This document shows, in pieces, positions 1 through 64,000 of a stretch of 64,000 nucleotides of DNA. Source of the stretch: Clostridium sediminicola (lineage in GTDB: Bacteria > Bacillota > Clostridia > Clostridiales > Clostridiaceae); the NCBI RefSeq assembly GCF_050402865.1, contig NZ_BAABMF010000007.1, positions 8,141 to 72,140 of the forward strand, in the 5' to 3' direction. Numbering within the stretch: the stretch's first letter is position 1; every line of letters starts with the position of its first letter. Both the position numbers and the translations under genes were made by a program. The notes under the pieces are model-generated. The model had not been told where the DNA came from. It searched no databases and saw nothing but the letters and a program-made list of their open reading frames with translations.

Positions 1-316
1 ACCTACAGGACAAACAATACTGCATGCACCACACCCTTCACATTTATAAGAATTTATAACAAAATCTTGTATAGCATTGAATCTACATACTTCTACACAT
101 TTTCCACATTCAATACATATATCCGAATTTATTTTAGCTGAGTTGCCTGTTACAAAATCTGCTTTACTAATATCTTCACCTTTGTACATGAGATATAAAT
201 TTGGTGCATCCACATCACAGTCAGCTTTTATAACATTATGAGCTAATTCTGATAAAGCTACAGCTATAGTAGTTTTTCCAGTTCCTCCTTTTCCACTGAT
301 GACAACTAACTCCATG
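1..316 (-). CDS. MinD/ParA-family P-loop ATPase with 4Fe-4S ferredoxin domains (partial; C-terminal end lies outside the window)
   Basis: The minus-strand reading from the ATG at 316 gives MELVVISGKGGTGKTTIAVALSEL...CIECGKC...CEGCGACSIVCPVG. This carries a deviant Walker A (GKGGTGKTT) and two Cx2Cx2Cx3C ferredoxin motifs. It is a paralog of the upstream gene and overlaps it by 11 nt. Confidence 0.6.
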
Positions 317-1136
317 GAATCACCACCTTTATTTCATTTGCTATGTTCTTAAAATACTTTCTATATTTAAAATTATCAGCTAACATTTCACCTTTTGAAT
401 AACATCTAGCAATATCTTTTGAATATGGAATAGCACCTAAAACTTTTATATCTTCTTTTTTACAATAATTTCTTATTATATTATTTTCATCAACTTCTTT
501 ATTAATAACTACTCCAAATGGAATATTCATTTTTCTACATAAAGAAACTGCTAAATTTAAATCATGTAAAGCAAATTCAGTAGTTTCTGTAACAAGTACA
601 GCCATTTGAGATCTATATAAAATGTTAACTGCATTACATGAAGTTCCAGGTGAACTATCTAATATGTTAATACCTTTATTCACAGTCTCTAAAAGTTTTT
701 CAATTACTGGAACAGCCATTGGCTCACCAATATCTAAAAGACCTCTTTTACATAAAGTTTCTCCTGAGAATCCACTTTCAATAATTCCAGTTTTTCTTTT
801 TTCAAAATTAATAGCATCACTTGGGCAAACAACTTCACAAACACCACAACCATGACATAATTTATCAAATAAAATAACGTCTTTTTTAGTCATAGCCAAA
901 GCATTAAATTTACATGCTTTAGCACATTCACCACATTTAATGCATTTTTCTTTATCAATATCAGGGTATATCACTTCTACATCTTCTCTATGGTTTACTT
1001 CAGGCTTTAAAAATATAAAACCATTTGGTTCCTCCACATCACAATCTACATATGTAGCTTCTAAAAGTTTTGCAAGATTTGTAGAAACTGTAGTTTTCCC
1101 TGTCCCCCCTTTTCCACTTAAAACAGCTATATTCAA
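306..1136 (-). CDS. MinD/ParA-family ATPase with two 4Fe-4S ferredoxin motifs (Mrp/NBP35-like Fe-S carrier type)
   Basis: N-terminal SGKGGTGKTT Walker A. CIKCGECAKAC and CHGCGVCEVVCP are ferredoxin-type cysteine motifs. Length is 276 aa. Confidence 0.8.
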   Translation of the reverse strand: MNIAVLSGKGGTGKTTVSTNLAKLLEATYVDCDVEEPNGFIFLKPEVNHREDVEVIYPDIDKEKCIKCGECAKACKFNALAMTKKDVILFDKLCHGCGVCEVVCPSDAINFEKRKTGIIESGFSGETLCKRGLLDIGEPMAVPVIEKLLETVNKGINILDSSPGTSCNAVNILYRSQMAVLVTETTEFALHDLNLAVSLCRKMNIPFGVVINKEVDENNIIRNYCKKEDIKVLGAIPYSKDIARCYSKGEMLADNFKYRKYFKNIANEIKVVIPWS

Positions 1137-1153
1137 TTCGACACGCTCCCTTT

Positions 1154-1519
1154 CTATTTAGCCATACCTCTATGAGCAGGTCCTGGAGTACTTATCTCTT
1201 TTAAATCCCCATTTAAGTAAGCTTCGATAGCTTTTTCTACTGGTTGTTCATCGCATGAAAAGATTTTAACATCTGAACCATCTAATATTTTGTAAGCATT
1301 AGGACCAGCAAAACCAGTAATTACTATTTCAACTCCATGATCAACAGCTTGTTGTGCTGCACTAATTCCAGCTCCTTGAGTGGCAGTCACACCTGAATTT
1401 TCTTCTACTAAATATTCTCCTGTTTCAGAATTATAGATTTGAAAATATGAACATCTCCCAAATCTTGAGTCTACGTTTGAATTTTTTTCTTTTCCGAATG
1501 ATGATACTAATATTTTCAT
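1154..1519 (-). CDS. NifB/NifX-family (dinitrogenase FeMo-cofactor-binding domain) small protein
   Basis: 121 aa with the typical NifX/NafY-domain pattern (MKILVSS...SRFGRC.YF.IY....GV.ATQGAGI.AAQ...GV..VITG..GPNA...L). It is co-oriented and tightly spaced with the two MinD-ferredoxin ATPase genes. Confidence 0.75.
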   Translation of the reverse strand: MKILVSSFGKEKNSNVDSRFGRCSYFQIYNSETGEYLVEENSGVTATQGAGISAAQQAVDHGVEIVITGFAGPNAYKILDGSDVKIFSCDEQPVEKAIEAYLNGDLKEISTPGPAHRGMAK

Positions 1520-1836
1520 AATTTAACACTCCTTATTATTGTTGTTGGCATATGCTATATTTATTATATACCATGTTTTTGTTTTTGGCAAATGCTAATT
1601 ATCTTTTTTGTTAATTATTTTTTCTTGTTGTATATGAATTTATATATTTTTTCAGGAATTCCATACTTATCAAATGCAGTTATTTCAAGACATTACAGTA
1701 TTATGTAAAATTTTTGAACTAATTTATAAATTCCATCCTTTAGTGAGTAGAAGAAGCATATATTTAAGAAAATGAATTAGAATTTCTTAGTGAAGTGGAG
1801 TGTCTTTGTAGCTATATATGCATTTGTACATTGAAA

Positions 1837-1858
1837 TTTATCAATCATGATTGATAAA
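1837..1858. promoter_or_regulatory. Perfect 22-bp palindrome TTTATCAATCA|TGATTGATAAA in the divergent intergenic region (candidate operator)
   Basis: Read directly from the sequence. It lies about 70 nt upstream of the MBL hydrolase gene at 1927 and about 320 nt upstream of the nifX-like gene on the other strand. Confidence 0.4.
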
Positions 1859-1926
1859 ACTCATATGTTGTGTTAATATATGACATAAATTAGTACACTG
1901 TAAACTGAAACAAAGGGGATTATTCT

Positions 1927-2823
1927 ATGGAAATGAAATTCGAAAAAATTAATGGATCCACTCATTTAATAAAAGGAAATACAAATATTGGGGTTTATAT
2001 TTTCAAAAACAAATTTGCCTTATTAGTTGATTCTGGTATAGGTGTTACTCACGGAAAAAAAATAGATGGAGTTCTAAAGGAAAAAAATCTTCATCCTAAG
2101 TATATTATCAATACTCATAGTCATGAAGATCATTGCGGTGGTAATCCTTATTTTAGAAAGAACTACCCTGGTACTTTAGTTTATACTTCTGAAAAAGAGA
2201 AACTCTACATGGAAAATAAAGAGATAAGATCTTTTATAATATGTAATTCAGCACCACTAAAAAGATTTAATAAAGATAGAAAACCTCACAATGTTGATTT
2301 TGTATTAGATTATGGTATAAATAAAATCAATGACGAAAAATTTGAAATAATATCTTTAAAAGGGCACTCACATGAACAAATCGGTATAATTACACCAGAT
2401 AAGGTTTGCTTTTTAGGTGATTGTATCTTTAGTGAAAAGATACTAGAGAAATACTCTTTTCCATATCTGTTTAATATTGAAGATAGCATAAATACCCTAA
2501 AATCTTTAGAAGAAATCGATGCAGATTTCTTTGTTATCGCCCATTCTGATATGGTTATTAATAAAGAAGAACTTAAATCTCTAGTAGAGAAAAATTTAGA
2601 AAACATTTATAATTATATTGATCAAATCTACGACTTATTAGACCAACCATTAACAAAAGAAGATGTACTTGAAAATATAATCGTTTTAAATGAACTGAAG
2701 CTTTCAAAGTTTGATTACTTTTTAAATCTCACATCAGCTTCAGCATTCTTATCATACTTATACAATAACGATAAAATTGACATTTCTTTGGAAGATGGTA
2801 AAATGTACTACTTTAAAAAATAG
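1927..2823 (+). CDS. MBL-fold metallo-hydrolase (metallo-beta-lactamase superfamily), paralog 1
   Basis: HSHEDHCGG matches the HxHxDH metal-binding motif, with downstream His/Asp ligands. An RBS-like AAAGGGG precedes the ATG. Confidence 0.75.
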   Translation: MEMKFEKINGSTHLIKGNTNIGVYIFKNKFALLVDSGIGVTHGKKIDGVLKEKNLHPKYIINTHSHEDHCGGNPYFRKNYPGTLVYTSEKEKLYMENKEIRSFIICNSAPLKRFNKDRKPHNVDFVLDYGINKINDEKFEIISLKGHSHEQIGIITPDKVCFLGDCIFSEKILEKYSFPYLFNIEDSINTLKSLEEIDADFFVIAHSDMVINKEELKSLVEKNLENIYNYIDQIYDLLDQPLTKEDVLENIIVLNELKLSKFDYFLNLTSASAFLSYLYNNDKIDISLEDGKMYYFKK

Positions 2824-2905
2824 GTTACAGTTAACAGTTTACAGTGAAGGATATCATCCTCAACTGTGCACTATACATAATAAATAAAGGAGAATAACAA
2901 AAGAA

Positions 2906-3817
2906 ATGAAATTAGAAAAAATAAACAAAGCCTCGCATATTATTAAATCAAAGACAAATACTGGTGTTTACGTATTTAAAGATAAATCTGCTCTATTAAT
3001 TGACACCGGGTATGATGAAGCAAATGAAGAGCAAATTAATAATATTCTAAAAGAAAATAATTTGGCACTTAAGCATATAATATCTACACATGCTCATGCT
3101 GACCACGAAGCAGGAAACGAGTATTTTAGAAAGCGATATCCAGAGTTATTAATATATACTTCAAAGATAGAAAAAGCTTTTATAGAAAATAAAGATCTTC
3201 TTAGTTATGCATTATTTAATTCTGCACCACCTAGAGAGATTTTTAAAGATTATGAATCAGATGTTGTTGATAGTGTTTTAGACATAGGAATAAATGTAAT
3301 AAACAACGAAGAGTTTAATATTATTTCACTAAAAGGTCATTCCCCTGGTCAAATAGGGGTAGTAACTCCAGATAGAGTTTGTTACCTTGCAGATGGTTTG
3401 TATAGCAAAAAAGTATTGGATACATATTTCTTTCCATATACTATTGATATAGCACAGAGTATTGAAACTCTTCACTCTATAAATAATATTGATGCTGATT
3501 ATTTTGTTCTTTCACATTCAAAAAATATTATACCCAAAGATGAGATCCCATCAGTGGTTGAAAAGAATTTAGAACATATAGACAGATTTTTAGATATAAT
3601 TTACAACTTTTTGGACCAGCCACTTACTAAAGAGCAAGTTACACAAAAAATAATAATTCCTAACCATCGTCCATTTGGTAGTAAGGATAATCCATTTAGT
3701 AATAGGCATTATTTTGTAATTTTCCTCACTGTTTCAGCCTACTTATCTTATTTGTATAACACTGATAAGATTGATATTTATTTAGAGAATGGAATGATGT
3801 ACTACAAACAAAGATAA
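2906..3817 (+). CDS. MBL-fold metallo-hydrolase, paralog 2 (tandem duplicate of 1927..2823)
   Basis: HAHADHEAGN motif. Collinear similarity with the preceding ORF along the whole length (LKGHS.GQIG..TPD.VC.L.D, ...SYLYN.DKIDI.LE.G.MYY). RBS AAGGAG. Confidence 0.75.
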   Translation: MKLEKINKASHIIKSKTNTGVYVFKDKSALLIDTGYDEANEEQINNILKENNLALKHIISTHAHADHEAGNEYFRKRYPELLIYTSKIEKAFIENKDLLSYALFNSAPPREIFKDYESDVVDSVLDIGINVINNEEFNIISLKGHSPGQIGVVTPDRVCYLADGLYSKKVLDTYFFPYTIDIAQSIETLHSINNIDADYFVLSHSKNIIPKDEIPSVVEKNLEHIDRFLDIIYNFLDQPLTKEQVTQKIIIPNHRPFGSKDNPFSNRHYFVIFLTVSAYLSYLYNTDKIDIYLENGMMYYKQR

Positions 3818-3906
3818 TTCACAGTGCACAATTCACAATTATGCTGGATTGTGCATTATATATATCATCCAAGAAGTTCATCTATATATACGAAAGGAGA
3901 TATAAT

Positions 3907-4578
3907 ATGAAACGAATAATCAGGCTATTTCTAGTACTTTTATTAACTTTTTCTTTTTCAGCCTGTAGTTCTTCTACGGTAATAGATAACCAGCAAAATT
4001 TAAAAGCAACAAGTAATTCAGTATCAGAAACACCAGAAGAAGAATCTTTTAAGTATAATCCATATTGTTTGCCAGAAAACGGAAAAGAATATCTTGGAGA
4101 TCATTTAAAAGATTTTAATTCTGTTATTACCGCTCTTTTAAATGGTGATACTCAAGTTATACTTGAAACTATTGATTCAAAGAAAGAATTTGAAACTCTT
4201 CGTCGTGCTGTTACCATTTTTTATATTCCTAAAAATTCGTTATATGATTATAGGTATTATGACGGAAATGGACCTTTTTCCTTTGATGAAAAGACTAAAA
4301 CTTTGACAATAGGCTATAGTTATTCAAAAGAAAATCACATAAAAGCAAATGAAGAATTTGCGCAGATTATAGAACAAATTTTCAATGATAATGTAACGGA
4401 TATAAATAATAAATTCCAAACAGCAAAAGAACTTTATTTATATGTTGTAAATAACACTGAATATGTACTAGACCCAGCAAACTTAGATACCTATGAGGCA
4501 TTTACATTACACAAAGCTTACTGCCAGACTTATTCTAAATGGAATAAATTATTTAAGACCATTCAATTCACTGATTAA
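3907..4578 (+). CDS. hypothetical lipoprotein
   Basis: MKRIIRLFLVLLLTFSFSACSS is a signal peptide with a lipobox (FSAC), and GGAGAT precedes the ATG at 3907. The ORF-track start at 3841 is judged an artefactual extension. Confidence 0.55.
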   Translation: MKRIIRLFLVLLLTFSFSACSSSTVIDNQQNLKATSNSVSETPEEESFKYNPYCLPENGKEYLGDHLKDFNSVITALLNGDTQVILETIDSKKEFETLRRAVTIFYIPKNSLYDYRYYDGNGPFSFDEKTKTLTIGYSYSKENHIKANEEFAQIIEQIFNDNVTDINNKFQTAKELYLYVVNNTEYVLDPANLDTYEAFTLHKAYCQTYSKWNKLFKTIQFTD

Positions 4579-4680
4579 ACATAATAAAAGTTTCCTATGC
4601 ACTAGCGATAAATATAATGACTATTGGAAACAATCAACAAAGTAAGACAACCCTTACAATTAAAGCTCGCCGAAAAATCA

Positions 4681-4706
4681 AAAGCTTTCGCATTAGCGAA
4701 AGCTTT
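4681..4706. terminator. Hairpin AAAGCTTTCGC-atta-GCGAAAGCTTT followed by a U-run on the minus strand; probable hydF terminator
   Basis: Perfect 11-bp inverted repeat. On the minus strand it is followed by TGATTTTTCGG. Confidence 0.55.
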
Positions 4707-4750
4707 CCTTTACTGTAAACTGAGCACTGTCAACTGTAAACTGTCATAAT

Positions 4751-5986
4751 CTATTCTTCTTCCCAGACCATCCGAGCTAGTGGAAATGGTTTAAGTGCTC
4801 TATCAAGTATCCCATGTACATAAGCAATTAAAACACCATAATTAACAATAGGTACCCCAATTTCTTCTGCTTGGCCTATTCTATGCATCATTCCAGTTCT
4901 ATTAAGCATGCATCCTGCACAGTGAACAATTAATGCATATTCATCTATATTTTCAGGGAAAGACATACCACTTGTGTATTCAAATTCTATTTGCTTACCT
5001 GTTATTTGTCTTATCCATCTAGGAATCTTAACACTACCAATATCATCTGACTGTCTATGGTGAGTACAACCTTCAGATACAAGAATTTTATCTCCATCCT
5101 TTAATTTTGCAATAGCTTTCGCACCTCTAACTAGTTCAGGTAAATCACCTTTGTTTCTCGCAAGCAAAATTGAGAATGAAGTCATCAAGATATCCTTTGG
5201 AGTATCAGCCGATACCTTTAAAAAGGCTTGTGAATCAGTAATTACCATTTTAGGTTTTTTACCTAGATTCTCTAAAGTTTCTCTAAGCTCAAATTCCTTA
5301 GTTACAACAGCCATTGCATCACTTTCTAATATATCTCTTATAGTCTGTTGTTGTGGAAGAATTAGTCTTCCCTTTGGAGCTGCTTTATCAATTGGAGTAA
5401 CAAGCACTACAAAGTCTCCAGGAGAAATCAAATCTCCTACTATTTTAAATTTATCTTCTTCTTCTGGAACTGATTTAGCCAAAGCTTCTTTTAATTCATT
5501 TATCCCTTTTTTAGAATTTGCACTAGTTGCAATAACTTTGCATTTAAGTTTTTTCTGCAATTCTTTAATTTCATTCTTTGTGATTTCAGTTAGATCTATT
5601 TTGTTTAAAACCACAATAACTGGAACTTTCTTAGCTTTTATCTGCTCTAATATATCCACATCATAATCAGTTACCCCAATAGTTCCATCCATTATTAGTA
5701 AAGCTATATCGGTTTTATTAAGTACTTCTATTGTTTTCTTCTTTCTTAATTCTCCTAGCTCACTAATATCATCAAGTCCCGCTGTATCTATTAATACGAC
5801 TGGCCCTAAAGGCAATAATTCCATTGATTTATATACAGGGTCTGTAGTAGTCCCTTTAACATCTGATACTAAGGCTAATTCTTGACCCGTTACAGCATTT
5901 ATAATACTTGATTTACCTGCATTAGTTTTTCCGAATAAAGCAATATGCACTCTATTTGCACGAGGTGTTCCATTCAATCCACTCAT
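4751..5986 (-). CDS. hydF: [FeFe]-hydrogenase H-cluster maturation GTPase HydF
   Basis: N-terminal GTPase G1-G4 motifs (GKTNAGKSS, DTAG, NKID). The C-terminal cluster-binding motifs CTHH...HCAGC match the conserved CxHx(n)HCxxC of HydF. Length is 411 aa. Confidence 0.8.
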   Translation of the reverse strand: MSGLNGTPRANRVHIALFGKTNAGKSSIINAVTGQELALVSDVKGTTTDPVYKSMELLPLGPVVLIDTAGLDDISELGELRKKKTIEVLNKTDIALLIMDGTIGVTDYDVDILEQIKAKKVPVIVVLNKIDLTEITKNEIKELQKKLKCKVIATSANSKKGINELKEALAKSVPEEEDKFKIVGDLISPGDFVVLVTPIDKAAPKGRLILPQQQTIRDILESDAMAVVTKEFELRETLENLGKKPKMVITDSQAFLKVSADTPKDILMTSFSILLARNKGDLPELVRGAKAIAKLKDGDKILVSEGCTHHRQSDDIGSVKIPRWIRQITGKQIEFEYTSGMSFPENIDEYALIVHCAGCMLNRTGMMHRIGQAEEIGVPIVNYGVLIAYVHGILDRALKPFPLARMVWEEE

Positions 5987-7411
5987 TTAATTTCCTCCCT
6001 TTTTCCCTGGTGTTCCAGCACTAGTAACTCCATACGGATTTAAGATATTTTCTAGTTCTTCTTTTGAAAACAATTCCTCATCTTCTAAAGCTTTCTTAAT
6101 AGTTTTTCCTTCTTTCATAGCTTTTTTAGCTATTTCCGCTGCTTTGTCATATCCAATATAATTAACAACTGCTGTGATTAATGAAGTAGAGTTTTGTAAA
6201 TTTTCATTACACTTCTCCACATCTACAGAAATATTATTAATACATTTATCTTTAAATTTATTTACCACACTATCCATAAGTTCTAGTGATTCCAATAAAC
6301 AGTGAGATATTAATGGTCCAAAAGCATTCAATTGTAGTTGCCCACTATAAGCAGCTGTTGTAATAGCACTATCATTAGCGATAATCTTCATGGAAACTTG
6401 AGCAACCATTTCAGGAATAACTGGATTAACTTTACCTGGCATTATAGATGAACCTGCTTGAACTGAAGGTAAAATTATTTCACCAATACCACCTTTAGGC
6501 CCTGAGTTCAATAATCTTAAATCATTTGAAATCTTCATAAAATTTACTGCCGCAGATTTCAATAATCCTGACACTTCCACAAATACGTCCATATTTTGAG
6601 TAGTATCTATAGGATAATCACTTCTAGCCATTCCAAGCCCTGTCAGCGACTGAATATAATCTGTTACAATATAAATATATTTTTGAGAAGCATTGATACC
6701 AGTACCAACTGCAGTCCCTCCAATATTCATCTCTCTAAGTCTTTCTTCAACTTTATATATTCTCCACCTATCTCTAGCTATTGCCTTTGCATATGCTCCA
6801 AATTCCTGTCCAACCATTATAGGAACTGCATCCATTAACTGAGTTCTACCTAGCTTAATAATATCCGCAAATTCATTTTCCTTTTCCTGAAGAGTTTCTT
6901 GCAACGCTGCAAAACTTTTACTCAACTTTCTTATTAATTTAATAGCTGCTATTCTAAGTGAAGTAGGATAAACATCGTTTGTAGACTGACTTAAATTAAC
7001 ATGCCCAATGGGATGAATAATATCATATCTACCCTTTTCTTCTCCTATTATTTCAAGAGCAATGTTAGCTACAACTTCATTAACATTCATATTAGTAGAA
7101 GTTCCTGCTCCCCCTTGATATGGATTAACCCTAAACTCATCATCAAAATGTCCATCCAAGATTTTATCACATGCCTCTACAATAGCGTCTGCAATCTTAC
7201 TATCCATTTCCTTTAATCTTTTATGAGCCATAGCTGCTGCTTTTTTCACCGTAACCATTGCATATATTAAATTTAAATTTACTGTACTCTTATCTATACT
7301 AAAATTTTCTAGTGCCCTTGCAGTATGAATACCATAATATACACTAGAATGAATTCTAAGCTTCCCAAGGGAATCTTTTTCAATTCTATAATTTCCCGAT
7401 AATTCTCCCAT
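5987..7411 (-). CDS. aspA: aspartate ammonia-lyase (aspartase), fumarase/aspartase family
   Basis: GSSIMPGKVNPV family signature. The N-terminal region is collinear with E. coli AspA (VKKAAAMA.K.L; YQGGAGTS.NMN.NEV.ANI.LE). The stop codon abuts the hydF ATG. Confidence 0.85.
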   Translation of the reverse strand: MGELSGNYRIEKDSLGKLRIHSSVYYGIHTARALENFSIDKSTVNLNLIYAMVTVKKAAAMAHKRLKEMDSKIADAIVEACDKILDGHFDDEFRVNPYQGGAGTSTNMNVNEVVANIALEIIGEEKGRYDIIHPIGHVNLSQSTNDVYPTSLRIAAIKLIRKLSKSFAALQETLQEKENEFADIIKLGRTQLMDAVPIMVGQEFGAYAKAIARDRWRIYKVEERLREMNIGGTAVGTGINASQKYIYIVTDYIQSLTGLGMARSDYPIDTTQNMDVFVEVSGLLKSAAVNFMKISNDLRLLNSGPKGGIGEIILPSVQAGSSIMPGKVNPVIPEMVAQVSMKIIANDSAITTAAYSGQLQLNAFGPLISHCLLESLELMDSVVNKFKDKCINNISVDVEKCNENLQNSTSLITAVVNYIGYDKAAEIAKKAMKEGKTIKKALEDEELFSKEELENILNPYGVTSAGTPGKKGGN

Positions 7412-7510
7412 ACTTCTTCCTCCGTGAAATCAGCTAAATTTTATACTTCTTTTGCTAATTATAATTTTAACAAATAAGTAGCCCTTCTTCAATCAGATAA
7501 TTTAAGCATA

Positions 7511-7540
7511 AAAAAAAGAGCTGTAATTCGCTCTATTTTA
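7511..7540. terminator. Short hairpin flanked by A and T runs (AAAAGAGC-tgtaattc-GCTCTaTTTT), bidirectional terminator-like
   Basis: Read directly from the sequence. It lies between the araD-like gene end and the aspA start. Confidence 0.4.
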
Positions 7541-7541
7541 A

Positions 7542-8234
7542 TTAGTATTTCTGACCATAATAAGCATCAACGCCATGTTTTCTTAAAAAATGTTTATCTA
7601 ACATATAGTTTTCTATTTCTGTTTGTTCTTTATTTAAAGTTAAAGTCCTATATGCCATTTTTGCAACTTCTTCCATAACTACAGCATTATGGACAGCTAC
7701 CATCGGATTTTTCCCCCATGCAAATGGTCCATGGTTATAAACTATAACCCCCGGAACTGCAACAGCATCCATTCCACTAAATCTTTCAACTATTACATTT
7801 CCAGTCTCTAATTCATATTCATTTTCAACTTCTTCTTTTGTCATTTTTCGAGTACAAGGTATTGTTCCATAAAAATAGTCGGCATGTGTGGTACCAAAAC
7901 AAGGTATTTCCTTTCCTGCTTGTGCCCAACTTGTAACCCAAGGAGAGTGAGTATGTACAACTCCACCCAGTTCTGGGAAAGCTTTGTATAAAACAAGATG
8001 AGTTGGCGTGTCCGATGAGGGGTTCAGTTCACCTTCCACAACATTTCCTTCTAAATCTATAACTACCATATCGCTAGCTATCATATTATCATAAGAAACT
8101 CCACTTGGTTTAATTACAACCAATCCCTCTTCTCTATCAATCCCACTCACATTACCCCAAGTGTAAGTAATTAAACCTCTCTTTGGTAGTTCAAGATTTG
8201 CCTTTAGTACCTTTTCTTTTAATCCCTCTAACAT
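7542..8234 (-). CDS. L-ribulose-5-phosphate 4-epimerase (AraD/SgbE/UlaF class II aldolase family)
   Basis: Collinear with AraD: ...[28 protein letters not shown]...HTHS. Length is 230 aa. Confidence 0.85.
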
Positions 8235-8405
8235 GAGTTCCCTCCCTTTTAGTCTTAATTTACTTTTAAATTACACTATAAGATGAAACCGTCTCACACG
8301 TAAAGTAGCACATCCTACAGACCTTTAGGCCCCAACATAAATTTATCCCCTCCATTATAAAAAATTTGTGAGTGCAAATTGAATTTATAATGTTATGGAA
8401 AATAT

Positions 8406-9248
8406 TTAGTCAAATTTTGATCTTAAAAAATTACATGCAAATTCTAATTCTTTTTTCCAATCAGAGTTTTCTTTATACCAAAACTCTCCTGTAAACATAT
8501 TAACACCTGATTTTCTTAACTCTTTTATAACCCTTTCAAATTCAACATGACCAGTGCCAAATGGAACTTCTCTAAATATACCTGGGATAGTTTCTTTCAA
8601 ATGTACAGCTACAACTTTTCCTATTCCTTTAGATATATCATCTATAACATTAGTGTTATACATCTTTGATGCGTTTGTGATATTACCTATATCTGGATAA
8701 ACATTCAAATACGGTGAATTAATCTTTTCCACATATCTCATAGCTTTTTCAACAGTATTCATGAATTCCGTTTCCATTGTTTCAAAACCTAGAAGAACTC
8801 CTTTTTTTGCTGCATATTCTACACTTTCTTTTAAATTCATACCGAAACGTTCTATTGTTTCAGGTGAAGATTCTTCATAATAGACATCATACCCTGCTAT
8901 TTGAATTATTCTAATCCCTATATCACTTGCAAAATCAATAGCTTTTCTCATTATTTCCATACCCTTATTGACTGTTGATTCAAAATTACTCCCTAATGGA
9001 TATTTTCTATGTCCACTTAAGCACATTGTTTTTATAGGCATTTCCATTTTATACATTGCATCTACTAATTCTTTTTTATCATCATAACTCCAATAAAGTC
9101 TTTCTAGTTTCTCATCAGTTTCATCAATACTAATTTCCATAAAATCAAAACCCGCAGATTTTCCTGCTTTTAATTTTTCTTCTAACGAAAGATAATTTGG
9201 CATTGATTTCTCATATACACCCAATAGATATGTCATAAAAACCTCCAT
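8406..9248 (-). CDS. L-ribulose-5-phosphate 3-epimerase-like sugar-phosphate isomerase/epimerase (UlaE/SgbU type, xylose-isomerase-like TIM barrel)
   Basis: LGVYEKS...EEKL..AK..GFDF.E.SIDE motif arrangement as in UlaE. The true start is possibly the internal Met at 9236. Confidence 0.7.
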   Translation of the reverse strand: MEVFMTYLLGVYEKSMPNYLSLEEKLKAGKSAGFDFMEISIDETDEKLERLYWSYDDKKELVDAMYKMEMPIKTMCLSGHRKYPLGSNFESTVNKGMEIMRKAIDFASDIGIRIIQIAGYDVYYEESSPETIERFGMNLKESVEYAAKKGVLLGFETMETEFMNTVEKAMRYVEKINSPYLNVYPDIGNITNASKMYNTNVIDDISKGIGKVVAVHLKETIPGIFREVPFGTGHVEFERVIKELRKSGVNMFTGEFWYKENSDWKKELEFACNFLRSKFD

Positions 9249-9263
9249 TAAATTAACAAGTCT

Positions 9264-10775
9264 TTAGAATTTTTTCCATAAACTATCCAAAACTTGAGAA
9301 GTTTCTTTATATAATTCAAATTTAGATTGATAGATTTTAACATTTTCCCTAATAGGTTCTACTCGCTGTTTAATTTTAACTAATTTATTAGCTGCATCTT
9401 TTAAGTTTTCAAATACTCCTGCTGCTACTCCTGCGGCCATGGCAGCTCCTAATGCCCCTAATTCCTTTGTTTCAATAATTTCAATAGGTAAATTGAGTAC
9501 ATCTGCAAATATTTGAACCCAAACTTTAGAATTTGCAGCTCCTCCAGCCAGTCTTACTGATTTAGGTTTTGAACGATTCATAAAGAGTTTTTCAATATGG
9601 ATCTTATGACAAAAAACTACTCCCTCAAAAACTGAACGAGCTATTTGTTCTTTTGTATGGGAACTATCCATTCCAATAAAAGATGCTTTAGCCTGAGGAT
9701 TGTAATTTGAACCAAAAATATAAGGTAAAAATATAATGTTCTGTTCATCAGGTTTAACAGATTCCACCATTCCATTAATTATTTCGTAAACACTTATTCC
9801 TCTTTTTTCAGCTAATGCTTTTTCTTCTTGCATAAATTTATTTAAGAACCATTCATTATTAGCAGCAGACGTAGGACTACATTCTTCTACCAGGTAGTAA
9901 CCAGGAATACAATATAGTGAATTCATCATCACGGTTTTATTAAGAACTGGCTCCGTTGCAATATATTCATTGATACTCCATGTGCCTGCAATTACGCAAA
10001 GATTTTCTTCATCAGTTATATCCATAGCAATAGCACATGCATCAATATCAAACATTCCAGCGGCAACTGGTGTACCTATAGCAAGACCAGTTTTTTTACT
10101 AGTTTGAGGTGTAATATAACCTGATACCTCTGTTGAATATTTTAATGGAGGCAATTTGTCATATATATCTTCTAATCCAAAATCACACAATAGCTCTTTG
10201 TCATATTTTGCTTCTCTAATATTTACAAAGTTAGATCCTGAAATGTCAGTAATTTCAGCATTAGCCTCTCCTGTAAGTTTGAATCTGATATAATCCTTAA
10301 CACCAAATATCCATTGCGTATTTTGAATAACTTCAGGTTCATTATCCTTTAACCAACTGACTAGAGATACTGGTTGGCACGCTAAAACTTTTTGACAAGT
10401 TTTTTCAAAAATTTTCTCAGCAGTACCATCCTTTTGCCATTTTTCCGGATACATATATGCCCTTGTATCAGTTGAAACAATACCTTTATATGCAGGTTTC
10501 TTATCTTTTCCCCATAAATAAAGGCCTTTTCCATGCCCTGAAAGTGATAATCCTAAAATCTCCCTTGGTTCTATTTTTGCATTTTCTATTGCTCTTTTTA
10601 TGACTGAACAATTAACCTCCCATAAAACATCCATGTCTCGCTCTGTACGCCCTTCTCCAGGGGTAATTAACTCAACTTGTTCATATGCTGTAGCTACTGT
10701 ATTTCCATCAATATCAAAAATAACTGCCTTTGTATTTGTCCCACCATTATCTAGACCTAATAAATATTTTCCCAT
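9264..10775 (-). CDS. FGGY-family carbohydrate kinase (L-xylulokinase-like)
   Basis: LGLDNGGTNTKAVIFD N-terminal actin-fold motif. Length is 503 aa. Its context with the two epimerases resembles sgbK/lyxK. Confidence 0.75.
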   Translation of the reverse strand: MGKYLLGLDNGGTNTKAVIFDIDGNTVATAYEQVELITPGEGRTERDMDVLWEVNCSVIKRAIENAKIEPREILGLSLSGHGKGLYLWGKDKKPAYKGIVSTDTRAYMYPEKWQKDGTAEKIFEKTCQKVLACQPVSLVSWLKDNEPEVIQNTQWIFGVKDYIRFKLTGEANAEITDISGSNFVNIREAKYDKELLCDFGLEDIYDKLPPLKYSTEVSGYITPQTSKKTGLAIGTPVAAGMFDIDACAIAMDITDEENLCVIAGTWSINEYIATEPVLNKTVMMNSLYCIPGYYLVEECSPTSAANNEWFLNKFMQEEKALAEKRGISVYEIINGMVESVKPDEQNIIFLPYIFGSNYNPQAKASFIGMDSSHTKEQIARSVFEGVVFCHKIHIEKLFMNRSKPKSVRLAGGAANSKVWVQIFADVLNLPIEIIETKELGALGAAMAAGVAAGVFENLKDAANKLVKIKQRVEPIRENVKIYQSKFELYKETSQVLDSLWKKF

Positions 10776-10809
10776 TATAACCTCCCAATAAAGCTAGCTA
10801 AAGAAGTAT

Positions 10810-11598
10810 CTATAATTTTTTATCCACCGCTTCAATTTCACAAAGTAATAATTTGCATATTACCTCATTGCCAGCAATAATAGATACATTTCTATCATCT
10901 CTAAAGTGAATTATATCTCCACCGGCTTCATGAACTAAAAGTATTCCTGCTGCAACATCCCAAGTCTTTACATCTACTTCCCAATATCCATCAAAATATC
11001 CTGCTGCAACATATGAAAGGTCAATAGCCGCTGCACCACATCTCCTGAAGCCTCTTATTTTAGGAATAATTTTCGATGCATAAGAAACATTATTCACTTC
11101 ATTAATTGACCTATCGTAAGGAAACCCACTGGCTACAATTGATTCATTTAATTTATTTTTACATCCTACTTCTAATTTTCTTTCATTTAAAAATGCGCCT
11201 TCACCTTTTATTGCGGAGAATATTTCATCCATAACAGGTACATAAACAACTCCTAATACTGTTTCATTTTTATATTGGAGTGCTATAGAGATTCCAAACC
11301 AAGGTATCCCATTAGCATAGTTATTCGTACCATCAAGAGGATCAATAATCCAAAGGTAATCTGATTCATTTTCAAAAATCCCACTTTCTTCTGAAAGTAT
11401 AGCATGTTCAGGATAAGTATTCTTAATATGATTTAGTATTATATCTTCTGAAAGCTTATCTACTTCTGTTACTAAGTCTATACAAGTGGACTTTGAATCA
11501 ATTAAAAGAAATTTCTTTCTAAAGTTAGTAAGTTGAACACTGCCTACTTCTTTAGCAAGGGCTTTTATGTCAGACATCACTTTATATAAATTTTCCAT
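10810..11598 (-). CDS. inositol monophosphatase-family phosphatase
   Basis: WIIDPLDGTNNY and the downstream WDVAAG motif of the IMPase/FBPase fold. Confidence 0.8.
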   Translation of the reverse strand: MENLYKVMSDIKALAKEVGSVQLTNFRKKFLLIDSKSTCIDLVTEVDKLSEDIILNHIKNTYPEHAILSEESGIFENESDYLWIIDPLDGTNNYANGIPWFGISIALQYKNETVLGVVYVPVMDEIFSAIKGEGAFLNERKLEVGCKNKLNESIVASGFPYDRSINEVNNVSYASKIIPKIRGFRRCGAAAIDLSYVAAGYFDGYWEVDVKTWDVAAGILLVHEAGGDIIHFRDDRNVSIIAGNEVICKLLLCEIEAVDKKL

Positions 11599-11630
11599 GA
11601 TTCGCCTCCTAACTTACAACTAATGATTTT

Positions 11631-13166
11631 TTAATTTCTTATACTATTTAACGCTGACATATTATCTTTTAAATTAACGTAAACTTTCTTATATTCTTCG
11701 AAAATTTCATCATATAGTTTTATATTTTCTGGATTAGGTTCTATTGTACTATCAAATTCTAACCATTCAGATATTATACTTGAATCTTCAAAAACTCCAG
11801 TGCCTAAGCCTGCTAATAAAGCATCTGCTAATGGTGCTTCAACGTCATTTTTTATGATTTTCACTGGTTTTCCTGTAACATCAGCAAAAATTTGTGGCCA
11901 TTGCTTTGATTTGGATACTCCACCTACAAGAATAATTTCTTTGTCTAACTTCACACCCGTTCCATCTACCATTTCCATGTTATGACGTAATGAATAAGCT
12001 ACGCCTTCCATAAATGCTTTATATAAGTGGCCCTTGTGATGAACTAAACTTAGGCCTAATATTGTTCCTCTTGCTTTACTATCCCATATTGGACTTCTTT
12101 CACCCATGAAGTAAGGAAGTAAAAGTAAACCTTCTGAACCTGCTGGTACATCTTTTGATTTTTCTTCTAACAATGCATAGGCATTAACTCCAGTTTCTTT
12201 CTCTTGAGCTAATTCTTCTCCTCCTAAAGCATCTCTAAACCATCTAACTACAGCTCCAGCAGTTGCTGCTCCACCAAATGTATAGATTTTATTTTTTGAA
12301 TCTATTGTATGAGGCATACTTACTAGATTTTCAGAAAGATTGGGCTCTTCAGTTACAAAACCCCAACACATTGAAGTTCCTGTCATTGCAACATGATTTC
12401 CTTCATTAAAAGCTCCTGCACCTACTGTAGCTACTGGTGCATCAACACCTCCACAGATAATTGGAGTACCAACTTTTAATCCTGTTCTTTTAGCTGTTTC
12501 TTCAGTAATTCCTGCCACAATTTCAGTACACTCAACTAATCTTTCAGGGAAAAATTCAACTGGTACTCCTAATTTATCAAGCATATTAGCAGACCATTTT
12601 CTTTCCTTTAAATCATATACTCCACCAATATTTCCTGCTGAAGAATGATCTACTGCAACTTCTCCAGTTAGTTTATAAACTATGTATGATGCTGGCGGCA
12701 ATAAGTATTTTATTTTGTCCCAAATATCAAGATTGTTTTTCATCCAAAGAATTTTTGTAAATCCAAAATATGAATTAACTGAATTACCTGTAACTTGGAA
12801 TAATTCATCTAAATCAATATTTTCTTTAACCCATTTAACTTCTTCTTCTGCTCTACGATCCATCCATATTAAACATGGTGCTAAAGGATTCATTTCTTTA
12901 TCAACTGGTATCCCAGAACCACCATACAAACTACTAATAGCTACACCTTTTATATCTTCTATGTTAACTTTTGATTGGTCAACTACTCCCTTTATTGTTG
13001 CAAAGGTTGCATCCACCCAAGGTTCAGGCCATTGTTGAGCCCATGAAGGTTTAGGTGTTTCAACATCATAACCTTTATAATTGTGTGCTAACACATCACC
13101 AGTATCATTTATTAGTACTGCTTTTGTTCCTTGTGTTCCAATATCTACACCAATTACATATTTCAT
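11631..13166 (-). CDS. FGGY-family carbohydrate kinase (xylulokinase-like)
   Basis: IGVDIGTQGTKAVL N-terminus and GGGS/GG.SKS C-terminal motifs. Length is 511 aa. Confidence 0.8.
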   Translation of the reverse strand: MKYVIGVDIGTQGTKAVLINDTGDVLAHNYKGYDVETPKPSWAQQWPEPWVDATFATIKGVVDQSKVNIEDIKGVAISSLYGGSGIPVDKEMNPLAPCLIWMDRRAEEEVKWVKENIDLDELFQVTGNSVNSYFGFTKILWMKNNLDIWDKIKYLLPPASYIVYKLTGEVAVDHSSAGNIGGVYDLKERKWSANMLDKLGVPVEFFPERLVECTEIVAGITEETAKRTGLKVGTPIICGGVDAPVATVGAGAFNEGNHVAMTGTSMCWGFVTEEPNLSENLVSMPHTIDSKNKIYTFGGAATAGAVVRWFRDALGGEELAQEKETGVNAYALLEEKSKDVPAGSEGLLLLPYFMGERSPIWDSKARGTILGLSLVHHKGHLYKAFMEGVAYSLRHNMEMVDGTGVKLDKEIILVGGVSKSKQWPQIFADVTGKPVKIIKNDVEAPLADALLAGLGTGVFEDSSIISEWLEFDSTIEPNPENIKLYDEIFEEYKKVYVNLKDNMSALNSIRN

Positions 13167-13231
13167 ATTCCCAGCTCCTTTTTTTAATACTATTTCTAAT
13201 CTTTTTTGTACTTGTTATTATACCTACTAAC

Positions 13232-13274
13232 TTATATTGACAGGTCATTTAAACTTTATGACCTGTCAATATAA
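13232..13274. repeat. 17-bp perfect inverted repeat TTATATTGACAGGTCAT-N9-ATGACCTGTCAATATAA, intercistronic
   Basis: Read directly from the sequence, 4 nt past the stop of the polyol dehydrogenase gene. There is no U-tract on either strand. Confidence 0.5.
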
Positions 13275-13277
13275 TCC

Positions 13278-14354
13278 TTATGGCTTTAATAATATCTTTT
13301 TATTTTTAGGATTTTCAGCTTTTTCAAATGCTTCTTTAAAATCTTTAAGATCGTACACAGCTGACACAATTCCTTCTGCACTAACTAATCCTCTTTCAAA
13401 TAGGTCAATAGCAACAGGATATGTATATGGTGATAAATGAGAACCTCTTACATCTAATTCTTTTCTGTCCCCAATAACACTCCAGTCAGTAGTAGTTTCT
13501 TGTCCAAATACACTAAACTCTATAAATCTACCTAGTTTTCTAATCATTTGTAATCCTTGTTTAACTCCAACAGGTGATCCAGTAGCTTCAATATATACAT
13601 CACAACCGTAACCTCCTGTAAGTTCTTTGACAATTTTCATTACATCTTCTTCTTTTGGATTTAATACTAAATCTGCTCCAAACTTTTTAGCAGTTGCTAA
13701 TCTTTCATTATCTAAATCCAATACAATTAATTTCTTAGGAGTTTTTAATTTAATCAACTGAACCATACAAAGACCTAAAGTCCCTGCACCTGCCAATACT
13801 ACTACATCTTCAAATTCTATATTTGCTCTTTGTATTGTATGAATCGCACATGCCATAGGCTCTAATATACTAGCTTCTTCAAAAGTTAATCTATCTGGAA
13901 TTTTATAAATTTCAGAATTAGATCCAAATTTCATATATTCTGCCATTGATCCTTCAGCAACATCCTTTTGAAAACCATAAATGTTATGAACTTCACACAT
14001 CCAATACTTACCACTTTTACAGAATCTACATTCTCCACATGGGTTAATTTGATCTGTTGTTACTCTATCTCCTATTTTTATATTATGTTTTTCAGCTGCA
14101 CCTTCTCCTAATTCCACAACAATACCATAAAACTCATGACCAGGTATAACCGGTGCTTTTAGCCAAGGATTGTCTCCACCCCAGAACATATCAGATCCAT
14201 GTGATGCTTTTAAATCACTTCCACAGATTCCTGCGTGACCAATTTTTACAACAACATCCCCAGCACCTGCTTTTGGTCTTTGAACCTCTTCTAATCTATA
14301 ATCTCCAGGCGCATGAACTACTACCGCCTTCATCATTTCAGGTAATTTTTTCAT
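13278..14354 (-). CDS. Zn-dependent medium-chain polyol/alcohol dehydrogenase (sorbitol/L-arabinitol dehydrogenase-like)
   Basis: GHEF.G catalytic zinc site, CGECRFCKSGKYWMC structural-zinc motif and a GAGTLG Rossmann motif. Confidence 0.8.
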   Translation of the reverse strand: MKKLPEMMKAVVVHAPGDYRLEEVQRPKAGAGDVVVKIGHAGICGSDLKASHGSDMFWGGDNPWLKAPVIPGHEFYGIVVELGEGAAEKHNIKIGDRVTTDQINPCGECRFCKSGKYWMCEVHNIYGFQKDVAEGSMAEYMKFGSNSEIYKIPDRLTFEEASILEPMACAIHTIQRANIEFEDVVVLAGAGTLGLCMVQLIKLKTPKKLIVLDLDNERLATAKKFGADLVLNPKEEDVMKIVKELTGGYGCDVYIEATGSPVGVKQGLQMIRKLGRFIEFSVFGQETTTDWSVIGDRKELDVRGSHLSPYTYPVAIDLFERGLVSAEGIVSAVYDLKDFKEAFEKAENPKNKKILLKP

Positions 14355-14433
14355 AGTAAACCCTCCTCATATATTTTCAATTATTGTTTTTATATATTTT
14401 TAATAAACATTTATATCATTATTTATTTGAAAC

Positions 14434-15420
14434 TTATTTTTTCTTTTTAGAACTAAAGTAGATTGCCAAAAGGATTATTAGCCCTTTAATAACTCTTTGG
14501 AAGTAAGGTGATACTCCCATAAGATTCAACCCATTACTTAAAACTCCTATTATTAGTGCACCTATTAAAGTTCCAACAATATGGCCACGTCCTCCTGCTA
14601 TATCTGTTCCACCTAATACAACTGCTGCTATTGCATCTAATTCAAATCCTACACCAGCCATTGGTTGACCAGACATTAATCTTGAAGTCAATACCATTCC
14701 ACTAATAGCTGCTGTAACAGAACTTATAACGTATGCCATGATTTTGTATTTTTTAACTTTAACACCTGATAAACGAACAGCTTCTTCATTGCCTCCAATA
14801 GCATATATATATCTTCCTATTGGTAGATGATTTAAAATCACATAAGCAATTGCGTAAATAATTAACATAATAATAACTGGCATTGGTATTACATTAAACA
14901 GATATCCGCGACCAATGAAAGAAAAAGATTTTGGTAAACCTGCTAAAGGATATCCTCCTGTGTATAAAAGAGCTAATCCTCTAGGAATTTCCATCATAGC
15001 AAGAGTAACAATTATTGGAGGCATCTTTGCATATGCTATCAATGTTCCATTTATCAAACCAATGATAGCACCTATTAAGATACCAACTAGTACTGCTACC
15101 GCAGGATGTAACCCTAGATTAACCATTGCACCTGCCATAATAGTTCCAGTAAATGCCATAACAGCTCCAACTGAAAGGTCTATACCTGATGTTAAAATTA
15201 CAAAAGTCATACCTACTGCTAAAACTCCATTAATTGATACTTGTCTAACAATATTCATTAAATTATCAGGAGATAAAAATCTTCTAGATGATATTGCCAT
15301 TAGTATACATAAAACAATAAAGCCAATAAAGGTAATTAATTCCTTTCTTAAACCAATTGTTGATTCTCTTTTTATAATACTCTTTTTCAATTGTTTATTA
15401 TTTTTAGTTGATTCACTCAT
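14434..15420 (-). CDS. sugar ABC transporter permease (RbsC/monosaccharide type)
   Basis: About 9 predicted TM helices in an RbsC-like pattern. The start is reassigned to the ATG at 15420 (MSESTK), which overlaps the upstream ATPase stop as ATGA. The ORF-track start at 15492 would overlap the ATPase gene by 80 nt. Confidence 0.8.
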   Translation of the reverse strand: MSESTKNNKQLKKSIIKRESTIGLRKELITFIGFIVLCILMAISSRRFLSPDNLMNIVRQVSINGVLAVGMTFVILTSGIDLSVGAVMAFTGTIMAGAMVNLGLHPAVAVLVGILIGAIIGLINGTLIAYAKMPPIIVTLAMMEIPRGLALLYTGGYPLAGLPKSFSFIGRGYLFNVIPMPVIIMLIIYAIAYVILNHLPIGRYIYAIGGNEEAVRLSGVKVKKYKIMAYVISSVTAAISGMVLTSRLMSGQPMAGVGFELDAIAAVVLGGTDIAGGRGHIVGTLIGALIIGVLSNGLNLMGVSPYFQRVIKGLIILLAIYFSSKKKK

Positions 15421-16915
15421 TAATTCCACCCCCGGTTGCATAATACATAATTCTTTCTTGACTTGCTTCCTCTCTAGAAAGTTCTCCTGCAATATTACCC
15501 TTATGCATAACTAATATCCTGTCACTCATGCCTAAAATTTCTGGAAGCTCAGATGATATCATAATTATAGAAATACCATTGTCAACCAGTTCTTTCATCA
15601 ACTTGTATATTTCTGCTTTTGCTCCTACGTCAATCCCTCTAGTGGGTTCATCAAAAATTAGAATACCACTTTCAGTATTTAAACATTTTGCTATAACTAC
15701 TTTTTGTTGATTACCACCACTTAAGTTTTTAACCCATTGCAAAGAACTTGGTGTCTTTATCTTTAAGCTTGATATATATTCATCAACTATATTTTTCTCT
15801 TTTATTTTATTTAGTAAACTATATTTATTTACAATCTTATTTATAGAACCTAAACTAATATTATTCCTAACAGATGCTTCTAAAACCAGTCCCTGGTTTT
15901 TTCTATCCTCTGGTATCAAAGCAATGCCATGATTTAGCGCTTCATAAGGAGATTTTATTCTAATATTTTTACCTTTAATTTCAATTACTTTTTCCTCTGC
16001 TTTATCTGCTCCAATTAATGCTCTAACGGTTTCAGTTCTTCCTGAACCTACCAAACCTGAAAGACCAAGAATTTCCCCTTTATGCAACTTAAACGATACT
16101 CCATTAACTTTTTTGTTTTTAAGGTTTTTGACTTCTAGAACAACTTCTTTATCAAATTTAGAACCCAAGCTTTTAGGGAATGTATCCTTCAATTCTCTAC
16201 CTACCAGCATTCGAATAATATCTTGTTCAGTAACGTTTTCCATAGAATCTGTTCCAATCCATTTACCATCTCGTAAAACAGTCATTCTGTCAACAATCTG
16301 GAAAAGTTCGTCCATATGATGAGAAATAAATACCATAGTTACACCATTTTTTTGAAGATTCTTCATTAAATTAAAAAGATGCTTAACTTCTCCTTCTGTT
16401 AACGTAGCAGTTGGTTCATCTAATATCAATAGTTCCGCATTAACAGATATAGCTTTTGCTATTTCAATGAATTGTTGCTCCGCTACACTTAATTCTGATA
16501 CTGTTTTATCCAAGTCAACTTCAACGTCAATTTTATTTAATAATTCTTTAGCCTTTTCTCTCATTAAATTCCTATTTAATAAACCATTCTTTTTTCTTAG
16601 CTCTCTTCCTAAAAATATATTATCTACGGAATTTAAGTATGGAATCAAACTAAACTCCTGATGTATTATTGCAATTCCTAATTCCTGAGCTTGTTTTGTG
16701 TTATCTAAATGGATTTCTTTGCCTTTAAAAAATATTTTCCCACTGGTAGGTTTATAAATTCCAGATAAAATCTTCATTAATGTGGATTTTCCAGCTCCGT
16801 TTTCACCTACAAGAGCATGAATTTCTCCACTAGTTAAATCTAAATTCACTTCATCTAATGCTTTTACTCCCGGAAACTCCTTAACTATATCCTGTAACTG
16901 TAGAATTTTATCCAT
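15413..16915 (-). CDS. sugar ABC transporter ATP-binding protein with duplicated NBDs (RbsA/MglA type)
   Basis: Two NBDs. The first has Walker A GENGAGKST and signature-like LSVAEQQ; the second has LSGGNQQK and ILIFDEPTRGID. Confidence 0.9.
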   Translation of the reverse strand: MDKILQLQDIVKEFPGVKALDEVNLDLTSGEIHALVGENGAGKSTLMKILSGIYKPTSGKIFFKGKEIHLDNTKQAQELGIAIIHQEFSLIPYLNSVDNIFLGRELRKKNGLLNRNLMREKAKELLNKIDVEVDLDKTVSELSVAEQQFIEIAKAISVNAELLILDEPTATLTEGEVKHLFNLMKNLQKNGVTMVFISHHMDELFQIVDRMTVLRDGKWIGTDSMENVTEQDIIRMLVGRELKDTFPKSLGSKFDKEVVLEVKNLKNKKVNGVSFKLHKGEILGLSGLVGSGRTETVRALIGADKAEEKVIEIKGKNIRIKSPYEALNHGIALIPEDRKNQGLVLEASVRNNISLGSINKIVNKYSLLNKIKEKNIVDEYISSLKIKTPSSLQWVKNLSGGNQQKVVIAKCLNTESGILIFDEPTRGIDVGAKAEIYKLMKELVDNGISIIMISSELPEILGMSDRILVMHKGNIAGELSREEASQERIMYYATGGGINE

Positions 16916-16996
16916 CTTAACCTCCCTCTTCTTTTATATTATTTATTTAAGAGTGGCACTCTGTATATCCAGAGTGCCATTTTTTAATTATTATTC

Positions 16997-17944
16997 TTAC
17001 CAACTAAATCCTTTAGCATTTTCACTTGTTAATAATTCAACATCTACTGGTACTTCAGCTGGAACATGAGCACCTAGGTATTTAGCTAATGCTATACCAA
17101 AACCAATTCTAACTTGATCACGAGGATATTGAGCTACTGTAGCTTTGAATATTTTCCCATCCAACACTGCTTCAACTGCTTCTGGATGACCATCTACACT
17201 ATAAAGAGCAACGTCTTTTCCCGCACCCTCAATAGCTGCTAAAGATCCTAAAGCACCAGTATCATTAACACTAAATATAGCATCTAAATCTTGATTAGCT
17301 TGTAACATGTTTTCTGTTACAGCCATAGCTGCACTACGTTCTTGTTTACCATTTTGGTTGTCAACGATTTCAATATCAGCATATTCTTTCATAGCAGCTT
17401 CAAAACCTCTTACTCTTTCAAGTATAGGAACTACTGGAATACCATTTAGAATCGCAACTTTACCCTTTCCACTTAAATCTTTTGCCATTTGTTGTCCTGC
17501 TAAGTAACCTGCATCATAGTTTTTAGAACCTACAAAAGAATCAATAGGACCATTTGCTTGTGCATCAATAGCAACAACAATAACTCCTGATTTTTGAGCT
17601 TCAACAACAGCCGCTTCAACACCAACACTATCAGTTGGGTTTAATAATAAAATCTTAACACCCTTTTGAATCATATCTTCTATATCGCTAATTTGTTTAC
17701 TTACATCATGACGAGCATCTGTTATAATAAGTTCAGCTCCTATTAAATCTGTTGCTTCTTCTATTGCTTCTTTCATTGTAATGAAATAAGGATTATCCAT
17801 TTCCTGGAAAGACATGCCAACGATTATTCCTTCAGTTTTTTCAGCATTAGCGTCAGTTACATTTCCTGCATTTGAATTATTTTTAGTTGCGCACCCTGTA
17901 AATGCTAAAGTTAACACCATTAATAAAGCTAATATTTTTTTCAT
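16997..17944 (-). CDS. sugar ABC transporter substrate-binding lipoprotein (RbsB-like periplasmic-binding-protein fold)
   Basis: Signal peptide plus lipobox (LAFTGCATKNN). Periplasmic-binding-protein type I pattern. Confidence 0.85.
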   Translation of the reverse strand: MKKILALLMVLTLAFTGCATKNNSNAGNVTDANAEKTEGIIVGMSFQEMDNPYFITMKEAIEEATDLIGAELIITDARHDVSKQISDIEDMIQKGVKILLLNPTDSVGVEAAVVEAQKSGVIVVAIDAQANGPIDSFVGSKNYDAGYLAGQQMAKDLSGKGKVAILNGIPVVPILERVRGFEAAMKEYADIEIVDNQNGKQERSAAMAVTENMLQANQDLDAIFSVNDTGALGSLAAIEGAGKDVALYSVDGHPEAVEAVLDGKIFKATVAQYPRDQVRIGFGIALAKYLGAHVPAEVPVDVELLTSENAKGFSW

Positions 17945-18074
17945 AAAAACCCTCCTAAAATTAAATTATTTACAAAACTAATATTTATAGACTTTTGAAT
18001 TGATTAATCCTTAATTCATTACACCTCCTCATATTAAGCCATCATTTAAGCACATTTTATTTTAGAAATAATTA

Positions 18075-18146
18075 TCACAAAAAATAAGTGCCTCGTAAAT
18101 ACACGCAAAGGCATAAAAACCTTAAACATGTTCTTACGAGGCACCA
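18075..18146 (-). terminator. Leader intrinsic terminator/attenuator upstream of the sugar ABC operon (candidate ANTAR antitermination target)
   Basis: The minus-strand RNA reads GGUGCCUCGUAA-(35 nt)-UUACGAGGCAC, followed by UUAUUUUUUG. This is an 11-13 bp stem plus U-tract, located in the 528-bp leader between the ANTAR regulator and the first operon gene. Confidence 0.55.
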
Positions 18147-18471
18147 TAACCTCAAGAACCCTGAATCTATCATAAACTCAGAATTCTAAATATTAAATTA
18201 TCACAATCTCATCCACAACCAATATAGTCACTTTGTACCAATCATAAGCACAACACTAACTATTTAATAATCAGTTTAAATCACTGTTAAGAAATTTTGC
18301 GACCAACTTTTAGGTTATTCTCTATTCTAAATATGTAATACAACAAAAATAGAAATAGATTTTTATAATATTATTTTCAAATTTAACCGTATACATCCGA
18401 CAAATTACAAAACATCTTGTACACATTTAAAGTATATTACTATCATAATTAAATGTCAAGTACAAATTAAT

Positions 18472-19059
18472 TTAATTACTTAAAATTTCACTAGCCTTTA
18501 TTATTTCCTTAGCTATGTCAATCATTTTTTTATTCTTATCTCTACTCATTTTTTGCAATCGCTTCATTGCATCATCTTCTCTTAAACTAAATCTATCCAT
18601 TAAAATTCCTTTAGCTTTCTCTATATATTTACGCCGTTTAAGTGCATTTTGAGTATCGTTAAGCTCACTCTTTATTTTTTCAAATTCCTCATATTTTGAC
18701 ATAGTAATTTCAATAGCAACTTTTAAATCTTGGATATCTATAGGCTTGATTAAATAATTAAACACTCCTTGTTTTGATGCTTTTTCAATTAGTTCTCTAT
18801 CATGATATCCACTTACAATTATACTTGGAATAATCAATTGTTCATTAAGCTTTTTAATTGCTTCAATTCCATCTAAAAGTGGCATATTAATATCAGTTAT
18901 TATTAAATCTGGTTTGTTTTTTCTTGCAATTTCTACAAGTTCATTACCATCGATAGCCTCACCGATAACTTCATGACCAAGTTGTTTTAAATTAGCAGAT
19001 AAACCCATTAGACATAAATATTCATCTTCAGCTATCAAAATTCTTAATGGTTTTTCCAC
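18472..19059 (-). CDS. ANTAR-domain response regulator (receiver + ANTAR RNA-binding antiterminator; EutV/AmiR/NasT type)
   Basis: The receiver domain carries the phospho-acceptor Asp (LIITDINMP). The C-terminal ANTAR motif reads IEKAKGILMDRFSL.EDDAMKRLQKMSRDKNKKMIDIAKEII. Confidence 0.85.
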   Translation of the reverse strand: MEKPLRILIAEDEYLCLMGLSANLKQLGHEVIGEAIDGNELVEIARKNKPDLIITDINMPLLDGIEAIKKLNEQLIIPSIIVSGYHDRELIEKASKQGVFNYLIKPIDIQDLKVAIEITMSKYEEFEKIKSELNDTQNALKRRKYIEKAKGILMDRFSLREDDAMKRLQKMSRDKNKKMIDIAKEIIKASEILSN

Positions 19060-19078
19060 AAACGTCCCCCCCTAAATA

Positions 19079-20962
19079 TTAATTATATTTCTTATATGTC
19101 ACAAAAACCTTATCATTCATCAACTTTATTTCTACTTTCGTACCTTTTTCTAATGGAATAAACTCTATACTCCCTTTAAATTCGTATTTTGCAATTGATG
19201 AGACAATAGATACACCTAAACTATCCATATTATTTTTTTCAAAATCTTTTGGTAATCCAACCCCATTATCTTCCACTGATAATAAAACAACATCTTTTAG
19301 ACGTTTACATCTCACAGCAATAATTCCCTTGCTCTCACCAATAAAAGCATGTTTCAAACAATTACTAATTAATTCGTTTATTATTAAAGCAATTGAAGTA
19401 GCTTTATTATAAGGTATAAATATATCATCTAACTCTAAACATATATCTAACTCTACATTCATAGATTTAAAAAAACTTGAAATTCTTACTACTATATCCT
19501 TTATATTTATAATACTTCTCCCTAATTTATCTGTAGCCAAAAGATCATGAACCGCAGCAATACTCTTTATGCGTGAAATAATATTATCAAGAATATTATC
19601 TAACTCATAACTTTTTTCTTTCTCTCCTACTTTCTTCTGCAAAGCTATAAGATTAACAATCGATTGAAGATTGTTTTTAATTCTATGATGACTCTCTTGA
19701 AGCAAAGCTGACCTACCCATCAACCTTGTATCTTCAATTGCAATTGCAGCATGCCGTACAAAAGCAGATAAGTATTTCGCTTCATCTCTGGAATGAGCAT
19801 ATAGTCTTTCGTAGTATATTTGAATAATTCCAGTTACACGAGATCTTATCAAAACAGGAACACAAATGATTGTCTTGACTTTATTGTTTAATTCAAAAAT
19901 TGAGAGATAATCTTTTTCACGTTTATTTGAATAATATAAATCATTTTTATGAACTACATTCAGAATAAATTCTTCTTTTAACTTGGCTTGTAATTCCTCT
20001 TTAATTTTAAATTCCAAAGTATCTATAATAGTATTAGTACTCTCATCTATTAAATGAATAGTACAGCCATCCGCATTCATAAATTTAATAACTTGTTTAG
20101 ATAATAATAGCAATACATCTTTTAACTCATATTCGGAAGTCAAAAATTCAGCAGCTCTAAATACTGCATCTAAAACTTCTTCACTCTCATAATCTATTTT
20201 TGTTTCACTTTTTTTATAATTAAATTTTCCTAAAAGATTTAATACTTCCTGAGGATTCTTTTTTGCTTCATCTGCTATAAAAGTTTTTTTCACTACACCT
20301 TCTGATAAAATAGAAATTCTGTCCCCAACTTTTAAAGCTTCTTCCCATTGTTTTGTGACATATAAAATACTTTTGCCTTCATTTTTACATTTATCAATAA
20401 GTTGGTATAACTTTTGAACATACTCTGAACTCAGATCTTCAGTAGGGTTGTACATAATTATAAGTTCTGGATTATTGTAAAATATTTTTGCTATGTAAAC
20501 TATTTTTTTTTGCTCACTTGATAATTTTGAGACTTTTTGCTTATAATTGACACTAAAATTTAAGTCTTCTAATATTCTCATTGCATTTTCTTTAGATCTT
20601 TTCCAATTAATAAAAGGAAAAGGTCTTTTTTTAGGAAAATAATTCAACACTATATTTTCGTAAACTGATAGTGTATCTACTAATGTAGACTCCTGAAATA
20701 AAAATGAGATATCTTTATTGGTATTAATTTGATTCATATCTAAATTTTCTTCTTTAAATATTACTTTACCTAATACATCCTTTTCTTCTCCCGAGATAGA
20801 TTTAATAAATGTTCTTGTAATAGAATCATTGCTCCCTACCAACGCGTGTACTTCACTAGATTTTATGTTTAGATTTAAACCTTTTAGATTATCTCCTACC
20901 AAATTAACACTTTTTAGATTTTCAATTTTGAAAATAAAGTCTCCCAAAGCAAACACCTTCAC
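19079..20962 (-). CDS. cytoplasmic sensor histidine kinase with an N-terminal degenerate ABC nucleotide-binding-like domain, a GAF domain, and HisKA_2 and HATPase_c domains
   Basis: Residues 1 to about 230 are collinear with the second NBD of RbsA-type ATPases, but Walker A is GSNDSITRT, Walker B is IIMYNPTEDL (no Asp-Glu) and the signature motif is LSSEQKK. A central GAF-like region follows. The H-box ESHHRIKNNLQSIVNLIALQ is HisKA_2/HWE type. HATPase_c motifs are ELISNCLKHAF and DNGVGLP. No TM segments are present. Confidence 0.8.
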   Translation of the reverse strand: MKVFALGDFIFKIENLKSVNLVGDNLKGLNLNIKSSEVHALVGSNDSITRTFIKSISGEEKDVLGKVIFKEENLDMNQINTNKDISFLFQESTLVDTLSVYENIVLNYFPKKRPFPFINWKRSKENAMRILEDLNFSVNYKQKVSKLSSEQKKIVYIAKIFYNNPELIIMYNPTEDLSSEYVQKLYQLIDKCKNEGKSILYVTKQWEEALKVGDRISILSEGVVKKTFIADEAKKNPQEVLNLLGKFNYKKSETKIDYESEEVLDAVFRAAEFLTSEYELKDVLLLLSKQVIKFMNADGCTIHLIDESTNTIIDTLEFKIKEELQAKLKEEFILNVVHKNDLYYSNKREKDYLSIFELNNKVKTIICVPVLIRSRVTGIIQIYYERLYAHSRDEAKYLSAFVRHAAIAIEDTRLMGRSALLQESHHRIKNNLQSIVNLIALQKKVGEKEKSYELDNILDNIISRIKSIAAVHDLLATDKLGRSIINIKDIVVRISSFFKSMNVELDICLELDDIFIPYNKATSIALIINELISNCLKHAFIGESKGIIAVRCKRLKDVVLLSVEDNGVGLPKDFEKNNMDSLGVSIVSSIAKYEFKGSIEFIPLEKGTKVEIKLMNDKVFVTYKKYN

Positions 20963-21292
20963 TCTTATAATTTACAATTTTTAATAACAATACTAAACAT
21001 ATACACCATATTTATATGTCCTTTACTTTATTTGAAGTATAATATACTTTTAATTCCAAGTCAATATCTCCCTTACTACGATATTCCATAAAACTACATT
21101 ATAATAAAAATAATTATCCAATTATACTTTACACTTATAATAATAAATTTATAAATTCTTTTAACATAAAAAATCTAAAATAGATAATACCAAATATCTT
21201 TAATACTAAAGCTTTTAATACTTTATTAATATTAGCATTATCTATTTTATTCAGAGAAAATTAACTTTTTATTCCATATCTTTATTTTAAAT

Positions 21293-22735
21293 CTATAATA
21301 TTGGCGATAACAACCGAGCAATAGACTCTTTAAACTGTATTCTTTTACTCCTTTTATCATATAAATTTTTTGTGATTTCTTCTGATTCCTTTATATCTTC
21401 ATTGAATATTTTTTCAATTTCTCCTGCAACATTATGATCATAAATAAAAGCATTAACTTCAAAGTTCAATTTGTAGCTTCTTATGTCCATATTTGCTGTT
21501 CCTACAGATGCAATTTCCCCATCAACCACTATAGTTTTAGCATGTAGAAATCCTTTATTATATTTATAACTTCGAACCCCTGATTTTATTAAATCACCTA
21601 CATAAGAATATGTTGCCCAATATACAAAAGGATGATCAGGCATATTAGGAATCATTATTTTTACATCAACGCCTGACAAAGCTGCTATTCTTAAAGATTC
21701 TAAAATACTATCATCAGGAACAAAGTATGGTGATTGAATATATATTCTCTTTTTAGCCGACTGAATCATTTTCAAATAACCATTTTTAATTTCTTGTTCT
21801 TCAGCATCAGGTCCACTAGTTACTATCTGAATACCTGTAGTTCCACAATCTGCTTTGATAGGAAAATACTTTTTGTGAAAATGAATCTCTTCTTCTGATG
21901 CATATCTCCAATCAAGTAAGAATCTCTTTTGTAGACTATCAACTGCGTCACCACAAATTCTTAAATGAGTATCTCTCCAATATCCAAATATTTTACTACG
22001 TCCTAAATACTCATCACCAATATTAAGACCACCTACATAGCCGATTTTACCATCAATCACAGCAATCTTCCTATGATTTCTATAGTTTACACGAATGTTA
22101 AAGTGCGGTATTTTGGAAGGGAAAAAAATTGCAACCTTCCCTCCAGCTTTTTTTAATTCATCAAAAAAATGCTTTGGAATTGTTCTACCACCCATAGCAT
22201 CATAAAGAAGTCGTACCTTAATCCCCTTCTTAGCCTTTATAATCAGCTCCTCTAAAATTTCATTTCCAATCTTATCAGGCTTATATATATAGTAACCTAT
22301 ATGAATATGATGCTTAGCTCCTCTAATATCTTCAATAAGTTGGGTAAATTTATCATTTCCATTAGTATATATTTTAACACCGTTATTTTGTGTATACAAA
22401 GAATTACTATATCTATAATTCATTCTAACCATATCAATATATCTATCAACTTTTGAGTCATTTATCGTAAGCTTTGCTTGAATCAACTCTTCATTCTGCA
22501 ATAGAAGTTTTTTGTGCAAAGCATCTTCTTCACTTTTTAAATCAAACATTTTTTTCCTATGAAAGTTTTGCCCTAATAATAAGTACAAAAAGAAACCAAT
22601 TCCTGGCAAAATAAACAATACTACTAACCAAGCCCATGTTGATGTTGGATTTCTTCTTTCAATAAAAATTAACAATATTGCAAGTAACATATTTACAATA
22701 AATAGAGTCACAAGAGCAAAATTAAATAAATTCAT
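21293..22735 (-). CDS. cls: cardiolipin synthase
   Basis: Two N-terminal TM helices and two PLD HKD motifs (HRKIAVIDG and HAKTIVVDG). Length is 480 aa. Confidence 0.9.
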   Translation of the reverse strand: MNLFNFALVTLFIVNMLLAILLIFIERRNPTSTWAWLVVLFILPGIGFFLYLLLGQNFHRKKMFDLKSEEDALHKKLLLQNEELIQAKLTINDSKVDRYIDMVRMNYRYSNSLYTQNNGVKIYTNGNDKFTQLIEDIRGAKHHIHIGYYIYKPDKIGNEILEELIIKAKKGIKVRLLYDAMGGRTIPKHFFDELKKAGGKVAIFFPSKIPHFNIRVNYRNHRKIAVIDGKIGYVGGLNIGDEYLGRSKIFGYWRDTHLRICGDAVDSLQKRFLLDWRYASEEEIHFHKKYFPIKADCGTTGIQIVTSGPDAEEQEIKNGYLKMIQSAKKRIYIQSPYFVPDDSILESLRIAALSGVDVKIMIPNMPDHPFVYWATYSYVGDLIKSGVRSYKYNKGFLHAKTIVVDGEIASVGTANMDIRSYKLNFEVNAFIYDHNVAGEIEKIFNEDIKESEEITKNLYDKRSKRIQFKESIARLLSPIL

Positions 22736-22771
22736 ATAATAACTCCTCTCTATATTGATAAACTATTTAAA

Positions 22772-23464
22772 TTATTCCCCATTAACAAAACTTTTTATAA
22801 CTGCTTCATGAACATTCAACTTTTTCAATTCTTCTATTAACGGCGTATTATCATGTTTCAACTCAACAATTTCTGCTGAAACTTTATCATCTATATTTAT
22901 TAACGCATATGTAATATTATGACTTCCAATTTTAGGTTTACCTACGCTTCCATCATTAATCAAAAGTTTTGTACCAAACTCTTTTATAAAAGGTAAATGC
23001 GTATGTGCACAAACTAAAACATCACCATCAAAACTCTCCATTATTTCTTTTGTATCCTCTCCATCCTCGAACAAGTATTGATTCACTTTAGTTGGACTCC
23101 CATGCACAATCTTAATTACTTTGTTATTTACAGTTAAAGTTAAACTCTCCGGAAGTCTTTTTAATAATTTTTTATTCTTCTCAGTAACTTTTTCAACACT
23201 CCAAGGTAATGCGAAATTTCTATTGAAATCAGAATCTTTTATATACTTTACATCATTTGAAGCAACTGCTCTATCATAATTACCACCTATTAACAAAACA
23301 TTTTTTGAACTTATATATTCAATCACTTCATTTTGGTAAGGACCATAGCCTACTAAATCACCAGCACATATAATATTCTCAACATCTCTTTTCTCAATAT
23401 CTTCTAAAACCTTTTTTAATGCTTCTAAATTCCCGTGAATATCTGAAATTACTGCTATTTTCAT
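22772..23464 (-). CDS. metallophosphoesterase (calcineurin-like, YfcE-type)
   Basis: MKIAVISDIHGN.EAL, GDLVGYGP, GNYD and the HTH motif sequence of the calcineurin-like phosphoesterase family. Confidence 0.75.
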   Translation of the reverse strand: MKIAVISDIHGNLEALKKVLEDIEKRDVENIICAGDLVGYGPYQNEVIEYISSKNVLLIGGNYDRAVASNDVKYIKDSDFNRNFALPWSVEKVTEKNKKLLKRLPESLTLTVNNKVIKIVHGSPTKVNQYLFEDGEDTKEIMESFDGDVLVCAHTHLPFIKEFGTKLLINDGSVGKPKIGSHNITYALINIDDKVSAEIVELKHDNTPLIEELKKLNVHEAVIKSFVNGE

Positions 23465-23606
23465 TTAATTACTCCTCCTAATCGAACATAAACACTTAAA
23501 TAATAAAATCTCTTTTATAATAATACCATTTACATAAAAATGTATCAATTAATAAATTCCTATACATAAATAAAGACACCAGCTCTAAACTAGTGTCTGT
23601 AAAAAT

Positions 23607-24524
23607 CTATTCACTTATAACTTTAGGAATATCTCCTGCATTTCTTTCCTCAATATATATCTTCATTTCAGAACCGAAGTTATTCTTAATTTCTTCAATT
23701 TTTTCATTTGCTTCTTCAATCCTTTCAAATGTTCCTGCTTCAACAAGGAATGTTCCATCTTTATCTTTTATTATTCTTGATGATTCTACTCCAAACATTT
23801 CTTCCATAATACCAATCTGCTCTCCATTTGGATATGATGCACTTCTTACTGAGTATATAATTTTTTCAGTAATTTGGTCAGCTTCAGTTAAATTCACAAT
23901 GATTTGCGCTGGGTCCTTATACTCTTGAACCTCAACTTTTACAGGTCCATTAAGTGTAACATTAAATCGTACCATAGAATCATCCATAGTTATTATTTTA
24001 TAAACATCAGATACAAATTTATTTTCTTTTAAAGAATCAAAATACTTTTCTGCAGATAAACCTCTAGCTCCACTAATTGTAAATGTCAATGAATATGGAT
24101 ACTCATTATATTCTACATCAAAGTGAGGCGCAATATCTGCAATAATATTATCATTTGAAATTCCAATAACAATTGATTCTCCTTTACCATTTTCCTTTAT
24201 ATCTATAGAATCTACATCTGCTCCATCTGTAATTTTTCCCCCTGTAACACTTTCCTTATCAATCTGTACAATTTTAACCAACTCACCAATAACAGGAATA
24301 TCAATTATTGAATTTGCGAAAGCCGGTATTGTATTTACACTTAAAGTAAAAGCAACGAATACTGCTGCAGTTGACGCTGCCCCTTTAAACCATTTACTCT
24401 TAGAATTTTTCTTTTTCATTTCATTTCTTCCCTTCATAATACCTTTATTTATAAAATCATCTAATTCATTTGGAATTTCTATATTATCATAATCATTTTT
24501 TAAATCTTTCATATTTTTACTCAA
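23607..24524 (-). CDS. putative anti-sigma factor (single-pass membrane protein with extracytoplasmic domain)
   Basis: It overlaps the ECF sigma gene stop by 8 nt. It has a cytoplasmic N-terminus, one TM helix (AASTAAVFVAFTLSV) and a large external domain. Confidence 0.5.
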   Translation of the reverse strand: MSKNMKDLKNDYDNIEIPNELDDFINKGIMKGRNEMKKKNSKSKWFKGAASTAAVFVAFTLSVNTIPAFANSIIDIPVIGELVKIVQIDKESVTGGKITDGADVDSIDIKENGKGESIVIGISNDNIIADIAPHFDVEYNEYPYSLTFTISGARGLSAEKYFDSLKENKFVSDVYKIITMDDSMVRFNVTLNGPVKVEVQEYKDPAQIIVNLTEADQITEKIIYSVRSASYPNGEQIGIMEEMFGVESSRIIKDKDGTFLVEAGTFERIEEANEKIEEIKNNFGSEMKIYIEERNAGDIPKVISE

Positions 24525-24948
24525 AATTTTCAGCCTCCTTAAGATTTAATTTCAACTTATTCAGTGCCCGATATAAACGACTTTTAACAGTACTCAGCGG
24601 CAGATTCAATATCTGAGAAATATCCTCTAAGGTTCTATCTTCAAAGAATTTCAATAATACAATAGTTTTATACTTATCATCCAAACTATTAATAGCTGTA
24701 TGTAAATCCATCGAATCTTCAATTTCTTTTAAATCATCACTTCCAGCATCATTAGTATATTCATCAATATATACAATTTTTTTAGATTTTTTTATACTGT
24801 TTAATGCAGAATTTATTACAATTCTAGTTAACCACGTGGTAAAAAATTCAGGATTCTTTAATTTTTTTATAGAAATATAGGCTTTGTATACTGCATCTTG
24901 AACTACATCTAATGCCTCATCTTTGTCATTTACATAACTATATGCCAT
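24517..24948 (-). CDS. ECF-type RNA polymerase sigma-70 factor (ATG-initiated ORF; the true start is probably upstream near 25035)
   Basis: Sigma-70 region 2 (DVVQDAVYKAYISIKKL...FTTWLTRIVIN) and region 4 (TLEDISQILNLPLSTVKSRLYRALNKL). Confidence 0.8.
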   Translation of the reverse strand: MAYSYVNDKDEALDVVQDAVYKAYISIKKLKNPEFFTTWLTRIVINSALNSIKKSKKIVYIDEYTNDAGSDDLKEIEDSMDLHTAINSLDDKYKTIVLLKFFEDRTLEDISQILNLPLSTVKSRLYRALNKLKLNLKEAENFE

Positions 24949-25263
24949 TCTATAAATTTTTTCTTTATTATCTTCTATGAGCTCACAAAAACTTTTTTCA
25001 TCACCATTAATGGCTTTAATTACTTTTTTATTCAGAATTACCCCTCCTTACAAGTGGACTAAGCCTTACTCCACCCTGATATCAATTTAATGGATCCATC
25101 ATTATTTGTTTTTATCATTTACACTTATTAGACAAATTATATACTATAAATAGTTTCAATGTTTTTTATTTATTTTAATAATTTTGAAATAATAAAATAT
25201 CAACTAAAATTTCTAGATAAAACACACTTTTAAATGGTATTATATAATAGATAAACATTACGA

Positions 25264-25435
25264 AAACTTAATTTATACATGTCCAAAATCTCAGGCATTA
25301 ATGAATTTTGGACTTGTATAAATTTATAGTTGAAGTTGTTTATCTCTATAGATATAGAGAATCCTATGTTAAACTTAATTTATACTTGTATCAAAATCTC
25401 GACGTATCAACGAGTTTTGGACACGTATAAATTAA
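25264..25435. repeat. Two tandem copies of the 60-95 bp palindromic dispersed element (family B), separated by the palindrome TATCTCTATAGATATAGAGA
   Basis: Copy 1 at 25264-25345 has arms TTTATACATGTCCAAAAT / ATTTTGGACTTGTATAAA. Copy 2 at 25371-25435 is a degenerate version. Both share the 5' leader AAACTTAATTTATAC. Confidence 0.8.
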
Positions 25436-25477
25436 TAGTTTAACTGGAATCTCTACAATAAATAGACATTATGCAAC

Positions 25478-27406
25478 ATGAAAGGAATGTATATGAATTT
25501 ATTAACTATTGAAAATATAAGCAAAAGCTATAGCGAAAAAGTTTTATTGAATAACATCTCCCTAGGAATTGAAGATGGTGACAAAATTGGTTTAATTGGA
25601 ATTAACGGCACAGGTAAATCTACTTTTCTAAAAATAGTAGCTGGTTTAGAATATGAAGATAGCGGCAAAATCACTAAGGGTAACAATATTAGAATTGAAT
25701 ATCTTTCACAAAATCCATTTATGGATAATAACGCAACTGTCTTAGAACAGGTTTTCAAAGGTGATTCTTCTTTGATGGTTTTACTAAGAGAATATGAAAC
25801 TGTATTAGAAAAATTAAATTTAGATCCTCTGAATGCCAAATTTCAAAATCAATTAACAAATTTAAACCTAAAAATGGATGCTGCAAATGCATGGAAAGTA
25901 GAAAATGAAGCAAAAACTATCCTTACAAAATTAGGCGTTTCAAATTTTGAAGCTAAAATTGGCACTCTATCAGGTGGTCAGAAAAAGCGTATTGCGCTAG
26001 CTTCTACATTAATATCACCTGCAGATCTTTTAATACTTGACGAGCCTACAAACCATTTAGATAATGATACTATTGAATGGCTTGAAAAATTGTTGAATAA
26101 TCGTAAAGGCGCGCTATTAATGATAACACATGATAGATATTTTCTAGATAGAATAACAAACAAGATTATTGAATTAGATAAAGGTAATCTATACAGTTAC
26201 AAAGGTAATTATTCAGTATTTCTTCAAAAAAAAGCTGAAAGATTAGAGCTTGAAGCTGCAAATGAAAGTAAAAGACAAAATCTATATAGAAGAGAATTAG
26301 CTTGGATAAAAAGAGGTGCAAAAGCAAGAACAACTAAACAAAAGGCTAGAATAGATAGATTCGAAAAAATAAAAGACTCCAAAGTTGATATTAACGAAGA
26401 AAAAGTACAAATTTCTTCAGCTAGCAGCAGATTGGGTAAAAAAATTATTGAAATCGAGAATTTAAGTAAAAGTTATGATGATCTCAAACTGATTGATGAT
26501 TTTAGTTATATTTTACTTAGAGATGACAGAATAGGTATCGTCGGTGCTAATGGTATAGGTAAGTCTACATTGATGAATTTAATTTATGGAAAAACCTCTC
26601 CTGATACTGGCATGATAGACATAGGTGAAACTGTAAAAATCGGTTATTATTCTCAAGAAACTTCACATATGGATGAAACCTTACGTGTAATTGAATATAT
26701 TAAAGAAATTGCAGAATTCATAACAACTGCTGATGGAAGCAAAATAAGTGCTTCTCAAATGCTTGAAAGATTTTTATTTCCACCTTCAGCTCAATGGACA
26801 TATATCGGTAAACTTTCTGGTGGTGAAAAACGAAGACTTTATTTATTAAAAGTTCTAATGGATGCTCCTAATGTTTTATTTTTAGATGAACCTACAAATG
26901 ACTTGGATATCGAAACTCTAACTATCTTAGAAGATTACCTTGATAATTTTCACGGACCTATAATAGCAGTTTCACATGATAGATATTTTCTTGATAGAAT
27001 CGCTAACAAAATATTTTCTTTTGAGGGAAATGGGAAAATCACGAAGTATATAGGTGATTACTCAAATTATTGTGAAATTTCTAAAGAAAATAATGAAGCT
27101 AAACTCAAAACTGAGTCTTCTGAAAAAACTAGTATAAGAAAAAATAATGAAAATAAAAAAGAAAAGCCTTTAAAATTTTCTTATAATGAAAGAAGAGAAT
27201 TTGAAGAAATAGATTCTATAATCGAAACCATCGAAAACTCTTTGGTTGAAGTAGAAGAGAAGATAAATGGTGCTGGAAGTAACTACGGACTTTTACAAGA
27301 ACTCTTGTCTGAAAAAGAAAAACACGAGAAAGAATTAGAAGAAAAAATGGATAGATGGGCTTATTTAAATGAATTGAATGAGAAAATAAATGAAGCAAAA
27401 AATTAG
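25478..27406 (+). CDS. ABC-F family ATPase (Uup/EttA-like, tandem NBDs with C-terminal coiled coil)
   Basis: Two complete NBDs ([28 protein letters not shown] and GANGIGKST/LSGGEKRR/LFLDEPTNDLD). There is an inter-domain linker and no TM domain. The C-terminal region is charged and coiled-coil-like. Confidence 0.9.
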   Translation: MKGMYMNLLTIENISKSYSEKVLLNNISLGIEDGDKIGLIGINGTGKSTFLKIVAGLEYEDSGKITKGNNIRIEYLSQNPFMDNNATVLEQVFKGDSSLMVLLREYETVLEKLNLDPLNAKFQNQLTNLNLKMDAANAWKVENEAKTILTKLGVSNFEAKIGTLSGGQKKRIALASTLISPADLLILDEPTNHLDNDTIEWLEKLLNNRKGALLMITHDRYFLDRITNKIIELDKGNLYSYKGNYSVFLQKKAERLELEAANESKRQNLYRRELAWIKRGAKARTTKQKARIDRFEKIKDSKVDINEEKVQISSASSRLGKKIIEIENLSKSYDDLKLIDDFSYILLRDDRIGIVGANGIGKSTLMNLIYGKTSPDTGMIDIGETVKIGYYSQETSHMDETLRVIEYIKEIAEFITTADGSKISASQMLERFLFPPSAQWTYIGKLSGGEKRRLYLLKVLMDAPNVLFLDEPTNDLDIETLTILEDYLDNFHGPIIAVSHDRYFLDRIANKIFSFEGNGKITKYIGDYSNYCEISKENNEAKLKTESSEKTSIRKNNENKKEKPLKFSYNERREFEEIDSIIETIENSLVEVEEKINGAGSNYGLLQELLSEKEKHEKELEEKMDRWAYLNELNEKINEAKN

Positions 27407-27407
27407 T

Positions 27408-27505
27408 TAACAGCTCACAGTTGACAGTAAAGGATACCTTTCACTTTGTGGAAGCTTTAAATCATCCTTTACTGTCAACTGTCACCTGAGCACTGTCAAC
27501 TAACT
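27408..27505. terminator. Bidirectional terminator: a 19-bp-stem hairpin (ACAGTTGACAGTAAAGGAT ... ATCCTTTACTGTCAACTGT) built from family-A heptamer repeats
   Basis: Read directly from the sequence. It lies between two convergent ABC-F genes. Confidence 0.7.
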
Positions 27506-27507
27506 AA

Positions 27508-29145
<1,638 letters not shown>

Positions 29146-29370
29146 TTATTAATTCATAATGCACAATTGATGACACCTTTCTATTATATAGAAAGCTTTT
29201 AATTTAAGTAAAAGCTAAAATAATTATTTTTGCGTCAACAAAAGTACTTTATTATTGCAATCTGCAAAGCAGATAATAGCTTAGTTTAAAGATTCTCTGC
29301 AAGAAAATCACCATTAACTGTGCATTGTGCACTGTGCAATTATAACATACTTTATAACACTGAACAAACC

Positions 29371-30330
29371 TTATTTACTAATCAAACTAGCTAAATTAAG
29401 AAGTTCTTCATCAAAAGATTGCTTTTGCGATAATGCCACATCAATATCTTCATCAAATATCTTTCCAGCACTTATTCCTACAACTCTTGATGATTTACCT
29501 TGGATTAATACTCTAACTGCTTTAGCTCCAAGTTTTGATGCTAGTATAACATCATTAACAGTAGGACTACCCCCTCTTTGAATATGTCCTAAGATTGTAA
29601 TTCTTGTTCCTATACCAGTAACTTCTTGGACTGTTCTAGACAATTTTTCAGCTCCGCCAACCCCTTCGGCTAAAATCACCAAGTTATGTCTCTTTCCTAA
29701 CATTTTCCCTTCTAACAACGTTTTGCATAGTTGATCTACATCAAACTCTTTTTCAGGGACTATTATACTTAATGCTCCTCCTGCAACTCCTGCATAAAGA
29801 GCTAAATCTCCACAATTTCTTCCCATAACTTCAACAATACTAACTTGTCCATGAGAAGAAGATGTATCTCTCAGTTTCTTAATAGCATCTAAAGCAGTGT
29901 TTGCTGCTGTATCAAAACCTATAGTAGCATCTGTATAAGCTAAATCATTATCTATAGTTCCTGGAACTCCTACTGTTTTTATACCTAATTTTGATAATTC
30001 TCTAGCCCCTTGAAATGATCCATCTCCACCTATAACAACGAGCCCATCAATTCCATATACTTTTAGTATATTAAATGCTTTTTTTCTACCTTCCTCTGTC
30101 ATGAATTCTTTACACCTTGCAGTTCTTAAAATTGTTCCACCTCTTTGGATAATATCGCAAACACTATTTGAATTTAGTTCTGTTATTTCACCATTTATTA
30201 AACCTCTATATCCTCTTTGAATACCCATAACTTTCAGTCCATTACCTACACCATACCTAACCACTGCCCTTATAGCTGCATTCATGCCAGGCGCATCTCC
30301 ACCAGAAGTTAATACCGCAATTGTCTTCAT
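29371..30330 (-). CDS. pfkA: ATP-dependent 6-phosphofructokinase
   Basis: [30 protein letters not shown], and MGR plus PGTIDND motifs. Confidence 0.9.
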
Positions 30331-30455
30331 CTTATCTCCTCCAAAGCCTATACGTAAATTTTTCCTATTAATTATAACTATTTTACAATAATGATCAAAT
30401 ATTTACAACATCTGTAGTTATAAAGCTATAAAAAAAGAATGCATTACGCATCCTT

Positions 30456-31076
30456 TTAACTCTTTGATAAATCAAATTCTTCTATATATTCTATTTGCTC
30501 ATTTTTAAAATTTTTAAGCGTTTCAATGTCTTCTTTTTCTCTAGGACTTTTGGTTTCTATGCCTAATACTTTCCATTCAGCATTCTCTTTACTAAAAGTA
30601 TATTTTGTAAAAACTGTAATTTCTTTATTCACCTTTTCTAAAGTTTTATTTGTCTTTAAAAAAATATATTTAAAGCTCACGTCAGGCTCTTCATAAACTC
30701 CTGATATTGCAATAGGTTCATAAGTTATCTTCCCAACAGTTTTATTAACAGACTCATTCAAATTGTCAATTAATTTTTCTACTTCTTCATCAGTTATGTT
30801 CTCTAGATCGCTTTCTGTATACTCTCTACCCTCAAATCCAAAAATAGCTCTTTGGTTTTCAGAAAATTTACTAGAAAAAATACTTTGAACATTATTCCTA
30901 TAATCAGTAAGAGAAATCTCATTATTTAAAAGGTCATATTTGTTCTGTTCACTGTATATAACCATATCCAAAAGAAGTCTCTCCTCTTCACTTAGTTTTT
31001 TGTATTCATCGGTACTACACCCCACTATTGTATATATAATTACCAAACTTAGTAAAATCATTATTAATCGTTTCAC
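30456..31076 (-). CDS. hypothetical lipoprotein
   Basis: Signal peptide with a lipobox (IVGCSTDE). The mature part is acidic and repeat-free. Confidence 0.5.
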   Translation of the reverse strand: MKRLIMILLSLVIIYTIVGCSTDEYKKLSEEERLLLDMVIYSEQNKYDLLNNEISLTDYRNNVQSIFSSKFSENQRAIFGFEGREYTESDLENITDEEVEKLIDNLNESVNKTVGKITYEPIAISGVYEEPDVSFKYIFLKTNKTLEKVNKEITVFTKYTFSKENAEWKVLGIETKSPREKEDIETLKNFKNEQIEYIEEFDLSKS

Positions 31077-31223
31077 TAAAATCCCTCCATTTTAATATAT
31101 CACTATTAAAAGTAACTTTACCTCATTGATTACTCATAGTATAATTACTATTATTTTACATTAAATATAACACAATCCTTTTATATAGTCAAACTTACTA
31201 TATAATGATTTTATTTTTACCAC

Positions 31224-31259
31224 AAAGAAAGAGAGCTATTATATCAGCTCTCTTTCTTT
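31224..31259. terminator. 14-bp-stem hairpin AAAGAAAGAGAGCT-attatat-CAGCTCTCTTTCTTT downstream of the flotillin gene
   Basis: Read directly from the sequence. Confidence 0.55.
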
Positions 31260-31286
31260 AGATTAATTTATTCTTCTATAAATTTT

Positions 31287-32714
31287 CTATACTTCTTCAG
31301 CGTCTACTGCCTCTTCAACAGTTTCTTCAAGTTTTACTTCTGGTTTTTTACCTTGTAAAATTTCTGGAAGTTCAAGGCCAGCATTTTTAAATACATCTTC
31401 AAATGGTGGAATTGCTTTTAACATTCCTGAAAGGAAATTTGCAGTAGCTGGTGTACCGTCTCCATTTCCGCCTCCCATTGTATCCCAAACAGTAACTTTA
31501 TCAATTTTAATATTCTTTATTGCCTCTACTTGTAATTTAACTAGTTCAGGCAATTTATCAGTAATCATAAGCATAGCAGCACTTTCAGGATTATTTCCTG
31601 CAGCTTCAACAATTTCTTTGAAACCTTCAGCTTGTTTTCTAAGAATTTCCATTGTACCTTCTGCTTCTGCCTTCATTTTGAATAATATCGCATCTGCTTC
31701 ACCTTTTGCTTGTCGTCTAATTCTTTCTGCTTCTGCTTCCGCATCTAATTGAACTTTTTCTTTATCAATTTCAGCTTTTACGATAATGTCTGCAATATTT
31801 GTTGCTCTATCTCTCTCTGCACGAGCTTTTTCAGAATCTTGTTCAGCTGCATATGCCTCTTGTAAGGCTTTTGCTGTTTGAACTTTTTCTGCAGCAATTG
31901 CAATTTTCTCAGCTTCTGCTTCTTTTTCTCTTCTATCAGCATCAGACATTGCAACTGTAATTTTAGCTTCGTTCTCCCCTTTAATAGCTTGAGAATTAGC
32001 CTCAGAAACTCTAATTCTTTCTTCTCTCTTAGCTTGTGCCTCACCAATAGCACCATCTCTGTTTTTCTCAGCAACACTTTTCTTAGCATCATTTATAGCT
32101 TTTGCTGCTGCTTCTTTACCTAATGCTGAAATATATCCTGACTCATCTTTGATATCAGTAACATTTACGTTGATAAGTTTTAAACCAATTTTCTTTAATT
32201 CCTGCTCAACGTTTGCAGATACATTAGCTAGGAACTTATCTCTATCAGAGTTGATTTCCTCAATATCCATTGTAGCTATTACTAATCTAAGTTGACCAAA
32301 AATAATATCTTTAGCTAAATCTTGAATATTTTGTCTTGTTAAACCTAGTAATCTTTCTGCAGCATTTGTCATAACTTCAGTGTCAGTAGATATACCAACT
32401 GTAAATGTTGATGGAACATCAACTCTGATATTCTGCTTACTTAAGGCTTTAGTTAAATTAACATCAATTGAAATAGGTGTTAATTGCATGTATTCATAAC
32501 TTTGAATAACTGGCCATACAAAAGCTGCTCCACCATGAATACATCTTGCTGAACGGTCAGACCCCTCAGTATTTTTCCCTGTTTTACCATAGATAACTAA
32601 AATCTTGTCTGAAGGACATCTCTTGTATCTTGAAAATAATGCTATTATTACAACAAATAATGCTACAACAATAACGGCTGTTAAAATAATTGCTGGTAAG
32701 TTTAAATCTGGCAT
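31287..32714 (-). CDS. flotillin-family protein (SPFH/band-7 domain with Ala/Glu-rich coiled-coil; FloT/YuaG-like)
   Basis: N-terminal TM, SPFH-domain pattern and a long EA-repeat coiled coil (EAEAE..IAAE...). Length is 475 aa. Confidence 0.85.
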   Translation of the reverse strand: MPDLNLPAIILTAVIVVALFVVIIALFSRYKRCPSDKILVIYGKTGKNTEGSDRSARCIHGGAAFVWPVIQSYEYMQLTPISIDVNLTKALSKQNIRVDVPSTFTVGISTDTEVMTNAAERLLGLTRQNIQDLAKDIIFGQLRLVIATMDIEEINSDRDKFLANVSANVEQELKKIGLKLINVNVTDIKDESGYISALGKEAAAKAINDAKKSVAEKNRDGAIGEAQAKREERIRVSEANSQAIKGENEAKITVAMSDADRREKEAEAEKIAIAAEKVQTAKALQEAYAAEQDSEKARAERDRATNIADIIVKAEIDKEKVQLDAEAEAERIRRQAKGEADAILFKMKAEAEGTMEILRKQAEGFKEIVEAAGNNPESAAMLMITDKLPELVKLQVEAIKNIKIDKVTVWDTMGGGNGDGTPATANFLSGMLKAIPPFEDVFKNAGLELPEILQGKKPEVKLEETVEEAVDAEEV

Positions 32715-32775
32715 ATAAATTTCCCCTTTTCCATTATGATTTTTTATTTTAAAATTAGGCTTTCTAGTTCAACTA

Positions 32776-32840
32776 TTAATTTATACGTGTCCAAAAAGTA
32801 TTAAAGCTTCACTATTTTGAGACAAGTGTAAATTTAGTTT
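32776..32840. repeat. Family B palindromic element, copy 3
   Basis: TTAATTTATACGTGTCCAAAAAGT ... ACTATTTTGAGACAAGTGTAAATTTAG. Shares the TTAATTTATAC leader with the other copies. Confidence 0.7.
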
Positions 32841-32879
32841 CACTAAAGAAATCCTATACAATCCCCTGATTAAACATCT

Positions 32880-33509
32880 TTATTTAGCTTCTACAACAAA
32901 ATCGCCATTTTTTATTCCAACTACTTTTACTAATGAACCCGTTTTTAAAGACTGTCCTCTTGTAACTGAATCTACCACTTGATACTTGCCCTGAAAAGTT
33001 ATTTCAATTTTTCCAACTCCACTTTCCTTCTCTGGTATAGTCAGATAAACTTTTCCCTCTTTTCCAATGGCGTTTTTAGGGTTGATATTGCCACTTTCTT
33101 GAAGCTTTAATAAAGCTCTAAAAACAGCAGTCAAAATTCCAACCACAGCAGAAGCAACAATAATTGAAACGACTACAGTAGTAAATTTACCTAAATTATT
33201 ATCTATTGCAGTTATACCAGTCCATGAAAATACTGTAAGAAATATTACAACATTTCTAAAGGTTATTAATTTTAAAGGTATATTTGAACTGTTCACATCA
33301 GTCTCTGGATCGAATTCTATATCATCCATATCCCCATCAAAATCTATTCCTCCAATACTATCTGTATCAAGAGAATCAGGAACATCCCCACCTGAATCAA
33401 TTCCCATAATCAATAAAATCATTTGAACAACGAACAAACAAGTTGAAGGAATAGCTATCGTCCAAAAGATTTTTTCAAAATTCATTAAAGTATCCCACCA
33501 AATAGTCAT
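32880..33509 (-). CDS. NfeD-like membrane protein (C-terminal OB-fold; YuaF-like flotillin partner)
   Basis: A membrane N-terminal half plus the C-terminal motif G..VKVVGI.G..LVVE. The gene sits immediately upstream of the flotillin gene, as in yuaF-yuaG. Confidence 0.6.
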   Translation of the reverse strand: MTIWWDTLMNFEKIFWTIAIPSTCLFVVQMILLIMGIDSGGDVPDSLDTDSIGGIDFDGDMDDIEFDPETDVNSSNIPLKLITFRNVVIFLTVFSWTGITAIDNNLGKFTTVVVSIIVASAVVGILTAVFRALLKLQESGNINPKNAIGKEGKVYLTIPEKESGVGKIEITFQGKYQVVDSVTRGQSLKTGSLVKVVGIKNGDFVVEAK

Positions 33510-33666
33510 TTAATCCCCCTTTCAACTAGTAATGATTTGTAATTAATCTTTATTATACCATAAACATTGAATTAAACTATATTTATGAATAAATCTTTAC
33601 ACTTATTCATTCACATATTAAGAGAGCTAACTTGTATAAAATGTTACAGAATTTTATAAAAAAGAT

Positions 33667-33723
33667 AAAAAAAATCTAGAAACACTATATCAATTATCCG
33701 CTATAGTGTTTCTAGATTTTTTA
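33667..33723. terminator. 16-bp-stem hairpin ATCTAGAAACACTATA-N12-TATAGTGTTTCTAGAT flanked by A and T runs (bidirectional terminator)
   Basis: Read directly from the sequence. It overlaps the stop of the 33721..34155 gene. Confidence 0.7.
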
Positions 33724-34155
33724 AGTTCTCTTTTTAAATTCATATTTACACATCTTACATGTAACAACTAAGTTCCCTTTTCCTCTTGGTAATCTCAATT
33801 TTTGCTTACATTCTGGACATTTTACAACAACAAAGTTTTTTCTCTGTTCAACTTTTCTAATAGCTTTATAATATTGATTTTTTACTTTCAATAATATTCC
33901 TTTATTAAAATATTTAGATAGTTTATAATTTAAGCCACCTAATCTATATTTTATAGTACCCACAAAAGTTCTATATGCCATCTCTTCCTTTTGTCTCTTT
34001 GGAAAGTCTTTAGAAAAAATTCTAAAAATACTATACCCAATAAAAACTGGTGCAACAAAATATGATTTTGTAAGAATTAAAAGCACACCAACTATTAATA
34101 AAAACTTAGAAAAACTATCTAAGCCGTATTTACCGTTAATATAATTATTCTTCAT
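33721..34155 (-). CDS. small membrane protein with a C-terminal zinc-ribbon (CPEC...C..C)
   Basis: One or two TM helices, then CPECKQKLRLPRGKGNLVVTCKMCKYEF. It is the first gene of the flotillin operon. Confidence 0.5.
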   Translation of the reverse strand: MKNNYINGKYGLDSFSKFLLIVGVLLILTKSYFVAPVFIGYSIFRIFSKDFPKRQKEEMAYRTFVGTIKYRLGGLNYKLSKYFNKGILLKVKNQYYKAIRKVEQRKNFVVVKCPECKQKLRLPRGKGNLVVTCKMCKYEFKKRT

Positions 34156-34395
34156 GTCTTCACCCCTGTTTTGCTATATTATATTTTGAAATGATATCTC
34201 TATCCAATCTGTAGATCACAATTGAAATAGATTGCGAAGCGCTTTTCTTCGCAATTTATAATCATTCCTTCTTCTTAAATTAATTCTAATACCCAAGAAT
34301 ACTAATTACAATAGCTTTTCACCTTTATTAATACTTTTTTTATAATTGAAAGAAAAAACCACACCATTTATGCTGCATACTATATATATTCAACT

Positions 34396-34470
34396 GTGAA
34401 ATTTAATTTATACATGTACCAAAATCTCCGGTACTAACGAGTTATGGTACATGTATAAATCTATTATTGA
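34396..34470. repeat. Family B palindromic element, copy 4
   Basis: Arms TTTATACATGTACCA / TGGTACATGTATAAA form a perfect 15-bp pair. Leader AAATTTAATTTATAC. Confidence 0.75.
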
Positions 34471-34509
34471 GCTTAGATATCTATTTCTAAAATAAATTTT
34501 ATTTTTCCC

Positions 34510-34539
34510 TTGACAATTAGCAAAATTATTAATACTATT
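34510..34539 (+). promoter_or_regulatory. Sigma-A-type promoter of the ytrA-like operon (TTGACA-N18-TACTAT)
   Basis: -35 TTGACA at 34510-34515 and -10 TACTAT at 34534-34539. Confidence 0.5.
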
Positions 34540-34542
34540 ATT

Positions 34543-34567
34543 AGTGTACTAATAAACACAGTACACT
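34543..34567. promoter_or_regulatory. YtrA-type operator AGTGTA-N13-TACACT, plus an extra TACACT half-site 3 nt downstream
   Basis: AGTGTA at 34543-34548, a 13-nt spacer, TACACT at 34562-34567. A second TACACT lies at 34571-34576. Confidence 0.6.
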
Positions 34568-34685
34568 TAATACACTTAATACAGTTTCATGATTATTCAA
34601 AAATATAATTAAAGCTTTTGCTTGCAAAAGGTATCCATTACTGACAACTGTCAACTGAAATAATGTATTGAAAGGAGGTCTTTAT

Positions 34686-35090
34686 TTGATAAAAATAAAT
34701 AGTAGAAGTAGTCGTCCTATCTATGAACAGATTATAAATGGAATTAAAGAAAACATACTTAAAGGAATTCTTGAACCTGGAGAAAAACTCCCTTCAGTAA
34801 GGGAAATGTCTTCATTAATTACCGCTAATCCGAATACGGTAAGTAAAGCCTATAAGGAACTTGAAAGGCAGAAGGTAATAGAAACTATACGAGGAAGAGG
34901 AACTTATGTATCTTCAGATTATAAACCAAGACTAGAGGAGGATAGAATGAAGGTATTGAAGGAAGAAATAAAAAAAATCATAATTGAAGCTCATTATATG
35001 GGAATAAAAAAAGAAGACCTTATAAACCTTATGAATAATTTTTATGAAGAAGTAGACAAAAATTCAGTAACAGAAGGAAGTGAAAAATAG
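34686..35090 (+). CDS. ytrA: GntR-family transcriptional repressor, YtrA subfamily
   Basis: Winged-HTH pattern (LPSVREMSSLITANPNTVSKAYKELERQKVIETIRGRGTYV). The short C-terminal domain is typical of the YtrA subfamily. TTG start at 34686 is 8 nt after AGGAGG. The ORF-track start at 34668 would place the RBS inside the gene. Confidence 0.75.
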   Translation: MIKINSRSSRPIYEQIINGIKENILKGILEPGEKLPSVREMSSLITANPNTVSKAYKELERQKVIETIRGRGTYVSSDYKPRLEEDRMKVLKEEIKKIIIEAHYMGIKKEDLINLMNNFYEEVDKNSVTEGSEK

Positions 35091-35974
35091 TGATTAAAAT
35101 ATCCAATATAAATAAAAGTATTGAAAACAAAAAAATACTTAATAATATAAATCTAACTGTATCAAAAGGAAGTATATTTGGATTGATTGGTCCTAATGGT
35201 GCTGGCAAAACTACTTTAATAAAATGTCTCACAGGTATTTACGATGTTGAAGATGGCCAAATAGAAATAATGGAACAACCGGTTTTTAATAATTGCTCTA
35301 TAAAAGAAAAATTTGCTTATGTTCCAGATACAAATTCTTTTTTTGAATTTCATAAGATAAAAGATGTGATTAAATTCTATACACTTACTTACAAAGATTT
35401 TGACATAGAAAAATTTCATAGTATCAATAGAGTTTTTAATATACCTTTGAATTCTTCATTAAAAAAATTATCTAAAGGAATTAACATGAGACTTTCACTA
35501 CTATTAGCACTTTGTATAAAACCAGAAGTACTAATTTTAGATGAGCCATTGTCCGGAATAGATCCTATAGTAAAAAGCCAAATTTTAAAACTTTTAATAG
35601 AAGAAACTGCTGAAAGAGAAACAACAATATTTATATCTTCACATAATCTAAGCGACCTTGAGAAAATATGTGATACTATTGCAGTTATGAATAATGGTGA
35701 AATAAAACACTTCAGTTCCTTAGATAATATGAAAGAGAATTTCAAAAAAATCCAAATAGTTTTTAAAGATTCACCTCCTAATATTCAGGACTTACCTGGA
35801 GTTATTTCCTCAAATACTATTGGAAGAGTTTATACTATTGTTACTTCTCAATATGAATCATTCAAAAAAGAACTTGAAGAATGCGACCTAATTCTTTTTG
35901 AAGAAATAGATTTAAGTTTAGAAGATATTTTTATTCATTCTCTAGGAGGTGATGGCCTTGAAGAAATTTTATAA
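35090..35974 (+). CDS. ABC transporter ATP-binding protein (YtrB-like)
   Basis: Walker A GPNGAGKTT, signature LSKGINMRL (degenerate), Walker B LILDEPLSGID, H-loop SSH. Confidence 0.85.
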   Translation: MIKISNINKSIENKKILNNINLTVSKGSIFGLIGPNGAGKTTLIKCLTGIYDVEDGQIEIMEQPVFNNCSIKEKFAYVPDTNSFFEFHKIKDVIKFYTLTYKDFDIEKFHSINRVFNIPLNSSLKKLSKGINMRLSLLLALCIKPEVLILDEPLSGIDPIVKSQILKLLIEETAERETTIFISSHNLSDLEKICDTIAVMNNGEIKHFSSLDNMKENFKKIQIVFKDSPPNIQDLPGVISSNTIGRVYTIVTSQYESFKKELEECDLILFEEIDLSLEDIFIHSLGGDGLEEIL

Positions 35975-37016
35975 TAAAGCTTTATTTTATAAAGAATTCA
36001 AATCATCTTTAAGTTTTATTGGTATATTATGGCTTTCATTATTTATGGAATTCACCAATCACTTTATACGTGAAACACAAAATTTAAAAACTTTGTCAAA
36101 AGATTTAATTTCCATGGGAACATATAATTCTATAGAGTTTACAGAAAATATCTCTAACACTTTATCTAGTCTTTCAAATAATAGTGGAATGTTTTATTCA
36201 ATTTGTTCATTAATAATAATTAGTTTTTGGATTGTAGGAAAGGAAAGACAAAACAATAGAAATGAAATGCTCAGTACTATGCCCTTTTCAAGAGAAGAAA
36301 TCATAGGCACGAAATGGATATTAGTTTTTATTTCAATAATCATTGCTATGTTTCTAAATTTAGCAATCATTTTATGGAATTGTTCTGTAAATTCCAATAT
36401 TTATTCTATTATTCCAAATATATATAATTTATTACTCTATTGGATAATTTCAAAAACTTTGCTTTACATTTTTATTTTCACTTTTATAATGTTTGTTTCC
36501 TCAATTTGCGGAAGATTTTTTACCGGAGGATTATTAGGCTCTATATTCTTGATTGTACCTTTTTATCTAACTGTTACTATCCCTCCTTTTATTGGATATT
36601 TTGCAGTTATTAATGGAACCAGATTAATATCAGAAGCAACGATTGCTAATTTAGAAAATTTTGTTCTTCGAATATATGCTTTATTTAATTTTTATACTTA
36701 TGATAATAATTTGGTCAAATACTTCAATACTTTATCTTTACTTTCAATCATAGGTATTATCATCTTCTTAAGCTTATTATTTATATCATTCAAAAATAAT
36801 AGCTTTGAAAAAATCAATGAACTTTGTATGTTCAAATCTTTTGAATATATATTGAAAATTGGTGTATCTGTCTGTTTCACATTGTTGATAACCACTATAG
36901 CCGTTGACACAAATGCTCATACAATTGAAGATGCATACATTGCTGCACCTACTGCTTTTATAACTTTGATAGTAACATATATCTTAACAAATAAAATCAT
37001 TAAATACTTTAAATAA
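35949..37016 (+). CDS. ABC-2-type membrane permease (YtrC/D-like)
   Basis: Polytopic hydrophobic protein of 355 aa. It overlaps the upstream ATPase gene, indicating translational coupling. Confidence 0.6.
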   Translation: MMALKKFYNKALFYKEFKSSLSFIGILWLSLFMEFTNHFIRETQNLKTLSKDLISMGTYNSIEFTENISNTLSSLSNNSGMFYSICSLIIISFWIVGKERQNNRNEMLSTMPFSREEIIGTKWILVFISIIIAMFLNLAIILWNCSVNSNIYSIIPNIYNLLLYWIISKTLLYIFIFTFIMFVSSICGRFFTGGLLGSIFLIVPFYLTVTIPPFIGYFAVINGTRLISEATIANLENFVLRIYALFNFYTYDNNLVKYFNTLSLLSIIGIIIFLSLLFISFKNNSFEKINELCMFKSFEYILKIGVSVCFTLLITTIAVDTNAHTIEDAYIAAPTAFITLIVTYILTNKIIKYFK

Positions 37017-37111
37017 ATTGAGAAGTAAGCTTAGCAATTTATTTCCATTTTGCAACAACTTATAAATTTGAAAATTTTTTAAATAATCATCAAAATATTG
37101 GAGGAAATATA

Positions 37112-38020
37112 ATGAATGTTTTAGAAGTTAAAAACCTAAAAAAACGTTTAGGTAAACGAGAAATCATTAAAGATGTAAGCTTTTCAGTAAAAAAAGGGGA
37201 GATTTTTGGATTTTTAGGGCCAAATGGTGCTGGTAAAACTACAACAATAAGAATGCTTGTAGGTCTAATCGCTCCAAATTCAGGTTCTATATCCATTATG
37301 GGTCATGATATAAAAAGCGAAAGAGAGCTAGCTCTTGACAAAGTGGGCGCTGTTGTTGAGAACCCTGAATTATATACTTATTTATCTGGAAGAGAAAACT
37401 TAATGCAGGTTGCTAGAATCAGAAAAATTTCTAAGAAAAGAGTAGATGAAGTTGTTGAATTAGTTCAATTAACAGACCGTATAAATGATAAAGTCAGAAA
37501 ATATTCTTTAGGAATGAAGCAAAGATTAGGATTAGCCTTAGCCTTATTATCAAAACCTGCGTTATTAATATTAGATGAGCCAACAAACGGTTTAGACCCT
37601 TCTGGAATACTTGATTTTAGAGAAATAGTACAAAAGGCTGCAAAAGAAACTGGCACAGCTGTTTTTGTTTCCTCTCATATACTAGCAGAAATCCAACAAT
37701 TATGTGATACAGTTGCTTTTATTAATAACGGCGTTATTCAATCAGTAGAAAGCTTAAATAAAAAAGAAAAGGAAAAATTAGTTTCAGTTACTCTAATTAC
37801 TAAAGAAATTGAAAAAGCTACAGCTATTCTAAGTTCCCTTTCATTTATAAAAGATTTTTCATCAAAAGAAAATACTTTTTCAATAAAAGTCTCTGAAGAA
37901 TTGATACCCGAAATTGTATTTGCTCTTGCAGAACATCGAATCCCTATTGATGAAATTTTCAAGAGCCATAGAGAGCTTGAAGAAAGATATATGCAGCTTG
38001 TTGAAGGAGGAATCAGATAA
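37112..38020 (+). CDS. ABC transporter ATP-binding protein (YtrE/BcrA-like)
   Basis: [40 protein letters not shown]. Confidence 0.85.
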   Translation: MNVLEVKNLKKRLGKREIIKDVSFSVKKGEIFGFLGPNGAGKTTTIRMLVGLIAPNSGSISIMGHDIKSERELALDKVGAVVENPELYTYLSGRENLMQVARIRKISKKRVDEVVELVQLTDRINDKVRKYSLGMKQRLGLALALLSKPALLILDEPTNGLDPSGILDFREIVQKAAKETGTAVFVSSHILAEIQQLCDTVAFINNGVIQSVESLNKKEKEKLVSVTLITKEIEKATAILSSLSFIKDFSSKENTFSIKVSEELIPEIVFALAEHRIPIDEIFKSHRELEERYMQLVEGGIR

Positions 38021-39213
38021 TGTTTACTTTAATTAAAAATGAAACAATTAAACTTTTAAAAAGGACCAAAACTTTAGTTACTTTTATTGCTTTTCTTTTG
38101 CTTACTGTGTTAATCACATTCTCTACTTATAAAATGATAGAGAATAATAAAAAATGGCAAGATCCTGATTACAAGATTCAAATGGCCCAAGAAAATATTA
38201 ACCGTTACAAAGCTGATAAAACAAGTTCAGATGTGGACAAAGATTATCAAAACCAAATAGATGAGTTAATAAAAAATGAAGAAGCAAATATTGAACAATA
38301 TAAATTAGAAAAAGAACAAGGTAAAGTAGATTGGAAAGTAACTGTTAACAAAACAATCGAAGATTCAAAAAATCTACTAAAGGATGAAACTCTTACAAAA
38401 GAATCTAAAGAGAGTATTCAGCAACAGTTAGACTTAAATGAATATTATATTGCTAATAACATAGAACCTAACGATAATGTGTTTAATGCTTATAATGCTT
38501 TAGGGACTATAATAATGATTTTGGGTTCTATATTCCTAGCAATAGGATTAGCAATCTTTGCATCAGATATGGTATCTGGAGAATATACTCCTCCAACAAT
38601 GAAGGTGCTATTAATTCAACCTGTTTCTAGGGGCAAAGTTCTATTTTCCAAATTTATATCTATAGCTTTGACCTGTGTAACTCTAATAGTATCTGTTGAA
38701 ATATTAACATTCTTGTTTGTAGGTGTTTTCTTTGGCTTTGGCAGCAGTAATTATCCTGTAGTAGTGGGTAAGAAATTTTATTTTGACAAAATAGTATCAA
38801 GTAATGCAGCTCCACAAATAAAAGAAATACTTGGAAGTTCTCATATTGCTCCTATTTGGAAAGTTACACTACAAGGAGTTTTGCTTCAAATACTCTTTAT
38901 AATAGCAGTTGTTGCCTTTGTTTTCCTTATCTCTACTGTTATGAAAAGTAGTATGTTATCAATGAGTTTAAGTAACGTAACTATAGTTGCCTTATTTATA
39001 ATTCCTAATTTATCACACAGTATAAAGAAAGTAATGCCTTATTGTTTCATAACATATGGTAATAGCTATGCTTTACTTGATGGTTCTTTAAATATGGGTT
39101 ATAATACACCTTTCATAACTCCATTATCTGCTTCACTGGTAATGAGTATTTGGATAGTTGTTTGCTACTTAATATCACACTTTGTATTTGTAAAGAAAGA
39201 CGTTTTAATATAG
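38020..39213 (+). CDS. ABC transporter permease with a large extracytoplasmic coiled-coil loop (YtrF-like)
   Basis: One N-terminal TM, about 140 aa of a charged extracellular region, then several TM helices. The start overlaps the ATPase stop. Confidence 0.6.
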   Translation: MFTLIKNETIKLLKRTKTLVTFIAFLLLTVLITFSTYKMIENNKKWQDPDYKIQMAQENINRYKADKTSSDVDKDYQNQIDELIKNEEANIEQYKLEKEQGKVDWKVTVNKTIEDSKNLLKDETLTKESKESIQQQLDLNEYYIANNIEPNDNVFNAYNALGTIIMILGSIFLAIGLAIFASDMVSGEYTPPTMKVLLIQPVSRGKVLFSKFISIALTCVTLIVSVEILTFLFVGVFFGFGSSNYPVVVGKKFYFDKIVSSNAAPQIKEILGSSHIAPIWKVTLQGVLLQILFIIAVVAFVFLISTVMKSSMLSMSLSNVTIVALFIIPNLSHSIKKVMPYCFITYGNSYALLDGSLNMGYNTPFITPLSASLVMSIWIVVCYLISHFVFVKKDVLI

Positions 39214-39222
39214 CTTCATAAT

Positions 39223-39256
39223 AAAATCCTCAGAAGTAATGATTTCTGAGGATTTT
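39223..39256. terminator. Bidirectional terminator hairpin AAAATCCTCAGAA-N8-TTCTGAGGATTTT
   Basis: Read directly from the sequence. It lies between the convergent ytr-like operon and the response-regulator gene. Confidence 0.7.
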
Positions 39257-39257
39257 G

Positions 39258-39932
39258 TTATCTGGATTTCAAAAATTTATATGCTCCTGTTTCTATCATA
39301 AGCTTTTTTACTTCACTAGTTTTTTTGCATCCAAATTTATGAATAATATTCCCAACATGATACTTAATTGTTACTAATTCAACTCCTCTTATGGCCGCAA
39401 TCTCTTTTTGCTTTTTACCATCCATAAGAAGATTCATAATACCAATTTCTGTATTTGTTAAACTAGATATCATATTAACCACATTTAATAGATTATTTCT
39501 CAAATTTTCAAACTCAACTAGTTTCTTTCTTATAGTAGTGGCAGCATATGACCTTATTGGAGACGAATCGTTATATGCTTGTCTTATAGCTTCTAAAATT
39601 TCAGAAGAAGATGCTGTTTTTAAAACATAATCAACTGCTCCTGCCTCATAAGCTTCAATAATTGCTTCTTCATCTTCATGGCAAGTAAGCATGATAATTT
39701 TTATGTTAGGATTCATATTCAAAATTTCTTTGGTGGCCTTTATACCTGTATCTTTTGAATCCATTTCAATATCCATTAAAATAATATCCGCTTCATGTTT
39801 TTGTGCTAATTTTACTACCTCACTCCCATTATATGCTCTACCAATAACCTCCAAGTCTTTCTCATAATTAATTAAATTATAATATATATTATTTAGTGTT
39901 TCAAAATCTTCAGCAATAATACATTTGATCAT
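39258..39932 (-). CDS. LuxR/NarL-family response regulator
   Basis: Receiver domain with Asp (ILMDIEM), Thr and Lys at the conserved positions. C-terminal LuxR-type HTH (KQKEIAAIRGVELVTIKYHVGNIIHKFG). Confidence 0.8.
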   Translation of the reverse strand: MIKCIIAEDFETLNNIYYNLINYEKDLEVIGRAYNGSEVVKLAQKHEADIILMDIEMDSKDTGIKATKEILNMNPNIKIIMLTCHEDEEAIIEAYEAGAVDYVLKTASSSEILEAIRQAYNDSSPIRSYAATTIRKKLVEFENLRNNLLNVVNMISSLTNTEIGIMNLLMDGKKQKEIAAIRGVELVTIKYHVGNIIHKFGCKKTSEVKKLMIETGAYKFLKSR

Positions 39933-41425
39933 AACTGCCCCCTATTATTTGGTATATACAATTTAAAACTAGTACCTTTATCAAGAATACTTTCTACATC
40001 AATAACTCCTCCAAAAGCTTCAATAACCTTTTGACAATAGGCTAGTCCTATTCCCCAATTTGAAACAGTAGCTTTTGTTGAGTAAAATGGTTGGAATATT
40101 TTATCTATATCTTTTTTATCCATACCGCAACCGTTATCATGAATTTCAATCACTCCATATTCTACCTTCTCATCTATCACAACAGTAATTTCAGGGCTAT
40201 CCATAAAACTACAAGCTTCTATAGAATTTCTTATAATATTTTCCATAACCTTTTTGAACTCTTTCTTATCAATATTTAAATAAATAGTTCTTTTCTCTAT
40301 AACATCAAAGGTTATACTAGGATTCATCTTTTTAAAAGTTTCTATCATTTTAAGAACAATCTTATTTACATCAACAAAACTGTACTTTAGCTTTATCTTA
40401 CTCATGTTTTTCGATAATTGACTAATTTGTTCTATAGTCTCATTACATATTCTAATTATTTCATTTTGTAATAACTCGTCATCTTTCTTTTTAGATTCCT
40501 CAGCTAAGTATCTTATTGCAATTAGTTGATTTTTAACTGAATGAGAAAATATCCTTCCTCCAATATTTGCTGTATGTAATTGTTTTTCAAAATCTATATT
40601 ATTTTTTCGTACATTTATTTCAAATATATTGTATTTCAATATTGCATAGATTAATAAAATTACAGATACTACTGATATTATTGTTATTCCATTATAAAGA
40701 ATCTCATTATAAGGAATGCTTATATTTGATAACTGTCCAAATCTGCTAAAAATTATCTTTTGATTAGGATACCAATAAAATAAAACAAGAAATAGAAAAT
40801 GTATAGGAATAATTCCAATAAACATATACTTGAATTTTTTTCTAAGTTTCGGTATGATTCTACTTTCAATATATAACAGAACAATAATGCTGGTTACGAG
40901 GTAAATTTTCATTAGTGAATTGGAAACTAAAGCTAATGACTTTATTATAGAATTCACCTTGATATAATAATCTGAATTTACATATCCATTAAAAATCACT
41001 CTATTATTTATCTTATATATAACCTTTAGTACATCTGGATCAAACAATATTATTAATACTAAAGGAAAAACTGCTAATACCAAATAAGCTACTTTCTTAG
41101 AGTGTTTGCTCACAATAAATGAAACTGAAAAACAAATAGCTCCGTATATATATATGGCAGTACCTATGTTCATTATTCTATATTGGTCATTTATATCAAG
41201 CTTCAAAAAATAATTTATTTTCCATATATAATTTGAAATGTTAGAATAAAGTCCGTTTACAGTGTAGTGAGAACTACTTAAATACTCTGTATAAAAAGCT
41301 AATCCAAACATAGCTAATGAAAATCCAATAAGCATAGTGCTAAGCCAAACTATATTTTTTGTTCTATAATTTTTTACTATTAGAAAAATATTAAAAATAA
41401 TATATGTGAAAAATAACCATATCAT
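39929..41425 (-). CDS. polytopic membrane sensor histidine kinase (6-7 TM N-terminal domain; AgrC/HPK10-like H-box; HATPase_c)
   Basis: About 260 aa of TM helices. H-box FSHSVKNQLIAI, N-box IIRNSIEA, G-boxes HDNGCGM and NWGIGL. The start codon overlaps the response-regulator gene by 4 nt. Confidence 0.75.
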   Translation of the reverse strand: MIWLFFTYIIFNIFLIVKNYRTKNIVWLSTMLIGFSLAMFGLAFYTEYLSSSHYTVNGLYSNISNYIWKINYFLKLDINDQYRIMNIGTAIYIYGAICFSVSFIVSKHSKKVAYLVLAVFPLVLIILFDPDVLKVIYKINNRVIFNGYVNSDYYIKVNSIIKSLALVSNSLMKIYLVTSIIVLLYIESRIIPKLRKKFKYMFIGIIPIHFLFLVLFYWYPNQKIIFSRFGQLSNISIPYNEILYNGITIISVVSVILLIYAILKYNIFEINVRKNNIDFEKQLHTANIGGRIFSHSVKNQLIAIRYLAEESKKKDDELLQNEIIRICNETIEQISQLSKNMSKIKLKYSFVDVNKIVLKMIETFKKMNPSITFDVIEKRTIYLNIDKKEFKKVMENIIRNSIEACSFMDSPEITVVIDEKVEYGVIEIHDNGCGMDKKDIDKIFQPFYSTKATVSNWGIGLAYCQKVIEAFGGVIDVESILDKGTSFKLYIPNNRGQL

Positions 41426-41470
41426 AATTAACTCCTCGTAAATCTTTTATTCTGTAGATAAAACATAAGT

Positions 41471-41560
41471 AAACTTAATCTATACATGTACAAAATCTCA
41501 GGTAACAATAAGTTTTAGACTTGTATAGATTTATTGTTCAAGTGCTTTATCTCTATTATA
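41471..41560. repeat. Family B palindromic element, copy 5, with a TTTATCTCTAT tail
   Basis: AAACTTAATCTATACATGTACAAAATCTCAGG ... AGTTTTAGACTTGTATAGATTTATTGTTCAAGTGCTTTATCTCTAT. Confidence 0.75.
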
Positions 41561-41616
41561 GCATGGTTACCCAAAAAAAGTAAAAGAGCAGATTCCTCTG
41601 CTCCTTTGCATTCAGT

Positions 41617-42981
41617 CTATTTATTTTTCCAATATTCTATTGATTTTTCTTTCATTTGTTTAACGAATTGTTCAGGAGTGATTGTGCCAAATACTAAGTC
41701 ATTATCTACTGGGTAGAATACATTTGCAAACCATTCTGAATAAGCAGCCATAGCTCCATCATATGATAAATGGAAAGTTGTTGCACTTTCTACTACAGGC
41801 TTAACATCTCCTAATATCTCTGGGTAAGCAGCATCTGCTCTAGCTGACATATTCATTGTTTTCTCAACATACATTTGTGCATTTTCTTTGCTAACCATAA
41901 ATTTCAAGAAAGCTTTAGCTGCACTTGCATTTGGAGCATCTTTAGGTATTGCGCATCCGATTAAGTATGCTTCAACATCAGTTGTATCCCCTGTTCCACC
42001 TTCTACTTGTGGGAAAGGATAAAAACCAAATTCAAATTCTTCACCAGCTATATCTTTTGTCTCAACAGGAATCCATGTTCCACAAAGAATACTTCCTGCT
42101 TTACCTAAAGCCCAATCTCCTTGTGCTGCTGGGTAGTTACTTCCTGCATATCCATCTTCAAATAAGTTCTTTCCACCTTTACTTAACTCGTAAACAAGTT
42201 CAGCAGCTTTTAAATATCCTTCATCATCCCAAGCTTCACCAGTTTTATCTGATGCTGCTTTTGATAAAGCACCTTTTCCTAAAACTCTTTCTAATGCCCA
42301 ATAGTAATAATAAGCATTGTAGAATGAAATATTACCATCTAATGCTAATGGTGCAATTCCCATTTCTTTAATTTTTGTATTTACAGTTATAAATTCATCC
42401 CAAGTCTTAGGAGCTTCCAATCCTTTTTCTGCAAAGAATTTTTTATTATAGAAAAACCCTGAAGTAATATAAGAATATGGAAGATAGTATAAATTTCCAC
42501 CTTTCTCATAAAGTTTAACAATATCTTCGTTGAAAACTTTCATTAAAGTTTCTTGATCTTCTGGTCCTTTACTTTCAAATAAATCATTGATAGGCATAAC
42601 CATTTCTTCACCATCTTTTAAAAGCGCTCCGTTTAATTCACTTAAATCTTGATCTACTAAATCTGGTGCATCATTCATAAGAAGTCTACTTCTGATTTTT
42701 GTCAATACATCTCTTCCTGCAAATTCAAATTCTACTTTCACACCTGTTTCTTTTTCAAAAGCAACTGCCATTTCTTTTAAAGCTTCAGCTTGAGGTTCTC
42801 CCTCATTCCACATAGAAGAATAATTGATAGTTCCACTAATTTCTGCATCTTCTGTAGTAGCCTTCTCATCATTTGATGCTGGCTTTTCATTTTCAGTTTT
42901 ACCACATCCAGCTAATAACGAGATACTTAAAGTAGTTACTAATGCAAATGCCAATAATTTTGAAACCTTTCTCAAATTCAT
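41617..42981 (-). CDS. sugar ABC transporter extracellular solute-binding lipoprotein (family 1)
   Basis: Lipobox LLAGCGKTEN after a signal peptide that starts at the Met at 42981. Family-1 SBP-like length and composition. Confidence 0.8.
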   Translation of the reverse strand: MNLRKVSKLLAFALVTTLSISLLAGCGKTENEKPASNDEKATTEDAEISGTINYSSMWNEGEPQAEALKEMAVAFEKETGVKVEFEFAGRDVLTKIRSRLLMNDAPDLVDQDLSELNGALLKDGEEMVMPINDLFESKGPEDQETLMKVFNEDIVKLYEKGGNLYYLPYSYITSGFFYNKKFFAEKGLEAPKTWDEFITVNTKIKEMGIAPLALDGNISFYNAYYYYWALERVLGKGALSKAASDKTGEAWDDEGYLKAAELVYELSKGGKNLFEDGYAGSNYPAAQGDWALGKAGSILCGTWIPVETKDIAGEEFEFGFYPFPQVEGGTGDTTDVEAYLIGCAIPKDAPNASAAKAFLKFMVSKENAQMYVEKTMNMSARADAAYPEILGDVKPVVESATTFHLSYDGAMAAYSEWFANVFYPVDNDLVFGTITPEQFVKQMKEKSIEYWKNK

Positions 42982-43060
42982 AATTTTACCCCCCAAAAAA
43001 ATTTTTATATTTAAGTATTGAGTCTCCATTTGAAAAATGGATTCTCTATATTATGTTGAC

Positions 43061-43909
43061 TTATTCTTTTAATGCTCCCATTGTTAATCCTTCCATTATT
43101 GTCTTTGAAAGAACAACGTACACCAAGAAAGTTGGTATAACAACCATGGTAAAGGCTGCGAATAGACTTACCCAGTCTCCTGTATATTGAAGTGACCCTT
43201 CTATAGCATATAACCCTATTGATAAGGTAAATTTACTTGACTTTGATATAAATGTAAGTGCTAGTAAAAATTCATTCCATAATCCGATAAAATTAAATAT
43301 TCCTGCTGTAACTAAAGCCGGTCTTCCAAGTGGAAGCATAATTTTGAAAAAAGTATAAATAGGTCCACATCCATCTATATATGCTGCTTCTTCTAGTTGA
43401 TGTGGAAGTGTCTTGAAAAACCCCATCATTAGAAAAACTGTAAAAGGTATAGATAATGCAACATAAACCAAAACTAATCCAACTAATGAATTTATCAACT
43501 TCAAACTAAAAAGTATGAAGAACAAAGGCACTAGTAGTAATTGATAGGGTATCCCCATACCAAAAGTAAATAATTTAGTTAATGATTTTCTAAAAGGGAA
43601 CTCTATTCTAGATAAAACATATGCAACTGGAGCCGAAATAATTAATAAGATTAAAACTGAAGAAATAACAACAATTAAACTATTAAAGAAATATACTCCA
43701 AGTTTATTATTAGTCCAAACTTTTATATAATTCGAAAACTGTATTGAATTAGGAAATCCCCATATATTTGAAAAGAATTCCTTATTATTTTTAAATGAAC
43801 TCATAACTATCCATAGGAAAGCAAATAGTGAAAATCCACTCCATAGATATAAAAATGCTTTTGCTAATATACTCCCAATAATATTGGAAAGATTTCTTTT
43901 ACTTTTCAC
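43061..43909 (-). CDS. carbohydrate ABC transporter permease (MalG/UgpE type)
   Basis: Six TM helices. EAA-like motif EAAYIDGCGPIYTFFKIMLPLGRPAL. Confidence 0.85.
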   Translation of the reverse strand: MKSKRNLSNIIGSILAKAFLYLWSGFSLFAFLWIVMSSFKNNKEFFSNIWGFPNSIQFSNYIKVWTNNKLGVYFFNSLIVVISSVLILLIISAPVAYVLSRIEFPFRKSLTKLFTFGMGIPYQLLLVPLFFILFSLKLINSLVGLVLVYVALSIPFTVFLMMGFFKTLPHQLEEAAYIDGCGPIYTFFKIMLPLGRPALVTAGIFNFIGLWNEFLLALTFISKSSKFTLSIGLYAIEGSLQYTGDWVSLFAAFTMVVIPTFLVYVVLSKTIMEGLTMGALKE

Positions 43910-43922
43910 CTATTATCACCTC

Positions 43923-44840
43923 CTAATATTCTATGGTTTCTTTTTTAGTTATTCTAGTTATCAAAGTAACAATAACAGCTATTAATACAAACATAATAAC
44001 ACCCATAGCTGTACTATAACCCATTCTATATATTGTCACTCTTCTACCAAATGCTGTTATATACATATAAGTAGCCAAGTTTTGAGTTCCTGCTGGTGGA
44101 ATATCAACGCCTCCACCCCATGCATATAGCAATGAGAACTCTTTAACAGCATTTATTCCCCAAAGAACCATTGAAGTAACAAGAACATCCCAAATCATAG
44201 GTATCTTTATTTTAAAGAATATTTTTGTCTCAGATGCACCCTCAAGTTTAGCAGCTTCTATAAGGCCTACTGGAACTCTATCCAATGCTGCTAAAAGTAT
44301 AACACAATAAAAGCCTGTATACATCCATACAATTGCAGCTAAAACAGCCCATATTAATGTTTCTGGAGCCATCCAAGTTTGTTGGAAATTCGAAAGTCCT
44401 ATAGCACCCAAAATATTGTTTAGCATTCCCCATTGTTTGTTATAAATAAAAGACCATAAAATTGCTATTGCTACAGGATTTATTATTGAAGGGAAAAACA
44501 ACAATGCTCTATAGAATTTTTTACCTTTAATATCTGTAGTTAAAATTCCACTTAACAAAAATGCAATACCAAAAACAAATATACCACCAACTATTATTAT
44601 AATTCCTGTATTCTTCATAACAACTCCCCAAAAATGGGAATCTCTAAATAATTCTTTGAAATTACCTAGGCCAACAAACTTCATACTAGTAGTAAAACCA
44701 TTCCAATTAAATAAACTTACATAAAAAGCTCTTATTGCAGGATAAATAAAAAGTAAAAGATATAGTATCAAGGCCGGCAATAAAAATAATATTACCATTA
44801 ATTTATTTTCTTTTTTAAAAATTTTAACCAGTCCCTTCAA
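43923..44840 (-). CDS. carbohydrate ABC transporter permease (MalF/UgpA type)
   Basis: Six TM helices. EAA motif IEAAKLEGASETKIFFKIKIPMI. Confidence 0.85.
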   Translation of the reverse strand: MKGLVKIFKKENKLMVILFLLPALILYLLLFIYPAIRAFYVSLFNWNGFTTSMKFVGLGNFKELFRDSHFWGVVMKNTGIIIIVGGIFVFGIAFLLSGILTTDIKGKKFYRALLFFPSIINPVAIAILWSFIYNKQWGMLNNILGAIGLSNFQQTWMAPETLIWAVLAAIVWMYTGFYCVILLAALDRVPVGLIEAAKLEGASETKIFFKIKIPMIWDVLVTSMVLWGINAVKEFSLLYAWGGGVDIPPAGTQNLATYMYITAFGRRVTIYRMGYSTAMGVIMFVLIAVIVTLITRITKKETIEY

Positions 44841-44859
44841 AAGATTTATTTAAACATCT

Positions 44860-45918
44860 TTAATTCTCTTTAACTGCTTTCACAAAAGCTTCTATATTTT
44901 CATAAGGAACATCCGGTTCTAATAAGTGAGTAGGTGCAATAATGAGTCCACCATTATATCCTACATTTTCAATCATGTCTTTAACTGCTAGTTCAACATC
45001 TTCAGTTGAGCCAAAAGGCATTGTTGTTTGTGTGCCAATTGTCCCCCAAAAAGAAATTCTGTCTCCATAAAGTTTTTTTATTTCTTTAGGATCTAAACAT
45101 TCAGGTTGAATAGGATTTAATATGTCAACTCCGATTTCAATTAAATCTTCAATAATATCTGCAATATTTCCATCAGAATGATAATAACATAAGACCTCTG
45201 GATTAATGCTTTTTGCAGCCTCTATTGATTTCTTTAATCTAGGTTTTAACCATTTCCTCCAAGTTTCAACACTCATCATCATTGCTTCTTGAGTTCCCAC
45301 ATCATCGCCATATATAATAACATCTACACCTGTTTCAGCAAATTTTTCTGCAACCTTACATTTAATATCCGTCATTCTATCTAAGCAAGCAGTTGCAATA
45401 TCCTCATTTATATAGAAATCCATCAGCAAATTTTCCATACCTCTTAAATACCATGTAGGTTCAAATATATCTATATATATACCACTACTTAAAGCAATAA
45501 GATCATTTTCCTTTATTTTTTTTACTTTTTCTTTTAAACCATCCCATCTATATTCTGATAGAACATCCGGTAATGGAAAACTTAATACCTCTTCAGGTGT
45601 TGTGAAATTTTGCATTGGAGATACCATTTTTGTAAAATGAAAACTTTCTTCTGTTTTCCCTTTTACATGACCTACTCCCCACTCATTGATATAGTCAATA
45701 TGACCTAAATTTTCGAAATATTCACGGTAATCGTTTTCAAATTTTGTGCTATTCGGCATTACCGGTCTTATAGGCATATCAAAATATGTAAAATAGTCTT
45801 CTTGTCCAGTTTTTTTCTTAAATTCTTCAATTTTACTTTCACACATTGTAAAGTAATACAGAGTTTTTTCTGGTTTTATATGATTTATAGTTTTAAAAAA
45901 ATCGTCTCTTCTTCCCAT
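44860..45918 (-). CDS. uroporphyrinogen-decarboxylase (URO-D) family protein (MtaA/CmuA-like methyltransferase fold)
   Basis: 352 aa with URO-D family length and composition. The C-terminal HSDGNIADII...G.D.LNP pattern resembles URO-D/MtaA. Confidence 0.6.
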   Translation of the reverse strand: MGRRDDFFKTINHIKPEKTLYYFTMCESKIEEFKKKTGQEDYFTYFDMPIRPVMPNSTKFENDYREYFENLGHIDYINEWGVGHVKGKTEESFHFTKMVSPMQNFTTPEEVLSFPLPDVLSEYRWDGLKEKVKKIKENDLIALSSGIYIDIFEPTWYLRGMENLLMDFYINEDIATACLDRMTDIKCKVAEKFAETGVDVIIYGDDVGTQEAMMMSVETWRKWLKPRLKKSIEAAKSINPEVLCYYHSDGNIADIIEDLIEIGVDILNPIQPECLDPKEIKKLYGDRISFWGTIGTQTTMPFGSTEDVELAVKDMIENVGYNGGLIIAPTHLLEPDVPYENIEAFVKAVKEN

Positions 45919-45964
45919 TTCTACCTCCACAATAATGTAGTTTTTAACTATGATTATTTATTTC

Positions 45965-45998
45965 ATCCTACAAATTAATTATATAAAATTTGTAGGAT
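45965..45998. promoter_or_regulatory. 12-bp perfect inverted repeat ATCCTACAAATT-N10-AATTTGTAGGAT in the 5' leader of the URO-D/ABC operon
   Basis: Read directly from the sequence. It lies 35-70 nt upstream of the URO-D-family start codon. Confidence 0.45.
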
Positions 45999-46226
45999 TT
46001 AACAAGACAAGTTTTTTTTCATCCTTTTTTTTATAATATTTATAATTATACTTAAATAGTATAGTAAAACCTTATACTTTTTTTAGGCTATATTTTAAGC
46101 TACTGTTGATTTAAATGATTGGAGGCACTATTTATAAAGTTGCATTATTTATAGTTTACAGTTCACAATGTACAGTCCACAGTAATGGGCAATTATCTGC
46201 GAAAACCTTTGAATCGAGTAAAAGAT

Positions 46227-46280
46227 AAAAGTAATCACTCTTTATTACCTTAGATAACAAAGAGTGATTACTTTTTATTT
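46227..46280. terminator. 17-bp-stem hairpin AAAAGTAATCACTCTTT-N15-AAAGAGTGATTACTTTT with T-run
   Basis: Read directly from the sequence. It lies downstream of the ger operon end. Confidence 0.6.
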
Positions 46281-46335
46281 AAATCAAAAACTAAATTTTG
46301 TTGCATTTAGCTACATGTTCTATATGATAAATTTA

Positions 46336-47481
46336 TTAATATTCCCCTCTTCCCATATCGTCCACCTTAACTTTTACATTGACTATTATATCTGAATTAG
46401 AAACTACTTTATCCCAATCAACTCCAGTTTCACGTCCATATTTAGCTGCAGCTACTCTACCTAATTCAAGACAATCAACTCTATATACATTTTGCATTTT
46501 CTTTATAAAATCATAACTCATTTTTTCTACTTTTTCTATCATTTGACTCTCAAATTTTCTCATAGTTTCAGCACTTTCATGAATATCAGGAAATAACTCA
46601 TTTTCAACTATCTGTCCATTTAAAGATAAGTCTATAAAAAAAGTATACTTATTTTCTTTTTTTTCACAGCGAACCTTTCGTGTTGTTTGTGCATAATAAT
46701 TTATATTTTCTCTAATGTTTTCTTGTAATGTAAGCATACCTTTGACCTTATTTTCTCTTAGTAAATTCATAACTTTTGTTTCGTCTATATCTATTTTTCT
46801 AACCATTTTATCTTTTTTAAATAATGCCATTCCAGTAATTTTTAGTTTTTTATCTATAACTTCAATATAGGGTAATACAACATTCCTTCCCTCCACATGC
46901 ATTCTCACAAAAACATCCATCATTTTGTAATTATCCGAAAAAAAATTAAACGCAGTAGAATGCTCCAACATTCCTTCTAAATAGTCAGAAGCACTGGGAT
47001 ATGTAGGCACCTTATATCTTAAAATATCTTCAACTTTCCCCTTACATACAGACAATAAAGCTGTATCATTTATATTGTGATTTTTGAATTCTATATCTAT
47101 CAAATTTTTAATACCAAATTTTGAATATTCTTCACTAAAAATATATACTCTTTCAAGCCCTAATATCATTTTTTTATTTGTCAGCAGTTGTCTTGACCTT
47201 CTAGTTCCAGATAAAGAACTCCCTACTCCTGTACTTATTATGCTAGAAATTTCTCCATTTCCACCATAATTATAAAAAGAAATAGGTACACTATATTCTT
47301 TATTATCTGATATGAAATCCACACCGACTCCCGAAGGAATATTAACATTTTCAACTGGTAAATGAGTTACCCCACTACGAAAATATATGTAAATTAATAT
47401 AGAAAGAATGAGAATAATTATATGGTTTTCTTTAATCAGCAAATTAATCAACCTACTATTTTTAATATGTTTTTTATACAT
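46336..47481 (-). CDS. germinant receptor C subunit (Ger(x)C family), copy 2
   Basis: GMALFKKDKMV...ETKVMNLLRENKVKGML pattern of GerAC-family proteins. N-terminal TM anchor. About 80% identical to 48577..49725. Confidence 0.7.
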   Translation of the reverse strand: MYKKHIKNSRLINLLIKENHIIILILSILIYIYFRSGVTHLPVENVNIPSGVGVDFISDNKEYSVPISFYNYGGNGEISSIISTGVGSSLSGTRRSRQLLTNKKMILGLERVYIFSEEYSKFGIKNLIDIEFKNHNINDTALLSVCKGKVEDILRYKVPTYPSASDYLEGMLEHSTAFNFFSDNYKMMDVFVRMHVEGRNVVLPYIEVIDKKLKITGMALFKKDKMVRKIDIDETKVMNLLRENKVKGMLTLQENIRENINYYAQTTRKVRCEKKENKYTFFIDLSLNGQIVENELFPDIHESAETMRKFESQMIEKVEKMSYDFIKKMQNVYRVDCLELGRVAAAKYGRETGVDWDKVVSNSDIIVNVKVKVDDMGRGEY

Positions 47482-47507
47482 ATAAATCCTCCAAGCTTAT
47501 CTATAGA

Positions 47508-48584
47508 TCATTTATCCTTAATCCGTATTAATAAAGCTGTTAATGTAAAAAATATTAAATTAAAGATAATAGAAGTAGGAGTTACAAAATCTATTATTTC
47601 TGCTCTTAATATTCTATCCGAAAGTTTTAAAGATAGATAAAGAATAAGAGGATAAATAAATAAGCATAATTTTTGTATATCTATTTTTGTGAAATAATTC
47701 AAATTGAAAGCTACAGCAAAATAATAATTAGCTGAAATTCTTAATGATAATAAAATCCATATAAACATGAATATATATCTAAAGTTATTAATTACAGGTA
47801 CATGAATACTTTCAAAAACCAATATCAAAGACCAGTAGCTTTCAGGTATTATTTCTATGCCTACATAAAATATAGTCACAAAAACAACCCACACATATAT
47901 TATTCCACATATTGCTACAGCTTTTAGGGCTGATTTTTTTATAGCCTTTGTATTTTCTACATACGGATAAAACAAAAGTAGTGCTTCCCAACCATAGTAA
48001 GAATAAGCAGTTGTTTTGCTGGTTTTTAAAATATTCAATAAACCTGACCCTAAAACAGGCTGTAGATTCAATATACTACCTTCTTTTAAAGCTGACATTG
48101 AGAATAACATTACTACTATAAAAATATAAAAAATTAATTCACTTGTTTTTCCTAACACCTTTAATCCTTTATAAGCTCCATAAGCTGCTAAAGAGACTCC
48201 AATAATACCAACTTTTAATGGTGTTAAGAAATCCACTATAAAAGTTCTCATTAAGATAATAAAGTCTGATATAATTGAAACAGTAAAAAGCAAAAATTGG
48301 ACTATAAAAATAAAATTCAATATACTCCCTAAGAAACATCCAAAGTATTTTTTACTTAAAGAAAGTATATTCTCCTTTGGATGTTTATTTATAATATAGA
48401 TGGCTATTAGAATAACATATATTGGATATACAAGTGCGATGATAACAGAAATCCATGCATCCTGTCTTGCTGTTTCCACAAGAACATTAGGTAATTTTAA
48501 AATTCCAGACCCACCAATTACAAAACTTAGTAAAAAGCAAGTCAGTTCATCGGAAGTCAAAAGATTATTTTTTTGTTTATTCAT
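47508..48584 (-). CDS. germinant receptor B subunit (spore germination permease, APC family), copy 2
   Basis: Ten TM helices. Highly similar to 49745..50818. Confidence 0.75.
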   Translation of the reverse strand: MNKQKNNLLTSDELTCFLLSFVIGGSGILKLPNVLVETARQDAWISVIIALVYPIYVILIAIYIINKHPKENILSLSKKYFGCFLGSILNFIFIVQFLLFTVSIISDFIILMRTFIVDFLTPLKVGIIGVSLAAYGAYKGLKVLGKTSELIFYIFIVVMLFSMSALKEGSILNLQPVLGSGLLNILKTSKTTAYSYYGWEALLLFYPYVENTKAIKKSALKAVAICGIIYVWVVFVTIFYVGIEIIPESYWSLILVFESIHVPVINNFRYIFMFIWILLSLRISANYYFAVAFNLNYFTKIDIQKLCLFIYPLILYLSLKLSDRILRAEIIDFVTPTSIIFNLIFFTLTALLIRIKDK

Positions 48585-49725
48585 AATCTCCTCTCCCCAT
48601 ATTATCCACTTTAACTTCTACATTAACAATTATATCTGAATTAGAAACTACTTCGTCCCAATCAACTCCTGTATGTCTTCCATATTTCGCTGCAGCTACT
48701 TTTCCTAATGCAAGACAATCAACTTTACAGTCTTTTTGCATTTTCTTTATAAAATCATAACTCATTTTTTCTACTTTTTCTATCATTTGACTCTCAAATT
48801 TTCTCATAGTTGCAGCACTTTCATGAATATCAGGAAATAACTCATTTTCAACTATCTCTCCATTTAAAGATAAGTCTATAAAAAAAGTATACTTATCTTC
48901 TTTTTTTTCACAGCGAACCTTCCTTTTAGTTTGTGTATAATAGCTTATATATTCTTTTAGATTATCTTGCAATACAAGCATACCTTTAACCTTATTTTCT
49001 CTTAATAAATTCATAACTCTTGCTTCATCTATATCTATTTTTTTAACCATTTTATCTTTTTTAAATAATGCCATCCCAGTAATTTTTAGTTCTTTATCTT
49101 TAACTTGAATATACGGTAATACAACACTTCTTCCTTCTGCATCCATTCTTACATAAATATCCATCATTTTATAATTATTTGAGAAAAAATTAAACGCAGT
49201 AGAATGCTCCAATATTCCTTCTAAATAATCAGCAGTACTGGGATATGTAGGTATCTTATAACTAAAAATATCTTCAACTTTTCCCTTACATACAGCTAAT
49301 AAGGCCGTATCATTTATAGTACGATTTTTAAATTCTATATCTATCAGATTTTTTATACCAAAACTTGCATATTCTTCACCAAATACATATACTCTTTGAA
49401 GCCCTAACAGCATCTTTTTATTTGTCAGCAGTTGCCTTTCCTCTCTAGTTTTAGCTAAAGAACTACCTGTTCCAGTTCCTATTATGCTATAAATTTCGCC
49501 ATTTCCACCATAATTGTAAAAAGAAATAAGTTTGCTAAATTGTTTATTAGCTGATATAAAATCCACTCCCACTCCAGAAGGAATATCAAGATCCTCAACT
49601 GGTGAGTGAATTACTCCACTGCGAAAATATATGTAAATTATTATAGAAAGAATGAGAATAATTATATTTTTTTCTTTATTCACCAAACTAATTAATCTAT
49701 TATTGTTAATATGTTTTTTATACAT
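48577..49725 (-). CDS. germinant receptor C subunit (Ger(x)C family), copy 1
   Basis: As for copy 2. It overlaps the downstream B-subunit start by 8 nt. Confidence 0.7.
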   Translation of the reverse strand: MYKKHINNNRLISLVNKEKNIIILILSIIIYIYFRSGVIHSPVEDLDIPSGVGVDFISANKQFSKLISFYNYGGNGEIYSIIGTGTGSSLAKTREERQLLTNKKMLLGLQRVYVFGEEYASFGIKNLIDIEFKNRTINDTALLAVCKGKVEDIFSYKIPTYPSTADYLEGILEHSTAFNFFSNNYKMMDIYVRMDAEGRSVVLPYIQVKDKELKITGMALFKKDKMVKKIDIDEARVMNLLRENKVKGMLVLQDNLKEYISYYTQTKRKVRCEKKEDKYTFFIDLSLNGEIVENELFPDIHESAATMRKFESQMIEKVEKMSYDFIKKMQKDCKVDCLALGKVAAAKYGRHTGVDWDEVVSNSDIIVNVEVKVDNMGRGDYE

Positions 49726-49744
49726 ATATTCCCTCCAACTTTAG

Positions 49745-50818
49745 TTAATTCTTATTCTTAATTCGTATTAGTAAAGCTGTTAATGTAAAAAATATTAAAT
49801 CGAAAATAATAAAAACAGGAATTGATAACTCTACTATTTTTGCTCTTAATATTCTATCTAAAAGTTTTAAAGACAAATAAAAAACAAAAGGATAAATGAA
49901 TAAGCATAATTTTTTTATATCTATTTTTGTTAAGTGGTTTAAATTAAAAGCAACAGCAAAATAATTGACAGCTGAAGTTCTCAATGATATTAAAATCCAT
50001 ACAAACATGAATATATATCTAAAATTATTAATTATTGGTACATGAATACTTTCATAAACCAATATGAAAGACCAGTAGCTTTTAGGTATTATATCTATAC
50101 CTAAATAGAATATAGTTACAAAAATAACCCACACATATATTATTCCGGTTAATCCTACAGCTTTTAGGGCTGATTTTTTTATGGCCTTAGTATCCTCTAC
50201 ATATGGATAAAACAAAAGTAGTGCTTCCCAACCATGGTAAGAATAGCCCGTTGTTATAGTTGCTTTTAAAATATTCGATAAACCAGAACTTAAAAAAGGC
50301 TGTAGGTTCAATATTCTACCATATTTTAAAGCTGATATTGAGAATAAAATCACTACTATAAAAATATAAGAAATTAATTCACTTGTTTTTCCTAACACCT
50401 TTAATCCTTTATAGGCTCCATAAGCTGTTATGAAAATTGCTACAATAGCAATTTTTAATGGTGTTAAAAAATTGACGATATAAGTTTTTATTAGGATGAT
50501 AAAGTCTGATACAATTAAAACAGTAGTAATCAAAAATTCCATCATAAAAATAAAATTCAATATACTTCCTAATAAACTGCCAAAGTATTTTTTACTTAAG
50601 GAAAGTATATTTTCCTTTGGATGTTTATTTATAATATAACTGGCTATTAGAATAAGATATATTGGATATATTAATGCGATGATAGCAGAAATCCATGCAT
50701 CCTGACCTGCTGTTTCCACAACAGCATTAGGTAATTTTAAAATACCTGTTCCAACTACAAAACTAAATAATAAAAAAGTTAGTTGATTTTGAGTTAAAAG
50801 ATTTTCTTGTTTATTCAT
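49745..50818 (-). CDS. germinant receptor B subunit (spore germination permease), copy 1
   Basis: APC-family polytopic membrane protein. Start reassigned to MNKQEN at 50818, which overlaps the gerAA stop by 8 nt. Confidence 0.75.
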   Translation of the reverse strand: MNKQENLLTQNQLTFLLFSFVVGTGILKLPNAVVETAGQDAWISAIIALIYPIYLILIASYIINKHPKENILSLSKKYFGSLLGSILNFIFMMEFLITTVLIVSDFIILIKTYIVNFLTPLKIAIVAIFITAYGAYKGLKVLGKTSELISYIFIVVILFSISALKYGRILNLQPFLSSGLSNILKATITTGYSYHGWEALLLFYPYVEDTKAIKKSALKAVGLTGIIYVWVIFVTIFYLGIDIIPKSYWSFILVYESIHVPIINNFRYIFMFVWILISLRTSAVNYFAVAFNLNHLTKIDIKKLCLFIYPFVFYLSLKLLDRILRAKIVELSIPVFIIFDLIFFTLTALLIRIKNKN

Positions 50819-52295
50819 TATTATTCCTCCTGAACTGCTTCCTAAAATCACTCTGTCTTACTTGATTATTATTAGGAATAGATTCAGGTCTCTTATTCAT
50901 CTTCCATAATGGAGCTCTAATAAATATATCTTTTAAATCACTATTTTTAATTGAAACATAAGGTACACCAAAGCTTTCTAAAGAGAAAAGATGGATTATC
51001 AAAAAAAACATCCCCCCTGTTATGCCCAAGAACCCCATAGCATTTGTAAGTATTAGCATAGGAAATCTTAAAACTCTTATACTAAGGGACATTTCATAAT
51101 TAGGTATTAAAAAGGTAGCTATTACAGATATCCCAATTACAAGCAAAGTGGTAGGACTCACTATTTTAGATTCAACAGCAGTATTTCCTATGATAATACC
51201 ACCTACTATACTTAGGGTTGAAGCTATTCTAGGGGGAAGCCTAAGCCCACCTTCTCTTAGAAATTCTACTACAATTTCCATTGCTAATATTTCAAGAAAA
51301 GGTGTTAAAGCTATACCTTCTCTTGACTGTACAATAGGATTAATAAATTTTACTGGTATAAGTTCAGTATTGTATTCTATGAGAGCTAAATATATAGACG
51401 GTAGTGTTATTACTATAAAAACTGCTATAATTCGCAGAATTCTTGCAAAGGATGAAACTATAGTTCTCTGACTATAATCTTCAATGGCTTGAAAAAATTC
51501 TATAAAGATAGCAGGCACTGAGAGCACATAAGGAGCCCCATCAAATATAATCGCCACTCGTCCTTCCATTATATTTGATTCTATTATATCAGGCCTTTCA
51601 GAACCGTAAACTTGTGGAAATACAGTATAAGTACTATCTTCTAAATATTGTTCAAGAATACCAGTACACTCAACCATATCAACATCAATCTTGGTTATAC
51701 GATTACGAACTTCATTCAAAACATCATCATCTACTATACCTTCAATATACATTATAGCCAAATCTCTTTGTGAGAATCTTCCCACTTTAAATTTTTCAAT
51801 TGCTAAATTTTTATCTTTAATATGTCTTCTTATTAAAGTTATATTAGTATTTAAATTTTCTACAAAGCTTTCTCTTGATCCTCTTATTGCCGATTCATTT
51901 GGTGGATCAGAAATAGAGCGATAATTACCTCCTAATGTATTAAGAACTATACTGCTAGATATACCATCTATTAGAATAGCAGTTTTTCCTGATTTAATGG
52001 AATCAATAACTTTATTTATATCTGATTCAATAGATGTATTTGATACTGGTATAAATCTTTTGCATATATACTCTAAAGAACTATCTTTTAAGATTGATTT
52101 TTCATCTACATTATTCATAAGTGGGGTTAATATATCCCTATCTATCATTTCCTTATTAACCAAACCCTCTACATATATAAGCACTGCATCTAATACTTCC
52201 TCATTTCCAATGAAAAAATGTTTTACAGTAATTGGACTTTTACTACCAATTTCATTAATAATCAAATCAATATTTGTATCAATATTTGTATTCAT
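50811..52295 (-). CDS. germinant receptor A subunit (GerA/GerKA family)
   Basis: 494 aa. Soluble N-terminal domain plus 4-5 C-terminal TM helices. Family pattern (VKHFFIGNEEVLDAVLIYVEGLV, IRRHI.D.NL..E.F.VG..S). Confidence 0.85.
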   Translation of the reverse strand: MNTNIDTNIDLIINEIGSKSPITVKHFFIGNEEVLDAVLIYVEGLVNKEMIDRDILTPLMNNVDEKSILKDSSLEYICKRFIPVSNTSIESDINKVIDSIKSGKTAILIDGISSSIVLNTLGGNYRSISDPPNESAIRGSRESFVENLNTNITLIRRHIKDKNLAIEKFKVGRFSQRDLAIMYIEGIVDDDVLNEVRNRITKIDVDMVECTGILEQYLEDSTYTVFPQVYGSERPDIIESNIMEGRVAIIFDGAPYVLSVPAIFIEFFQAIEDYSQRTIVSSFARILRIIAVFIVITLPSIYLALIEYNTELIPVKFINPIVQSREGIALTPFLEILAMEIVVEFLREGGLRLPPRIASTLSIVGGIIIGNTAVESKIVSPTTLLVIGISVIATFLIPNYEMSLSIRVLRFPMLILTNAMGFLGITGGMFFLIIHLFSLESFGVPYVSIKNSDLKDIFIRAPLWKMNKRPESIPNNNQVRQSDFRKQFRRNNNE

Positions 52296-52496
52296 TATTT
52301 TTATCTCCTACATTAAAAGCATATTTACAAATTGATCATTTACTTCTTAAATTATAATTTTTGCATTTCTTTGTACCTTTATGCATATTTTTGTCGAATT
52401 CACGTCACAGTTTTACTATATGGTTAAACCACAGGATTATTCTTAAAAAAAATAGCCATACTAAGTATGAAAAGTAATTCATTTTAGGAGGATATA

Positions 52497-52655
52497 ATGA
52501 AAACTAAAAAGAAAAAAGAGTGGACTAAAGAGAATTTTTTAAAAAATGGTACTAAATCACAAAATCAACACTCAAAAAATGAGCTAAGTACTACAATAGA
52601 AGAACCAGGAATTAATGAAAGTGGTATAGAAGCTAAAAAAAACGGGTGGAAATAA
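52497..52655 (+). CDS. candidate small hydrophilic lysine-rich protein (52 aa), possibly spore-associated
   Basis: ATG preceded by GGAGGATATA. Translation is MKTKKKKEWTKENFLKNGTKSQNQHSKNELSTTIEEPGINESGIEAKKNGWK. It ends 4 nt before a strong terminator hairpin. It is below the ORF-track length cutoff. Confidence 0.3.
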   Translation: MKTKKKKEWTKENFLKNGTKSQNQHSKNELSTTIEEPGINESGIEAKKNGWK

Positions 52656-52659
52656 AAAT

Positions 52660-52690
52660 AAAGTGCGAAAAATCGCACTTTATTTAAAAT
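52660..52690. terminator. Bidirectional terminator AAAGTGCGA-aaaa-TCGCACTTT with flanking A and T runs
   Basis: Read directly from the sequence. It lies between the convergent small ORF and purL. Confidence 0.7.
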
Positions 52691-55600
52691 ACTCTACTCC
52701 AGATAGGAATATTTGTTGATCTTTTGAACCTATTATATTTTTATAAACATTGCTGTCTATTCTTTCTGAGTGTCCCATCTTACCAAAGATTCTACCATCT
52801 GGACTTGTAATCCCTTCAATTGCGTACATTGATCCATTTGGGTTGAAGTCTATATCATAAGTAGGTTTACCTTCAAAGTCTACATATTGAGTAGCAACCT
52901 GGCCGTTTTTGAATAACTCTTTAGCTATTTCATCAGTACATACAAATCTACCTTCACCATGAGATATTGCTATTGAGTGGATATCATCTTGTTGTACTTT
53001 GTTAAACCATGGTGATAATGTTGATGTGATTTTTGTATTGACTATCTTTGACATATGTTTTCCGATTTTATTATAAGTCAATGTTGGACAGTTTTCATCC
53101 ATCTCTCTAATCTCTCCAAAAGGTACAAGTCCTAGTTTAATTAATACTTGAAAGCCATTACAGATTCCTAACATTAAGCCATCTCTATTTTTCAATAAGT
53201 TCATAACCGCTTCCGTAACTTTTGGATTTCTAAATACAGCAGCAATAAATTTACCAGATCCATCTGGCTCATCTCCTGCACTAAATCCACCTGGTAACAT
53301 GATTATTTGAGAATTATTTATTGCTTTAACCATATTATTAATAGATTCTTCTATAAGCTGTGGTGTTAAATTTTTGAATACTCCTATTTCAGTTTTGGCG
53401 CCTACTTTTCTAAAAGCTCTATCCAAATCATATTCACTGTTTGTTCCTGGGAAAACTGGAATATAAACATTCGGTTGTGCAACCTTTATCACTGGTGATT
53501 TACTTTTGAATATTTCTTCTGAGGAGTATTTAATTTCGTCATCTATTTTATTGGAATCTATTTTAAATACCTTAGATAATGGTTTTTGCCATGCATCTAT
53601 TAAAGAATTAAGATTCATAACAGTATTTTTCACTTTTATTTCCGCTTTTGCTTGTGTAAATCCTAATAATTTATATGAAATTCCTTCAAGATCTTCTTTT
53701 AACTCAACTGATTCACAAAGCTCAAGTATTATAGACCCATAGTCAGGAGTAAATAAATTTTCAACTTTTACGTTGTTTGAAAAATTCATTCCGATTTTGT
53801 TACCAAAACACATTTTTGATACAGCTGCAGCTATTCCACCATATGTTACTGCATTTGCGGCAACTACTTTTTCTCTATGAATAAGTTCTCTAACTTTTTC
53901 AAAATTAGCTTTTAATATTTCAAAGTCAGGCAAACCATCTTCTCCAATAGGAGTCTGAACTAATACAACTTTGCTTCCTTTATTCTTGAATTCAGATGAT
54001 ACAACTTTATCAGTATCCACAACATTCACTGCGAAGGATACTAGTGTTGGTGGAACATTTAGATCTTTGAATGTTCCAGACATTGAATCCTTTCCACCTA
54101 TTGCTGGTATTTCTAATTTATTTTGAGCATAAAACGCTCCAAGTAATGCACTAAATGGTTTTCCCCATTTTTCCGGTGTTTTTCCTAATCTTTCAAAGTA
54201 TTCTTGGAATGTAAGTCTTATATTTTTATAATCTCCACCTGCTGCAACTATTTTAGTTACAGAATCTAATACCGCATAAAGAGCACCATGGAATGGACTC
54301 CATTTTGCAAGAGTTGGATTATAGCCATAAGACATAAGTGTTCCTGTTTTTGTTTCTCCATTTATAAGAGGAATTTTTGCACACATTACTTCAGATGGAG
54401 TAAGTTGATATTTTCCTCCAAATGGCATTAATACTGTCCCTGCGCCTATCGAACTGTCAAATTTTTCAATTAACCCTCTTTGAGATGCAACATTTAAGTC
54501 TTGAAGATTACTCATCCACTGCTCATTTACATCACTAATTTTCTTTTCTTCAAAATAAGTATTTTCAGAAGGTTTTGATACTTTAACATCAACCTTTTGT
54601 CTAACTCCATTAGTATCTAAGAAATCTCTCTTCAATGAAACAATAGGTTTTCCTCTCCATAACATTTTTAAAGTTCTATCATCTGTTACAGTAGATACTA
54701 CAATTGCTTCTAAATTCTCTTCTTCTGCATATTTTATAAATTCTTCAGCCATTTCTTTTTCAACTACTACTGCCATTCTTTCTTGAGATTCTGAAATAGA
54801 AAGCTCTGTTCCATCAAGCCCTTCGTATTTTTTAGAAACTAAATCAAGATTTATTGTGAGGCCATCACTAAGCTCACCAATAGCTACTGCTACTCCACCT
54901 GCTCCGAAGTCATTACATTTCTTTATCATATTACTTACTTTTTCATTTCTAAATAGCCTTTGAAGCTTTCTCTCTGTAGGAGCATTTCCCTTTTGTACTT
55001 CTGCACCACAAGTTAGAATAGATTCTTCGTCATGCTCTTTTGATGAACCAGTTGCACCACCACAACCATCTCTACCAGTTCTTCCACCAACAAGTATTAT
55101 TAAATCACCTTTTTCAGGAGTCTCTCTTCTAACATTTTTCTTTGGAGCAGCTGCAATAACGGCACCAATCTCCATTCTTTTTGCAACAAATCCCGGGTCA
55201 TAAATTTCACTAACAAGTCCAGTAGCAAGGCCTATTTGATTACCGTAAGAACTATATCCATCAGCAGCCCCTAAAGTAATTTGTCTTTGAGGAAGTTTTC
55301 CTGCTAATGTCTCTTCAATAAAAGCTCTTGGGTCTGCACTTCCTGTAACCCTCATGGCCTGGTAAACATATGATCTACCTGATAATGGATCTCTAATAGC
55401 TCCACCAAGACATGTTGCAGCTCCACCAAAAGGTTCAATTTCAGTTGGATGGTTATGCGTTTCATTCTTAAACATTACTAGATATTTTTCTGTTTTGCCA
55501 TCTACATCAACATCGCATTCAATACTGCAAGCATTGATTTCTTCTGATACTTCAAGGTCATCTAGTTTCCCTTCTTTACGAAGCTTTTTCATTCCCATTA

Positions 55601-56438
55601 CAGCTATATCCATAAGAGTCATTTCTTTTTTTCTATCTCCGTATACGTATATTCTCGAATTCTTATACATATCGAAAGACTCTTTAATTGCTTTGGTGTA
55701 TTTTGAATCTTCAATTTCAATATTTTCTAGTTTTGTTTCAAAAGTAGTGTGTCTGCAGTGATCTGACCAATAAGTATCTATTACTTTTATTTCAGTAATA
55801 GTAGGATTTCTCTTTTCTGTATCTCTAAAATACTCCTGGCAAAATTTTAAATCTTCAAAACTCATTGCAAAACCATGTTCATTAATAAATATGTTAAGTT
55901 TTTCATCATTCATCTCAATAAATCCATCAATAATTGCTACTTCTGCTGGTATATGAGTTTCTATATCTAAATTCTCAGGCTTCTCGAGAAGTGCTTCTCT
56001 TGAATCTACATTATTTATATAATAATCTTTTATATTTACAAAATCATCATCAGATACGCATCCATCAATAACTATAATTTTTGCGCAAGCAATTTTAGGT
56101 CTTTCTCCATGAGTTATAAGCTGAATACATTGACTTGCTGAATCAGCTCTTTGATCATATTGTCCTGGCAAGTATTCAACCGCAAATACTTTTGAATCTG
56201 AATTGAATTCGATTTTTTCGTCACAAACATTATCTACAGTTGGCTCTGAAAAAATAGTGTTTCTTGCTTTTTCATATATTTCATCAGAAACACCTTCAAT
56301 GTCATATCTATTCACTAACCTTAATTTCTTAATACCCTCTATCCCAAGGTTTTCAGTTAATTCGCCATACAAAGCCATAGCTTCTACATCAAATCCCGAT
56401 TTCTTTTCCACATAAATTCTTCTGACATTGTTATTCAT
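52680..56438 (-). CDS. purL: phosphoribosylformylglycinamidine synthase, large single-chain form (PurS-PurL-PurQ fusion type)
   Basis: 1252 aa. FGAM synthetase domains and a C-terminal class-I glutamine amidotransferase (GICNGFQ, H...E). Confidence 0.95.
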   Translation of the reverse strand: MNNNVRRIYVEKKSGFDVEAMALYGELTENLGIEGIKKLRLVNRYDIEGVSDEIYEKARNTIFSEPTVDNVCDEKIEFNSDSKVFAVEYLPGQYDQRADSASQCIQLITHGERPKIACAKIIVIDGCVSDDDFVNIKDYYINNVDSREALLEKPENLDIETHIPAEVAIIDGFIEMNDEKLNIFINEHGFAMSFEDLKFCQEYFRDTEKRNPTITEIKVIDTYWSDHCRHTTFETKLENIEIEDSKYTKAIKESFDMYKNSRIYVYGDRKKEMTLMDIAVMGMKKLRKEGKLDDLEVSEEINACSIECDVDVDGKTEKYLVMFKNETHNHPTEIEPFGGAATCLGGAIRDPLSGRSYVYQAMRVTGSADPRAFIEETLAGKLPQRQITLGAADGYSSYGNQIGLATGLVSEIYDPGFVAKRMEIGAVIAAAPKKNVRRETPEKGDLIILVGGRTGRDGCGGATGSSKEHDEESILTCGAEVQKGNAPTERKLQRLFRNEKVSNMIKKCNDFGAGGVAVAIGELSDGLTINLDLVSKKYEGLDGTELSISESQERMAVVVEKEMAEEFIKYAEEENLEAIVVSTVTDDRTLKMLWRGKPIVSLKRDFLDTNGVRQKVDVKVSKPSENTYFEEKKISDVNEQWMSNLQDLNVASQRGLIEKFDSSIGAGTVLMPFGGKYQLTPSEVMCAKIPLINGETKTGTLMSYGYNPTLAKWSPFHGALYAVLDSVTKIVAAGGDYKNIRLTFQEYFERLGKTPEKWGKPFSALLGAFYAQNKLEIPAIGGKDSMSGTFKDLNVPPTLVSFAVNVVDTDKVVSSEFKNKGSKVVLVQTPIGEDGLPDFEILKANFEKVRELIHREKVVAANAVTYGGIAAAVSKMCFGNKIGMNFSNNVKVENLFTPDYGSIILELCESVELKEDLEGISYKLLGFTQAKAEIKVKNTVMNLNSLIDAWQKPLSKVFKIDSNKIDDEIKYSSEEIFKSKSPVIKVAQPNVYIPVFPGTNSEYDLDRAFRKVGAKTEIGVFKNLTPQLIEESINNMVKAINNSQIIMLPGGFSAGDEPDGSGKFIAAVFRNPKVTEAVMNLLKNRDGLMLGICNGFQVLIKLGLVPFGEIREMDENCPTLTYNKIGKHMSKIVNTKITSTLSPWFNKVQQDDIHSIAISHGEGRFVCTDEIAKELFKNGQVATQYVDFEGKPTYDIDFNPNGSMYAIEGITSPDGRIFGKMGHSERIDSNVYKNIIGSKDQQIFLSGVEYFK

Positions 56439-56451
56439 GGTTTTACTCCTT

Positions 56452-57720
56452 CTAATTAAAATTCTTTTTTAAGCCAATATCTTTTCTATAATGCATCCCA
56501 TCAAAATGGATATTCTGAAGATCTTTGTATGCTTTTTCTCTTGCTTCTTCCAAACTCTCCCCAAGAGCTACTACAGACAAAACTCTTCCTCCTGATGTTT
56601 TCAATTTTCCATCATTATATTTAGCTCCACAAATAAATACTTTACTATCGACTTTATCTATTCCTAAAATTTCATATCCTTTTTCATAAGTACCAGGATA
56701 TCCTTTAGAAACTCCGTTAACACAACAAGCATGTTTTTCCTTCCATTTAACTTCACAAGTTTCTAATTTCCCATCCACTGCTTTCATCATTAAATTTAAA
56801 TAATCACTTTCCATTAATGAAAGCACTGCCTGCGTTTCAGGGTCCCCCATTCTCACATTGTATTCAAGAAGATAAACTCCCTTTTTAGTAATCATTAATC
56901 CAAAGAAAATTGTTCCCACAAAATCCATCTTTTCTTCTTTTATACCCACTAATGTATTTTTCATAACGTCTTCTTCAAAGGCTTTTAGCACTTCATCATC
57001 ACAATAGAAGTTTGGAGCTATAACACCCATACCACCTGTATTTGGACCCTTGTCTCCATCAAAAATTTGTTTATGATCTTTGCTTGAAATAAAAGGAATA
57101 ATTGTTTTACCATCTGTAATTGAAAGTATAGAAGCTTCTACTCCTTCTAAGAATTCTTCCACAACAATTTCTAGTCCAGCACCATGGAAAATATCTAAAA
57201 CCATTAATTTGTCTATAGCCTCTACTGCTTCTGTTACACTTTCACAGATAATTACCCCTTTACCAGCTGCAAGTCCATCTGCTTTAACAACTACTGGGTA
57301 TTCACATCTTTGCACGTACTCTATTGCTTTTTTTCTATCATTAAACACTTTGTATTCTGCACTTCTAATTCCATATTTTTCGGCGAATTTCTTAGCAAAA
57401 CTCTTACTTCCTTCTAATTGTGCCGCAGCTTTTGATGGCCCAAAAATCTTTAAATTTCTTTTTTTGAAAAGATCTACTATGCCATCAACTAATGGTACCT
57501 CGGGTCCAACAATAGTAAGTGCTATTTCATTTTCTATAGCAAAATCAGCCAATTTTTCTATTTCAGTTATATCTAAATTTTCGCATTTATTTTCTAATTG
57601 TGTTCCACCATTTCCTGGTGCCACATATATTTTTTCAACATCTTTATTTTGAGAAATATTCCAAGCAATTGCATGTTCTCTCCCACCTGAACCTACGATT
57701 AATATTTTCAATGTATGCAT
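56452..57720 (-). CDS. purD: phosphoribosylamine--glycine ligase
   Basis: MHTLKILIVGSGGREHAIAW and an ATP-grasp pattern. Length is 422 aa. Confidence 0.9.
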   Translation of the reverse strand: MHTLKILIVGSGGREHAIAWNISQNKDVEKIYVAPGNGGTQLENKCENLDITEIEKLADFAIENEIALTIVGPEVPLVDGIVDLFKKRNLKIFGPSKAAAQLEGSKSFAKKFAEKYGIRSAEYKVFNDRKKAIEYVQRCEYPVVVKADGLAAGKGVIICESVTEAVEAIDKLMVLDIFHGAGLEIVVEEFLEGVEASILSITDGKTIIPFISSKDHKQIFDGDKGPNTGGMGVIAPNFYCDDEVLKAFEEDVMKNTLVGIKEEKMDFVGTIFFGLMITKKGVYLLEYNVRMGDPETQAVLSLMESDYLNLMMKAVDGKLETCEVKWKEKHACCVNGVSKGYPGTYEKGYEILGIDKVDSKVFICGAKYNDGKLKTSGGRVLSVVALGESLEEAREKAYKDLQNIHFDGMHYRKDIGLKKNFN

Positions 57721-57880
57721 CTCCTTTTCAAGATCGGCTTAATAATTACTTCTACTTTTGTTTTGAAAATATGCATGTTTCTAACATTTTTCAAAACAAT
57801 CTAGTAGATGTTTTTTTCAACGTTCCCTAACTGTGTACTTATTTTGAGTATAACCTATAGGTTAATCTATTTTAAAGATT

Positions 57881-57928
57881 AAAAACAAAAGGTAAATTGG
57901 TTATTCCAATTACTCACCTTTTGTTTTT
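57881..57928. terminator. Hairpin AAAAACAAAAGGT...ACCTTTTGTTTTT (12-13 bp stem) between purH and purD
   Basis: Read directly from the sequence. On the minus strand it is followed by a U-rich stretch. Confidence 0.45.
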
Positions 57929-57935
57929 AGTTTTA

Positions 57936-59438
57936 CTAATGTTTAAAGTGTCTTAAGCCTGTCATTACCATAGACATCCCATTTTCATCACAAGCCTCTA
58001 TTGAATCCTTGTCTCTAATAGAACCACCTGGTTGAATGATTGCTTTTATTCCATATTTAGCTGCTTCTTTTACAACATCATTAAATGGGAAGAAAGCATC
58101 TGAAGCCAAAACTGTTGCTTCTCCTTTAGCTCTTTCTAAAGCTTCCTGTGCTGCCCAAATTCTGTTAACTTGGCCTGCACCTACTCCAGTAGCCATACCA
58201 TCTTTTGCCACTACAATAGCATTAGATTTCACATACTTACAAACTTTCATAGCAAATATCATATCTTTCATTTCTCTATCAGTAGGTTGTTTTTTAGTAA
58301 CTACTTCATATTTATCTGCAAATTTCTTATCTTCTTCCATTACTAAAATACCACCATCAACTCTTGCAAGATTATACTCATCCTCTGGTTTAACTTCACA
58401 CTTAATAACTCTAAGATTTTTCTTAGTTTTTAGTACTTCTAATGCGTCCTCGTCAAAAGCTGGTGCAATAACAATCTCAAGGAAAATTTTGACCATTTCT
58501 TCCGCTGCAGCTTTATTTACTGAAGTATTGCATGCAACTATTCCACCAAATATTGAAACAGGGTCACAACTATAAGCTTTTACATAAGCTTCTTCAACAG
58601 TTTCAGCAATTGCAACTCCGCAAGGAGTATTATGTTTTAATCCACAAACTGCAATTTCTTCAAACTCCCAAACAGTTTTCCAAGCAATATCCATATCTTT
58701 TATGTTATTGTAAGATAACTGCTTACCATTTAGTTGCTCAAAGTTATTCATAGCTCCTATACCACTTGTTGCTTTATAATAAGCTGCTGTTTGATGAGAG
58801 TTTTCTCCATATCTTAAATCAGCATCTTTTTCGTAAGACAAAGATAAATATTTAGGATACTCTTCTTCTAACATAAAGTTACTAATAGCAGCATCATAAG
58901 CAGATGTCAGATTGAATACTTTACCTGCCAATTTTTTCTTAGTATCGTAATTTACTTCTCCAGACTCATTCATTTGAACTTTTACATCTTCATAATCAGA
59001 TGGATCAGTTATAACTACTACATCTCTAAAGTTTTTAGCAGCGGATCTTAGCATAGTAGGCCCACCAATATCAATAAATTCTATTTTTTCGTCAAATTCT
59101 AAGTCTTCTTTAACTTTTTCAAAGAAAGGATATAAATTTACAATAACCATATCAATTGGTTCAATATTCAATTCTTCTATCTTATTCATGTGATCAGCAT
59201 TGTCTCTAATCGCTAATAATCCTCCGTGAATACATGGATGAAGTGTCTTAACTCTGCCATCAAGAATTTCTGGAAATCCTGTAATTTCATTTACTTCAGT
59301 AACAGGTATATCATTTTCTTTCAAATGTCTGTATGTTCCACCAGTTGAAATAATTTCAACACCTTTTTCCACTAAGAATTTAGCAAAATCAGCAATTCCT
59401 TCTTTTTTAAACACACTTATTAACGCTCTTTTTATCAC
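57936..59438 (-). CDS. purH: bifunctional AICAR transformylase / IMP cyclohydrolase
   Basis: [14 protein letters not shown] matches the PurH N-terminus (MGS-like domain) and the C-terminal AICARFT domain follows. Probable GTG start at 59438, preceded by AAAGGGG. The ORF-track start at 59480 would read into an intergenic repeat. Confidence 0.9.
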
Positions 59439-59533
59439 AGTTAGCACCCCTTTATTCAGTGCACAATTCACAATGCACAATTCACAATTATTGTTGATTT
59501 TCTGAGAAAATCTTTAAATTTATTAATCTTACC

Positions 59534-60145
59534 TTAATTAATTATAGTCGCTCTTCTTCCTTCTATCCTAATTCTTTTTTCTGAAATCAGTTTGATTGCT
59601 TCTGGAAGAGCTATATGTTCTTGAACTAAAACTCTTTTTTGTAATTCTTTTGGTGTATCTTTACTTTTAACTTCAACAGCCTTTTGCAAAATAATAACCC
59701 CAGTATCAGTTCCTTCATCCACAAAATGAACAGTACAGCCAGCAATTTTCACTCCGTATTCAATTGCTTTTTCGTGAACTTTGATACCATACATTCCTGC
59801 CCCACAGAAAGCTGGTATCAAAGAAGGATGAATATTTACTATCTTATTTTTAAATTTATTTAGTATATCCCCTTTTAAAATCGACAAAAACCCTGCTAAA
59901 ACAATCAAATCAACTTTCCCATCAATTACTTTTAGTATTTCATCAGATAAATTAGCCCCGTATTCTTTTTTATCTAAAGTAATACCTTTTATATTATGTT
60001 TTTCCGCTCGTTTTATAGCATAAGCCCCTTTTTTATCACAAATTACATATTCAATACTACAGTTCAAGTAACCATCCTCAATTCTATCTATAATTGATTG
60101 AAGATTACTTCCTCCCCCTGAGGCCAAAACTGCTATTTTAAACAT
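59534..60145 (-). CDS. purN: phosphoribosylglycinamide formyltransferase
   Basis: MFKIAVLASGGGSNLQSIID and the formyltransferase fold (HPSLIP.F.G). Confidence 0.9.
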   Translation of the reverse strand: MFKIAVLASGGGSNLQSIIDRIEDGYLNCSIEYVICDKKGAYAIKRAEKHNIKGITLDKKEYGANLSDEILKVIDGKVDLIVLAGFLSILKGDILNKFKNKIVNIHPSLIPAFCGAGMYGIKVHEKAIEYGVKIAGCTVHFVDEGTDTGVIILQKAVEVKSKDTPKELQKRVLVQEHIALPEAIKLISEKRIRIEGRRATIIN

Positions 60146-61128
60146 ACTTCCTTGCCTCCTGTTTGGACAAAACCAATCTCATAAGCTTTATCTCCAAGCT
60201 TTTTAAGTTCTTTTATAACTTCTTCTGAATCCTCTTTATTTATACATAACACAAATCCTATCCCCATATTAAAAGTATTATACATATGTTCTTCTTCAAC
60301 ACCTAAATCCATTAAGTAATTAAAAATTGGAGGTTTTTCAAATGAATCTTTAAAAATAACTGCAGTGAAATCATTTTTAAACATTCTAGGAATATTTTCA
60401 TAAAATCCTCCTCCAGTAATGTGAGCCATTCCTTTAATACTAAATTTCTTCATTATTTCTAATACACTTTTAACATAAATCTTAGTAGGTTCTAATAAAA
60501 CTTCACCAATTTTTTTTCCATTAAATTCTTCATCAAAATTAGTAATTAGTTTTCTTACTAAAGAAAAGCCATTGCTATGAACACCAGACGACTCTATTCC
60601 TATAAGTACATCGCCAGCTTCTATAGTGCTCCCATCTATTATGCTATCTTTTTCTACTGCACCTACACAAAAACCTGCTATATCATACTCACCTTTTTTA
60701 TAAAATCCAGGCATTTCAGCAGTTTCCCCACCAATCAAGGCAGAATTTGCCATAATACATCCTTCACTCACACCTTTAACAATGTCAGTTGCCGCATCTG
60801 CATCTAATTGTCCACAGGCCATATAATCTAAAAAGAATAAGGGTTCTGCACCATGGCACAAAATATCATTTACACACATTGCAACACAATCTATTCCTAC
60901 AGTATCATAAATACCCATTTCAAAAGCGATTTTTAACTTTGTTCCTACACCATCAGTACCTGACACTAATACTGGGTTCTTATAGTCCTTCAATTGATAC
61001 ATCCCAGCAAATGAACCTAAGTTATTTAATACCCCATCATTATATGTTTTTTCAACATGATTTTTCATCTGTGATACTGCTTTATAACCTTCTTCTATAT
61101 TGACACCAGCGTCCTTATAAGTGGCCAT
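60133..61128 (-). CDS. purM: phosphoribosylformylglycinamidine cyclo-ligase (AIR synthetase)
   Basis: PurM family pattern (DAGVNIEEG, GTDGVGTK, HITGGG). Confidence 0.9.
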   Translation of the reverse strand: MATYKDAGVNIEEGYKAVSQMKNHVEKTYNDGVLNNLGSFAGMYQLKDYKNPVLVSGTDGVGTKLKIAFEMGIYDTVGIDCVAMCVNDILCHGAEPLFFLDYMACGQLDADAATDIVKGVSEGCIMANSALIGGETAEMPGFYKKGEYDIAGFCVGAVEKDSIIDGSTIEAGDVLIGIESSGVHSNGFSLVRKLITNFDEEFNGKKIGEVLLEPTKIYVKSVLEIMKKFSIKGMAHITGGGFYENIPRMFKNDFTAVIFKDSFEKPPIFNYLMDLGVEEEHMYNTFNMGIGFVLCINKEDSEEVIKELKKLGDKAYEIGFVQTGGKEVCLK

Positions 61129-61135
61129 GAATTTC

Positions 61136-62548
61136 CTACCTTTCTAAACATTCTTTTGAATTTTCTATTGGTGCAGATTCTGGATAAACTCCATTAAAAC
61201 ATCCCATACATAAACCTTTATTACATGGTATTGTTTCCTTCAAACCTTCTCTACTTAAGTATCCAAGACTATCTGCCCCAAGATAATCCCTAATCTCTTC
61301 AACATTCTTATGTGCACCAATAAGTTCTTTTCTATATGAAATATCTATACCAAAGTAACATGGATATTTTACTATAGGTGATGATACTCTAAAATGTATC
61401 TCCTTTGCCCCAGCTCTTCTCAATATCTCAACCAATCTTCTACTTGTTGTTCCCCTAACAATGGAATCATCAATTATTACAACTCTTTTTCCTTCAATAT
61501 TAGGTTTAAGCGCATTTAACTTAACTGATACTGCTTTTTCTCTTAACTCCTGAGTTGGTGCAATAAAAGTTCTTGCAACATATTTATTTTTTATAAGTCC
61601 TATTCCATATGGAATTCCTGATGCCTTAGAATATCCTATAGCTGCTGATAATCCTGAGTCTGGAACGCCTACTACAATATCAGCTTCCACAGGTGCTTCC
61701 TTATATAATAATTCCCCTGCCCTTACTCTAGATTCATAAACACTATCTCCATCCATAACACTATCAGGCCTAGCAAAATAAATATATTCAAAAGAACAAG
61801 TTGCATGTTTTATTTTTTCAGCATATTTAATAGATTTAATTCCATTCTCATCAATTATTACCATTTCACCTGGATTAACATCTCTTACAAGGTCCGCTCC
61901 AATAGCATCTAATGCACAACTCTCAGAGCTTAGAATGTAATCATCATCAATCTTACCAATACAAAGTGGCCTAATTCCATGAGGATCTCTCACTCCTATT
62001 AATTTATTTTCAGTTAAAATAACTATAGCATAAGAACCTTTTACTGCACGTATCGCACTAACAACTGCTTCTTCTATTCCATACTTTACTTTTCTTGCAA
62101 TTAGATTAAGTATTACTTCTGAATCATTTGAGGTATGAAATAAAACTCCGCCATCCTCTAACAAATCTCGTATAACATCAGCATTAATCAAATTTCCGTT
62201 ATGTGCTATGGATATAGCCCCAAGTTTATATTTACTAAGTAAAGGCTGAGCATTTTTAACATTACTTGAACCTGTTGTTGAATATCTAACATGACCTATT
62301 GCCATATTTCCTCTAAGACTTGTTACCGTTTCTTTATCTAAAGCTTCATGAACTAATCCCATATCCTTAACACACTTTAATTTTTCTCCATCGGAAACTG
62401 TAATACCTGCACTTTCCTGTCCTCTATGCTGTAGTGCATAAAGACCATAATAAACAGAAGGCGCTACATCAATATCTTTTTTTGAATAGATCCCGAAAAC
62501 TCCACACTCTTCTTTAAATTTATCATTTTCCAAAAAGATTCCACTCAT
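61136..62548 (-). CDS. purF: amidophosphoribosyltransferase
   Basis: N-terminal CGVFGIY (Ntn nucleophile Cys), the PRTase motif VVIIDDSIVRGTT, and C-terminal Cys residues for a 4Fe-4S cluster. Confidence 0.9.
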   Translation of the reverse strand: MSGIFLENDKFKEECGVFGIYSKKDIDVAPSVYYGLYALQHRGQESAGITVSDGEKLKCVKDMGLVHEALDKETVTSLRGNMAIGHVRYSTTGSSNVKNAQPLLSKYKLGAISIAHNGNLINADVIRDLLEDGGVLFHTSNDSEVILNLIARKVKYGIEEAVVSAIRAVKGSYAIVILTENKLIGVRDPHGIRPLCIGKIDDDYILSSESCALDAIGADLVRDVNPGEMVIIDENGIKSIKYAEKIKHATCSFEYIYFARPDSVMDGDSVYESRVRAGELLYKEAPVEADIVVGVPDSGLSAAIGYSKASGIPYGIGLIKNKYVARTFIAPTQELREKAVSVKLNALKPNIEGKRVVIIDDSIVRGTTSRRLVEILRRAGAKEIHFRVSSPIVKYPCYFGIDISYRKELIGAHKNVEEIRDYLGADSLGYLSREGLKETIPCNKGLCMGCFNGVYPESAPIENSKECLER

Positions 62549-62550
62549 TA

Positions 62551-63261
62551 TTAGTTTTCCTTCCCAACCAATCTTTTTAAGATTTCTTCGTACGCCTCTT
62601 TTACGTCTCCCATATCTCTTCTAAATCTATCTTTATCTAACTTTTCATTAGTAGTAGCATCCCAAAATCTGCATGTATCAGGTGATATCTCATCAGCTAA
62701 TAAAATTTCTCCATTGTATCTTCCAAACTCAATTTTAAAGTCAATAAGTTTAATATTTTGCTTTAAGAAAAATTCTTTTAAAATATCATTAATTTTAGCA
62801 GTCATTTCGTACATGACATTTAACTCTTCAAAAGTAGCAGCACCCAATGCAACTGCATGATAATCATTGATTAATGGATCTCCTAAATCATCATCTTTGT
62901 AGCAAATTTCAAAAATTGTAGTGCTTAACTCAGTTCCTTCTTGAATATTTAGTCGTTTTGCCATACTACCTGCAGCAACATTTCTTACTATAACTTCTAA
63001 AGGCACTATTTCAACTCTTTTACAAAGTTGTTCTCTATCACTTAACTTCTTCTCGAAGTGAGTTTTTATTCCATTTTCTTTCAATAAATCAAAAATCATT
63101 GTTGTAATGCTATTATTTAAAATTCCCTTACTTTCGATTTGTGATTTTTTTTCCCCGTTAAATGCTGTTGCATCATCTTTGTAATAAATAATTACATGAT
63201 CTTTGTCATCTGCCTCAAAAATTTGCTTTGCTTTGCCCTCATATAACATTTTTCTATCCAT
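62551..63261 (-). CDS. purC: phosphoribosylaminoimidazole-succinocarboxamide synthase
   Basis: [11 protein letters not shown]-terminal motif of SAICAR synthetase. The start is the ATG at 63261 (MDRK), which avoids overlap with purE. Confidence 0.9.
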
Positions 63262-63262
63262 T

Positions 63263-63742
63263 TTATAACTCCACCCCTTCACTATTGTCACTAATAAATT
63301 TAGCTTTCATATCTATACGATATTGAATTAATTTTTCTTTAAGTTCTGGATATTTGATAGATAACATTTCCACCGCTAACATTCCTGCATTTGAAGAATT
63401 GTTAACGCCAACTACTGCTACTGGAATAGGTTTTGGCATTTGAACCATAGATAGAAGAGAATCAAACCCTTGCATTGCCGCATTAATAGGTACACCGATT
63501 ACTGGTAGTATTGTCTTAGAAGCAATAACTCCTGGAAGATGTGCTGCGAGTCCTGCTCCTGCTATAATACATTCAAATCCATCATCTTCAATTTTCTTAA
63601 GCACTTCAGATAGTTTTTCTGGAATTCTGTGAGCTGATAAAATATATGCTTTATATTCTATTGAGAATTCCTTAAGAATTTGTGCTGCCCCTTTCATTTT
63701 TTCAATGTCTGATCTACTTCCAAAAATAATAGCTACTTTCAT
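63263..63742 (-). CDS. purE: 5-(carboxyamino)imidazole ribonucleotide mutase
   Basis: [12 protein letters not shown]...GAG.AAHLPGV.AS.T..PVIGVP PurE family pattern. RBS GGGAGG. Confidence 0.9.
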
Positions 63743-64000
63743 AATAAACCTCCCGTTTTTTATATTTATTTTTTAAATTTTTCAATTGTATAATCATTTT
63801 AAAGTCCACCATTTGGAAAATTAATGGTGGATTTTTAATGTAAAATATATTTTTAGGGGAAATATATTTTAGTTAACTAAAGTTAATCATCGTTTGTATT
63901 AATACTAACATTGGCATATACAAAAGTCAATATATTAATTAATATTTCAAACTTATAATTCGTACGTAGTGAATTATTACATCTGTTTTTTGTGTGTTTT

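Follow-up and report, generated by a model that had tools for sequence, protein, structure and literature searches.

Organization of the aspA-hydF locus

Within the window (the whole 64-kb stretch of Clostridium sediminicola DNA that was analyzed), an aspartate ammonia-lyase-like gene (aspA) and the gene for the [FeFe]-hydrogenase maturation protein HydF lie side by side on the minus strand, where they constitute a stand-alone bicistronic operon (Table 1). The aspA stop codon (TAA, 5989-5987) directly abuts the hydF start codon (ATG, 5986-5984), leaving a gap of 0 nt, and judging only from this TAA-ATG junction, translation of the two genes is probably coupled. RNA spanning the junction is no more stable than shuffled sequence (z = +0.86), so nothing past a simple abutting stop and start is supported. 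Likewise, an Rfam E-value search of positions 4300-7900 returned zero matches to regulatory RNAs in the leader or at the junction.

Table 1. Genes and putative expression signals of the aspA-hydF operon (window coordinates).
Feature	Position	Strand	Description	Basis
hydF	4751-5986	-	411 aa; GTPase and scaffold for H-cluster maturation in [FeFe]-hydrogenase	ORF list and profile searches
aspA-like gene	5987-7411	-	474 aa; hyd-linked clade (clade II)	ORF list and profile searches
hydF Shine-Dalgarno	5994-5999	-	GGGAGG, inside the final aspA codons	direct sequence reading
aspA Shine-Dalgarno	7419-7423	-	GGAGG, 7 nt ahead of the ATG at 7411	direct sequence reading
Sigma-70-type promoter-like site	7464-7492	-	TTGAAG-17-TAAAAT with TG extension	consensus match only
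Terminator-like hairpin before aspA	7517-7534	-	5-bp stem, 8-nt loop, T8 tail	scan and fold
Intrinsic terminator after hydF	4680-4707	-	12-bp stem, 4-nt loop, TTTTGATTTTT tail	scan and fold

The promoter-like site lies some 50 nt ahead of the aspA start codon, and with 20 promoter-consensus matches in the region against 16 expected, its position is suggestive rather than proof. Farther upstream, the terminator-like hairpin appears to close the araD/L-ribulose-5-P epimerase sugar operon (araD is ORF 7542-8234; TIGR00760, 394 bits), thereby insulating aspA-hydF. At the other end of the operon, the terminator following hydF folds with a minimum free energy of -30.1 kcal/mol (z = -3.65), a stability reached by 0 of 200 shuffles. 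This element is palindromic and may therefore also terminate the convergent, plus-strand ORF 3841-4578.

The remaining maturation machinery was sought throughout the window. A tblastn search with 63 HydE and HydG sequences from related loci produced no match to hydE or hydG at E<=1e-5, and HydA queries yielded nothing besides one weak, 117-aa match. The latter (39944-40279) falls within a sensor histidine kinase and was rejected. Pfam and NCBIfam scans of 40 further window ORFs found nothing hydrogenase-related, while four ORFs toward the 3' end (59534-61128, 62551-63742) were covered by the tblastn test only. An earlier, sequence-only reading of this DNA had placed the aspA stop against the hydF ATG, taken the two genes as an operon with a hairpin terminator after hydF and a terminator-like hairpin before aspA, and reported hydE and hydG as absent from the 64 kb. 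Each of these observations holds, and the operon assignment draws on the abutting genes, the hydF Shine-Dalgarno sequence within aspA, the promoter-like site, and the flanking hairpins.

Identity of the gene products

HydF is a GTPase that serves as the scaffold for installing the dithiomethylamine (azadithiolate) bridge of the H-cluster's 2Fe subcluster. The protein encoded at this locus scores 589.9 bits against the TIGR03918 HydF equivalog (cutoff 325.55) and possesses all of the expected domains, namely the GTPase domain (PF01926) and the dimer and tetramer domains HydF_dimer and HydF_tetramer (PF18128, PF18133). The nucleotide-binding motifs G1, G3, and G4 are present as GKTNAGKS (19), DTAG (67), and NKID (128), respectively. 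The CxH...HCxxC motif for ligands of the [4Fe-4S] cluster is matched by CTH (307) and HCAGC (355), and its residues C307, H309, C356, and C359 are invariant in an alignment of 26 HydF sequences.

The aspA product scores 659.5 bits against NCBIfam NF008909 (subfamily "aspartate ammonia-lyase"; cutoff 510), so both gene names given in the sequence-only reading are borne out by profile searches. It consists of Lyase_1 (PF00206, 285.5 bits) and FumaraseC_C (PF10415, 64.1 bits) domains, the same fold family as the aspartases of E. coli (AspA; 1JSW) and Bacillus sp. YM55-1 (AspB; 1J3U), and AspB is its closest solved structure (445 bits). All three enzymes share the SS loop GSSIMPGKVNP, which in the window protein conforms to GSSxMPxKxN with its catalytic serine, and all three carry the full set of aspartate-binding residues. 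In the window protein, the catalytic and aspartate-binding residues are T104, S143, T144, N145, T190, S321, M324, K327, and N329. On these grounds, the enzyme is predicted to be an aspartase (EC 4.3.1.1).

Class II fumarases are homologues of the aspartases, and the window protein also matches the fumC model TIGR00979 (464.9 bits). That score is below the model's cutoff (664.75) and approximately 195 bits under that of the aspartase model, and solved fumarases reach at most 348 bits with the window protein, versus 445 for aspartase. Overall, fumarase models and solved fumarase structures trail their aspartase counterparts by roughly 100 to 195 bits. The residues point in the same direction; at the site of AspB T141, the window protein has Thr144 rather than the Ser of FumC, and the position of His188 in E. 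coli FumC is taken by Gln191. The caveat attached to the sequence-only reading, that the first gene might actually be a fumarase paralog, is thus answered by the higher aspartase scores and by the Thr and Gln found in place of the FumC residues.

A separate clade of hyd-linked aspartases

Despite its aspartase features, the window protein differs from enzymes of the E. coli/Bacillus type. It shares only 43% identity with E. coli AspA, and its score of 554.7 bits on the E. coli-type equivalog model TIGR00839 is under the cutoff of 681.2, a shortfall that is consistent with its placement in a separate, hyd-linked clade. In a neighbor-joining tree (Kimura distances, computed with numpy), the aspartases linked to hydrogenase maturation genes are monophyletic and set apart from the E. 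coli/Bacillus-type clade in 100 of 100 bootstraps, and the window protein is placed inside the hyd-linked group, referred to here as clade II. In an NCBIfam scan run in alignment mode, which gives member counts only, all 24 aspartase members matched both aspartase models.

Clade II carries signature residues located away from the active site (E178, A210, W216, K220, E223, R224, E265, and E279), together with a clade-specific helix motif, RDRWRxYKxEERL. The window protein retains all of these residues with the exception of E265, which is replaced by Asp. The positions equivalent to AspB T101, S140, T141, N142, T187, S318, M321, K324, and N326 are invariant in 62 of 62 clade-II sequences, and with every known aspartate-binding and catalytic residue preserved in this way, the simplest expectation is the usual aspartase chemistry. 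Searches of the literature and the PDB for a clade-II aspartase found no characterized enzyme and no solved structure.

Conservation of the aspA-hydF linkage

Linkage was surveyed at 80 genome loci retrieved by means of an alignment of AspA, and the hyd gene labels were checked with TIGR03955, TIGR03956, and TIGR03959. The hydF gene lies within the flank at 53 of these loci, and at 46 the two genes are immediate neighbors, for the most part with aspA preceding hydF. This adjacency is seen at 46 of 62 clade-II loci, drawn from many phyla, and the junctions are typically tight, with an estimated gap of -26 to +16 nt at 30 of 38 aspA>hydF junctions. Among longer arrangements, hydE>hydG>aspA>hydF is the most frequent and occurs in Planctomycetota, Calditrichota, Hydrogenedentota, and others. 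AspA and HydF homologues were also found recurrently on the same short contigs. A comparison of genomes for aspA-hyd adjacency had been put forward in the sequence-only reading as a means of checking it, and the outcome is clear-cut: a hyd maturase gene is found within 10 kb at 57 of 62 clade-II loci, whereas none is found at the 19 loci of the housekeeping, E. coli/Bacillus-type clade (Fisher p = 2.8e-14).

These counts confirm that the pairing of aspA and hydF is far beyond chance. The notion that the adjacency reflects chance or hitch-hiking, or that the first gene is a class II fumarase paralog, can be given almost no credence, and it is effectively refuted by the profile scores, the structure matches, the residues, and adjacency that recurs across many phyla. 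Taken as a whole, and as judged from their sequences, the hyd-linked aspartases form an ancient lineage of their own, one that keeps company with the genes for [FeFe]-hydrogenase maturation. The linkage is nonetheless not universal; in a metagenome sample, an aspA-like gene was present within 6 kb of hydF at 22 of 52 informative loci (42%), from which it follows that maturation does not need a linked aspartase.

Gene fusions were also sought, as a sign of physical interaction between AspA and HydF. A phmmer search with HydF against 1.84 billion representatives gave 1028 matches at E<=1e-30, and a Pfam domain scan of the four longest (>560 aa) of the best 150 HydF representatives found no AspA-HydF fusion among them. 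One of the four is a HydF-radical-SAM fusion, one is a HydF-DHFR fusion, one has a long internal insert, and the remaining one has no extra Pfam domain.

The tight junctions and the fusion search both bear on whether clade II might be something other than a plain aspartase, such as a specialized maturation factor that takes another amino-dicarboxylate substrate, passes on NH3 while docked to HydF or the glycine-cleavage T-protein, or serves chiefly as a structural partner. A deep and distinct clade with full bootstrap support would be in keeping with such a role, as would signature residues and a helix motif of its own away from the active site, a window protein under the TIGR00839 cutoff, and the closeness of the junctions with hydF. 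Against these stand the invariance of all known aspartate-binding and catalytic residues and the absence of an AspA-HydF fusion among the four long proteins described above, and this departure from plain aspartase activity is considered distinctly improbable.

A proposed role in H-cluster bridge synthesis

The aspA-hydF pairing and a proposed role for it are already known from work published in 2024. Pagnier et al. (J Biol Chem 2024;300:107760; PMC11736057) described aspA in association with hydF and put AspA forward as the source of ammonium for the dithiomethylamine (DTMA) bridge, and the ammonium-supply model has since been restated (PNAS 2025; PMC12501116). In vitro, 15N-aspartate together with E. 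coli AspA was shown by ENDOR to label the DTMA bridgehead nitrogen, and NH4+ was found to stimulate the HydF GTPase (PMC11736057). The biochemistry given in the sequence-only reading, with HydF as the scaffold and with ammonium and serine-derived carbon as precursors of the azadithiolate, is correct. Its suggestion that the aspartase could be a dedicated ammonia source for this bridge is supported but not new, and the 15N-aspartate labelling that it recommended is the experiment already in print, in vitro with E. coli AspA and with a positive ENDOR result (PMC11736057).

It is likely that the AspA of the window pair likewise feeds NH4+ to bridge synthesis on HydF, as envisaged by Pagnier et al. 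In this scheme, AspA would convert L-aspartate to fumarate and NH4+. From this NH4+, lipoyl-H-protein, and methylene-THF derived from serine, the T-protein of the glycine-cleavage system would produce aminomethyl-lipoyl-H-protein. HydF would then use the latter, along with the HydE product, to form the S-CH2-NH-CH2-S bridge. NH4+ may also stimulate the HydF GTPase, which is gated by monovalent cations, and co-transcription with probably coupled translation would time ammonia production with HydF synthesis. That this clade-II enzyme supplies the bridge nitrogen in vivo would be an extension of literature evidence obtained in vitro with E. coli AspA; no in vivo test of aspartase-derived bridge nitrogen was found in the literature searched. 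Several points count against the ammonia-supply model. Glycine-cleavage and SHMT genes are found neither in the window nor among the 25 commonest conserved neighbor-gene clusters inspected, and linkage of aspA to hydF is not universal. Moreover, cells usually contain plenty of free ammonium, which makes the need for a dedicated source less obvious.

The presence of aspA inside hyd clusters had been noted even earlier, in genome papers of 2012 and 2016 (PMC3543383, PMC4794192), the authors of which offered a metabolic explanation for the aspartase or none. For example, the hndD2 cluster of Pelobacter carbinolicus contains an aspartate ammonia-lyase, and aspartate degradation was proposed to be coupled to hydrogen or formate release (PMC3543383). 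In Sulfurospirillum cavolei, the order is hydG-aspA-hydE-hydF, and D. vulgaris is cited in the same paper (PMC4794192). In both clusters, the aspartase resides among hydE, hydF, and hydG, and unlike in the window, the structural hydrogenase and all of the maturases are present.

The Pelobacter proposal lends itself to an explanation by metabolic co-regulation only, whereby a catabolic aspartase and hydrogenase maturation are expressed together because a single anaerobic program takes in the fermentation of aspartate, the respiration of fumarate, and the disposal of H2, and the ammonia released is not earmarked for the cofactor. Fumarate was also raised as an anaerobic electron acceptor in the discussion of Pagnier et al. 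(PMC11736057), and a linked aspA is missing from the majority of the hydF loci sampled. This explanation is nevertheless rather improbable. Across very different physiologies and phyla, aspA is placed amid the maturases (hydE>hydG>aspA>hydF) instead of among fermentation genes, and the pairing with hydF is kept where hydE, hydG, and hydA lie elsewhere, as in the window and in C. acetobutylicum, which likewise has an isolated pair (aspA-14 nt-hydF). Genes for fumarate reductase and a C4-dicarboxylate transporter are not among the 25 commonest neighbor clusters inspected, and the standing of the hyd-linked enzymes as a clade apart from E. coli/Bacillus-type aspartases argues for a specialized role.

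Relative to the work of Pagnier et al., the gene pair, the placing of aspA right beside hydF, and an ammonium role proposed to run through the glycine-cleavage T/H-protein route are all shared, and nothing essential differs beyond the lack of hydE, hydG, and hydA within the 64 kb. The window is thus one more example, in which a Clostridium carries the minimal, two-gene form of a linkage that provides genomic support for the ammonium/glycine-cleavage route, a case that Pagnier et al. (2024) have already argued and in part tested. In that study, AspA was detected at the level of Pfam domains only, the E. coli enzyme was assayed, and a separate clade went unreported. The one increment over published work is accordingly the separate clade of hyd-linked aspartases together with the linkage counts.

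It is tempting to go further and to regard the hyd-linked aspartases as an ancient, separate paralog that functions as a fourth factor dedicated to H-cluster maturation and is not interchangeable with the E. coli/Bacillus-type enzyme, although this suggestion is tentative and, on balance, doubtful. As one example, the RDRWRxYKxEERL helix might dock on HydF or the T-protein and either release NH3 on the spot or act as a gate on the GTPase of HydF. Were a fourth factor of this kind to exist, efficient hydrogenase maturation would require the clade-II aspartase in those organisms that carry one, a matter not addressed by the published in vitro work, in which an enzyme of the other clade was used. 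From a practical standpoint, in vivo tests or reconstitution of maturation should employ an aspartase of the hyd-linked clade, which is distinct in sequence from E. coli AspA. At present, annotation pipelines give the aspartases of both clades identical names.

The aspA-hydF Operon

The operon structure proposed in the sequence-only reading, in which aspA (aspartate ammonia-lyase) and hydF ([FeFe]-hydrogenase maturase) are abutting minus-strand genes with a hairpin on either side, is established here in every particular (see table). Read directly, the sequence leaves no spacer between the aspA TAA (5989-5987) and the hydF ATG (5986-5984), and translation of the two genes is probably coupled. 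A 245-aa ORF (3841-4578, plus strand), convergent with hydF and possibly served by its palindromic terminator (4680-4707), has no NCBIfam match and no Pfam match on record.

Features of the aspA-hydF operon and its flanks (window coordinates)
Feature	Position	Strand	Description
aspA	5987-7411	-	474 aa; NCBIfam NF008909 "aspartate ammonia-lyase", 659.5 bits (cutoff 510); Pfam Lyase_1 and FumaraseC_C
hydF	4751-5986	-	411 aa; HydF equivalog TIGR03918, 589.9 bits (cutoff 325.55); HydF dimerisation and tetramerisation domains
hydF Shine-Dalgarno GGGAGG	5999-5994	-	within final aspA codons; sequence read directly
Terminator 3' of hydF	4707-4680	-	12-bp stem, T-tail; fold z = -3.65, 0/200 shuffles as stable
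Hairpin upstream of aspA	7534-7517	-	T8 tail; weaker than post-hydF terminator; closes araD/L-ribulose-5-phosphate epimerase sugar operon
Promoter-like site TTGAAG-17-TAAAAT, TG extension	between the 7534-7517 hairpin and aspA	-	sequence scan

The absence of hydE and hydG from the 64 kb was borne out by tblastn with 63 HydE/HydG sequences from related loci, which found neither in the window (E<=1e-5). The sole window match of the HydA queries (117 aa at 31%; tblastn) falls within a sensor histidine kinase and was rejected. In a domain and family scan, 40 further ORFs proved unrelated to hydrogenase: they comprise genes for sugar utilisation and ABC transport, two-component systems, germination operons of the gerA type and an operon for purine biosynthesis. 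For four ORFs towards the 3' end (59534-61128, 62551-63742), coverage was by tblastn alone. With no other hyd genes in the window, aspA-hydF is an isolated two-gene unit, as in C. acetobutylicum, where aspA (470 aa) and hydF (411 aa) are separated by a 14-nt gap. The window adds a further instance of this minimal form in clostridia.

Aspartase or Fumarase

The assignment of the first gene to the aspartases by sequence, and the intactness of its predicted active site, are established by several comparisons. Its product scored higher against the aspartase profiles NF008909 (659.5) and TIGR00839 (554.7) than against fumC (TIGR00979; 464.9), and among solved structures it matched Bacillus AspB (1J3U) at 445 bits versus at most 348 for fumarases. 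Aligned with AspB and with the AspA and FumC of E. coli, the window protein retains all of the residues by which AspB binds or deaminates aspartate (T101, S140, T141, N142, T187, S318, M321, K324 and N326). Position 141 is Thr in the window protein and Ser in FumC, and the position of FumC His188 is occupied by Gln. Fumarase identity was rejected on these scores and residues, and a functional aspartase is the best-supported reading of the predicted product.

Conservation Across Genomes

Conservation of the arrangement is established by neighbourhood surveys. An alignment of 23 close AspA homologues was used to fetch 80 loci (43-65% identity, many phyla) from one-genome-per-species contigs. Searches with the window HydF (tblastn/blastp) placed hydF inside the 10-kb flank at 53 of these loci and directly adjacent at 46, and the estimated gap was -26 to +16 nt in 30 of 38 aspA>hydF junctions. 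Recurrent neighbours, from clustering of neighbouring ORFs with representatives checked against NCBIfam, were HydG, HydE, group-A [FeFe]-hydrogenase and a TM1266-type regulator; hydE>hydG>aspA>hydF was the most frequent order.

Several variants were also seen. Paenibacillus wynnii (locus L004) has hydG>hydF>aspA>hydF, with hydF paralogs (8786-9985 and 11424-12710) on either side of the aspartase gene; the upstream copy is 42% identical to the window HydF, yet is a full HydF (TIGR03918, 468 bits). The reversed order, hydF>aspA, marks a hyd-linked aspartase subclade (L018, L019, L020, L022, L029, L049 and L060) from Lachnospiraceae-like, Treponema, Victivallaceae and other MAGs, whose shorter aspartases (435-454 aa) diverge from the window protein over its final 20-40 residues or lack them. 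In Desulfovibrionaceae, a ~200-aa ORF X (L024 11511-12107; L051 11368-12048) occurs in the order aspA>X>hydE>hydF; the two copies lack an NCBIfam match and, on inspection, are apparently related. Finally, small proteins encoded between aspA and hydF in Bacteroidota (L047 11566-11925; L036 2432-2830 and 2979-3338; L023 14372-14689) have a hydrophobic N-terminus resembling a signal peptide and several copies of the motif K(S/A)EGC(A/S)G, with no family match.

Viewed from hydF, the link is strong without being obligatory. Twenty-six diverse HydF sequences were aligned to retrieve 80 metagenomic loci, a biased sample rich in human-gut contigs. Of these, 22 had an aspA-like gene within 6 kb (adjacent in 16) and 30 had none although each flank ran to 1.5 kb or more, the remainder being too short to judge; ~42% of informative loci are thus aspartase-linked.

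Two HydF fusions were encountered. In P0353 (566 aa; ENA metagenome, five contigs, longest 23,314 bp), HydF (8-400) is followed, almost without linker, by a C-terminal dihydrofolate reductase domain (DHFR_1, 405-561, 180 bits). No such fusion was described in the literature searched; as a Rosetta-stone-type fusion it would tie HydF independently to the one-carbon metabolism of tetrahydrofolate. P0298 (861 aa) joins HydF to a C-terminal HydE/HydG-type enzyme with radical-SAM and BATS domains; algae are known to have HydE-HydF fusions.

Two Aspartase Clades

In a distance-based NJ tree with E. coli FumC as the root, the aspartases fall into two groups. Clade I holds E. coli AspA, Bacillus AspB and 19 loci, and clade II (100/100 bootstrap replicates) holds the window protein and 61 loci. 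A hyd gene lies within 10 kb at 57/62 in clade II versus 0/19 in clade I (Fisher p = 2.8e-14), the loci being the 80 best among 600 or more matches to two peptide patterns from clade-II sequences, so that clade I is under-sampled. Of the five clade-II exceptions, one is a locus truncated directly after aspA. Chance placement beside hydF, or a fumarase paralog, is extremely improbable and effectively refuted. Mean identity is 53% inside clade II and 45% between clades; between the window protein and E. coli AspA it is 43%. Clade II is marked by eight residues that are conserved to at least 90% there but rare in clade I (E178, A210, W216, K220, E223, R224, E265 and E279). Five of these (A210, W216, K220, E223 and R224) fall within or next to a single stretch, whose motif is RDRWRxYKxEERL. 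The catalytic positions are all common to both clades.

Proposed Role in H-Cluster Maturation

The proposal that the aspartase supplies ammonia for the azadithiolate (dithiomethylamine) bridge is already in print. Pagnier et al. (J Biol Chem 2024;300:107760; PMC11736057) reported a close association of ammonia-lyase genes with hyd operons, ENDOR detection of 15N at the dithiomethylamine bridgehead from 15N-aspartate and E. coli AspA in a defined maturation system, and stimulation of the HydF GTPase by ammonium. The ammonium/aspartase model was repeated in PNAS 2025 (PMC12501116), and a 2016 paper (PMC4794192), citing D. vulgaris, had noted an aspartase gene inside hydG-aspA-hydE-hydF of Sulfurospirillum cavolei. 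The aspA-hydF feature is real, correctly read, biologically meaningful and already known. Because the 2024 analysis recognised AspA through its Pfam domain and limited its similarity networks to HydE and HydF, a separate hyd-linked clade is not described there (PMC11736057), nor was it in other literature found; that these aspartases form a distinct clade is the sole increment over published work.

We consider it probable that the operon-made aspartase feeds ammonium into bridge assembly on HydF. The operon would yield HydF and a functional aspartase together, and the latter would free NH4+ from aspartate. The glycine-cleavage T-protein would then combine NH4+, serine-derived methylene-THF and lipoyl-H-protein into aminomethyl-lipoyl-H-protein, which HydF would use to build S-CH2-NH-CH2-S as a bridge on the di-iron precursor derived from HydE. 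Mere metabolic co-regulation, with no dedicated maturation role, is unlikely, given the placement of aspA among maturase genes across diverse phyla and the separate clade of hyd-linked aspartases. The published in vitro chemistry used a clade-I enzyme, whereas the window aspartase belongs to clade II. That clade-II proteins have a specialised, non-generic role is also unlikely. We infer the ammonia-supply role in vivo, as well as any specificity that the clade-II enzyme may have.

Other Genes of the Window

Some 3.2 kb past hydF, in a separate transcription unit, a minus-strand gene (306-1136) encodes a P-loop protein with weak, sub-cutoff MinD and MrpORP matches and an inserted 4Fe-4S ferredoxin-type region. 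A small partner ORF (1154-1519, minus strand), with weak MrpORP matches only, comes after it, and the two are possibly an Fe-S cluster carrier pair. Elsewhere, an unusual 627-aa protein (19079-20962, minus strand) has an ABC-transporter ATPase domain at its N-terminus together with the histidine-kinase domains HisKA_2 and HATPase_c, and its gene adjoins that of an ANTAR-domain response regulator (18472-19059, minus strand).

Follow-up and report, generated by a model that had tools for sequence, protein, structure and literature searches.

On the minus strand of the 64-kb stretch of DNA analysed here (the window), we observe a two-component system and a sugar-alcohol ABC operon, separated by an intergenic leader. 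The response regulator is a REC-ANTAR protein of 195 aa (18472..19059), with Pfam matches to Response_reg at residues 7-116 (84.6 bits) and to ANTAR at residues 135-187 (65.9 bits, cut-off 27.3). It displays the layout of the EutV/PdtaR type, in which a REC domain and a coiled-coil linker are followed by a C-terminal ANTAR three-helix domain; its nearest solved homologue is Rv1626/PdtaR (1s8n), matched over the full length with E = 2e-41, and it also aligns end to end with EutV (6wsh/6ww6; E = 1.6e-33). Domain matches in the partner gene (19079..20962, minus strand) reveal a cytoplasmic histidine kinase composed of a degenerate ABC nucleotide-binding domain, GAF, HisKA_2 and HATPase_c. We presume that this kinase is the signal input of the switch described below and that the regulator is the antiterminator protein of the leader.

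The operon presumably under control (7542..17944, minus strand) encodes, in this order, a binding protein, an ABC ATPase (15413..16915), a permease (14434..15492), a Zn-dependent polyol dehydrogenase, an FGGY kinase, an IMPase-like protein, a further FGGY kinase, an L-ribulose-5-P 3-epimerase and an L-ribulose-5-P 4-epimerase (AraD). Its first gene is that of the RbsB-like substrate-binding protein (16997..17944, minus strand), before which a ribosome-binding site, AGGAGGG at 17956..17950, and the ATG at 17944..17942 can be read from the sequence (together 17942..17956, minus strand). A terminator-like hairpin with a U-run straight after araD (7517..7534, minus strand) is the probable end of the operon. 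Between 17944 and 7542, every terminator-like site on the minus strand is intragenic, and the two strands together hold 7 such sites vs 3.7 expected. With internal sites that are few and intragenic and a terminator after araD, the locus is consistent with the operon proposed in a first-pass annotation of this DNA, running from the binding protein to at least the 3-epimerase gene and perhaps to araD, and the domain matches agree with the names it gave to the flanking genes. It had also placed the leader correctly in the intergenic region 17945..18471, but gave it 528 nt instead of 527 nt.

Promoter, hairpins and terminator in the leader

Upon examining the leader, we found a sigma-70-type promoter just past the regulator gene (18431..18459, minus strand), in which TTGACA (18459..18454) and TATACT (18436..18431) are separated by a 17-nt spacer and 11 of 12 positions agree. 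This is the best match within 16500..21500, with a predicted start near 18424, and 24 of 30 orthologous leaders have a match of at least 10/12 in the interval from the regulator stop codon to the hairpin P1. Promoter-like matches in general occur in this AT-rich region at chance frequency (34 vs 32.6 expected). A weak alternative promoter just upstream of P1 (TAATAT at 18195..18190, TTGTGG at -35) is a possibility; a start there would leave the conserved hairpin P0 outside the RNA.

Further downstream, the leader contains an intrinsic terminator, a hairpin with a 59-nt three-segment stem (18087..18145, minus strand), whose base is formed by GGUGCCUCGUAA...UUACGAGGCAC and which is followed by the U-tract UAUUUUUUG (18078..18086, minus strand; read from the sequence). 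When 18150..18078 is folded alone, the minimum free energy is -34.0 kcal/mol compared with a shuffle mean of -11.5 (z = -8.93), and none of 200 dinucleotide shuffles folds as stably. Six of the 13 basal pairs are G-C, and the leader shows what defines an intrinsic terminator, a stable G+C-containing stem-loop and then a U-rich tract, at a distance of 135 nt from the binding-protein gene. Its length, with two internal bulges, is unusual for a terminator and recurs in the orthologues; the equivalent terminators of 31 orthologous leaders keep the position and geometry, measure about 60-75 nt and have dG values of -26 to -50, and an RNAalifold consensus shows compensatory changes. A simple terminator scanner missed the leader hairpin only because of its loop limit of 3-8 nt. 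The first-pass annotation had read a terminator in this minus-strand leader, which the folding bears out; its stem and U-tract exist, but extend over 18145..18078 rather than 18146..18075.

On its 5' side, the terminator shares bases with a small antiterminator hairpin, P2 (UGAGGUUAUGGUGCCUCG; 18138..18153, minus strand). In P2, GAGGU (18153..18149) pairs with GCCUC (18142..18138) in a 5-bp stem that closes the loop UAUGGU, and GAGGU-UAUGGU-GCCUC alone has a free energy of -5.8 kcal/mol. The 3' end of this loop and the 3' arm, GGUGCCUC (18145..18138), are at the same time the first eight paired bases of the terminator 5' arm, and through these shared bases P2 and the terminator are mutually exclusive, a feature of ANTAR targets according to Ramesh et al. 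(2012). Forcing P2 costs about 10 kcal/mol (-38.8 vs -48.9), and the truncated terminator hairpin that remains stops 8-9 nt short of the U-tract. In nascent-RNA folding, P2 is adopted until the terminator 3' arm is made. The competing small hairpin that had been suspected 5' of the stem is thus real, and it is conserved, always overlapping the terminator 5' arm, by 4-13 nt in the other loci.

P1 (18155..18187, minus strand), called from minimum-free-energy pairs and covariation, is the upstream member of the dual motif. Its core at 18181..18161 is CUGAGUU-UAUGAUA-GAUUCAG, with 7 bp, and the linker to P2 is 7 nt in the window; in the Clostridium clade the core grows to a 15-bp helix (18187..18155), and the extended stem is kept in 5 Clostridium leaders. 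P1 and P2 together constitute the dual hairpin of the ANTAR-target definition (PMC3369931). A lone hairpin further upstream, P0 (18233..18253, minus strand; UUGUGCU-UAUGAUU-GGUACAA, -5.3 kcal/mol), has the same loop type as P1 and is supported by covariance-model matches. P0-equivalent hairpins are present in at least 9 other loci, as model matches 51-77 nt upstream of P1, and P0 is possibly an extra recruitment site.

Past the terminator, we observe an orphan Shine-Dalgarno-like element, GAGGAGGUG (18022..18030, minus strand), with AUG-AAU-UAA after it at 18019..18011; from the element to the real ribosome-binding site downstream the distance is 65 nt. A similar element rich in purines ([AG]GG[AG]GG, mostly then UG), additional to the true ribosome-binding site, is found 15-70 nt past the terminator in about 24 of 31 leaders; it may serve to stabilise the read-through mRNA. 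Candidate leader peptides, encoded by ORFs of 32-34 aa that begin at loop AUGs or near the 5' end, were rejected, being without a ribosome-binding site and not conserved. The window leader has no cre site at up to 1 mismatch, and 7 Bacillaceae orthologues are the only ones to have such sites.

Conservation and loop consensus of the paired-hairpin element

Comparing orthologous regions, we found a common layout in 31 loci, namely the ANTAR regulator gene, a promoter, P1, a linker of 6-14 nt, P2 overlapping the terminator, and a sugar ABC operon. These loci span Clostridium, Bacillaceae, Halanaerobiales, Tissierella, Fusobacteriales and Thermotogota, that is, at least six orders and three phyla, and six further sites come from Thermotogota and from Lachnospiraceae/Oscillospiraceae-type loci. 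The ANTAR regulator gene adjoins the element in 37 of 37 sites, a co-occurrence that is ascertained rather than a genome-wide measure, the loci having been gathered via the kinase. The element follows the kinase gene in Lachnospiraceae-type loci, and one copy precedes it in Thermotogota; in every locus it stands in front of genes. Additionally, a dehydrogenase (and a kinase, where the locus reaches that far) comes after the permease in most orthologous loci.

The stems are conserved as pairs. Across 30 sequences, pairing in the P1 helix reaches 96%, and 5 of its 7 pairs show compensatory changes; P2 has an invariant GG/CC core and covarying outer pairs (A-U 13, G-C 11). Pairing in alignment A2 amounts to 93% of cells vs 82% in shuffles, a statistic inflated by the choice of the seed-alignment hairpin segments by eye as hairpins and only partly offset by the non-seed matches and the clade-excluded model. 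In the same alignment, double-change cells number 45 vs 11.9 expected, which 0 of 500 shuffles reached, and sliding the partners lowers pairing to 38-55%. The paired-hairpin ANTAR arrangement suggested in the first-pass annotation is recognisable in the sister hairpin 6-14 nt upstream of P2, with the same kind of loop and covarying stems.

Covariance models were used to search the window. Model R2, built without Clostridium, Tissierella or Thermotogota sequences, gave only two matches with E < 0.01 over the whole 64 kb, both of them in the leader, one on P1-P2 (23.9 bits, E = 6e-4) and one on P0 (24.5 bits, E = 4e-4), the latter also scored by model R1 (24.1 bits); the next R2 match reaches 12.9 bits. 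R2 recovers the left-out leaders, and R1 finds six non-seed sites, each overlapping a terminator and adjoining such a two-component system. Full-model scans with R1 and R2 gave no other dual-hairpin site in the 64-kb window below E = 0.2, and no second one inside the operon. A 14.5-bit match at 13025..13094 was dropped, as it lies inside the coding region of a kinase gene and is without P1. No Rfam family matched anywhere in the 64-kb window at gathering thresholds, and between 17800 and 18600 matches at E <= 10 were confined to snoRNA, miRNA and sRNA families at E > 1, which is chance level.

Next, we examined the loops. Across the sites these are mostly 7 nt long, with the consensus N-A-N-G-R-N-U; in the window, the P1 loop UAUGAUA has 7 nt (5 if U-A closes) and the P2 loop UAUGGU has 6 nt. 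Loops of 7, 6 and 5 nt account for 20, 5 and 12 of the 37 P1 hairpins and for 21, 10 and 6 of the 37 P2 hairpins, respectively. All 41 heptaloops carry A2 and G4, with U, C or G at position 1. In the window, the loop A and G lie at 18173 and 18171 in P1 and at 18147 and 18145 in P2. The hexanucleotide loop of the canonical definition (Ramesh et al. 2012, PMC3369931) is not the rule at the 37 sites, with a strict A1 and G4 hexaloop in 0/37 P1 and 1/37 P2 loops, a canonical fit of 1 in 74 under stem-maximising hairpin calls. A canonical A1/G4 hexaloop by register shift was also considered for the window and rejected, since by inspection no register closes the stems. The dual-hairpin motif that had been expected was thus recovered by covariance model, also by the clade-excluded one, but its description as a dual "hexaloop" does not hold. 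The enterococcal eut loop consensus was reportedly given by Fox et al. in 2009 as AANGRR, of which the loop core A-N-G-R corresponds to positions 2-5. Judging from the sequences, the putative recognition element represents a variant ANTAR motif, with two hairpins 6-14 nt apart and mostly heptaloops. Because its loops do not form the A1/G4 dual hexaloop, this leader might well have come out negative under a canonical ANTAR model.

Predicted antitermination and alternative explanations

Taken together, the leader very likely works as an ANTAR-type transcription attenuator that depends on a protein. Transcription would start at about 18424, from the constitutive-looking sigma-A promoter just past the regulator gene, and by default would stop in vivo at the U-tract 18086..18078, because the terminator is favoured over the alternative fold by about 10 kcal/mol. 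Once activated, the kinase would phosphorylate the REC-ANTAR regulator, whose dimer would bind the loops of P0 and P1 and then capture and hold P2 as it emerges. The held P2 would sequester GGUGCCUC and permit only a shortened hairpin ending 8-9 nt before the U-tract, and RNA polymerase would read on into the binding-protein gene and through to araD. The inducing signal is probably a pentitol or another polyol handled by the transporter.

We weighed this attenuator against other readings of the same region. The terminator could merely end the kinase-regulator unit, with the transporter operon served by its own downstream promoter and the small hairpins being incidental. It does lie downstream of the regulator gene with no other terminator in between, and a weak promoter-like match with an extended -10 TG (TTTACG-17-GATAAT, 9/12, 18099..18071) overlaps its 3' side and follows it, which could give some regulator-independent expression. 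However, promoter-like matches are at chance frequency here, and the 11/12 promoter lies between the regulator gene and the terminator, as do matches of at least 10/12 in most orthologues. Furthermore, an operon-end terminator gives no reason for two to three upstream hairpins with conserved loops, covarying stems and an overlap with the terminator arm, nor for an element that always precedes genes, even where it comes after the kinase gene (Lachnospiraceae-type) or before it (Thermotogota), and we consider this explanation highly improbable. An attenuator worked by another agent, be it a small-molecule riboswitch, a different RNA-binding protein or the translation of a leader peptide, is very unlikely. 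The leader is claimed by no known class, having no Rfam match, and short ORFs begin at AUGs in the P1 and P2 loops, but all that is conserved is a set of short hairpins and their apical loops, as is usual for protein sites, with none of the multi-helix junctions seen in ligand-binding RNAs. The loop AUG is elsewhere A-C-G, A-A-G or A-G-G, and the ORFs, unconserved and without a ribosome-binding site, are a by-product of the loop consensus. The regulator gene is adjacent in all of the kinase-derived sites, and the loop core resembles known ANTAR loops.

It is also conceivable that the regulator, while binding P0, P1 and P2, exerts its effect on mRNA stability or translation and not on termination, a mode of action put forward for the ANTAR targets of Actinobacteria. 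In that group, ANTAR RNAs frequently extend over ribosome-binding sites, among them those of genes for sugar ABC binding proteins (PMC8164766), and the orphan Shine-Dalgarno-like element lies downstream. Yet P2 is 180 nt upstream of the ribosome-binding site, without contact to it, and in every locus it overlaps a strong terminator, a geometry purposeless for a translational mechanism, so that we find this reading barely credible.

Known systems and the partner kinase

The type of switch is already known, and both the canonical ANTAR target and its mechanism have been defined (PMC3369931, Ramesh et al. 2012; PMC8934654). EutV/EutW of the Enterococcus faecalis eut locus likewise combine a REC-ANTAR regulator with a cytoplasmic kinase (PMC3369931, PMC8934654), and likewise employ tandem small hairpins, the second of which overlaps the terminator 5' arm, with termination as the default. 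The loop core A-N-G-R is common to both, whereas most loops of the present element have 7 nt and begin with U, C or G in place of A, a third upstream hairpin is often present and the terminator is unusually long (about 60-75 nt). In eut there are four sites in the ethanolamine locus, in contrast to one leader before a sugar-alcohol ABC operon, and EutW has its own sensor in place of the ABC-ATPase-like domain and GAF of the kinase here. In NasR-nasF (Klebsiella) and AmiR-amiE (Pseudomonas), a hairpin whose loop A and G are critical is stabilised by the ANTAR protein, which keeps the downstream terminator from forming (PMC3369931, PMC12591593); these systems differ in being one-component or partner-controlled (NIT domain, AmiC), in responding to nitrate or amides and in their canonical A1/G4 hexaloops. 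The mycobacterial PdtaS/PdtaR (Rv3220c/Rv1626) shares the HisKA_2/HATPase kinase core after a GAF domain, but PdtaS is GAF-PAS without an ABC domain, and the RNA targets are mostly translational and not terminator-linked (PMC8164766). A functional analogue in Firmicutes is provided by BglG/SacY/LicT with their RAT sites, where a protein-stabilised antiterminator also lies over a leader terminator of sugar operons and transport activity is the signal (PMC12591593); the fold is unrelated (CAT-PRD, not REC-ANTAR), the RAT hairpin is single, and the signal is PTS phosphorylation, unlike the two-component system beside an ABC transporter observed here. Our literature search returned no description of an ABC-domain kinase with an ANTAR partner, nor of ANTAR control of Firmicutes sugar ABC operons; all that it yielded was a computational connection of ANTAR RNAs with sugar transporters in Actinobacteria (PMC8164766).

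ANTAR antitermination has so far been worked out for a few nitrogen, amide and ethanolamine systems, and target searches use the hexaloop with A1 and G4. The heptaloop variant, of which our search found no earlier account, is widely conserved, and the leader with its roughly 36 relatives forms a coherent, phylogenetically broad sub-family on carbohydrate (polyol) ABC importers. This sub-family departs from the hexaloop definition by its heptaloops, by a conserved A shifted one position and often by a third hairpin, and current models therefore likely under-count ANTAR regulons. A practical gain is a regulatory annotation for the sugar-alcohol operon in Clostridium, Bacillaceae and Halanaerobium genomes.

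Finally, we examined the kinase. The same architecture is found in all 120 homologues listed, the best 120 of 350 with E <= 0.001. The nearest database protein has 622 aa, so that translation may really begin 5 codons into the ORF. Its N-terminal domain gives a significant fold-level match to ABC_tran (60 bits), and the catalytic motifs are degenerate, with Walker A reading GSNDSITRT, Walker B IIMYNP and the H-loop VTKQ in the window protein. None of 25 family members has kept the Walker B Asp or the H-loop His, the latter being Lys in 23 of them, and 22 have lost the Walker A GK[ST]. The N-terminal domain thus lacks the set of intact Walker A Lys, Walker B Asp with catalytic Glu, and H-loop His, and with its significant ABC_tran match it is predicted to be of ABC type but not an ATPase, that is, catalytically dead.

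In BceS-BceAB "flux-sensing", a histidine kinase reads the activity of its cognate ABC transporter by physical association, the Bce kinase being a separate membrane protein without an ABC domain. The same idea may hold for the present kinase, which differs in being soluble and in carrying a catalytically dead ABC nucleotide-binding domain within the same protein. We tentatively raise, as a possibility about which we are more doubtful than confident, an undescribed sugar-sensing pathway, in which the soluble kinase, bearing a dead copy of the nucleotide-binding domain of its own transporter, would dock on the cognate CUT2-type importer or its ATPase, report transport activity and not ligand concentration, and switch the operon via an ANTAR antiterminator co-evolved with a heptaloop motif of two to three hairpins that canonical searches probably miss; such a pathway would be widespread in Bacillota and present also in Thermotogota and Fusobacteriota. 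A two-component system with a pseudo-ATPase ABC domain at its core offers a clean, testable case with a bearing on the way in which cytoplasmic kinases monitor transporter activity. In genomes of Clostridium, Bacillaceae and Halanaerobium, this kinase at present bears the incorrect label "ribose import ATP-binding protein RbsA".

Leader layout and competing folds

The gap between the REC-ANTAR regulator gene (18472..19059) and the start of the binding-protein gene (17944) measures 527 nt, and all of its features lie on the minus strand. In the direction of transcription, we find a promoter (18459..18431; TTGACA-17-TATACT, 11/12 matches), a lone hairpin termed P0 (18253..18233; UUGUGCU-UAUGAUU-GGUACAA), a second hairpin, P1 (18181..18161), which extends to a 15-bp helix (18187..18155), a third, P2 (18153..18138; GAGGU-UAUGGU-GCCUC), a 59-nt terminator hairpin (18145..18087) with its U-tract UAUUUUUUG (18086..18078), an orphan SD-like element (18030..18022) and the true ribosome-binding site of the binding-protein gene (17956..17950; AGGAGGG).

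The stable stem and U-tract that the first-pass annotation had placed before the binding-protein gene are confirmed apart from one-base details, with the terminator hairpin reaching an MFE of −34.0 kcal/mol against a shuffle mean of −11.5 (z = −8.9; 0/200 shuffles as stable); a pattern scanner missed it for the sole reason that its loop limit is 3–8 nt. The small hairpin said to compete with the terminator arm was also recovered, as P2, whose final three loop bases and 3' arm (GGU + GCCUC, 18145..18138) are the same eight nucleotides that make up the base of the terminator 5' arm. Stepwise folding of lengthening nascent transcripts yielded P1 and P2 first, with the terminator prevailing only after its 3' arm had been transcribed. 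The full terminator conformer is ~10 kcal/mol better than the best P2-enforced structure (−48.9 vs −38.8), and when P2 is enforced the residual hairpin stops 8–9 nt short of the U-tract. Since P2 on its own provides only −5.8 kcal/mol, termination is the predicted default, and read-through would require something holding P2. A factor doing so would truncate the terminator and permit read-through into the operon, which is the same P2/terminator logic as in the ANTAR antitermination of EutV, NasR and AmiR (PMC3369931; PMC8934654).

Conservation and covariation across loci

Using an alignment of 25 kinase homologues, we fetched 63 loci (one genome per species), ~50 of which combine a full-length kinase of ABC-GAF-HisKA_2-HATPase_c architecture with an ANTAR regulator and CUT2-type sugar ABC genes. 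In 31 loci, belonging to Clostridium, several Bacillaceae genera, Orenia, Halanaerobium, Tissierella, a Fusobacteriales MAG and Petrotogaceae/Thermotogaceae, a non-coding leader separates the regulator gene from the transporter operon downstream of it; because this linkage holds with the kinase either co-directional or divergent, regulator-leader-operon is the conserved unit. All 31 leaders carry a long terminator (ΔG −26 to −50) whose 5' arm opens with a conserved (G)GUGCC box, which P2 precedes, overlapping the arm by 4–13 nt, with P1 lying 6–14 nt upstream of P2.

Standard-pair cells made up 93% of the 30-sequence dual-hairpin alignment, compared with 82% in column shuffles and 38–55% with partners slid, and 45 cells changed on both sides compared with 11.9 in shuffles (0/500 reaching 45), statistics that are biased toward pairing by the picking of the aligned segments as hairpins. 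Compensatory changes occur at 5/7 P1 pairs, and the outer pair of P2 is A-U in 13 sequences and G-C in 11. Three less biased tests followed: non-seed matches of the covariance model built from this alignment (R1), a window scan with a model built without Clostridium, Tissierella and Thermotogota (R2), and the recovery by R2 of the left-out leaders. R2, seeded only with Bacillaceae, Halanaerobiales, Orenia, the Fusobacteriales MAG and one unclassified Firmicutes MAG, returned only two matches with E < 0.01 in a full-sensitivity scan of both strands of the 64-kb window, namely P1-P2 (23.9 bits, E = 6e-4) and P0 (24.5 bits, E = 4e-4), the next scoring 12.9 bits. R2 likewise picked up the withheld leaders of Clostridium, Tissierella and Thermotogota, and RNAalifold independently predicted the extended P1 and the terminator from five Clostridium leaders.

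R1 gave six non-seed sites, two in Thermotogota and four in Lachnospiraceae/Oscillospiraceae-type loci, all of which overlap a strong terminator. In two Thermotogaceae/Petrotogaceae MAGs, the kinase gene itself is preceded by a second element of dual hairpin plus terminator (L029, 2942..2990; L024, 8459..8509), which suggests autoregulation of the two-component system. The Lachnospiraceae/Oscillospiraceae-type loci have the order regulator-kinase, with the R1 site in the intergenic leader adjoining the two-component genes; the attenuator is found just 3' of the kinase gene in L038 (4669..4716), L045 (8001..8044) and L049 (7851..7892), and on the opposite strand upstream of the regulator gene in L044 (4873..4921, minus strand). 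The RNA architecture is kept in these four loci with kinases only 27–31% identical to the window protein.

Several further elements accompany the dual hairpin. In 24/30 leaders, the stretch from the regulator stop codon to P1 contains a promoter match of 10/12 or better. P0 shares the loop type of P1, sits 72 nt 5' of it and has no associated terminator; about half of the leaders have such a P1-type third hairpin 51–77 nt upstream, with model matches in at least nine other leaders, and if binding is successive, as modelled by Walshe et al. (PMC8934654), P0 would be an extra recruitment site. The A/U motif AAUUUAAUAUU (18189..18199, minus strand), found 14–20 nt 5' of P1 in 17/31 leaders from several phyla, may belong to the RNA or serve as the −10 box of another promoter. 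Downstream of the terminator but ahead of the real ribosome-binding site, the orphan SD-like GAGGAGGUG precedes a mini-ORF of two codons, AUG AAU UAA (together 18011..18030, minus strand). A similar purine-rich element, mostly without a start codon, occurs 15–70 nt past the terminator in ~24/31 leaders, and the orphan element resembles an mRNA stabiliser of the STAB-SD type. Additionally, cre-like sites (TGWAANCGNTNWCA, at most one mismatch) lie 3' of the terminator in seven Bacillaceae leaders (L008, L010, L012, L016, L020, L027, L031), never upstream of it, and none was found in the window; their position suggests an added CcpA roadblock in Bacillaceae.

Relation to canonical ANTAR targets

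The published ANTAR target consists of two hairpins with hexanucleotide loops bearing A at position 1 and G at position 4 (PMC3369931, PMC8934654, PMC8164766). Of the dual-hexaloop motif anticipated in the first-pass annotation, the dual hairpin is present, as the R2 match shows, whereas the strict A1/G4 hexaloop fits 0/37 P1 and 1/37 P2 loops. The most frequent form is a heptaloop, N-A-N-G-R-N-U, with A2 and G4 invariant (41/41 heptaloops) and usually U at position 7; at position 1, heptaloops have U or C, and hexaloops U, C, G or rarely A. Positions 1 and 7 are able to pair in some members, giving an A-N-G-R-N pentaloop, and the closing pair is U·G in 27/30 P1 hairpins. The enterococcal loop consensus, reportedly AANGRR in the work of Fox et al. 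from 2009, matches the A-N-G-R core at its positions 2–5, and because of this match we regard the loop motif as homologous but shifted.

The regulator comprises a receiver and an ANTAR domain and aligns along its entire length with Rv1626/PdtaR (E = 2e-41) and EutV (E = 1.6e-33). The proposed ANTAR-type antitermination control is supported computationally by structures, conservation, covariation and regulator linkage, and the leader is very probably an ANTAR-type attenuator. We refrain from classing it as canonical because it departs from the formal definition in loop length and in A1; it would almost certainly function like a canonical target.

Among the terminator-linked ANTAR hits in the supplementary tables of Ramesh et al. 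(PMC3369931), there is no ABC operon of the sugar or ribose type. In the consulted passages of a 2025 review of RNA-binding antiterminators (PMC12591593), ANTAR coverage is confined to AmiR, NasR, EutV and Rv1626, and carbohydrate operons appear only under the CAT/BglG family. The nearest precedent comes from Actinobacteria, where ANTAR RNAs have been linked computationally to the mRNAs of sugar transporters, in most cases at ribosome-binding sites (PMC8164766). A full-text literature search found no ABC-domain kinase paired with ANTAR, an absence that is not proof of novelty.

The operon and its kinase

The operon encodes an RbsB-like binding protein, a tandem-NBD ATPase, a permease, a Zn-dependent dehydrogenase, two FGGY kinases, an IMPase-like protein, L-ribulose-5-P 3-epimerase and AraD, plausibly a pentitol or polyol route to D-xylulose-5-P. 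The suggestion of a single operon reaching down to the 3-epimerase, and perhaps to araD, agrees with a terminator-like site 3' of araD (7534..7517, minus strand), the remaining minus-strand sites being few and all intragenic (7 on both strands vs 3.7 expected). A 171-nt gap (8235..8405, minus strand) separates the 3-epimerase and araD genes, and a weak promoter-like match within it (8304..8275) raises the possibility that araD also has a promoter of its own. Between the binding-protein and ATPase genes lies a 15-bp hairpin (UGGCACUCUG...CAGAGUGCCA; 16949..16984, minus strand) with no U-tract after it on the operon strand. It probably acts inside the operon as a stabiliser or a partial terminator, keeping binding-protein mRNA more abundant than that of the downstream genes.

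The kinase gene (19079..20962, minus strand), which lies upstream of that of the regulator, encodes a soluble protein of 627 aa with an ABC-type nucleotide-binding domain followed by GAF, HisKA_2 and HATPase_c, an architecture common to each of the 120 listed homologues (out of 350 at E ≤ 0.001), many of them labelled 'ribose import ATP-binding protein RbsA'. Its N-terminal domain is closest to the N-terminal half of CUT2 ATPases, e.g. AraG, AlsA, MglA and RbsA, and shares 29% identity with the ATPase of the operon itself. We observe that Walker A (GSNDSITRT in the window protein) has lost GK[ST] in 22/25 family members, that Walker B (IIMYNP) has lost its Asp in 25/25, and that the H-loop His, Lys in the window protein, is replaced in 25/25 (by Lys in 23/25) inside a conserved T-K-Q-W-E-E. 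Because all three motifs are degenerate, the domain is assigned as a pseudo-ATPase, and it may dock on the cognate transporter and so couple kinase activity to transport.

Follow-up and report, generated by a model that had tools for sequence, protein, structure and literature searches.

A family of soluble histidine kinases carries a decayed ABC-transporter NBD (pseudo-NBD) as its N-terminal domain, and this kinase, a REC-ANTAR response regulator, a leader RNA motif and a CUT2 transporter co-occur across Clostridia, Bacilli and Halanaerobiales and in one Thermotogaceae MAG, the range over which the kinase family was seen. We describe the system in a window of 64,000 nucleotides from Clostridium sediminicola (the whole stretch of DNA that was analysed), where all features given below lie on the reverse (-) strand. 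With about even confidence, we propose that it constitutes a two-component switch that controls, by antitermination, a CUT2 (RbsABC-type) operon for uptake and catabolism, with the state of the transporter as its input. The sequence comparisons below lend good support to the predicted control of the transporter operon by ANTAR antitermination; that the pseudo-NBD reads the state of the transporter is something that we only infer.

The kinase, its pseudo-NBD and its partner

The kinase gene (19079..20962) encodes 627 aa when read from the GTG at position 20962. The TTG at 20947 is the likelier start and yields 622 aa, matching NCBI model P0001, and the kinase of the window is 100% identical to a 622-aa protein of Clostridium sediminicola. 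Pfam identified ABC_tran (residues 26-174, E = 4.6e-16), GAF (280-410), HisKA_2 (423-494) and HATPase_c (521-614) domains in this protein and did not detect a PAS domain. No transmembrane segment was found, the maximum KD(19) value of 1.54 falling within a beta-strand of the GAF domain. The pseudo-NBD (residues ~8-245; 20228..20941) was recognised by Pfam, NCBIfam, BLASTP, its AlphaFold fold and motif reading. It is followed by a linker (residues ~246-279; 20126..20227) of low AlphaFold confidence, whose conserved helix VLDAVFKAAEFLTSEYELKD leads into the GAF domain (residues ~280-412; 19727..20125; Pfam GAF_2, GAF_3 and GAF; pLDDT ~80-88). The kinase core (19082..19726), a HisKA_2/HWE-type DHp followed by HATPase_c, was defined by Pfam and motif reading and resembles the HWE/HisKA_2 kinase EL346 (PDB 4r3a, E = 1e-13). 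Its H-box HHRIKNNLQ (residue 425), N-box NELISN (529), G1 box DNGVG (565) and G2 box GVS (583) are all invariant in the family alignment A1. The histidine-kinase motifs are intact, unlike the decayed ABC motifs of the same protein. The adjacent gene (18472..19059) encodes a canonical REC-ANTAR response regulator (Pfam Response_reg, E = 7e-24; ANTAR, residues 135-187, E = 2.8e-18) with the acidic pair E11-D12, the acceptor Asp56 (DLIITDINMP), S83 and K105. A preliminary description of this DNA had reported both reading frames, a cytoplasmic kinase without transmembrane helices in which GAF, HisKA_2/HWE and HATPase_c domains follow an ABC-NBD, and a receiver-ANTAR RNA-binding partner; the reading frames were found as described, and Pfam, NCBIfam and the fold search agree with the domain assignments. 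A fold search with the whole kinase model returned matches to the NBD only and no solved protein with this architecture; long alignments with MacB were meaningless (rmsd ~30 Å).

The catalytic motifs of the pseudo-NBD are decayed in the window protein. GSNDSITRT stands in place of the Walker A consensus GxxGxGK[ST], and LIIMYNPT in place of Walker B, where LIIMYN does not fit hhhhD plus the catalytic Glu and the Glu position is occupied by Asn. The LSGGQ signature has become LSSEQKK, and the H-loop histidine is replaced (TKQW, within VTKQWEE). The preliminary description had quoted the Walker A, Walker B and signature sequences and a replaced H-loop, and all of these were confirmed on re-reading. 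The predicted structure has the RecA-like and helical subdomains of an NBD (pLDDT ~85-93), with target TM-scores of 0.80-0.84 against LptB, FtsE and ArtP; together with the ABC_tran profile match, this rules out an unrelated fold for the N-terminus of the kinase. Additional support came from NCBIfam (AraG, E = 3.6e-33) and from sequence matches in the PDB down to E = 6e-18.

The preliminary description had aligned the pseudo-NBD with the second NBD of the neighbouring tandem ATPase, but this was not borne out. BLASTP aligned residues 3-217 with NBD1 of that ATPase (29% identity, E = 6e-27), against a partial match of 94 residues with NBD2 (E = 4e-8). The best NCBIfam matches (AraG, AlsA and MglA) cover profile positions ~20-235 of ~500, and the pseudo-NBDs of 23 loci scored on average 88-90 bits against NBD1 versus 51-52 bits against NBD2. 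These comparisons indicate that the pseudo-NBD descends from NBD1, not NBD2, of the CUT2 tandem ATPases (RbsA/AraG/MglA-type). The pseudo-NBD shares with CUT2 NBD1 the elements E-I-H-A-L and V-x-E-N, the signature Leu-Ser and a signature that was already degenerate in the parental domain (LSVAEQQ in NBD1 of the neighbouring ATPase, which has the Walker A sequence GENGAGKST; NBD2 of the same protein has LSGGNQQ). In contrast to the NBD1 of RbsA, AraG, MglA and XylG, it is devoid of A-loop, Walker A, Walker B Asp and H-loop, and W206, K211, A233, K234 and P237 are newly conserved. Moreover, the CUT2 ATPases consist of tandem NBDs, whereas the kinase has a single NBD fused to it. The pseudo-NBD was not closer to the NBD1 of its own neighbour than to those of other loci (mean rank 13.9 of 23), and the same test with NBD2 as a control had the same outcome over the 23 loci. 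This rules out a recent local duplication or gene conversion, and mimicry of, or co-evolution with, the cognate ATPase is unsupported.

More than 170 homologues share the NBD-GAF-HisKA_2-HATPase_c architecture. All four ABC motifs are lost in ~72% of the members, while ~12% keep Walker A and the Asp-Glu pair of Walker B and a further ~11% keep the P-loop lysine; Walker A is lost in ~83% and kept in ~17% of 172 members. None of the members keeps all four motifs or has an H-loop His together with the other motifs. In Walker B of the family, His, Gln or Tyr stands at the position of the Asp, and the Glu is kept in ~82-84%. The description of the domain as catalytically dead is therefore correct for the window protein and for ~72% of the family and does not extend to the ~12% with both Walker motifs. 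The existence of this minority suggests that catalytic death is a derived state in most clades. We also considered that the protein might be an artefact, in that the fusion results from pseudogenisation or faulty assembly, or in that an active ATPase was mistaken for a dead one. This can be given practically no credence: over 170 homologues from at least four bacterial orders have an intact reading frame whose length is conserved, some NBD residues are invariant and specific to the family (e.g., W206 and P237), and the motifs of the window protein proved decayed on re-inspection.

A genome scan with the full-length alignment returned mostly HisKA_2 kinases without an NBD, whose loci were reused as negative controls. 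NBD-less relatives from Chloroflexota and Armatimonadota match the kinase only from residue ~230-270 onward, the stretch that holds its PdtaS-like GAF/HisKA_2/HATPase_c core. In current annotation, many members of the family bear the name "ribose import ATP-binding protein RbsA" or a similar one, which is wrong.

Leader RNA and transporter operon

A promoter-like site (TTGACA-17-TATACT, 18431..18459; 11 of 12 consensus match) is located right after the stop codon of the regulator and is the probable start of the leader of the transporter operon; promoter consensus matches are no more frequent in this AT-rich region than in shuffled sequence, and all promoter assignments are consensus-only. The leader contains two hairpins, P1 (18155..18187; apical loop UAUGAUA) and P2 (18138..18153; GAGGU-UAUGGU-GCCUC), both identified by descriptor, covariation, covariance model and folding; in P1, compensatory changes affect 7/8 pairs across loci. 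Folding also revealed an intrinsic terminator (GGUGCCUCGUAAG ... UUUACGAGGCAC then UUAUUUUUU; 18078..18145; -33.6 kcal/mol, z -7.7), which a simple terminator scan had missed because of its long structured loop. The 3' arm of P2 (18138-18142) falls inside the 5' arm of the terminator (18133-18145), so that the two structures are mutually exclusive and P2 is predicted to act as the antiterminator element. A lone P1-like hairpin with a UAUGAUU loop, P0 (18223..18255; covariance-model match with E = 0.005), lies upstream of the dual hairpin and is thermodynamically weak (z -0.7). Extra hairpins of this kind are also present in loci L001, L011 and L088.

Across the family, the RNA motif consists of two tandem hairpins with YAUGRN(N) loops of 6-7 nt and a short linker; in the hexaloop register, position 4 is G, position 2 is a conserved A and position 3 is a nearly invariant U. 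A descriptor that required the second hairpin to overlap a terminator gave 18 matches on independent loci against 1.6 in shuffles, nearly all of the matches being in the leader between regulator and transporter. In the covariation analysis 88.7% of the positions were paired, a value reached by 0/500 shuffles, and the pairing was 92.4% over 39 distinct sequences. The covariance model yielded 47 matches in 517 kb of family loci versus 1 in 780 kb of loci of NBD-less kinases, and the leader of the window matched it with E = 8e-8. A second descriptor match at the 3' end of hydF (4672-4776) had no covariance-model support and was taken as chance. We found no Rfam match between positions 8000 and 24000 of the window (E up to 5), and no curated Rfam family covers the leader of the transporter operon.

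The first gene of the regulated operon encodes an RbsB-like substrate-binding lipoprotein (Peripla_BP_4; 16997..17944). It is followed by the CUT2 tandem-NBD ATPase, an RbsA/XylG-like protein of 500 aa identified by profile searches and BLASTP (15413..16915), and by an RbsC-like permease (BPD_transp_2; ORF and profile searches; 14434..15492), whose true start is probably further downstream than the listed TTG, which overlaps the ATPase gene. Profile searches assigned the genes that follow on the same strand (7542..14354) to catabolism: a Zn polyol dehydrogenase, an FGGY kinase, an IMPase-family phosphatase, a second FGGY kinase, an L-ribulose-5-P 3-epimerase and an L-ribulose-5-P 4-epimerase, from which we infer a pentitol/L-xylulose-type route. 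The sugar-type ABC operon noted previously beside the kinase and its partner is thus indeed present immediately downstream. The preliminary description had left to a survey whether the fusion is conserved and always lies beside ABC sugar transporters. Both the fusion and its neighbourhood are kept in ~45 loci, the kinase adjoining a REC-ANTAR regulator in nearly all of them and CUT2 transporter genes adjoining the pair wherever the flanks allow. Gene order and orientation vary among these loci, and each transporter has one sensor pair. We did not find any PTS, MFS or CUT1 system beside the kinase in the ~45 loci. The cargo genes differ between loci and include pentitol, dihydroxyacetone, glycyl-radical and amidohydrolase pathways, with the GAF domain remaining conserved.

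We propose that the kinase would phosphorylate the REC-ANTAR regulator, which would then bind the loops of P1 and P2 and keep P2 closed. With P2 held closed, the terminator could not form and RNA polymerase would read through into the transporter and catabolic genes. We consider this output highly probable. Nevertheless, the hairpin loops deviate from the canonical A1/G4 hexaloop of ANTAR targets, which counts against the predicted binding of the regulator.

Candidate inputs of the kinase

We consider it plausible, at slightly less than even confidence, that the signal enters through the pseudo-NBD and that this domain keeps the ancestral ability to associate with its cognate CUT2 transporter. 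The likeliest contact would place the two pseudo-NBDs of a kinase dimer on the coupling helices of the permease dimer. As the transporter cycles with its substrate, its conformational changes would reach the GAF domain and the kinase by way of the linker helix, the role of GAF being chiefly that of a transmitter or of an additional, general input. This role is suggested by the strict linkage to CUT2, the very family from which the NBD originates, with one sensor per transporter, and by the variability of the NBD, which is the least conserved domain of the kinase (44% identity vs 59% mean pairwise identity for GAF and 68% for DHp) and the most divergent one between co-resident paralogues (41% vs 69% for DHp). 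The differing cargo of loci with a conserved GAF domain points in the same direction. So does the pattern of constraint: V-x-E-N in the helical subdomain and the D-loop Leu have stayed under as much constraint in the kinase family as they have in real NBD1s, in contrast to the nucleotide-binding positions, which are relaxed. However, several positions of the post-Walker-A helix have relaxed in the kinases although real NBD1s keep them under constraint, which argues against coupling to the transporter, as does the lack of any closer likeness between the pseudo-NBD and its cognate NBD1. The neighbouring transporter is also complete and has no obviously vacant docking site, so that the kinase could bind only in competition with RbsA or at a different site. 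Finally, the clade that keeps Walker A and Walker B leaves room for a nucleotide-dependent input.

Alternatively, the kinase may sense a cytoplasmic ligand without touching the transporter: a remodelled pocket of the pseudo-NBD, or the GAF domain, would bind an intracellular metabolite (a nucleotide, the sugar or polyol taken up, or the phosphate of the latter), and the linkage to CUT2 would then be no more than a consequence of the set of operons that came under this regulator family. Every member has a GAF domain, a type of domain well known for binding small molecules. The degenerate P-loop is conserved within clades (e.g., KNSSEQ in Bacilli), which suggests a remodelled functional pocket; the ~12% of members with both Walker motifs could bind ATP, and the lack of a cognate-specific likeness to the neighbouring ATPase is also in line with ligand sensing. 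Yet the conservation of the GAF domain across such different cargo is unexpected for a substrate-specific pocket, the A-loop and P-loop positions are relaxed and have not been re-fixed family-wide, and we know of no record of sugar binding by an NBD fold. Moreover, a purely cytoplasmic sensor would have no reason to be tied to CUT2 only. Overall, we regard ligand sensing as rather unlikely.

It is also conceivable that the pseudo-NBD is a structural or autoregulatory module that merely provides constitutive or ATP-glued dimerisation, or autoinhibition, specificity being set elsewhere (by a general signal through GAF or at the RNA level). NBDs are natural head-to-tail dimerisers, and the family-specific conserved clusters 203-217 and 233-241 adjoin the linker. 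The clade with Walker A and Walker B, which has no H-loop His and a degenerate signature, is similar to those sites of asymmetric ABC proteins that hold ATP without hydrolysing it. Such a module explains neither why the NBD evolves fastest and diverges most between paralogues of the same cell nor the exclusive linkage to CUT2, and it leaves the operon without a substrate-specific input, which makes it improbable in our view.

Contact with the transporter through the pseudo-NBD, the reading that we prefer, could also take other forms. The pair of pseudo-NBDs might replace the tandem ATPase on the permease dimer, giving an assembly of binding protein, permease and kinase that does not transport. 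A substrate-loaded binding protein that docks outside the cell would then signal through the coupling helices to the cytoplasmic kinase and on to the RNA antiterminator. We consider this unlikely; if true, an ABC importer scaffold would have been converted into a transmembrane receptor, and the members competent to bind ATP and the fully dead ones would correspond to consecutive steps in its evolution. The pseudo-NBD might also pair with an NBD of the RbsA-like ATPase rather than with the permease and report ATPase cycling. It originates from NBD1, whose natural partner NBD2 carries a canonical LSGGQ signature, and the family has kept the D-loop Leu, the signature Leu-Ser and the Walker B Glu-Pro. 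However, the two NBDs of RbsA belong to one polypeptide and already form a pair, no cognate-specific similarity was observed, and an ATP sandwich is impossible in the majority of members, where Walker A is gone. We therefore judge this pairing very improbable.

Significance and comparison with known systems

Two-component systems and ANTAR antitermination are already well known, but an ABC domain as the input of a histidine kinase appears to be new in the searchable literature. We found no description of the NBD-kinase fusion there (subscription-only papers being outside its scope), in keeping with the preliminary description, which had considered the architecture undescribed. The family is widespread in Firmicutes and neighbouring groups, and its kinase, regulator, RNA motif, terminator and transporter are all delimited. 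If the pseudo-NBD couples to the transporter, the system would offer a genetically compact model in which to study the conversion of transporter conformation into a phosphorylation signal, and its members would form a natural series of decay from ATPase to signalling domain, from clades with intact Walker A and Walker B to fully dead versions. The RNA motif would broaden the recognised ANTAR target beyond A1/G4 hexaloops, and the covariance model can be used to annotate such leaders. In addition, the RbsA-type names of many family members need to be corrected.

PdtaS-PdtaR of Mycobacterium tuberculosis (Rv3220c-Rv1626) likewise combines a soluble GAF kinase, with a HisKA_2-type DHp and HATPase_c, and a REC-ANTAR partner. 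PdtaS has GAF plus PAS and is devoid of an NBD, whereas the soluble kinase of the window has an N-terminal NBD and GAF and, according to Pfam, no PAS. Here, by contrast, the kinase and regulator genes lie next to each other and are linked to a transporter operon. The window kinase appears to work like a PdtaS-type core placed in a different architecture. In mycobacteria, most ANTAR RNAs include the ribosome-binding site and their effect is translational repression (PMC8164766, PMC12591593), in contrast to the dual hairpin overlapping a terminator found here. EutW-EutV of Enterococcus faecalis follows the same logic as proposed for the window, from kinase to REC-ANTAR regulator to terminator-embedded hairpin: the phosphorylated regulator binds two hairpins, the second of which lies in the intrinsic terminator, and termination is prevented (PMC3369931, PMC8934654). 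EutW differs in sensing ethanolamine directly and without an NBD. In canonical ANTAR hairpins the loops are hexanucleotides with A in the first and G in the fourth place (PMC3369931); the YAUGRN(N) loops of our family keep G4 but have their conserved A at position 2, next to the nearly invariant U3.

A component derived from an ABC transporter also serves as the sensor for an ANTAR antiterminator in AmiC-AmiR and NasS-NasT. AmiC and NasS are homologues of substrate-binding proteins that bind a ligand and sequester the regulator without a phosphorelay (PMC12591593 and, in part, general background). These systems have co-opted the binding protein, whereas the system described here has co-opted the ATPase domain and fused it to a kinase. 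The Bce system provides a precedent for a kinase that reads the activity of an ABC transporter (PMC4513084, PMC10314905). The likeness to pairs of the BceS-BceAB and PhoR-PhoU-PstB type is conceptual, in that a kinase reads transporter activity or conformation rather than a ligand, and the coupling is only proposed for our system. BceS is a membrane kinase without a sensor domain or an NBD-like domain that contacts its permease in the membrane, and it acts with a DNA-binding regulator and an exporter-type transporter; the window kinase, in contrast, is soluble, and would read an RbsABC-type importer and signal to an RNA-binding partner.

The N-terminal domain of the kinase

The kinase ORF (19079..20962, minus strand; 627 aa, GTG start) adjoins that of its regulator (18472..19059, minus strand; 195 aa). 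Pfam searches reproduced the domain order of the preliminary description, in which a nucleotide-binding domain (NBD) is followed by GAF, HisKA_2/HWE and HATPase_c domains and the partner is a receiver-ANTAR protein. The kinase matched ABC_tran (residues 26-174, E = 4.6e-16), GAF (280-410), HisKA_2 (423-494, with a weaker HWE_HK match over this region) and HATPase_c (521-614), and the regulator matched Response_reg and ANTAR. A database search returned a 622-aa hypothetical protein of Clostridium sediminicola that is 100% identical to the kinase. Since the first five kinase residues are absent in ~85% of members of the family alignment, the TTG at 20947, which is preceded by GAAGGTG and gives the 622-aa product of the NCBI annotation, is the likelier start. 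The GTG start chosen earlier (20945-20962, minus strand) is probably 15 nt too far upstream; the 622-aa form fits the family alignment. The kinase had been described as devoid of transmembrane helices, and we detected no transmembrane-like hydropathy over any 19-residue stretch (maximum 1.54, in a GAF strand), which indicates a soluble protein. The H-box HHRIKNNLQ, the N-box, G1 and G2 are all present and invariant across the family, and the regulator carries the acidic pair, Asp56, Ser83 and Lys105. From these residues, both proteins look like competent phosphorelay partners.

The N-terminal domain had been aligned with the second NBD of the neighboring ATPase. Its homology to ABC NBDs holds: the best NCBIfam matches were AraG, AlsA and MglA (E about 1e-33), solved NBDs matched by sequence down to E = 6e-18, and the predicted fold was that of an NBD (pLDDT about 85-93; target TM-score 0.80-0.84 at ~3 Å versus LptB, FtsE and ArtP). 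Its assignment to the second half of the tandem ATPase (NBD2) does not hold, since three comparisons favor the first half (NBD1). BLASTP against the neighboring ATPase aligned this domain, hereafter the pseudo-NBD, with NBD1 (residues 3-217, 29% identity, E = 6e-27) and only partially with NBD2; the NCBIfam matches fell on profile positions ~20-235; and across 23 loci the mean score was 88-90 bits to NBD1 versus 51-52 bits to NBD2.

On re-reading, the window protein has the decayed motifs quoted earlier: GSNDSITRT stands at Walker A, LIIMYNPT at Walker B and LSSEQKK at the signature, and within VTKQWEE the H-loop His has been substituted. We tallied motif states over 172 family members. Walker A, the Walker B Asp-Glu pair and the H-loop His are all gone in 72% of them, the window protein included. 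Another ~12%, in the clade of locus L006 and Hydrogenispora, preserve GESGAGKT and LDEP, with Asn at the position of the H-loop His, and ~11% retain the GxGK P-loop alone. None of the 172 members has all four motifs together, and any His near the H-loop position was found in only six. NBD1, the parental domain, already has a degenerate signature (LSVAEQQ), which stays degenerate in the kinases. Judging from these motifs, no family member looks like an efficient ATPase and a minority probably still bind ATP; full decay of the NBD is a derived state.

Constraint was compared position by position between 155 kinases and 75 genuine NBD1 domains of CUT2 (RbsABC-type) transporters. It was lost in the kinases at the A-loop (K18, F20), at Walker A and at several positions around it. 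It was equal at E-x-H-A before the P-loop, V-x-E-N of the helical subdomain, the signature Leu, the Walker B Glu-Pro and the D-loop Leu. Two newly conserved clusters are specific to the family, 203-217 (T-K-Q-W-E-E-A-L-K) and 233-241 (A-K-x-x-P-x-x-L-L), and both run into the linker helix.

Family distribution and genomic neighborhood

The fusion of an ABC NBD to a kinase is a conserved family. A database search yielded at least 120 homologues among the matches listed (46-69% identity), nearly all of 600-640 aa with the same Pfam set, so that the fused architecture is indeed shared by relatives. Their hosts are Clostridium, Vallitalea, Orenia, Iocasia, Evansella, Halalkalibacter, Peribacillus, Neobacillus, Mesobacillus and Paenibacillus. 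Scans of genomes and metagenomes extended the family to Gracilibacillus, Compostibacillus, Halanaerobium and a Thermotogaceae MAG, as well as to a more distant clade (~30% identity) in Oscillibacter, Faecalicatena and other Bacillota; the clade containing Hydrogenispora was recovered by a second search. In their sources, these proteins are generically or wrongly named, e.g., "ribose import ATP-binding protein RbsA".

Downstream of the regulator, the same strand encodes an RbsB-like binding protein, a 500-aa tandem-NBD ATPase and an RbsC-like permease. The genes that follow (7542-14354, minus strand) encode a Zn polyol dehydrogenase, two FGGY kinases, an IMPase-family phosphatase, an L-ribulose-5-P 3-epimerase and AraD, from which we infer a pentitol/L-xylulose-type catabolic route. 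With its listed TTG start, the permease ORF (14434-15492, minus strand) shares 80 nt with the 3' end of the ATPase gene; the true start is probably downstream, since homologues match only from residue ~36-53 on. The region upstream of the locus contains a small ORF resembling a sigma factor, which a putative anti-sigma/membrane ORF overlaps (23607-24948, minus strand), and a 642-aa two-NBD ABC-F-type protein (25478-27406, plus strand), all of which appear unrelated to the kinase system.

We surveyed the neighborhood of 16 genome loci and ~30 metagenome loci. A REC-ANTAR gene adjoins the kinase in nearly every one, and in every locus with a sufficiently long flank CUT2 genes for a binding protein, an ATPase and a permease also adjoin it, an arrangement that extends to the family the adjacency noted in the window. 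The order of the genes is not fixed, with the kinase before the regulator, after it, or in an arrangement divergent from the transporter; this argues for a functional link beyond frozen synteny. The cargo varies by locus as well, and the first genes past the leader are sometimes not those of the transporter (L094 3123-6709, L098 2760-5886, L095 8250-11741, L108 2939-5706). In this set they encode a glycyl-radical enzyme and its activase, an amidohydrolase with an Asp/Glu/hydantoin-racemase-like protein, DhaK/DhaL, or a binding protein with an arabinofuranosidase-like enzyme. The system is therefore not confined to simple sugars.

Iocasia frigidifontis possesses two paralogous kinase-regulator pairs at separate loci (L116/L117), each preceding its own CUT2 transporter. 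The HisKA_2 part of the kinase core (DHp) is the most conserved region between these co-resident kinases (69-70% identity), which raises the question of how cross-talk is avoided. In the Thermotogaceae MAG (L005 396-5800), two pairs lie in tandem, with ANTAR-type motifs between them (2940-2991) and past the second regulator (5740-5792), an arrangement that suggests a cascade or cross-regulation.

A dual-hairpin motif in the leader

The spacer between the regulator and binding-protein genes is 527 nt long and starts with a sequence match to a near-consensus promoter (TTGACA-17-TATACT, 18459..18431, minus strand). Further along the same strand are two hairpins, P1 (18155-18187, loop UAUGAUA) and P2 (18138-18153, loop UAUGGU), whose loops share AUG, and a terminator with a U-tract (18078-18145, -33.6 kcal/mol). 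The 3' arm of P2, GCCUC, belongs to the 5' arm of the terminator, and the two folds are therefore mutually exclusive.

A descriptor from the first loci (two A[U/A]GR-loop hairpins and an overlapping terminator) was applied to 35 metagenome loci independent of its design. It gave 18 matches versus 1.6 in shuffles, at least 14 of the 18 in the leader between regulator/kinase and transporter genes. In an 18-sequence alignment, 88.7% of cells are paired, none of 500 shuffles was as good, pairing collapses on sliding, and seven of the eight P1 pairs show compensatory changes. A covariance model built from this alignment found the window site (E = 8e-8) and, across 517 kb of family loci, 47 sites that include more than 10 loci outside the seed, versus one weak site in 780 kb of control loci, which encode GAF-HisKA_2 kinases without an NBD. 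These results lend good support to the ANTAR antitermination output proposed earlier. Among the 39 distinct matched sequences, in an alignment fitted to the model, pairing covers 92.4% of cells, and double changes occur at 10 of the 13 pairs. Rfam contained no family matching the motif.

The single control site (L069 4818-4865, E = 0.002, among 64 control loci) may be due to chance or represent a related ANTAR target in Anaerolineae. A lone P1-like hairpin, P0 (GUGCUUAUGAUUGGUAC, 18223-18255, minus strand; covariance-model E = 0.005), lies ~40 nt upstream of the dual hairpin, with equivalents at L001 7011-7048, L011 10659-10688 and L088 4996-5028. The long terminator loop (~18103-18122, minus strand) contains a P2 look-alike, AAGGU-UUUUAU-GCCUU, in which the G conserved in the AUG loops is missing; it may be either a remnant or a decoy. 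One clade has a further copy of the dual hairpin ~80-120 nt upstream of the kinase gene (L082 5875-5920, L083 5884-5929, L102 5884-5929, L109 39-84), which suggests positive autoregulation; no such copy was found upstream of the window kinase.

Proposed mechanism, input and relation to known systems

We consider it very likely that the transporter operon is controlled by phosphorelay-driven ANTAR antitermination. The kinase would phosphorylate Asp56 of the regulator, which would then bind the P1 and P2 loops and hold P2 folded. Folded P2 would block formation of the terminator, and RNA polymerase would read on into the transporter and catabolic genes.

Four patterns favor assigning the system-specific input to the pseudo-NBD. 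Its conservation across the family is the lowest among the domains (44% identity; GAF 59%, DHp 68%), and between paralogues in one cell it is the most divergent domain (41% versus 69% for DHp). The GAF domain is conserved across loci despite their differing cargo, and at the surveyed loci the kinase is always linked to CUT2, the source family of its NBD. A cytoplasmic ligand sensed by a remodelled NBD pocket, or by this rather constant GAF domain, appears somewhat unlikely. The most economical reading, which we favor tentatively, is that the pseudo-NBD can still associate with the transporter, as its ancestor could, and signals the state of the latter. The docking or flux-sensing role suggested in the preliminary description stays a hypothesis, for which the support is indirect. 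Three observations count against such association: the neighboring transporter is complete, so that it offers no obvious vacancy for docking; the pseudo-NBD resembles other NBD1s at least as closely as it does its cognate one; and the surface of the helix after Walker A is partly relaxed in the kinases. Pairing of the pseudo-NBD with RbsA itself seems very improbable, and a purely structural or dimerising role is improbable. Although rather doubtful, an importer scaffold turned transmembrane receptor, with a kinase dimer in place of the ATPase, would be highly interesting if true.

In the canonical ANTAR substrate, two hexaloops carry A1 and G4, and P2 lies within a terminator (PMC3369931, PMC8934654). 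The leader motif described here shares this layout, but its loops differ: they are 6-7 nt long (YAUGRN(N)), with G at hexaloop position 4, the conserved A in position 2 and U3 nearly invariant. The proposed logic is that of EutW/EutV, acting on a CUT2 operon. RNA-binding antiterminators were reviewed in 2025, with AmiR, NasR, NasT, EutV and Rv1626/PdtaR among those treated, and a text search of that review found neither an NBD-kinase partner nor a sugar-transporter system (PMC12591593). In an actinobacterial survey, ANTAR RNAs were tied to sugar and ABC transporter transcripts, though mostly through translational control and without the kinase described here (PMC8164766). A review of kinase sensing mentions kinases fused to membrane transporters (KsAmt5) and intramembrane-sensing ones such as NsaS/BceS, but no NBD input (PMC8534201). 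The preliminary description was aware of no published account of the NBD-GAF-HisKA_2 architecture, and we likewise found none in the literature outside subscription-only journals. We rate the system as two-component ANTAR antitermination in which the input domain is of a new class and the RNA motif is a variant one.

Follow-up and report, generated by a model that had tools for sequence, protein, structure and literature searches.

Five intergenic palindromes of Clostridium sediminicola are probably decayed copies of a TA-duplicating MITE

The window analyzed here, 64,000 nt of the genome of Clostridium sediminicola (NZ_BAABMF010000007.1), contains five dispersed copies of a palindromic repeat, and the question raised by the locus is what such a repeat is for. 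The original prediction offered three answers: a mobile hairpin similar to a MITE, an array of binding sites for a global regulator, or a small structured RNA. The observations described below suggest that the element is probably a non-coding, TA-duplicating MITE, which has decayed in this genome.

All five copies are present at the places where they had been described. A degenerate 25-mer of the left arm, with three mismatches or fewer allowed, matches the window seven times, and all seven matches are arms of the five copies; shuffled windows contain 0.08 matches on average, and none of 100 shuffles reaches seven. An nhmmer profile derived from 99 copies of other genomes finds exactly five copies in the window, with E values from 1e-9 to 6e-20. 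A covariance model run over the whole window with its filters off finds nothing beyond these five, and its next-best match (E = 0.06) is an ordinary bidirectional terminator at 33658-33739. The extent of 60-95 bp proposed earlier corresponds to the inner part of the element, which is real, but not to its full size, as each of the five copies is exactly 101 bp long, from TAG to CTA.

Copy 1 (25248..25348, plus strand; nhmmer E = 2e-14; covariance model score 81.6 bits) is a member of the 'GATAAAC' subfamily and is positioned upstream of an ABC-F gene; a divergently oriented ECF sigma factor gene borders the other side of the same intergenic region. TA follows it on the right (25349-25350), and its left flank is decayed (TATA-A-TAG). 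Only 6 bp, TA-GA-TA, separate its end from the start of copy 2 (25355..25455, plus strand; E = 6e-20; 98.3 bits), which belongs to the 'GAGAATCC' subfamily and is flanked by TA (25353-25354) and CA (25456-25457). The start codon of the ABC-F gene (25493) is found about 38 bp past the end of copy 2. The nearest relatives of copy 2 among the matches listed have 82-84% identity to it and come from C. grantii, Oceanirhabdus and a Clostridiaceae MAG. Copy 3 (32756..32856; E = 3e-15 and 82.9 bits, both on the minus strand) is inverted with respect to the other four copies. Its neighbors, a 209-aa gene on one side and the flotillin gene on the other, are both encoded on the minus strand, and its flanks are TA (32857-32858) and a decayed AT (32754-32755).

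Copy 4 (34383..34483, plus strand, 101 bp; E = 8e-12; 75.3 bits) is decayed, having TAT for TAG at its left end, TT as its right flank and ACATGTACCA / TGGTACATGT as its core variant. The predicted promoter of a ytrA-like GntR/ABC operon, in which the GntR family could be assigned, comes after it; a promoter-like TTGACA-17-TACTAT is at 34510-34538, downstream of the copy. Copy 5 (41455..41555, plus strand; E = 1e-9; 72.2 bits), again of the 'GATAAAC' subfamily, has decayed flanks (TG and TT) and separates the stop codon of a solute-binding-protein gene from the start of a histidine kinase gene; both genes are on the minus strand, and their families were assigned with Pfam. The terminator of its upstream gene is at 41582-41607. 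The right edge of copy 5 carries the -10 box of a promoter-like site, so that the end of this copy supplies a -10-like box. The description of the kinase as AgrC-like is doubtful, because its partner is a response regulator of the LuxR/GerE type.

The element starts with TAG(G/A)(G/A) on the left and finishes with the complement, ...CTA, on the right; with ends of the form TAGRG... / ...CYCTA, its arms are complementary over 39 consecutive pairs. The outer inverted repeat is about 18 bp long, differs by subfamily and is present in all five window copies in diverged subfamily versions. The tail TTGAAGTTGTTTATCTCTATA, thought to be shared by two copies, does exist, but it is the outer right inverted repeat, which pairs with TAGATAAAC... 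on the left, and not a tail peculiar to two copies. Further inside is the core inverted repeat, TTAATTTATACATGT(C)CAAAA and its complement, which is conserved in every genome sampled. Its highly conserved arms are TTAATTTATACATGTCCAAAA / TTTTGGACATGTATAAATTAA, and this core of about 2 x 22 bp, located 24-45 nt from each end, is the best-conserved part of the element, with about 30 positions conserved at more than 90% among 56 divergent representatives. The tip is short, variable and often self-complementary even though its sequence differs between subfamilies, and in many subfamilies the palindrome reaches into it. Truncated copies exist, and so do internally deleted copies of about 48 bp. The element has no coding capacity, as had been claimed: stop codons occur in all six frames in four of the five window copies, and among 162 copies at most one to three frames per copy are open, and no copy is located in a real gene.

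Several observations show how the element meets its surroundings. In the alignment of 99 copies conservation has abrupt edges at TA|TAG and CTA|TA, 93-97% of the copies have the flanking T and A, and on the right side the composition is that of the background one base beyond the flanking TA. Head-to-tail tandem copies have a single TA in common (CCCTA-TA-TAGGG). At locus L009 a young copy is nested in an older one, which is recognized before excision in silico only as a 26-bit fragment; once the young copy is removed together with one TA, the older element is full-length again (nhmmer positions 4-106, E = 1e-12). At loci L103 and L029 a copy interrupts an IS982-like transposase pseudogene. When the copy and one TA are removed from L103, the reading frame ...KLHLLV|SLDGF... 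is restored, and the Pfam domain DDE_Tnp_1_3 aligns across the restored junction (residues 124-210, E = 4e-10). The target-site duplication that the original prediction proposed to look for is TA, seen both in the flanks and in these two exact reconstructions of an empty site.

Orthologous sites in relatives agree with insertion. The site of copy 3 is empty in C. grantii, in Clostridium sp. DL1XJH146 and in the MAG CSMAG_105, where the flanking genes abut, overlap or are 25 bp apart. Copy 2 is absent from L108, L109, L111 and L117, and of copy 1 only the left ~33 nt is left in L108, an 82%-identical relative. None of the orthologous regions retrieved contains a copy according to the covariance model. 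Sharp TA-flanked ends, exact and orthologous empty sites, multi-copy dispersal in many genomes, and truncated and internally deleted derivatives all bear out the reading of the repeat as a MITE-like mobile hairpin. The element is small (less than about 300 bp) and non-coding, has terminal inverted repeats, a target-site duplication and dispersed copies, and is variably present between relatives, as are bacterial MITEs in general; it also duplicates a TA dinucleotide target, as do MITEs derived from IS630/Tc1-mariner elements. Bacterial MITEs with a length of 100-200 bp, TA at the termini and long stem-loops have been described as a class (PMC2229807).

It is possible to propose how such an element would move. 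It inserts at a TA dinucleotide, which is duplicated, and a DDE transposase of the IS630/Tc1-mariner type would act on it in trans. An enzyme of this type is suggested since the family is known for TA duplication and for its need of inverted-repeat ends only; in IS630/Tc1/mariner elements only about 24-30 bp of each inverted repeat is required (PMC2170065). The terminal TAG would be the cleavage site of the transposase, and the conserved core its likely binding site. In the sampled loci no transposase gene stands beside any copy, and the genes between copy pairs have housekeeping functions. Within about 0.9 Mb around the copies no autonomous IS with matching inverted repeats was seen, and a regular expression for the Tc1/IS630 motif YSPxLNPIE finds nothing, which is a weak negative.

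The conservation profile of the element is unusual in that the core is best conserved, whereas in most MITEs it is the outermost 20 nt. Palindromy of the tip is not required by protein binding to the inverted repeats alone. The ~48-bp minis, which are devoid of the core, come from four loci in two genera and could have transposed or have arisen by recurrent deletion at a GTA microhomology. If they had transposed, the core would not be needed for mobility, and its conservation would be left unexplained.

A regulatory role was suggested by the positions of the copies, four of the five having been described as upstream of gene starts. In fact each of the five has some start codon no more than about 250 bp downstream. 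This is uninformative, being true of almost any tandem or divergent intergenic position, and copies 3 and 5, moreover, closely follow a stop codon. The larger set of copies is more telling. The copies are confined to intergenic regions or dead genes, and the 141 classifiable copies are divided into 108 tandem, 22 divergent and 11 convergent positions, a split that follows the availability of such regions (473, 74 and 77, respectively). The copies have the same orientation as the genes in 52 cases and the opposite in 56; 62 are nearer to a stop codon and 45 nearer to a start codon; their neighboring genes have unrelated housekeeping functions. Such a distribution is typical of selfish repeats.

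It is extremely improbable, given these distributions, that a global transcription factor binds the core palindrome and thereby controls the ABC-F, flotillin, ytrA-like and kinase genes. Such a factor would account for the inverted repeat conserved across the divergent representatives, for the proximity of all five window copies to start codons, and for the orthologous pair L017/L071, in which the core arms are identical at 43 of 43 positions while the flanks are 92.6% identical. It would not account for transposon ends, TA duplications and nested insertions, and the 141 copies display no enrichment on the promoter side, random orientation and neighbors with no common function. In addition, the site is missing from the orthologous promoters of relatives, and half-sites 20-30 bp apart over a variable spacer are atypical for a dimeric operator. 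The copies have no fixed promoter position, no related genes and no orthologous conservation of the kind found in a regulon, and the idea of a binding-site array is not supported.

The probable MITE is palindromic over its whole length, and its predicted folding free energy is about -33 to -41 kcal/mol. The compensatory changes in the arms had been taken to favor function as a hairpin. These changes are real and extensive: among the 56 divergent representatives, 25 of 41 stem pairs are changed on both sides, and 87% of the cells are paired, as against 30-44% when the partner columns are slid. The hairpin does not follow from them, because terminal inverted repeats bound by one protein covary in the same way as hairpin arms, and the covariation is thus non-discriminating. 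The strand of the hairpin gives a mixed answer. The plus strand of the element is more stable than the minus strand in 112 of 162 copies (the opposite holds for 50), which are not independent of each other, and an independent test of rare variants, with 29 G:T against 18 A:C, is not significant (p = 0.14). Relative to the flanking genes, the sense strand is more stable in 62 cases and the antisense strand in 46 (p = 0.15).

Some copies are very probably transcribed, judging from their position, because a -10-like box, conserved in L108, precedes copies 1 and 2 and the ABC-F ribosome-binding site follows them, and copy 3 lies inside a junction that is an operon junction in relatives. Together with the long, stable predicted hairpins, their covarying arms and the precedent of Correia and ERIC elements, which affect transcripts in this manner (PMC10969869), this could mean that the copies are small structured RNAs or selected cis-acting transcript hairpins, such as RNase III sites, mRNA stabilizers or attenuators. 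Such a role is very unlikely. The orientation to the flanking genes is random, the sense strand has no significant advantage, copies are also found between convergent genes and in a dead IS, relatives manage without copies at the same loci, and no promoter or terminator is consistently attached to the element. Rfam has no match in the window at the gathering score, and relaxed thresholds add nothing but generic eukaryotic miRNA-hairpin models, on copies 1 and 2; no element in ten other loci is matched. The proposal of a small structured RNA has thus gained no positive support.

The same hairpin might instead fold in single-stranded DNA as a REP-like doublet, similar to a REPIN, moved by a single-copy HUH/Y1 transposase (of the RAYT or IS200/IS605 type) and persisting vertically with its enzyme. 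Full-length palindromy, paired changes in the stem, self-complementary tips, the more stable plus strand, the presence of GTAG in Wukongibacter arms and the conservation of the core in two orders, where copies from C. grantii and Wukongibacter are up to 83% identical, are all in line with this mode of movement. We consider it unlikely, as a clean 2-bp TA duplication in two reconstructions is the mark of DDE enzymes of the Tc1/IS630 kind and not of HUH enzymes, although an element that inserts 3' of a TA and ends in TA could mimic it. The Clostridium subfamilies have no GTAG, the rare-variant test is not significant, and solo half-matches are rare (9 against 165 full copies) and resemble truncations. 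No Y1 transposase gene is found between or beside the copies at 107 loci; the ten single genes bracketed by two copies encode housekeeping proteins or proteins of unknown function, none with Y1_Tnp. In the sampled loci there is neither a repeat-flanked RAYT gene nor the lack of target duplication that characterizes REP/REPIN-RAYT systems.

It can also be asked whether the core is kept by selection for some role in place of, or besides, DDE transposition, either in a long-lived REPIN-like system with a dedicated single-copy transposase acting on one DNA strand or as an exapted module that is bound by a host protein or processed as RNA. There is a small chance of this, and if true it would have no described precedent in Clostridia. 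Conservation of the core exceeds 90% across two orders, in contrast to the freely varying true termini and tip. The plus-strand stability, the core identity of the L017/L071 pair and the core-less derivatives, which look as if they had spread, are hints at such selection and do not establish it.

The family is widely distributed. A scan with the core pattern, covering one genome per species, matched more than 107 stretches in at least 17 clostridial genomes and MAGs of two orders; 165 distinct copies were collected among the matches listed, whose hosts include Wukongibacter, Paramaledivibacter, Maledivibacter, C. grantii, Oceanirhabdus, Desnuesiella and other Clostridium species, at least seven genera in all. 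Subfamilies are common to different genera at up to 96% identity, which points to horizontal spread among anaerobes. The nearest-neighbor identity of 93-97% in Wukongibacter, Paramaledivibacter and C. grantii indicates that the element multiplied recently there. The five window copies, in contrast, have a median pairwise identity of 64% and are old, mutually divergent survivors of a decayed MITE. A neutral recent burst, the alternative named in the original prediction, thus fits Wukongibacter and Paramaledivibacter but not C. sediminicola.

Any effects on neighboring genes would be incidental. To go by the sequence, the ABC-F leader may gain two hairpins of ~100 nt from copies 1 and 2, and copy 3 may form a hairpin in the transcript upstream of the flotillin gene; a possible incidental influence on these two transcripts is the only way in which the element matters to the genes of the window. 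For annotators of Clostridiaceae and Peptostreptococcales it is a defined repeat family, 101 bp from TAG to CTA, TA-flanked and with a diagnostic core. It accounts for many palindromes between genes, which could be misread as operators or sRNAs, and probably for some assembly breaks in the host genomes.

Neither Rfam nor the MITE literature consulted, a review of 2024 and one of 2008, contains the family, and several known repeats resemble it. The Correia elements (CREE/NEMIS) are of the same size class, with a short CREE form of 104-108 bp. Like the clostridial element, they end in inverted repeats, duplicate a TA target, are scattered between genes, at times enter genes and IS elements, and have length variants with internal deletions. 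Their termini start with TATAG, and several clostridial subfamilies start with TATAGGGATT or TATAGGGTT. The similarity ends after approximately the first 10 nt, the clostridial core TTAATTTATACATGTCCAAAA is without a counterpart there, and the hosts are Neisseria on one side and Clostridia on the other. Demonstrated promoter and RNase III effects are a feature of Correia elements, and the clostridial element is without an IHF site; Firmicutes are not known to possess IHF. Published search patterns for Correia elements begin with TATAG[CT]GGATTAA... (PMC2649163). Membership in the Correia/CREE family was considered and rejected, since the terminal repeat of ~24-26 bp, TATAG[CT]GGATTAA(CAAAAA/ATTTAAA)..., is represented only by TATAG with GGATT or GGGTT in some subfamilies (PMC2649163).

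The RUP elements (repeat unit of pneumococcus), MITEs derived from IS630-Spn1, are by their description also alike: they are ~107 bp long, non-coding, have TA termini and TA target sites in a Gram-positive host, and insert into IS elements, as happened at L103 and L029. Mobilization in trans by an IS630-family transposase has been proposed for them (PMC2229807). The ends of RUP match IS630-Spn1, whereas no parent IS was found for the clostridial element, and RUP is confined to pneumococcus and close relatives, as against at least seven genera in two orders. ERIC/IRU elements are imperfect palindromes of ~127 bp with TA termini, found in many genera at transcribed intergenic locations and with no known transposase (PMC2229807). 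They differ in sequence and in phylum, being enterobacterial, and the TA duplication of the clostridial element, unlike theirs, is documented by two exact reconstructions. With REP/REPIN-RAYT systems the element shares many-copy, hairpin-forming extragenic palindromes in which pairing is conserved across variants. The TA duplication, the 101-bp TAG...CTA units and, in the sampled loci, the lack of a copy-flanked RAYT gene set it apart (PMC2817692). A mobilizing enzyme is known neither for the Correia elements nor for the clostridial element. The latter is a candidate system for finding the transposase of a Correia-like element. The clostridial repeat is a new family of an ordinary kind, a MITE like the Correia elements of Neisseria or the RUP elements of pneumococcus.

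Five copies of a 101-bp palindromic repeat with TAG...CTA ends are found in the window. The repeat belongs to a MITE family that duplicates TA and occurs widely in Clostridia; in the window its copies are old relics. The original prediction had described five related repeats here, and both their positions and their relatedness are confirmed by inspection and by profile searches. Their occurrence is genuine and far exceeds what chance would give. When at most three mismatches are allowed, a degenerate 25-mer taken from the left arm has seven matches in the window, every one an arm of copies 1-5; in shuffled sequence it has a mean of 0.08 matches, and seven were reached in none of 100 shuffles. 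Exactly these five elements, with E values from 1e-9 to 6e-20, are recognized in the window by a profile HMM made only from copies of other genomes. The covariance-model scan that had been proposed for these repeats, run without filters on the window, finds nothing beyond copies 1-5, and there is no additional copy in 8 kb more sequence beyond the window's first gene.

The boundaries of the element were derived by aligning 99 copies from other genomes, each with 40 nt of flank on either side. Conservation in this alignment is sharp: directly after a TA it starts with TAG(G/A)(G/A), and it stops with (C/T)(C/T)CTA directly before another TA. By the aligned ends each window copy is exactly 101 bp long, with copy 1 at 25248-25348, copy 2 at 25355-25455, copy 3 at 32756-32856, copy 4 at 34383-34483 and copy 5 at 41455-41555; the extents first assigned to them covered the inner 65-90 bp only and were too short. 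A tail thought to be shared by two copies is the outer right inverted repeat, which all copies have. The element possesses a weak internal polarity, with ...GAAACTTAAT on one side and ATTAATAGTTGA... on the other, and copy 3 is therefore seen to be inverted relative to the other four.

Several other repeats are present in the window. The best match of the covariance model outside the family, at 33658-33739, was rejected as a sixth copy, being an ordinary terminator: a symmetric (bidirectional) hairpin, AAAAAATCTAGAAACACTATA...TATAGTGTTTCTAGATTTTTT, between two minus-strand genes. A palindrome of about 110 bp at 27397-27506, between the convergent stops of two ABC-F genes, has a higher GC content than the family. 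The arms of this palindrome read CAGTTGACAGTAAAGGAT / ATCCTTTACTGTCAACTG, outside which there are further ...CACAG / CTGTCAAC repeats, and its score of 19.9 bits (E = 0.24, covariance model) rules it out as a member. A second short repeat, AATTCACA(G/A)TGCACAATTCACAATTAT, occurs at 3816-3850 and 59465-59499 (89% identical) and at 46160-46194 (69%), and may be what had earlier been called family A. Positions 46332-50851 are a tandem duplication with a period of 2.24 kb and 86-91% identity, giving two successive pairs of paralogous minus-strand genes of about 360-380 aa.

The element inserts at TA with duplication of this dinucleotide, has TAG...CTA ends, disperses, decays and leaves deletion derivatives. 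The TA duplication, for which a check had been suggested at the outset, is found both in the flanks and in two reconstructions. Both ends are flanked by TA in 93-97% of the 99 copies. In one locus (L009) a young copy is nested within an older, diverged copy, and removal of the young copy together with one TA makes the older one full-length again (HMM positions 4-106, E = 1e-12). In Paramaledivibacter caminithermalis a copy (L103 439-543, L029 193-297) interrupts an IS982-like (DDE_Tnp_1_3) transposase pseudogene. When the copy and one TA are taken out of L103, the reading frame is regained, ...GYKLHLLV being joined to SLDGFITDF..., and the Pfam DDE_Tnp_1_3 alignment crosses the restored junction. 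The unit of IS and element occurs at least twice in this species (98.8% identical), once at a contig start. In head-to-tail tandem pairs a single TA is common to both copies.

Sites orthologous to those in the window are empty in relatives or hold a fragment. Copy 3 lies in the 166 bp between a 209-aa gene and the flotillin gene, at a position that is an operon junction in relatives: the two genes are 2 bp apart in Clostridium sp. DL1XJH146 and 25 bp apart in C. grantii, and they overlap by 1 bp in the MAG CSMAG_105. In the closest relative compared (L108, Logan SRR30503350; 82% ABC-F identity), copy 2 is absent and copy 1 is reduced to ~33 nt from its left side. No copy was found by the covariance model in the orthologous regions of relatives. 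Because these relatives do without them, it is likely that none of the window copies is essential. The TA duplication, the defined ends, the dispersed copies and the empty orthologous sites together bear out the suggestion of a MITE-like mobile hairpin. Upstream of the ABC-F gene of L108 (3990-4060) there is also a 23-nt perfect palindrome, TATAGATAAGTTGCTTATCTATA, which looks like a mini element made of ends only; immediately after it come the ~33-nt remnant of copy 1 and, next, the ribosome-binding site.

The copies in the window may still have local effects. Upstream of copy 1 the window and L108 have in common a -10-like TGnTATTAT/TATAAT box, so that copies 1 and 2 are probably situated within the leader of the ABC-F gene. 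The ABC-F start site may instead be provided by copy 2 itself, at its right end (TTAATA-16-TACAAT). Copy 4 lies upstream of the predicted promoter of the GntR operon (TTGACA-17-TACTAT), and copy 5 carries at its right end a predicted TATAAT box that faces the kinase gene. A promoter scan is uninformative as a test, giving 100 promoter-like sites with 99.6 expected in AT-rich DNA.

The impression of a promoter-proximal preference, gained from the five copies, is not general. With long ORFs taken as genes at all loci, all copies are intergenic, the two apparent exceptions being spurious ORFs, about 90-100 aa long, that run across the element. The copies are distributed over 108 tandem, 22 divergent and 11 convergent intergenic regions, close to the availability of such regions (473, 74 and 77, respectively). 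Their orientation relative to the flanking genes is the same in 52 cases and opposite in 56, and in tandem regions 62 copies are closer to the upstream stop and 45 to the downstream start. The neighboring genes have no function in common. In the window they encode an ECF sigma factor, an ABC-F protein, a Band_7 flotillin, a GntR regulator together with an ABC transporter, a histidine kinase whose partner is of the LuxR type and a solute-binding protein; at other loci, copies bracket genes such as those for pantothenate kinase, thymidine kinase and rubrerythrin. With no positional bias and functionally unrelated neighbors, a binding-site array for a global regulator is unsupported. The kinase downstream of copy 5 (39258-41425) had been labeled AgrC-like, probably wrongly: it has a generic HATPase_c domain, and its partner response regulator is of the LuxR/GerE type and not LytTR.

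As single strands, the copies are predicted to fold into one hairpin as long as the element, with a mean of -33 kcal/mol, and -41 in young copies. Covariation was analyzed in 56 representatives that have less than 88% identity to one another. RNAalifold on a plain MAFFT alignment recovered the core stem only, as the outer arms and the tip are thrown out of register by indels, and a 41-pair structure was obtained instead from a column-pairing dynamic program. In this structure 87.4% of the cells are paired, where shuffles give 79.3% and slid partners 30-44%; both sides have changed in 25 of the 41 pairs, and none of these measures was reached in any of 500 shuffles, with the structure taken from the same alignment and the sequences being related. 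The compensatory changes noticed in the arms are thus real, and reach the outer arms and often the tip. They do not favor function as a hairpin, since two inverted repeats that both fit one protein covary in the same way as hairpin arms.

A small structured RNA, also proposed earlier, is unsupported. Rfam at gathering thresholds gives no match in the window and none on any element at ten loci from other species; relaxed-threshold matches to copies 1 and 2 are generic miRNA-hairpin noise. Sense and antisense strands do not differ significantly in stability (62 versus 46, p = 0.15). Among independent rare variants in young subfamilies there are 29 G:T and 18 A:C (p = 0.14). On the + strand of the element the total counts are 130 G:T and 54 A:C, inflated because G:T was counted as a pair in deriving the structure and because of subfamily-specific columns. 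The + strand folds better than the - strand in 112 of 162 copies, and both this stability and the G:T counts are dominated by a few such columns and by non-independent copies. The + strand excess is thus an unexplained hint.

The ABC-F protein encoded in the window has 100% identity to one from Clostridium sediminicola. A core-pattern scan of one genome per species matched more than 107 stretches. Among the matches listed, the hosts include C. grantii, C. oryzae, C. folliculivorans, C. manihotivorum, C. guangxiense and C. yunnanense, as well as Paramaledivibacter caminithermalis, two Wukongibacter species, Maledivibacter, Desnuesiella, two Oceanirhabdus species and several MAGs; with the window, these matches give at least 165 distinct copies. 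A blastn search in distant mode found no match to copy 2 in plasmid and phage collections, and four core-pattern matches in viral contigs are due to chance, having the wrong spacing and not being recognized by the covariance model. Nearest-neighbor identities of 93-97%, and some identical copies, indicate recent amplification in Wukongibacter sp. M2B1, Paramaledivibacter and C. grantii. The median pairwise identity of copies 1-5 is 64% (maximum 80%), the TA flanks of several of them have decayed to CA, TG, TT or AT, and each is at least as close to copies of other genera as to its neighbors in the window. These observations identify the window copies as relics of at least two subfamilies. Subfamilies also cross genera: Wukongibacter copies are up to 96% identical to those of Paramaledivibacter and up to 83% identical to those of C. 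grantii. This suggests horizontal spread or a strong constraint by the transposition machinery.

The best-conserved part of the element is the core, situated 24-45 nt from each end and unusually well conserved; the 18 nt adjoining the termini vary by subfamily. In the simplest reading the core is a candidate transposase-binding site. Orthologous copies in Clostridium sp. C8-1-8 (L017 3424-3533) and C. manihotivorum (L071 6698-6808), with flanks 92.6% identical, have core arms identical at 43 of 43 positions, about 7 of 17 tip positions that differ and a strongly diverged right outer arm. For this single pair, the absence of differences in the core at 7.4% background divergence corresponds to roughly p = 0.04, a hint at either constraint on the core or hypermutability of unpaired parts. 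Truncated copies occur, as do minis of about 48 bp in two genera (L098 1295-1328, L062 3438-3471, L049 2073-2106, L029 1975-2007), which keep both termini, lack the whole core and have one common junction, ATAGTA joined to TAAATT. Either the core-less mini itself transposed, which would challenge the reading of the core as a transposase-binding site, or an identical deletion recurred at a GTA microhomology at the base of the core hairpin. Three further sequences (L019 6557-6615, L103 173-230 and L089 2633-2740) begin with the left terminus of the family, TATAGGTTTTACATAGTAAAACTTAA..., and continue differently; that in L089 ends about 80 bp later in a GTTGAAGTTGTTTATCTCTAT tail like that of copy 1. 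They may form a sister family with the same termini.

An IS630/Tc1-mariner-type DDE transposase would mobilize the element in trans. TA duplication and the sufficiency of inverted-repeat ends are established for this family (PMC2170065). In the fetched loci no transposase-like gene was seen accompanying the copies, and a Tc1/IS630 motif expression had no match. Recurrent ORFs near copies encode MalQ, response regulators, ABC ATPases and similar proteins, and the genes bracketed by two copies were rejected as transposase candidates, being housekeeping genes. Loci share repeats of 300 bp or more, and these are orthologous regions, further conserved segments and one IS982-like pseudogene, which was rejected as the parent IS because it is an insertion target of the element.

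A literature search found no description of this family or of a clostridial MITE. A 2024 review of prokaryotic MITEs names neither Clostridia nor Firmicutes, the one Firmicute listed being Staphylococcus aureus (PMC10969869). The closest analogues of the element are Correia/CREE and RUP. Correia elements resemble it in their size class of 104-108 bp, TA duplication, termini (TATAG[CT]GGATT) and unknown transposase (PMC2649163); membership of the Correia family is rejected, as any similarity of the arms ends after about 10 nt. Spread across genera is a feature shared with ERIC (PMC2229807). RUP is similar in length (~107 bp), TA target, link to IS630 and insertion into IS elements, and represents a Gram-positive precedent for mobilization in trans by an IS630-type transposase (PMC2229807). 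The copy within the IS982-like pseudogene of P. caminithermalis has landed in an IS element as RUP does.
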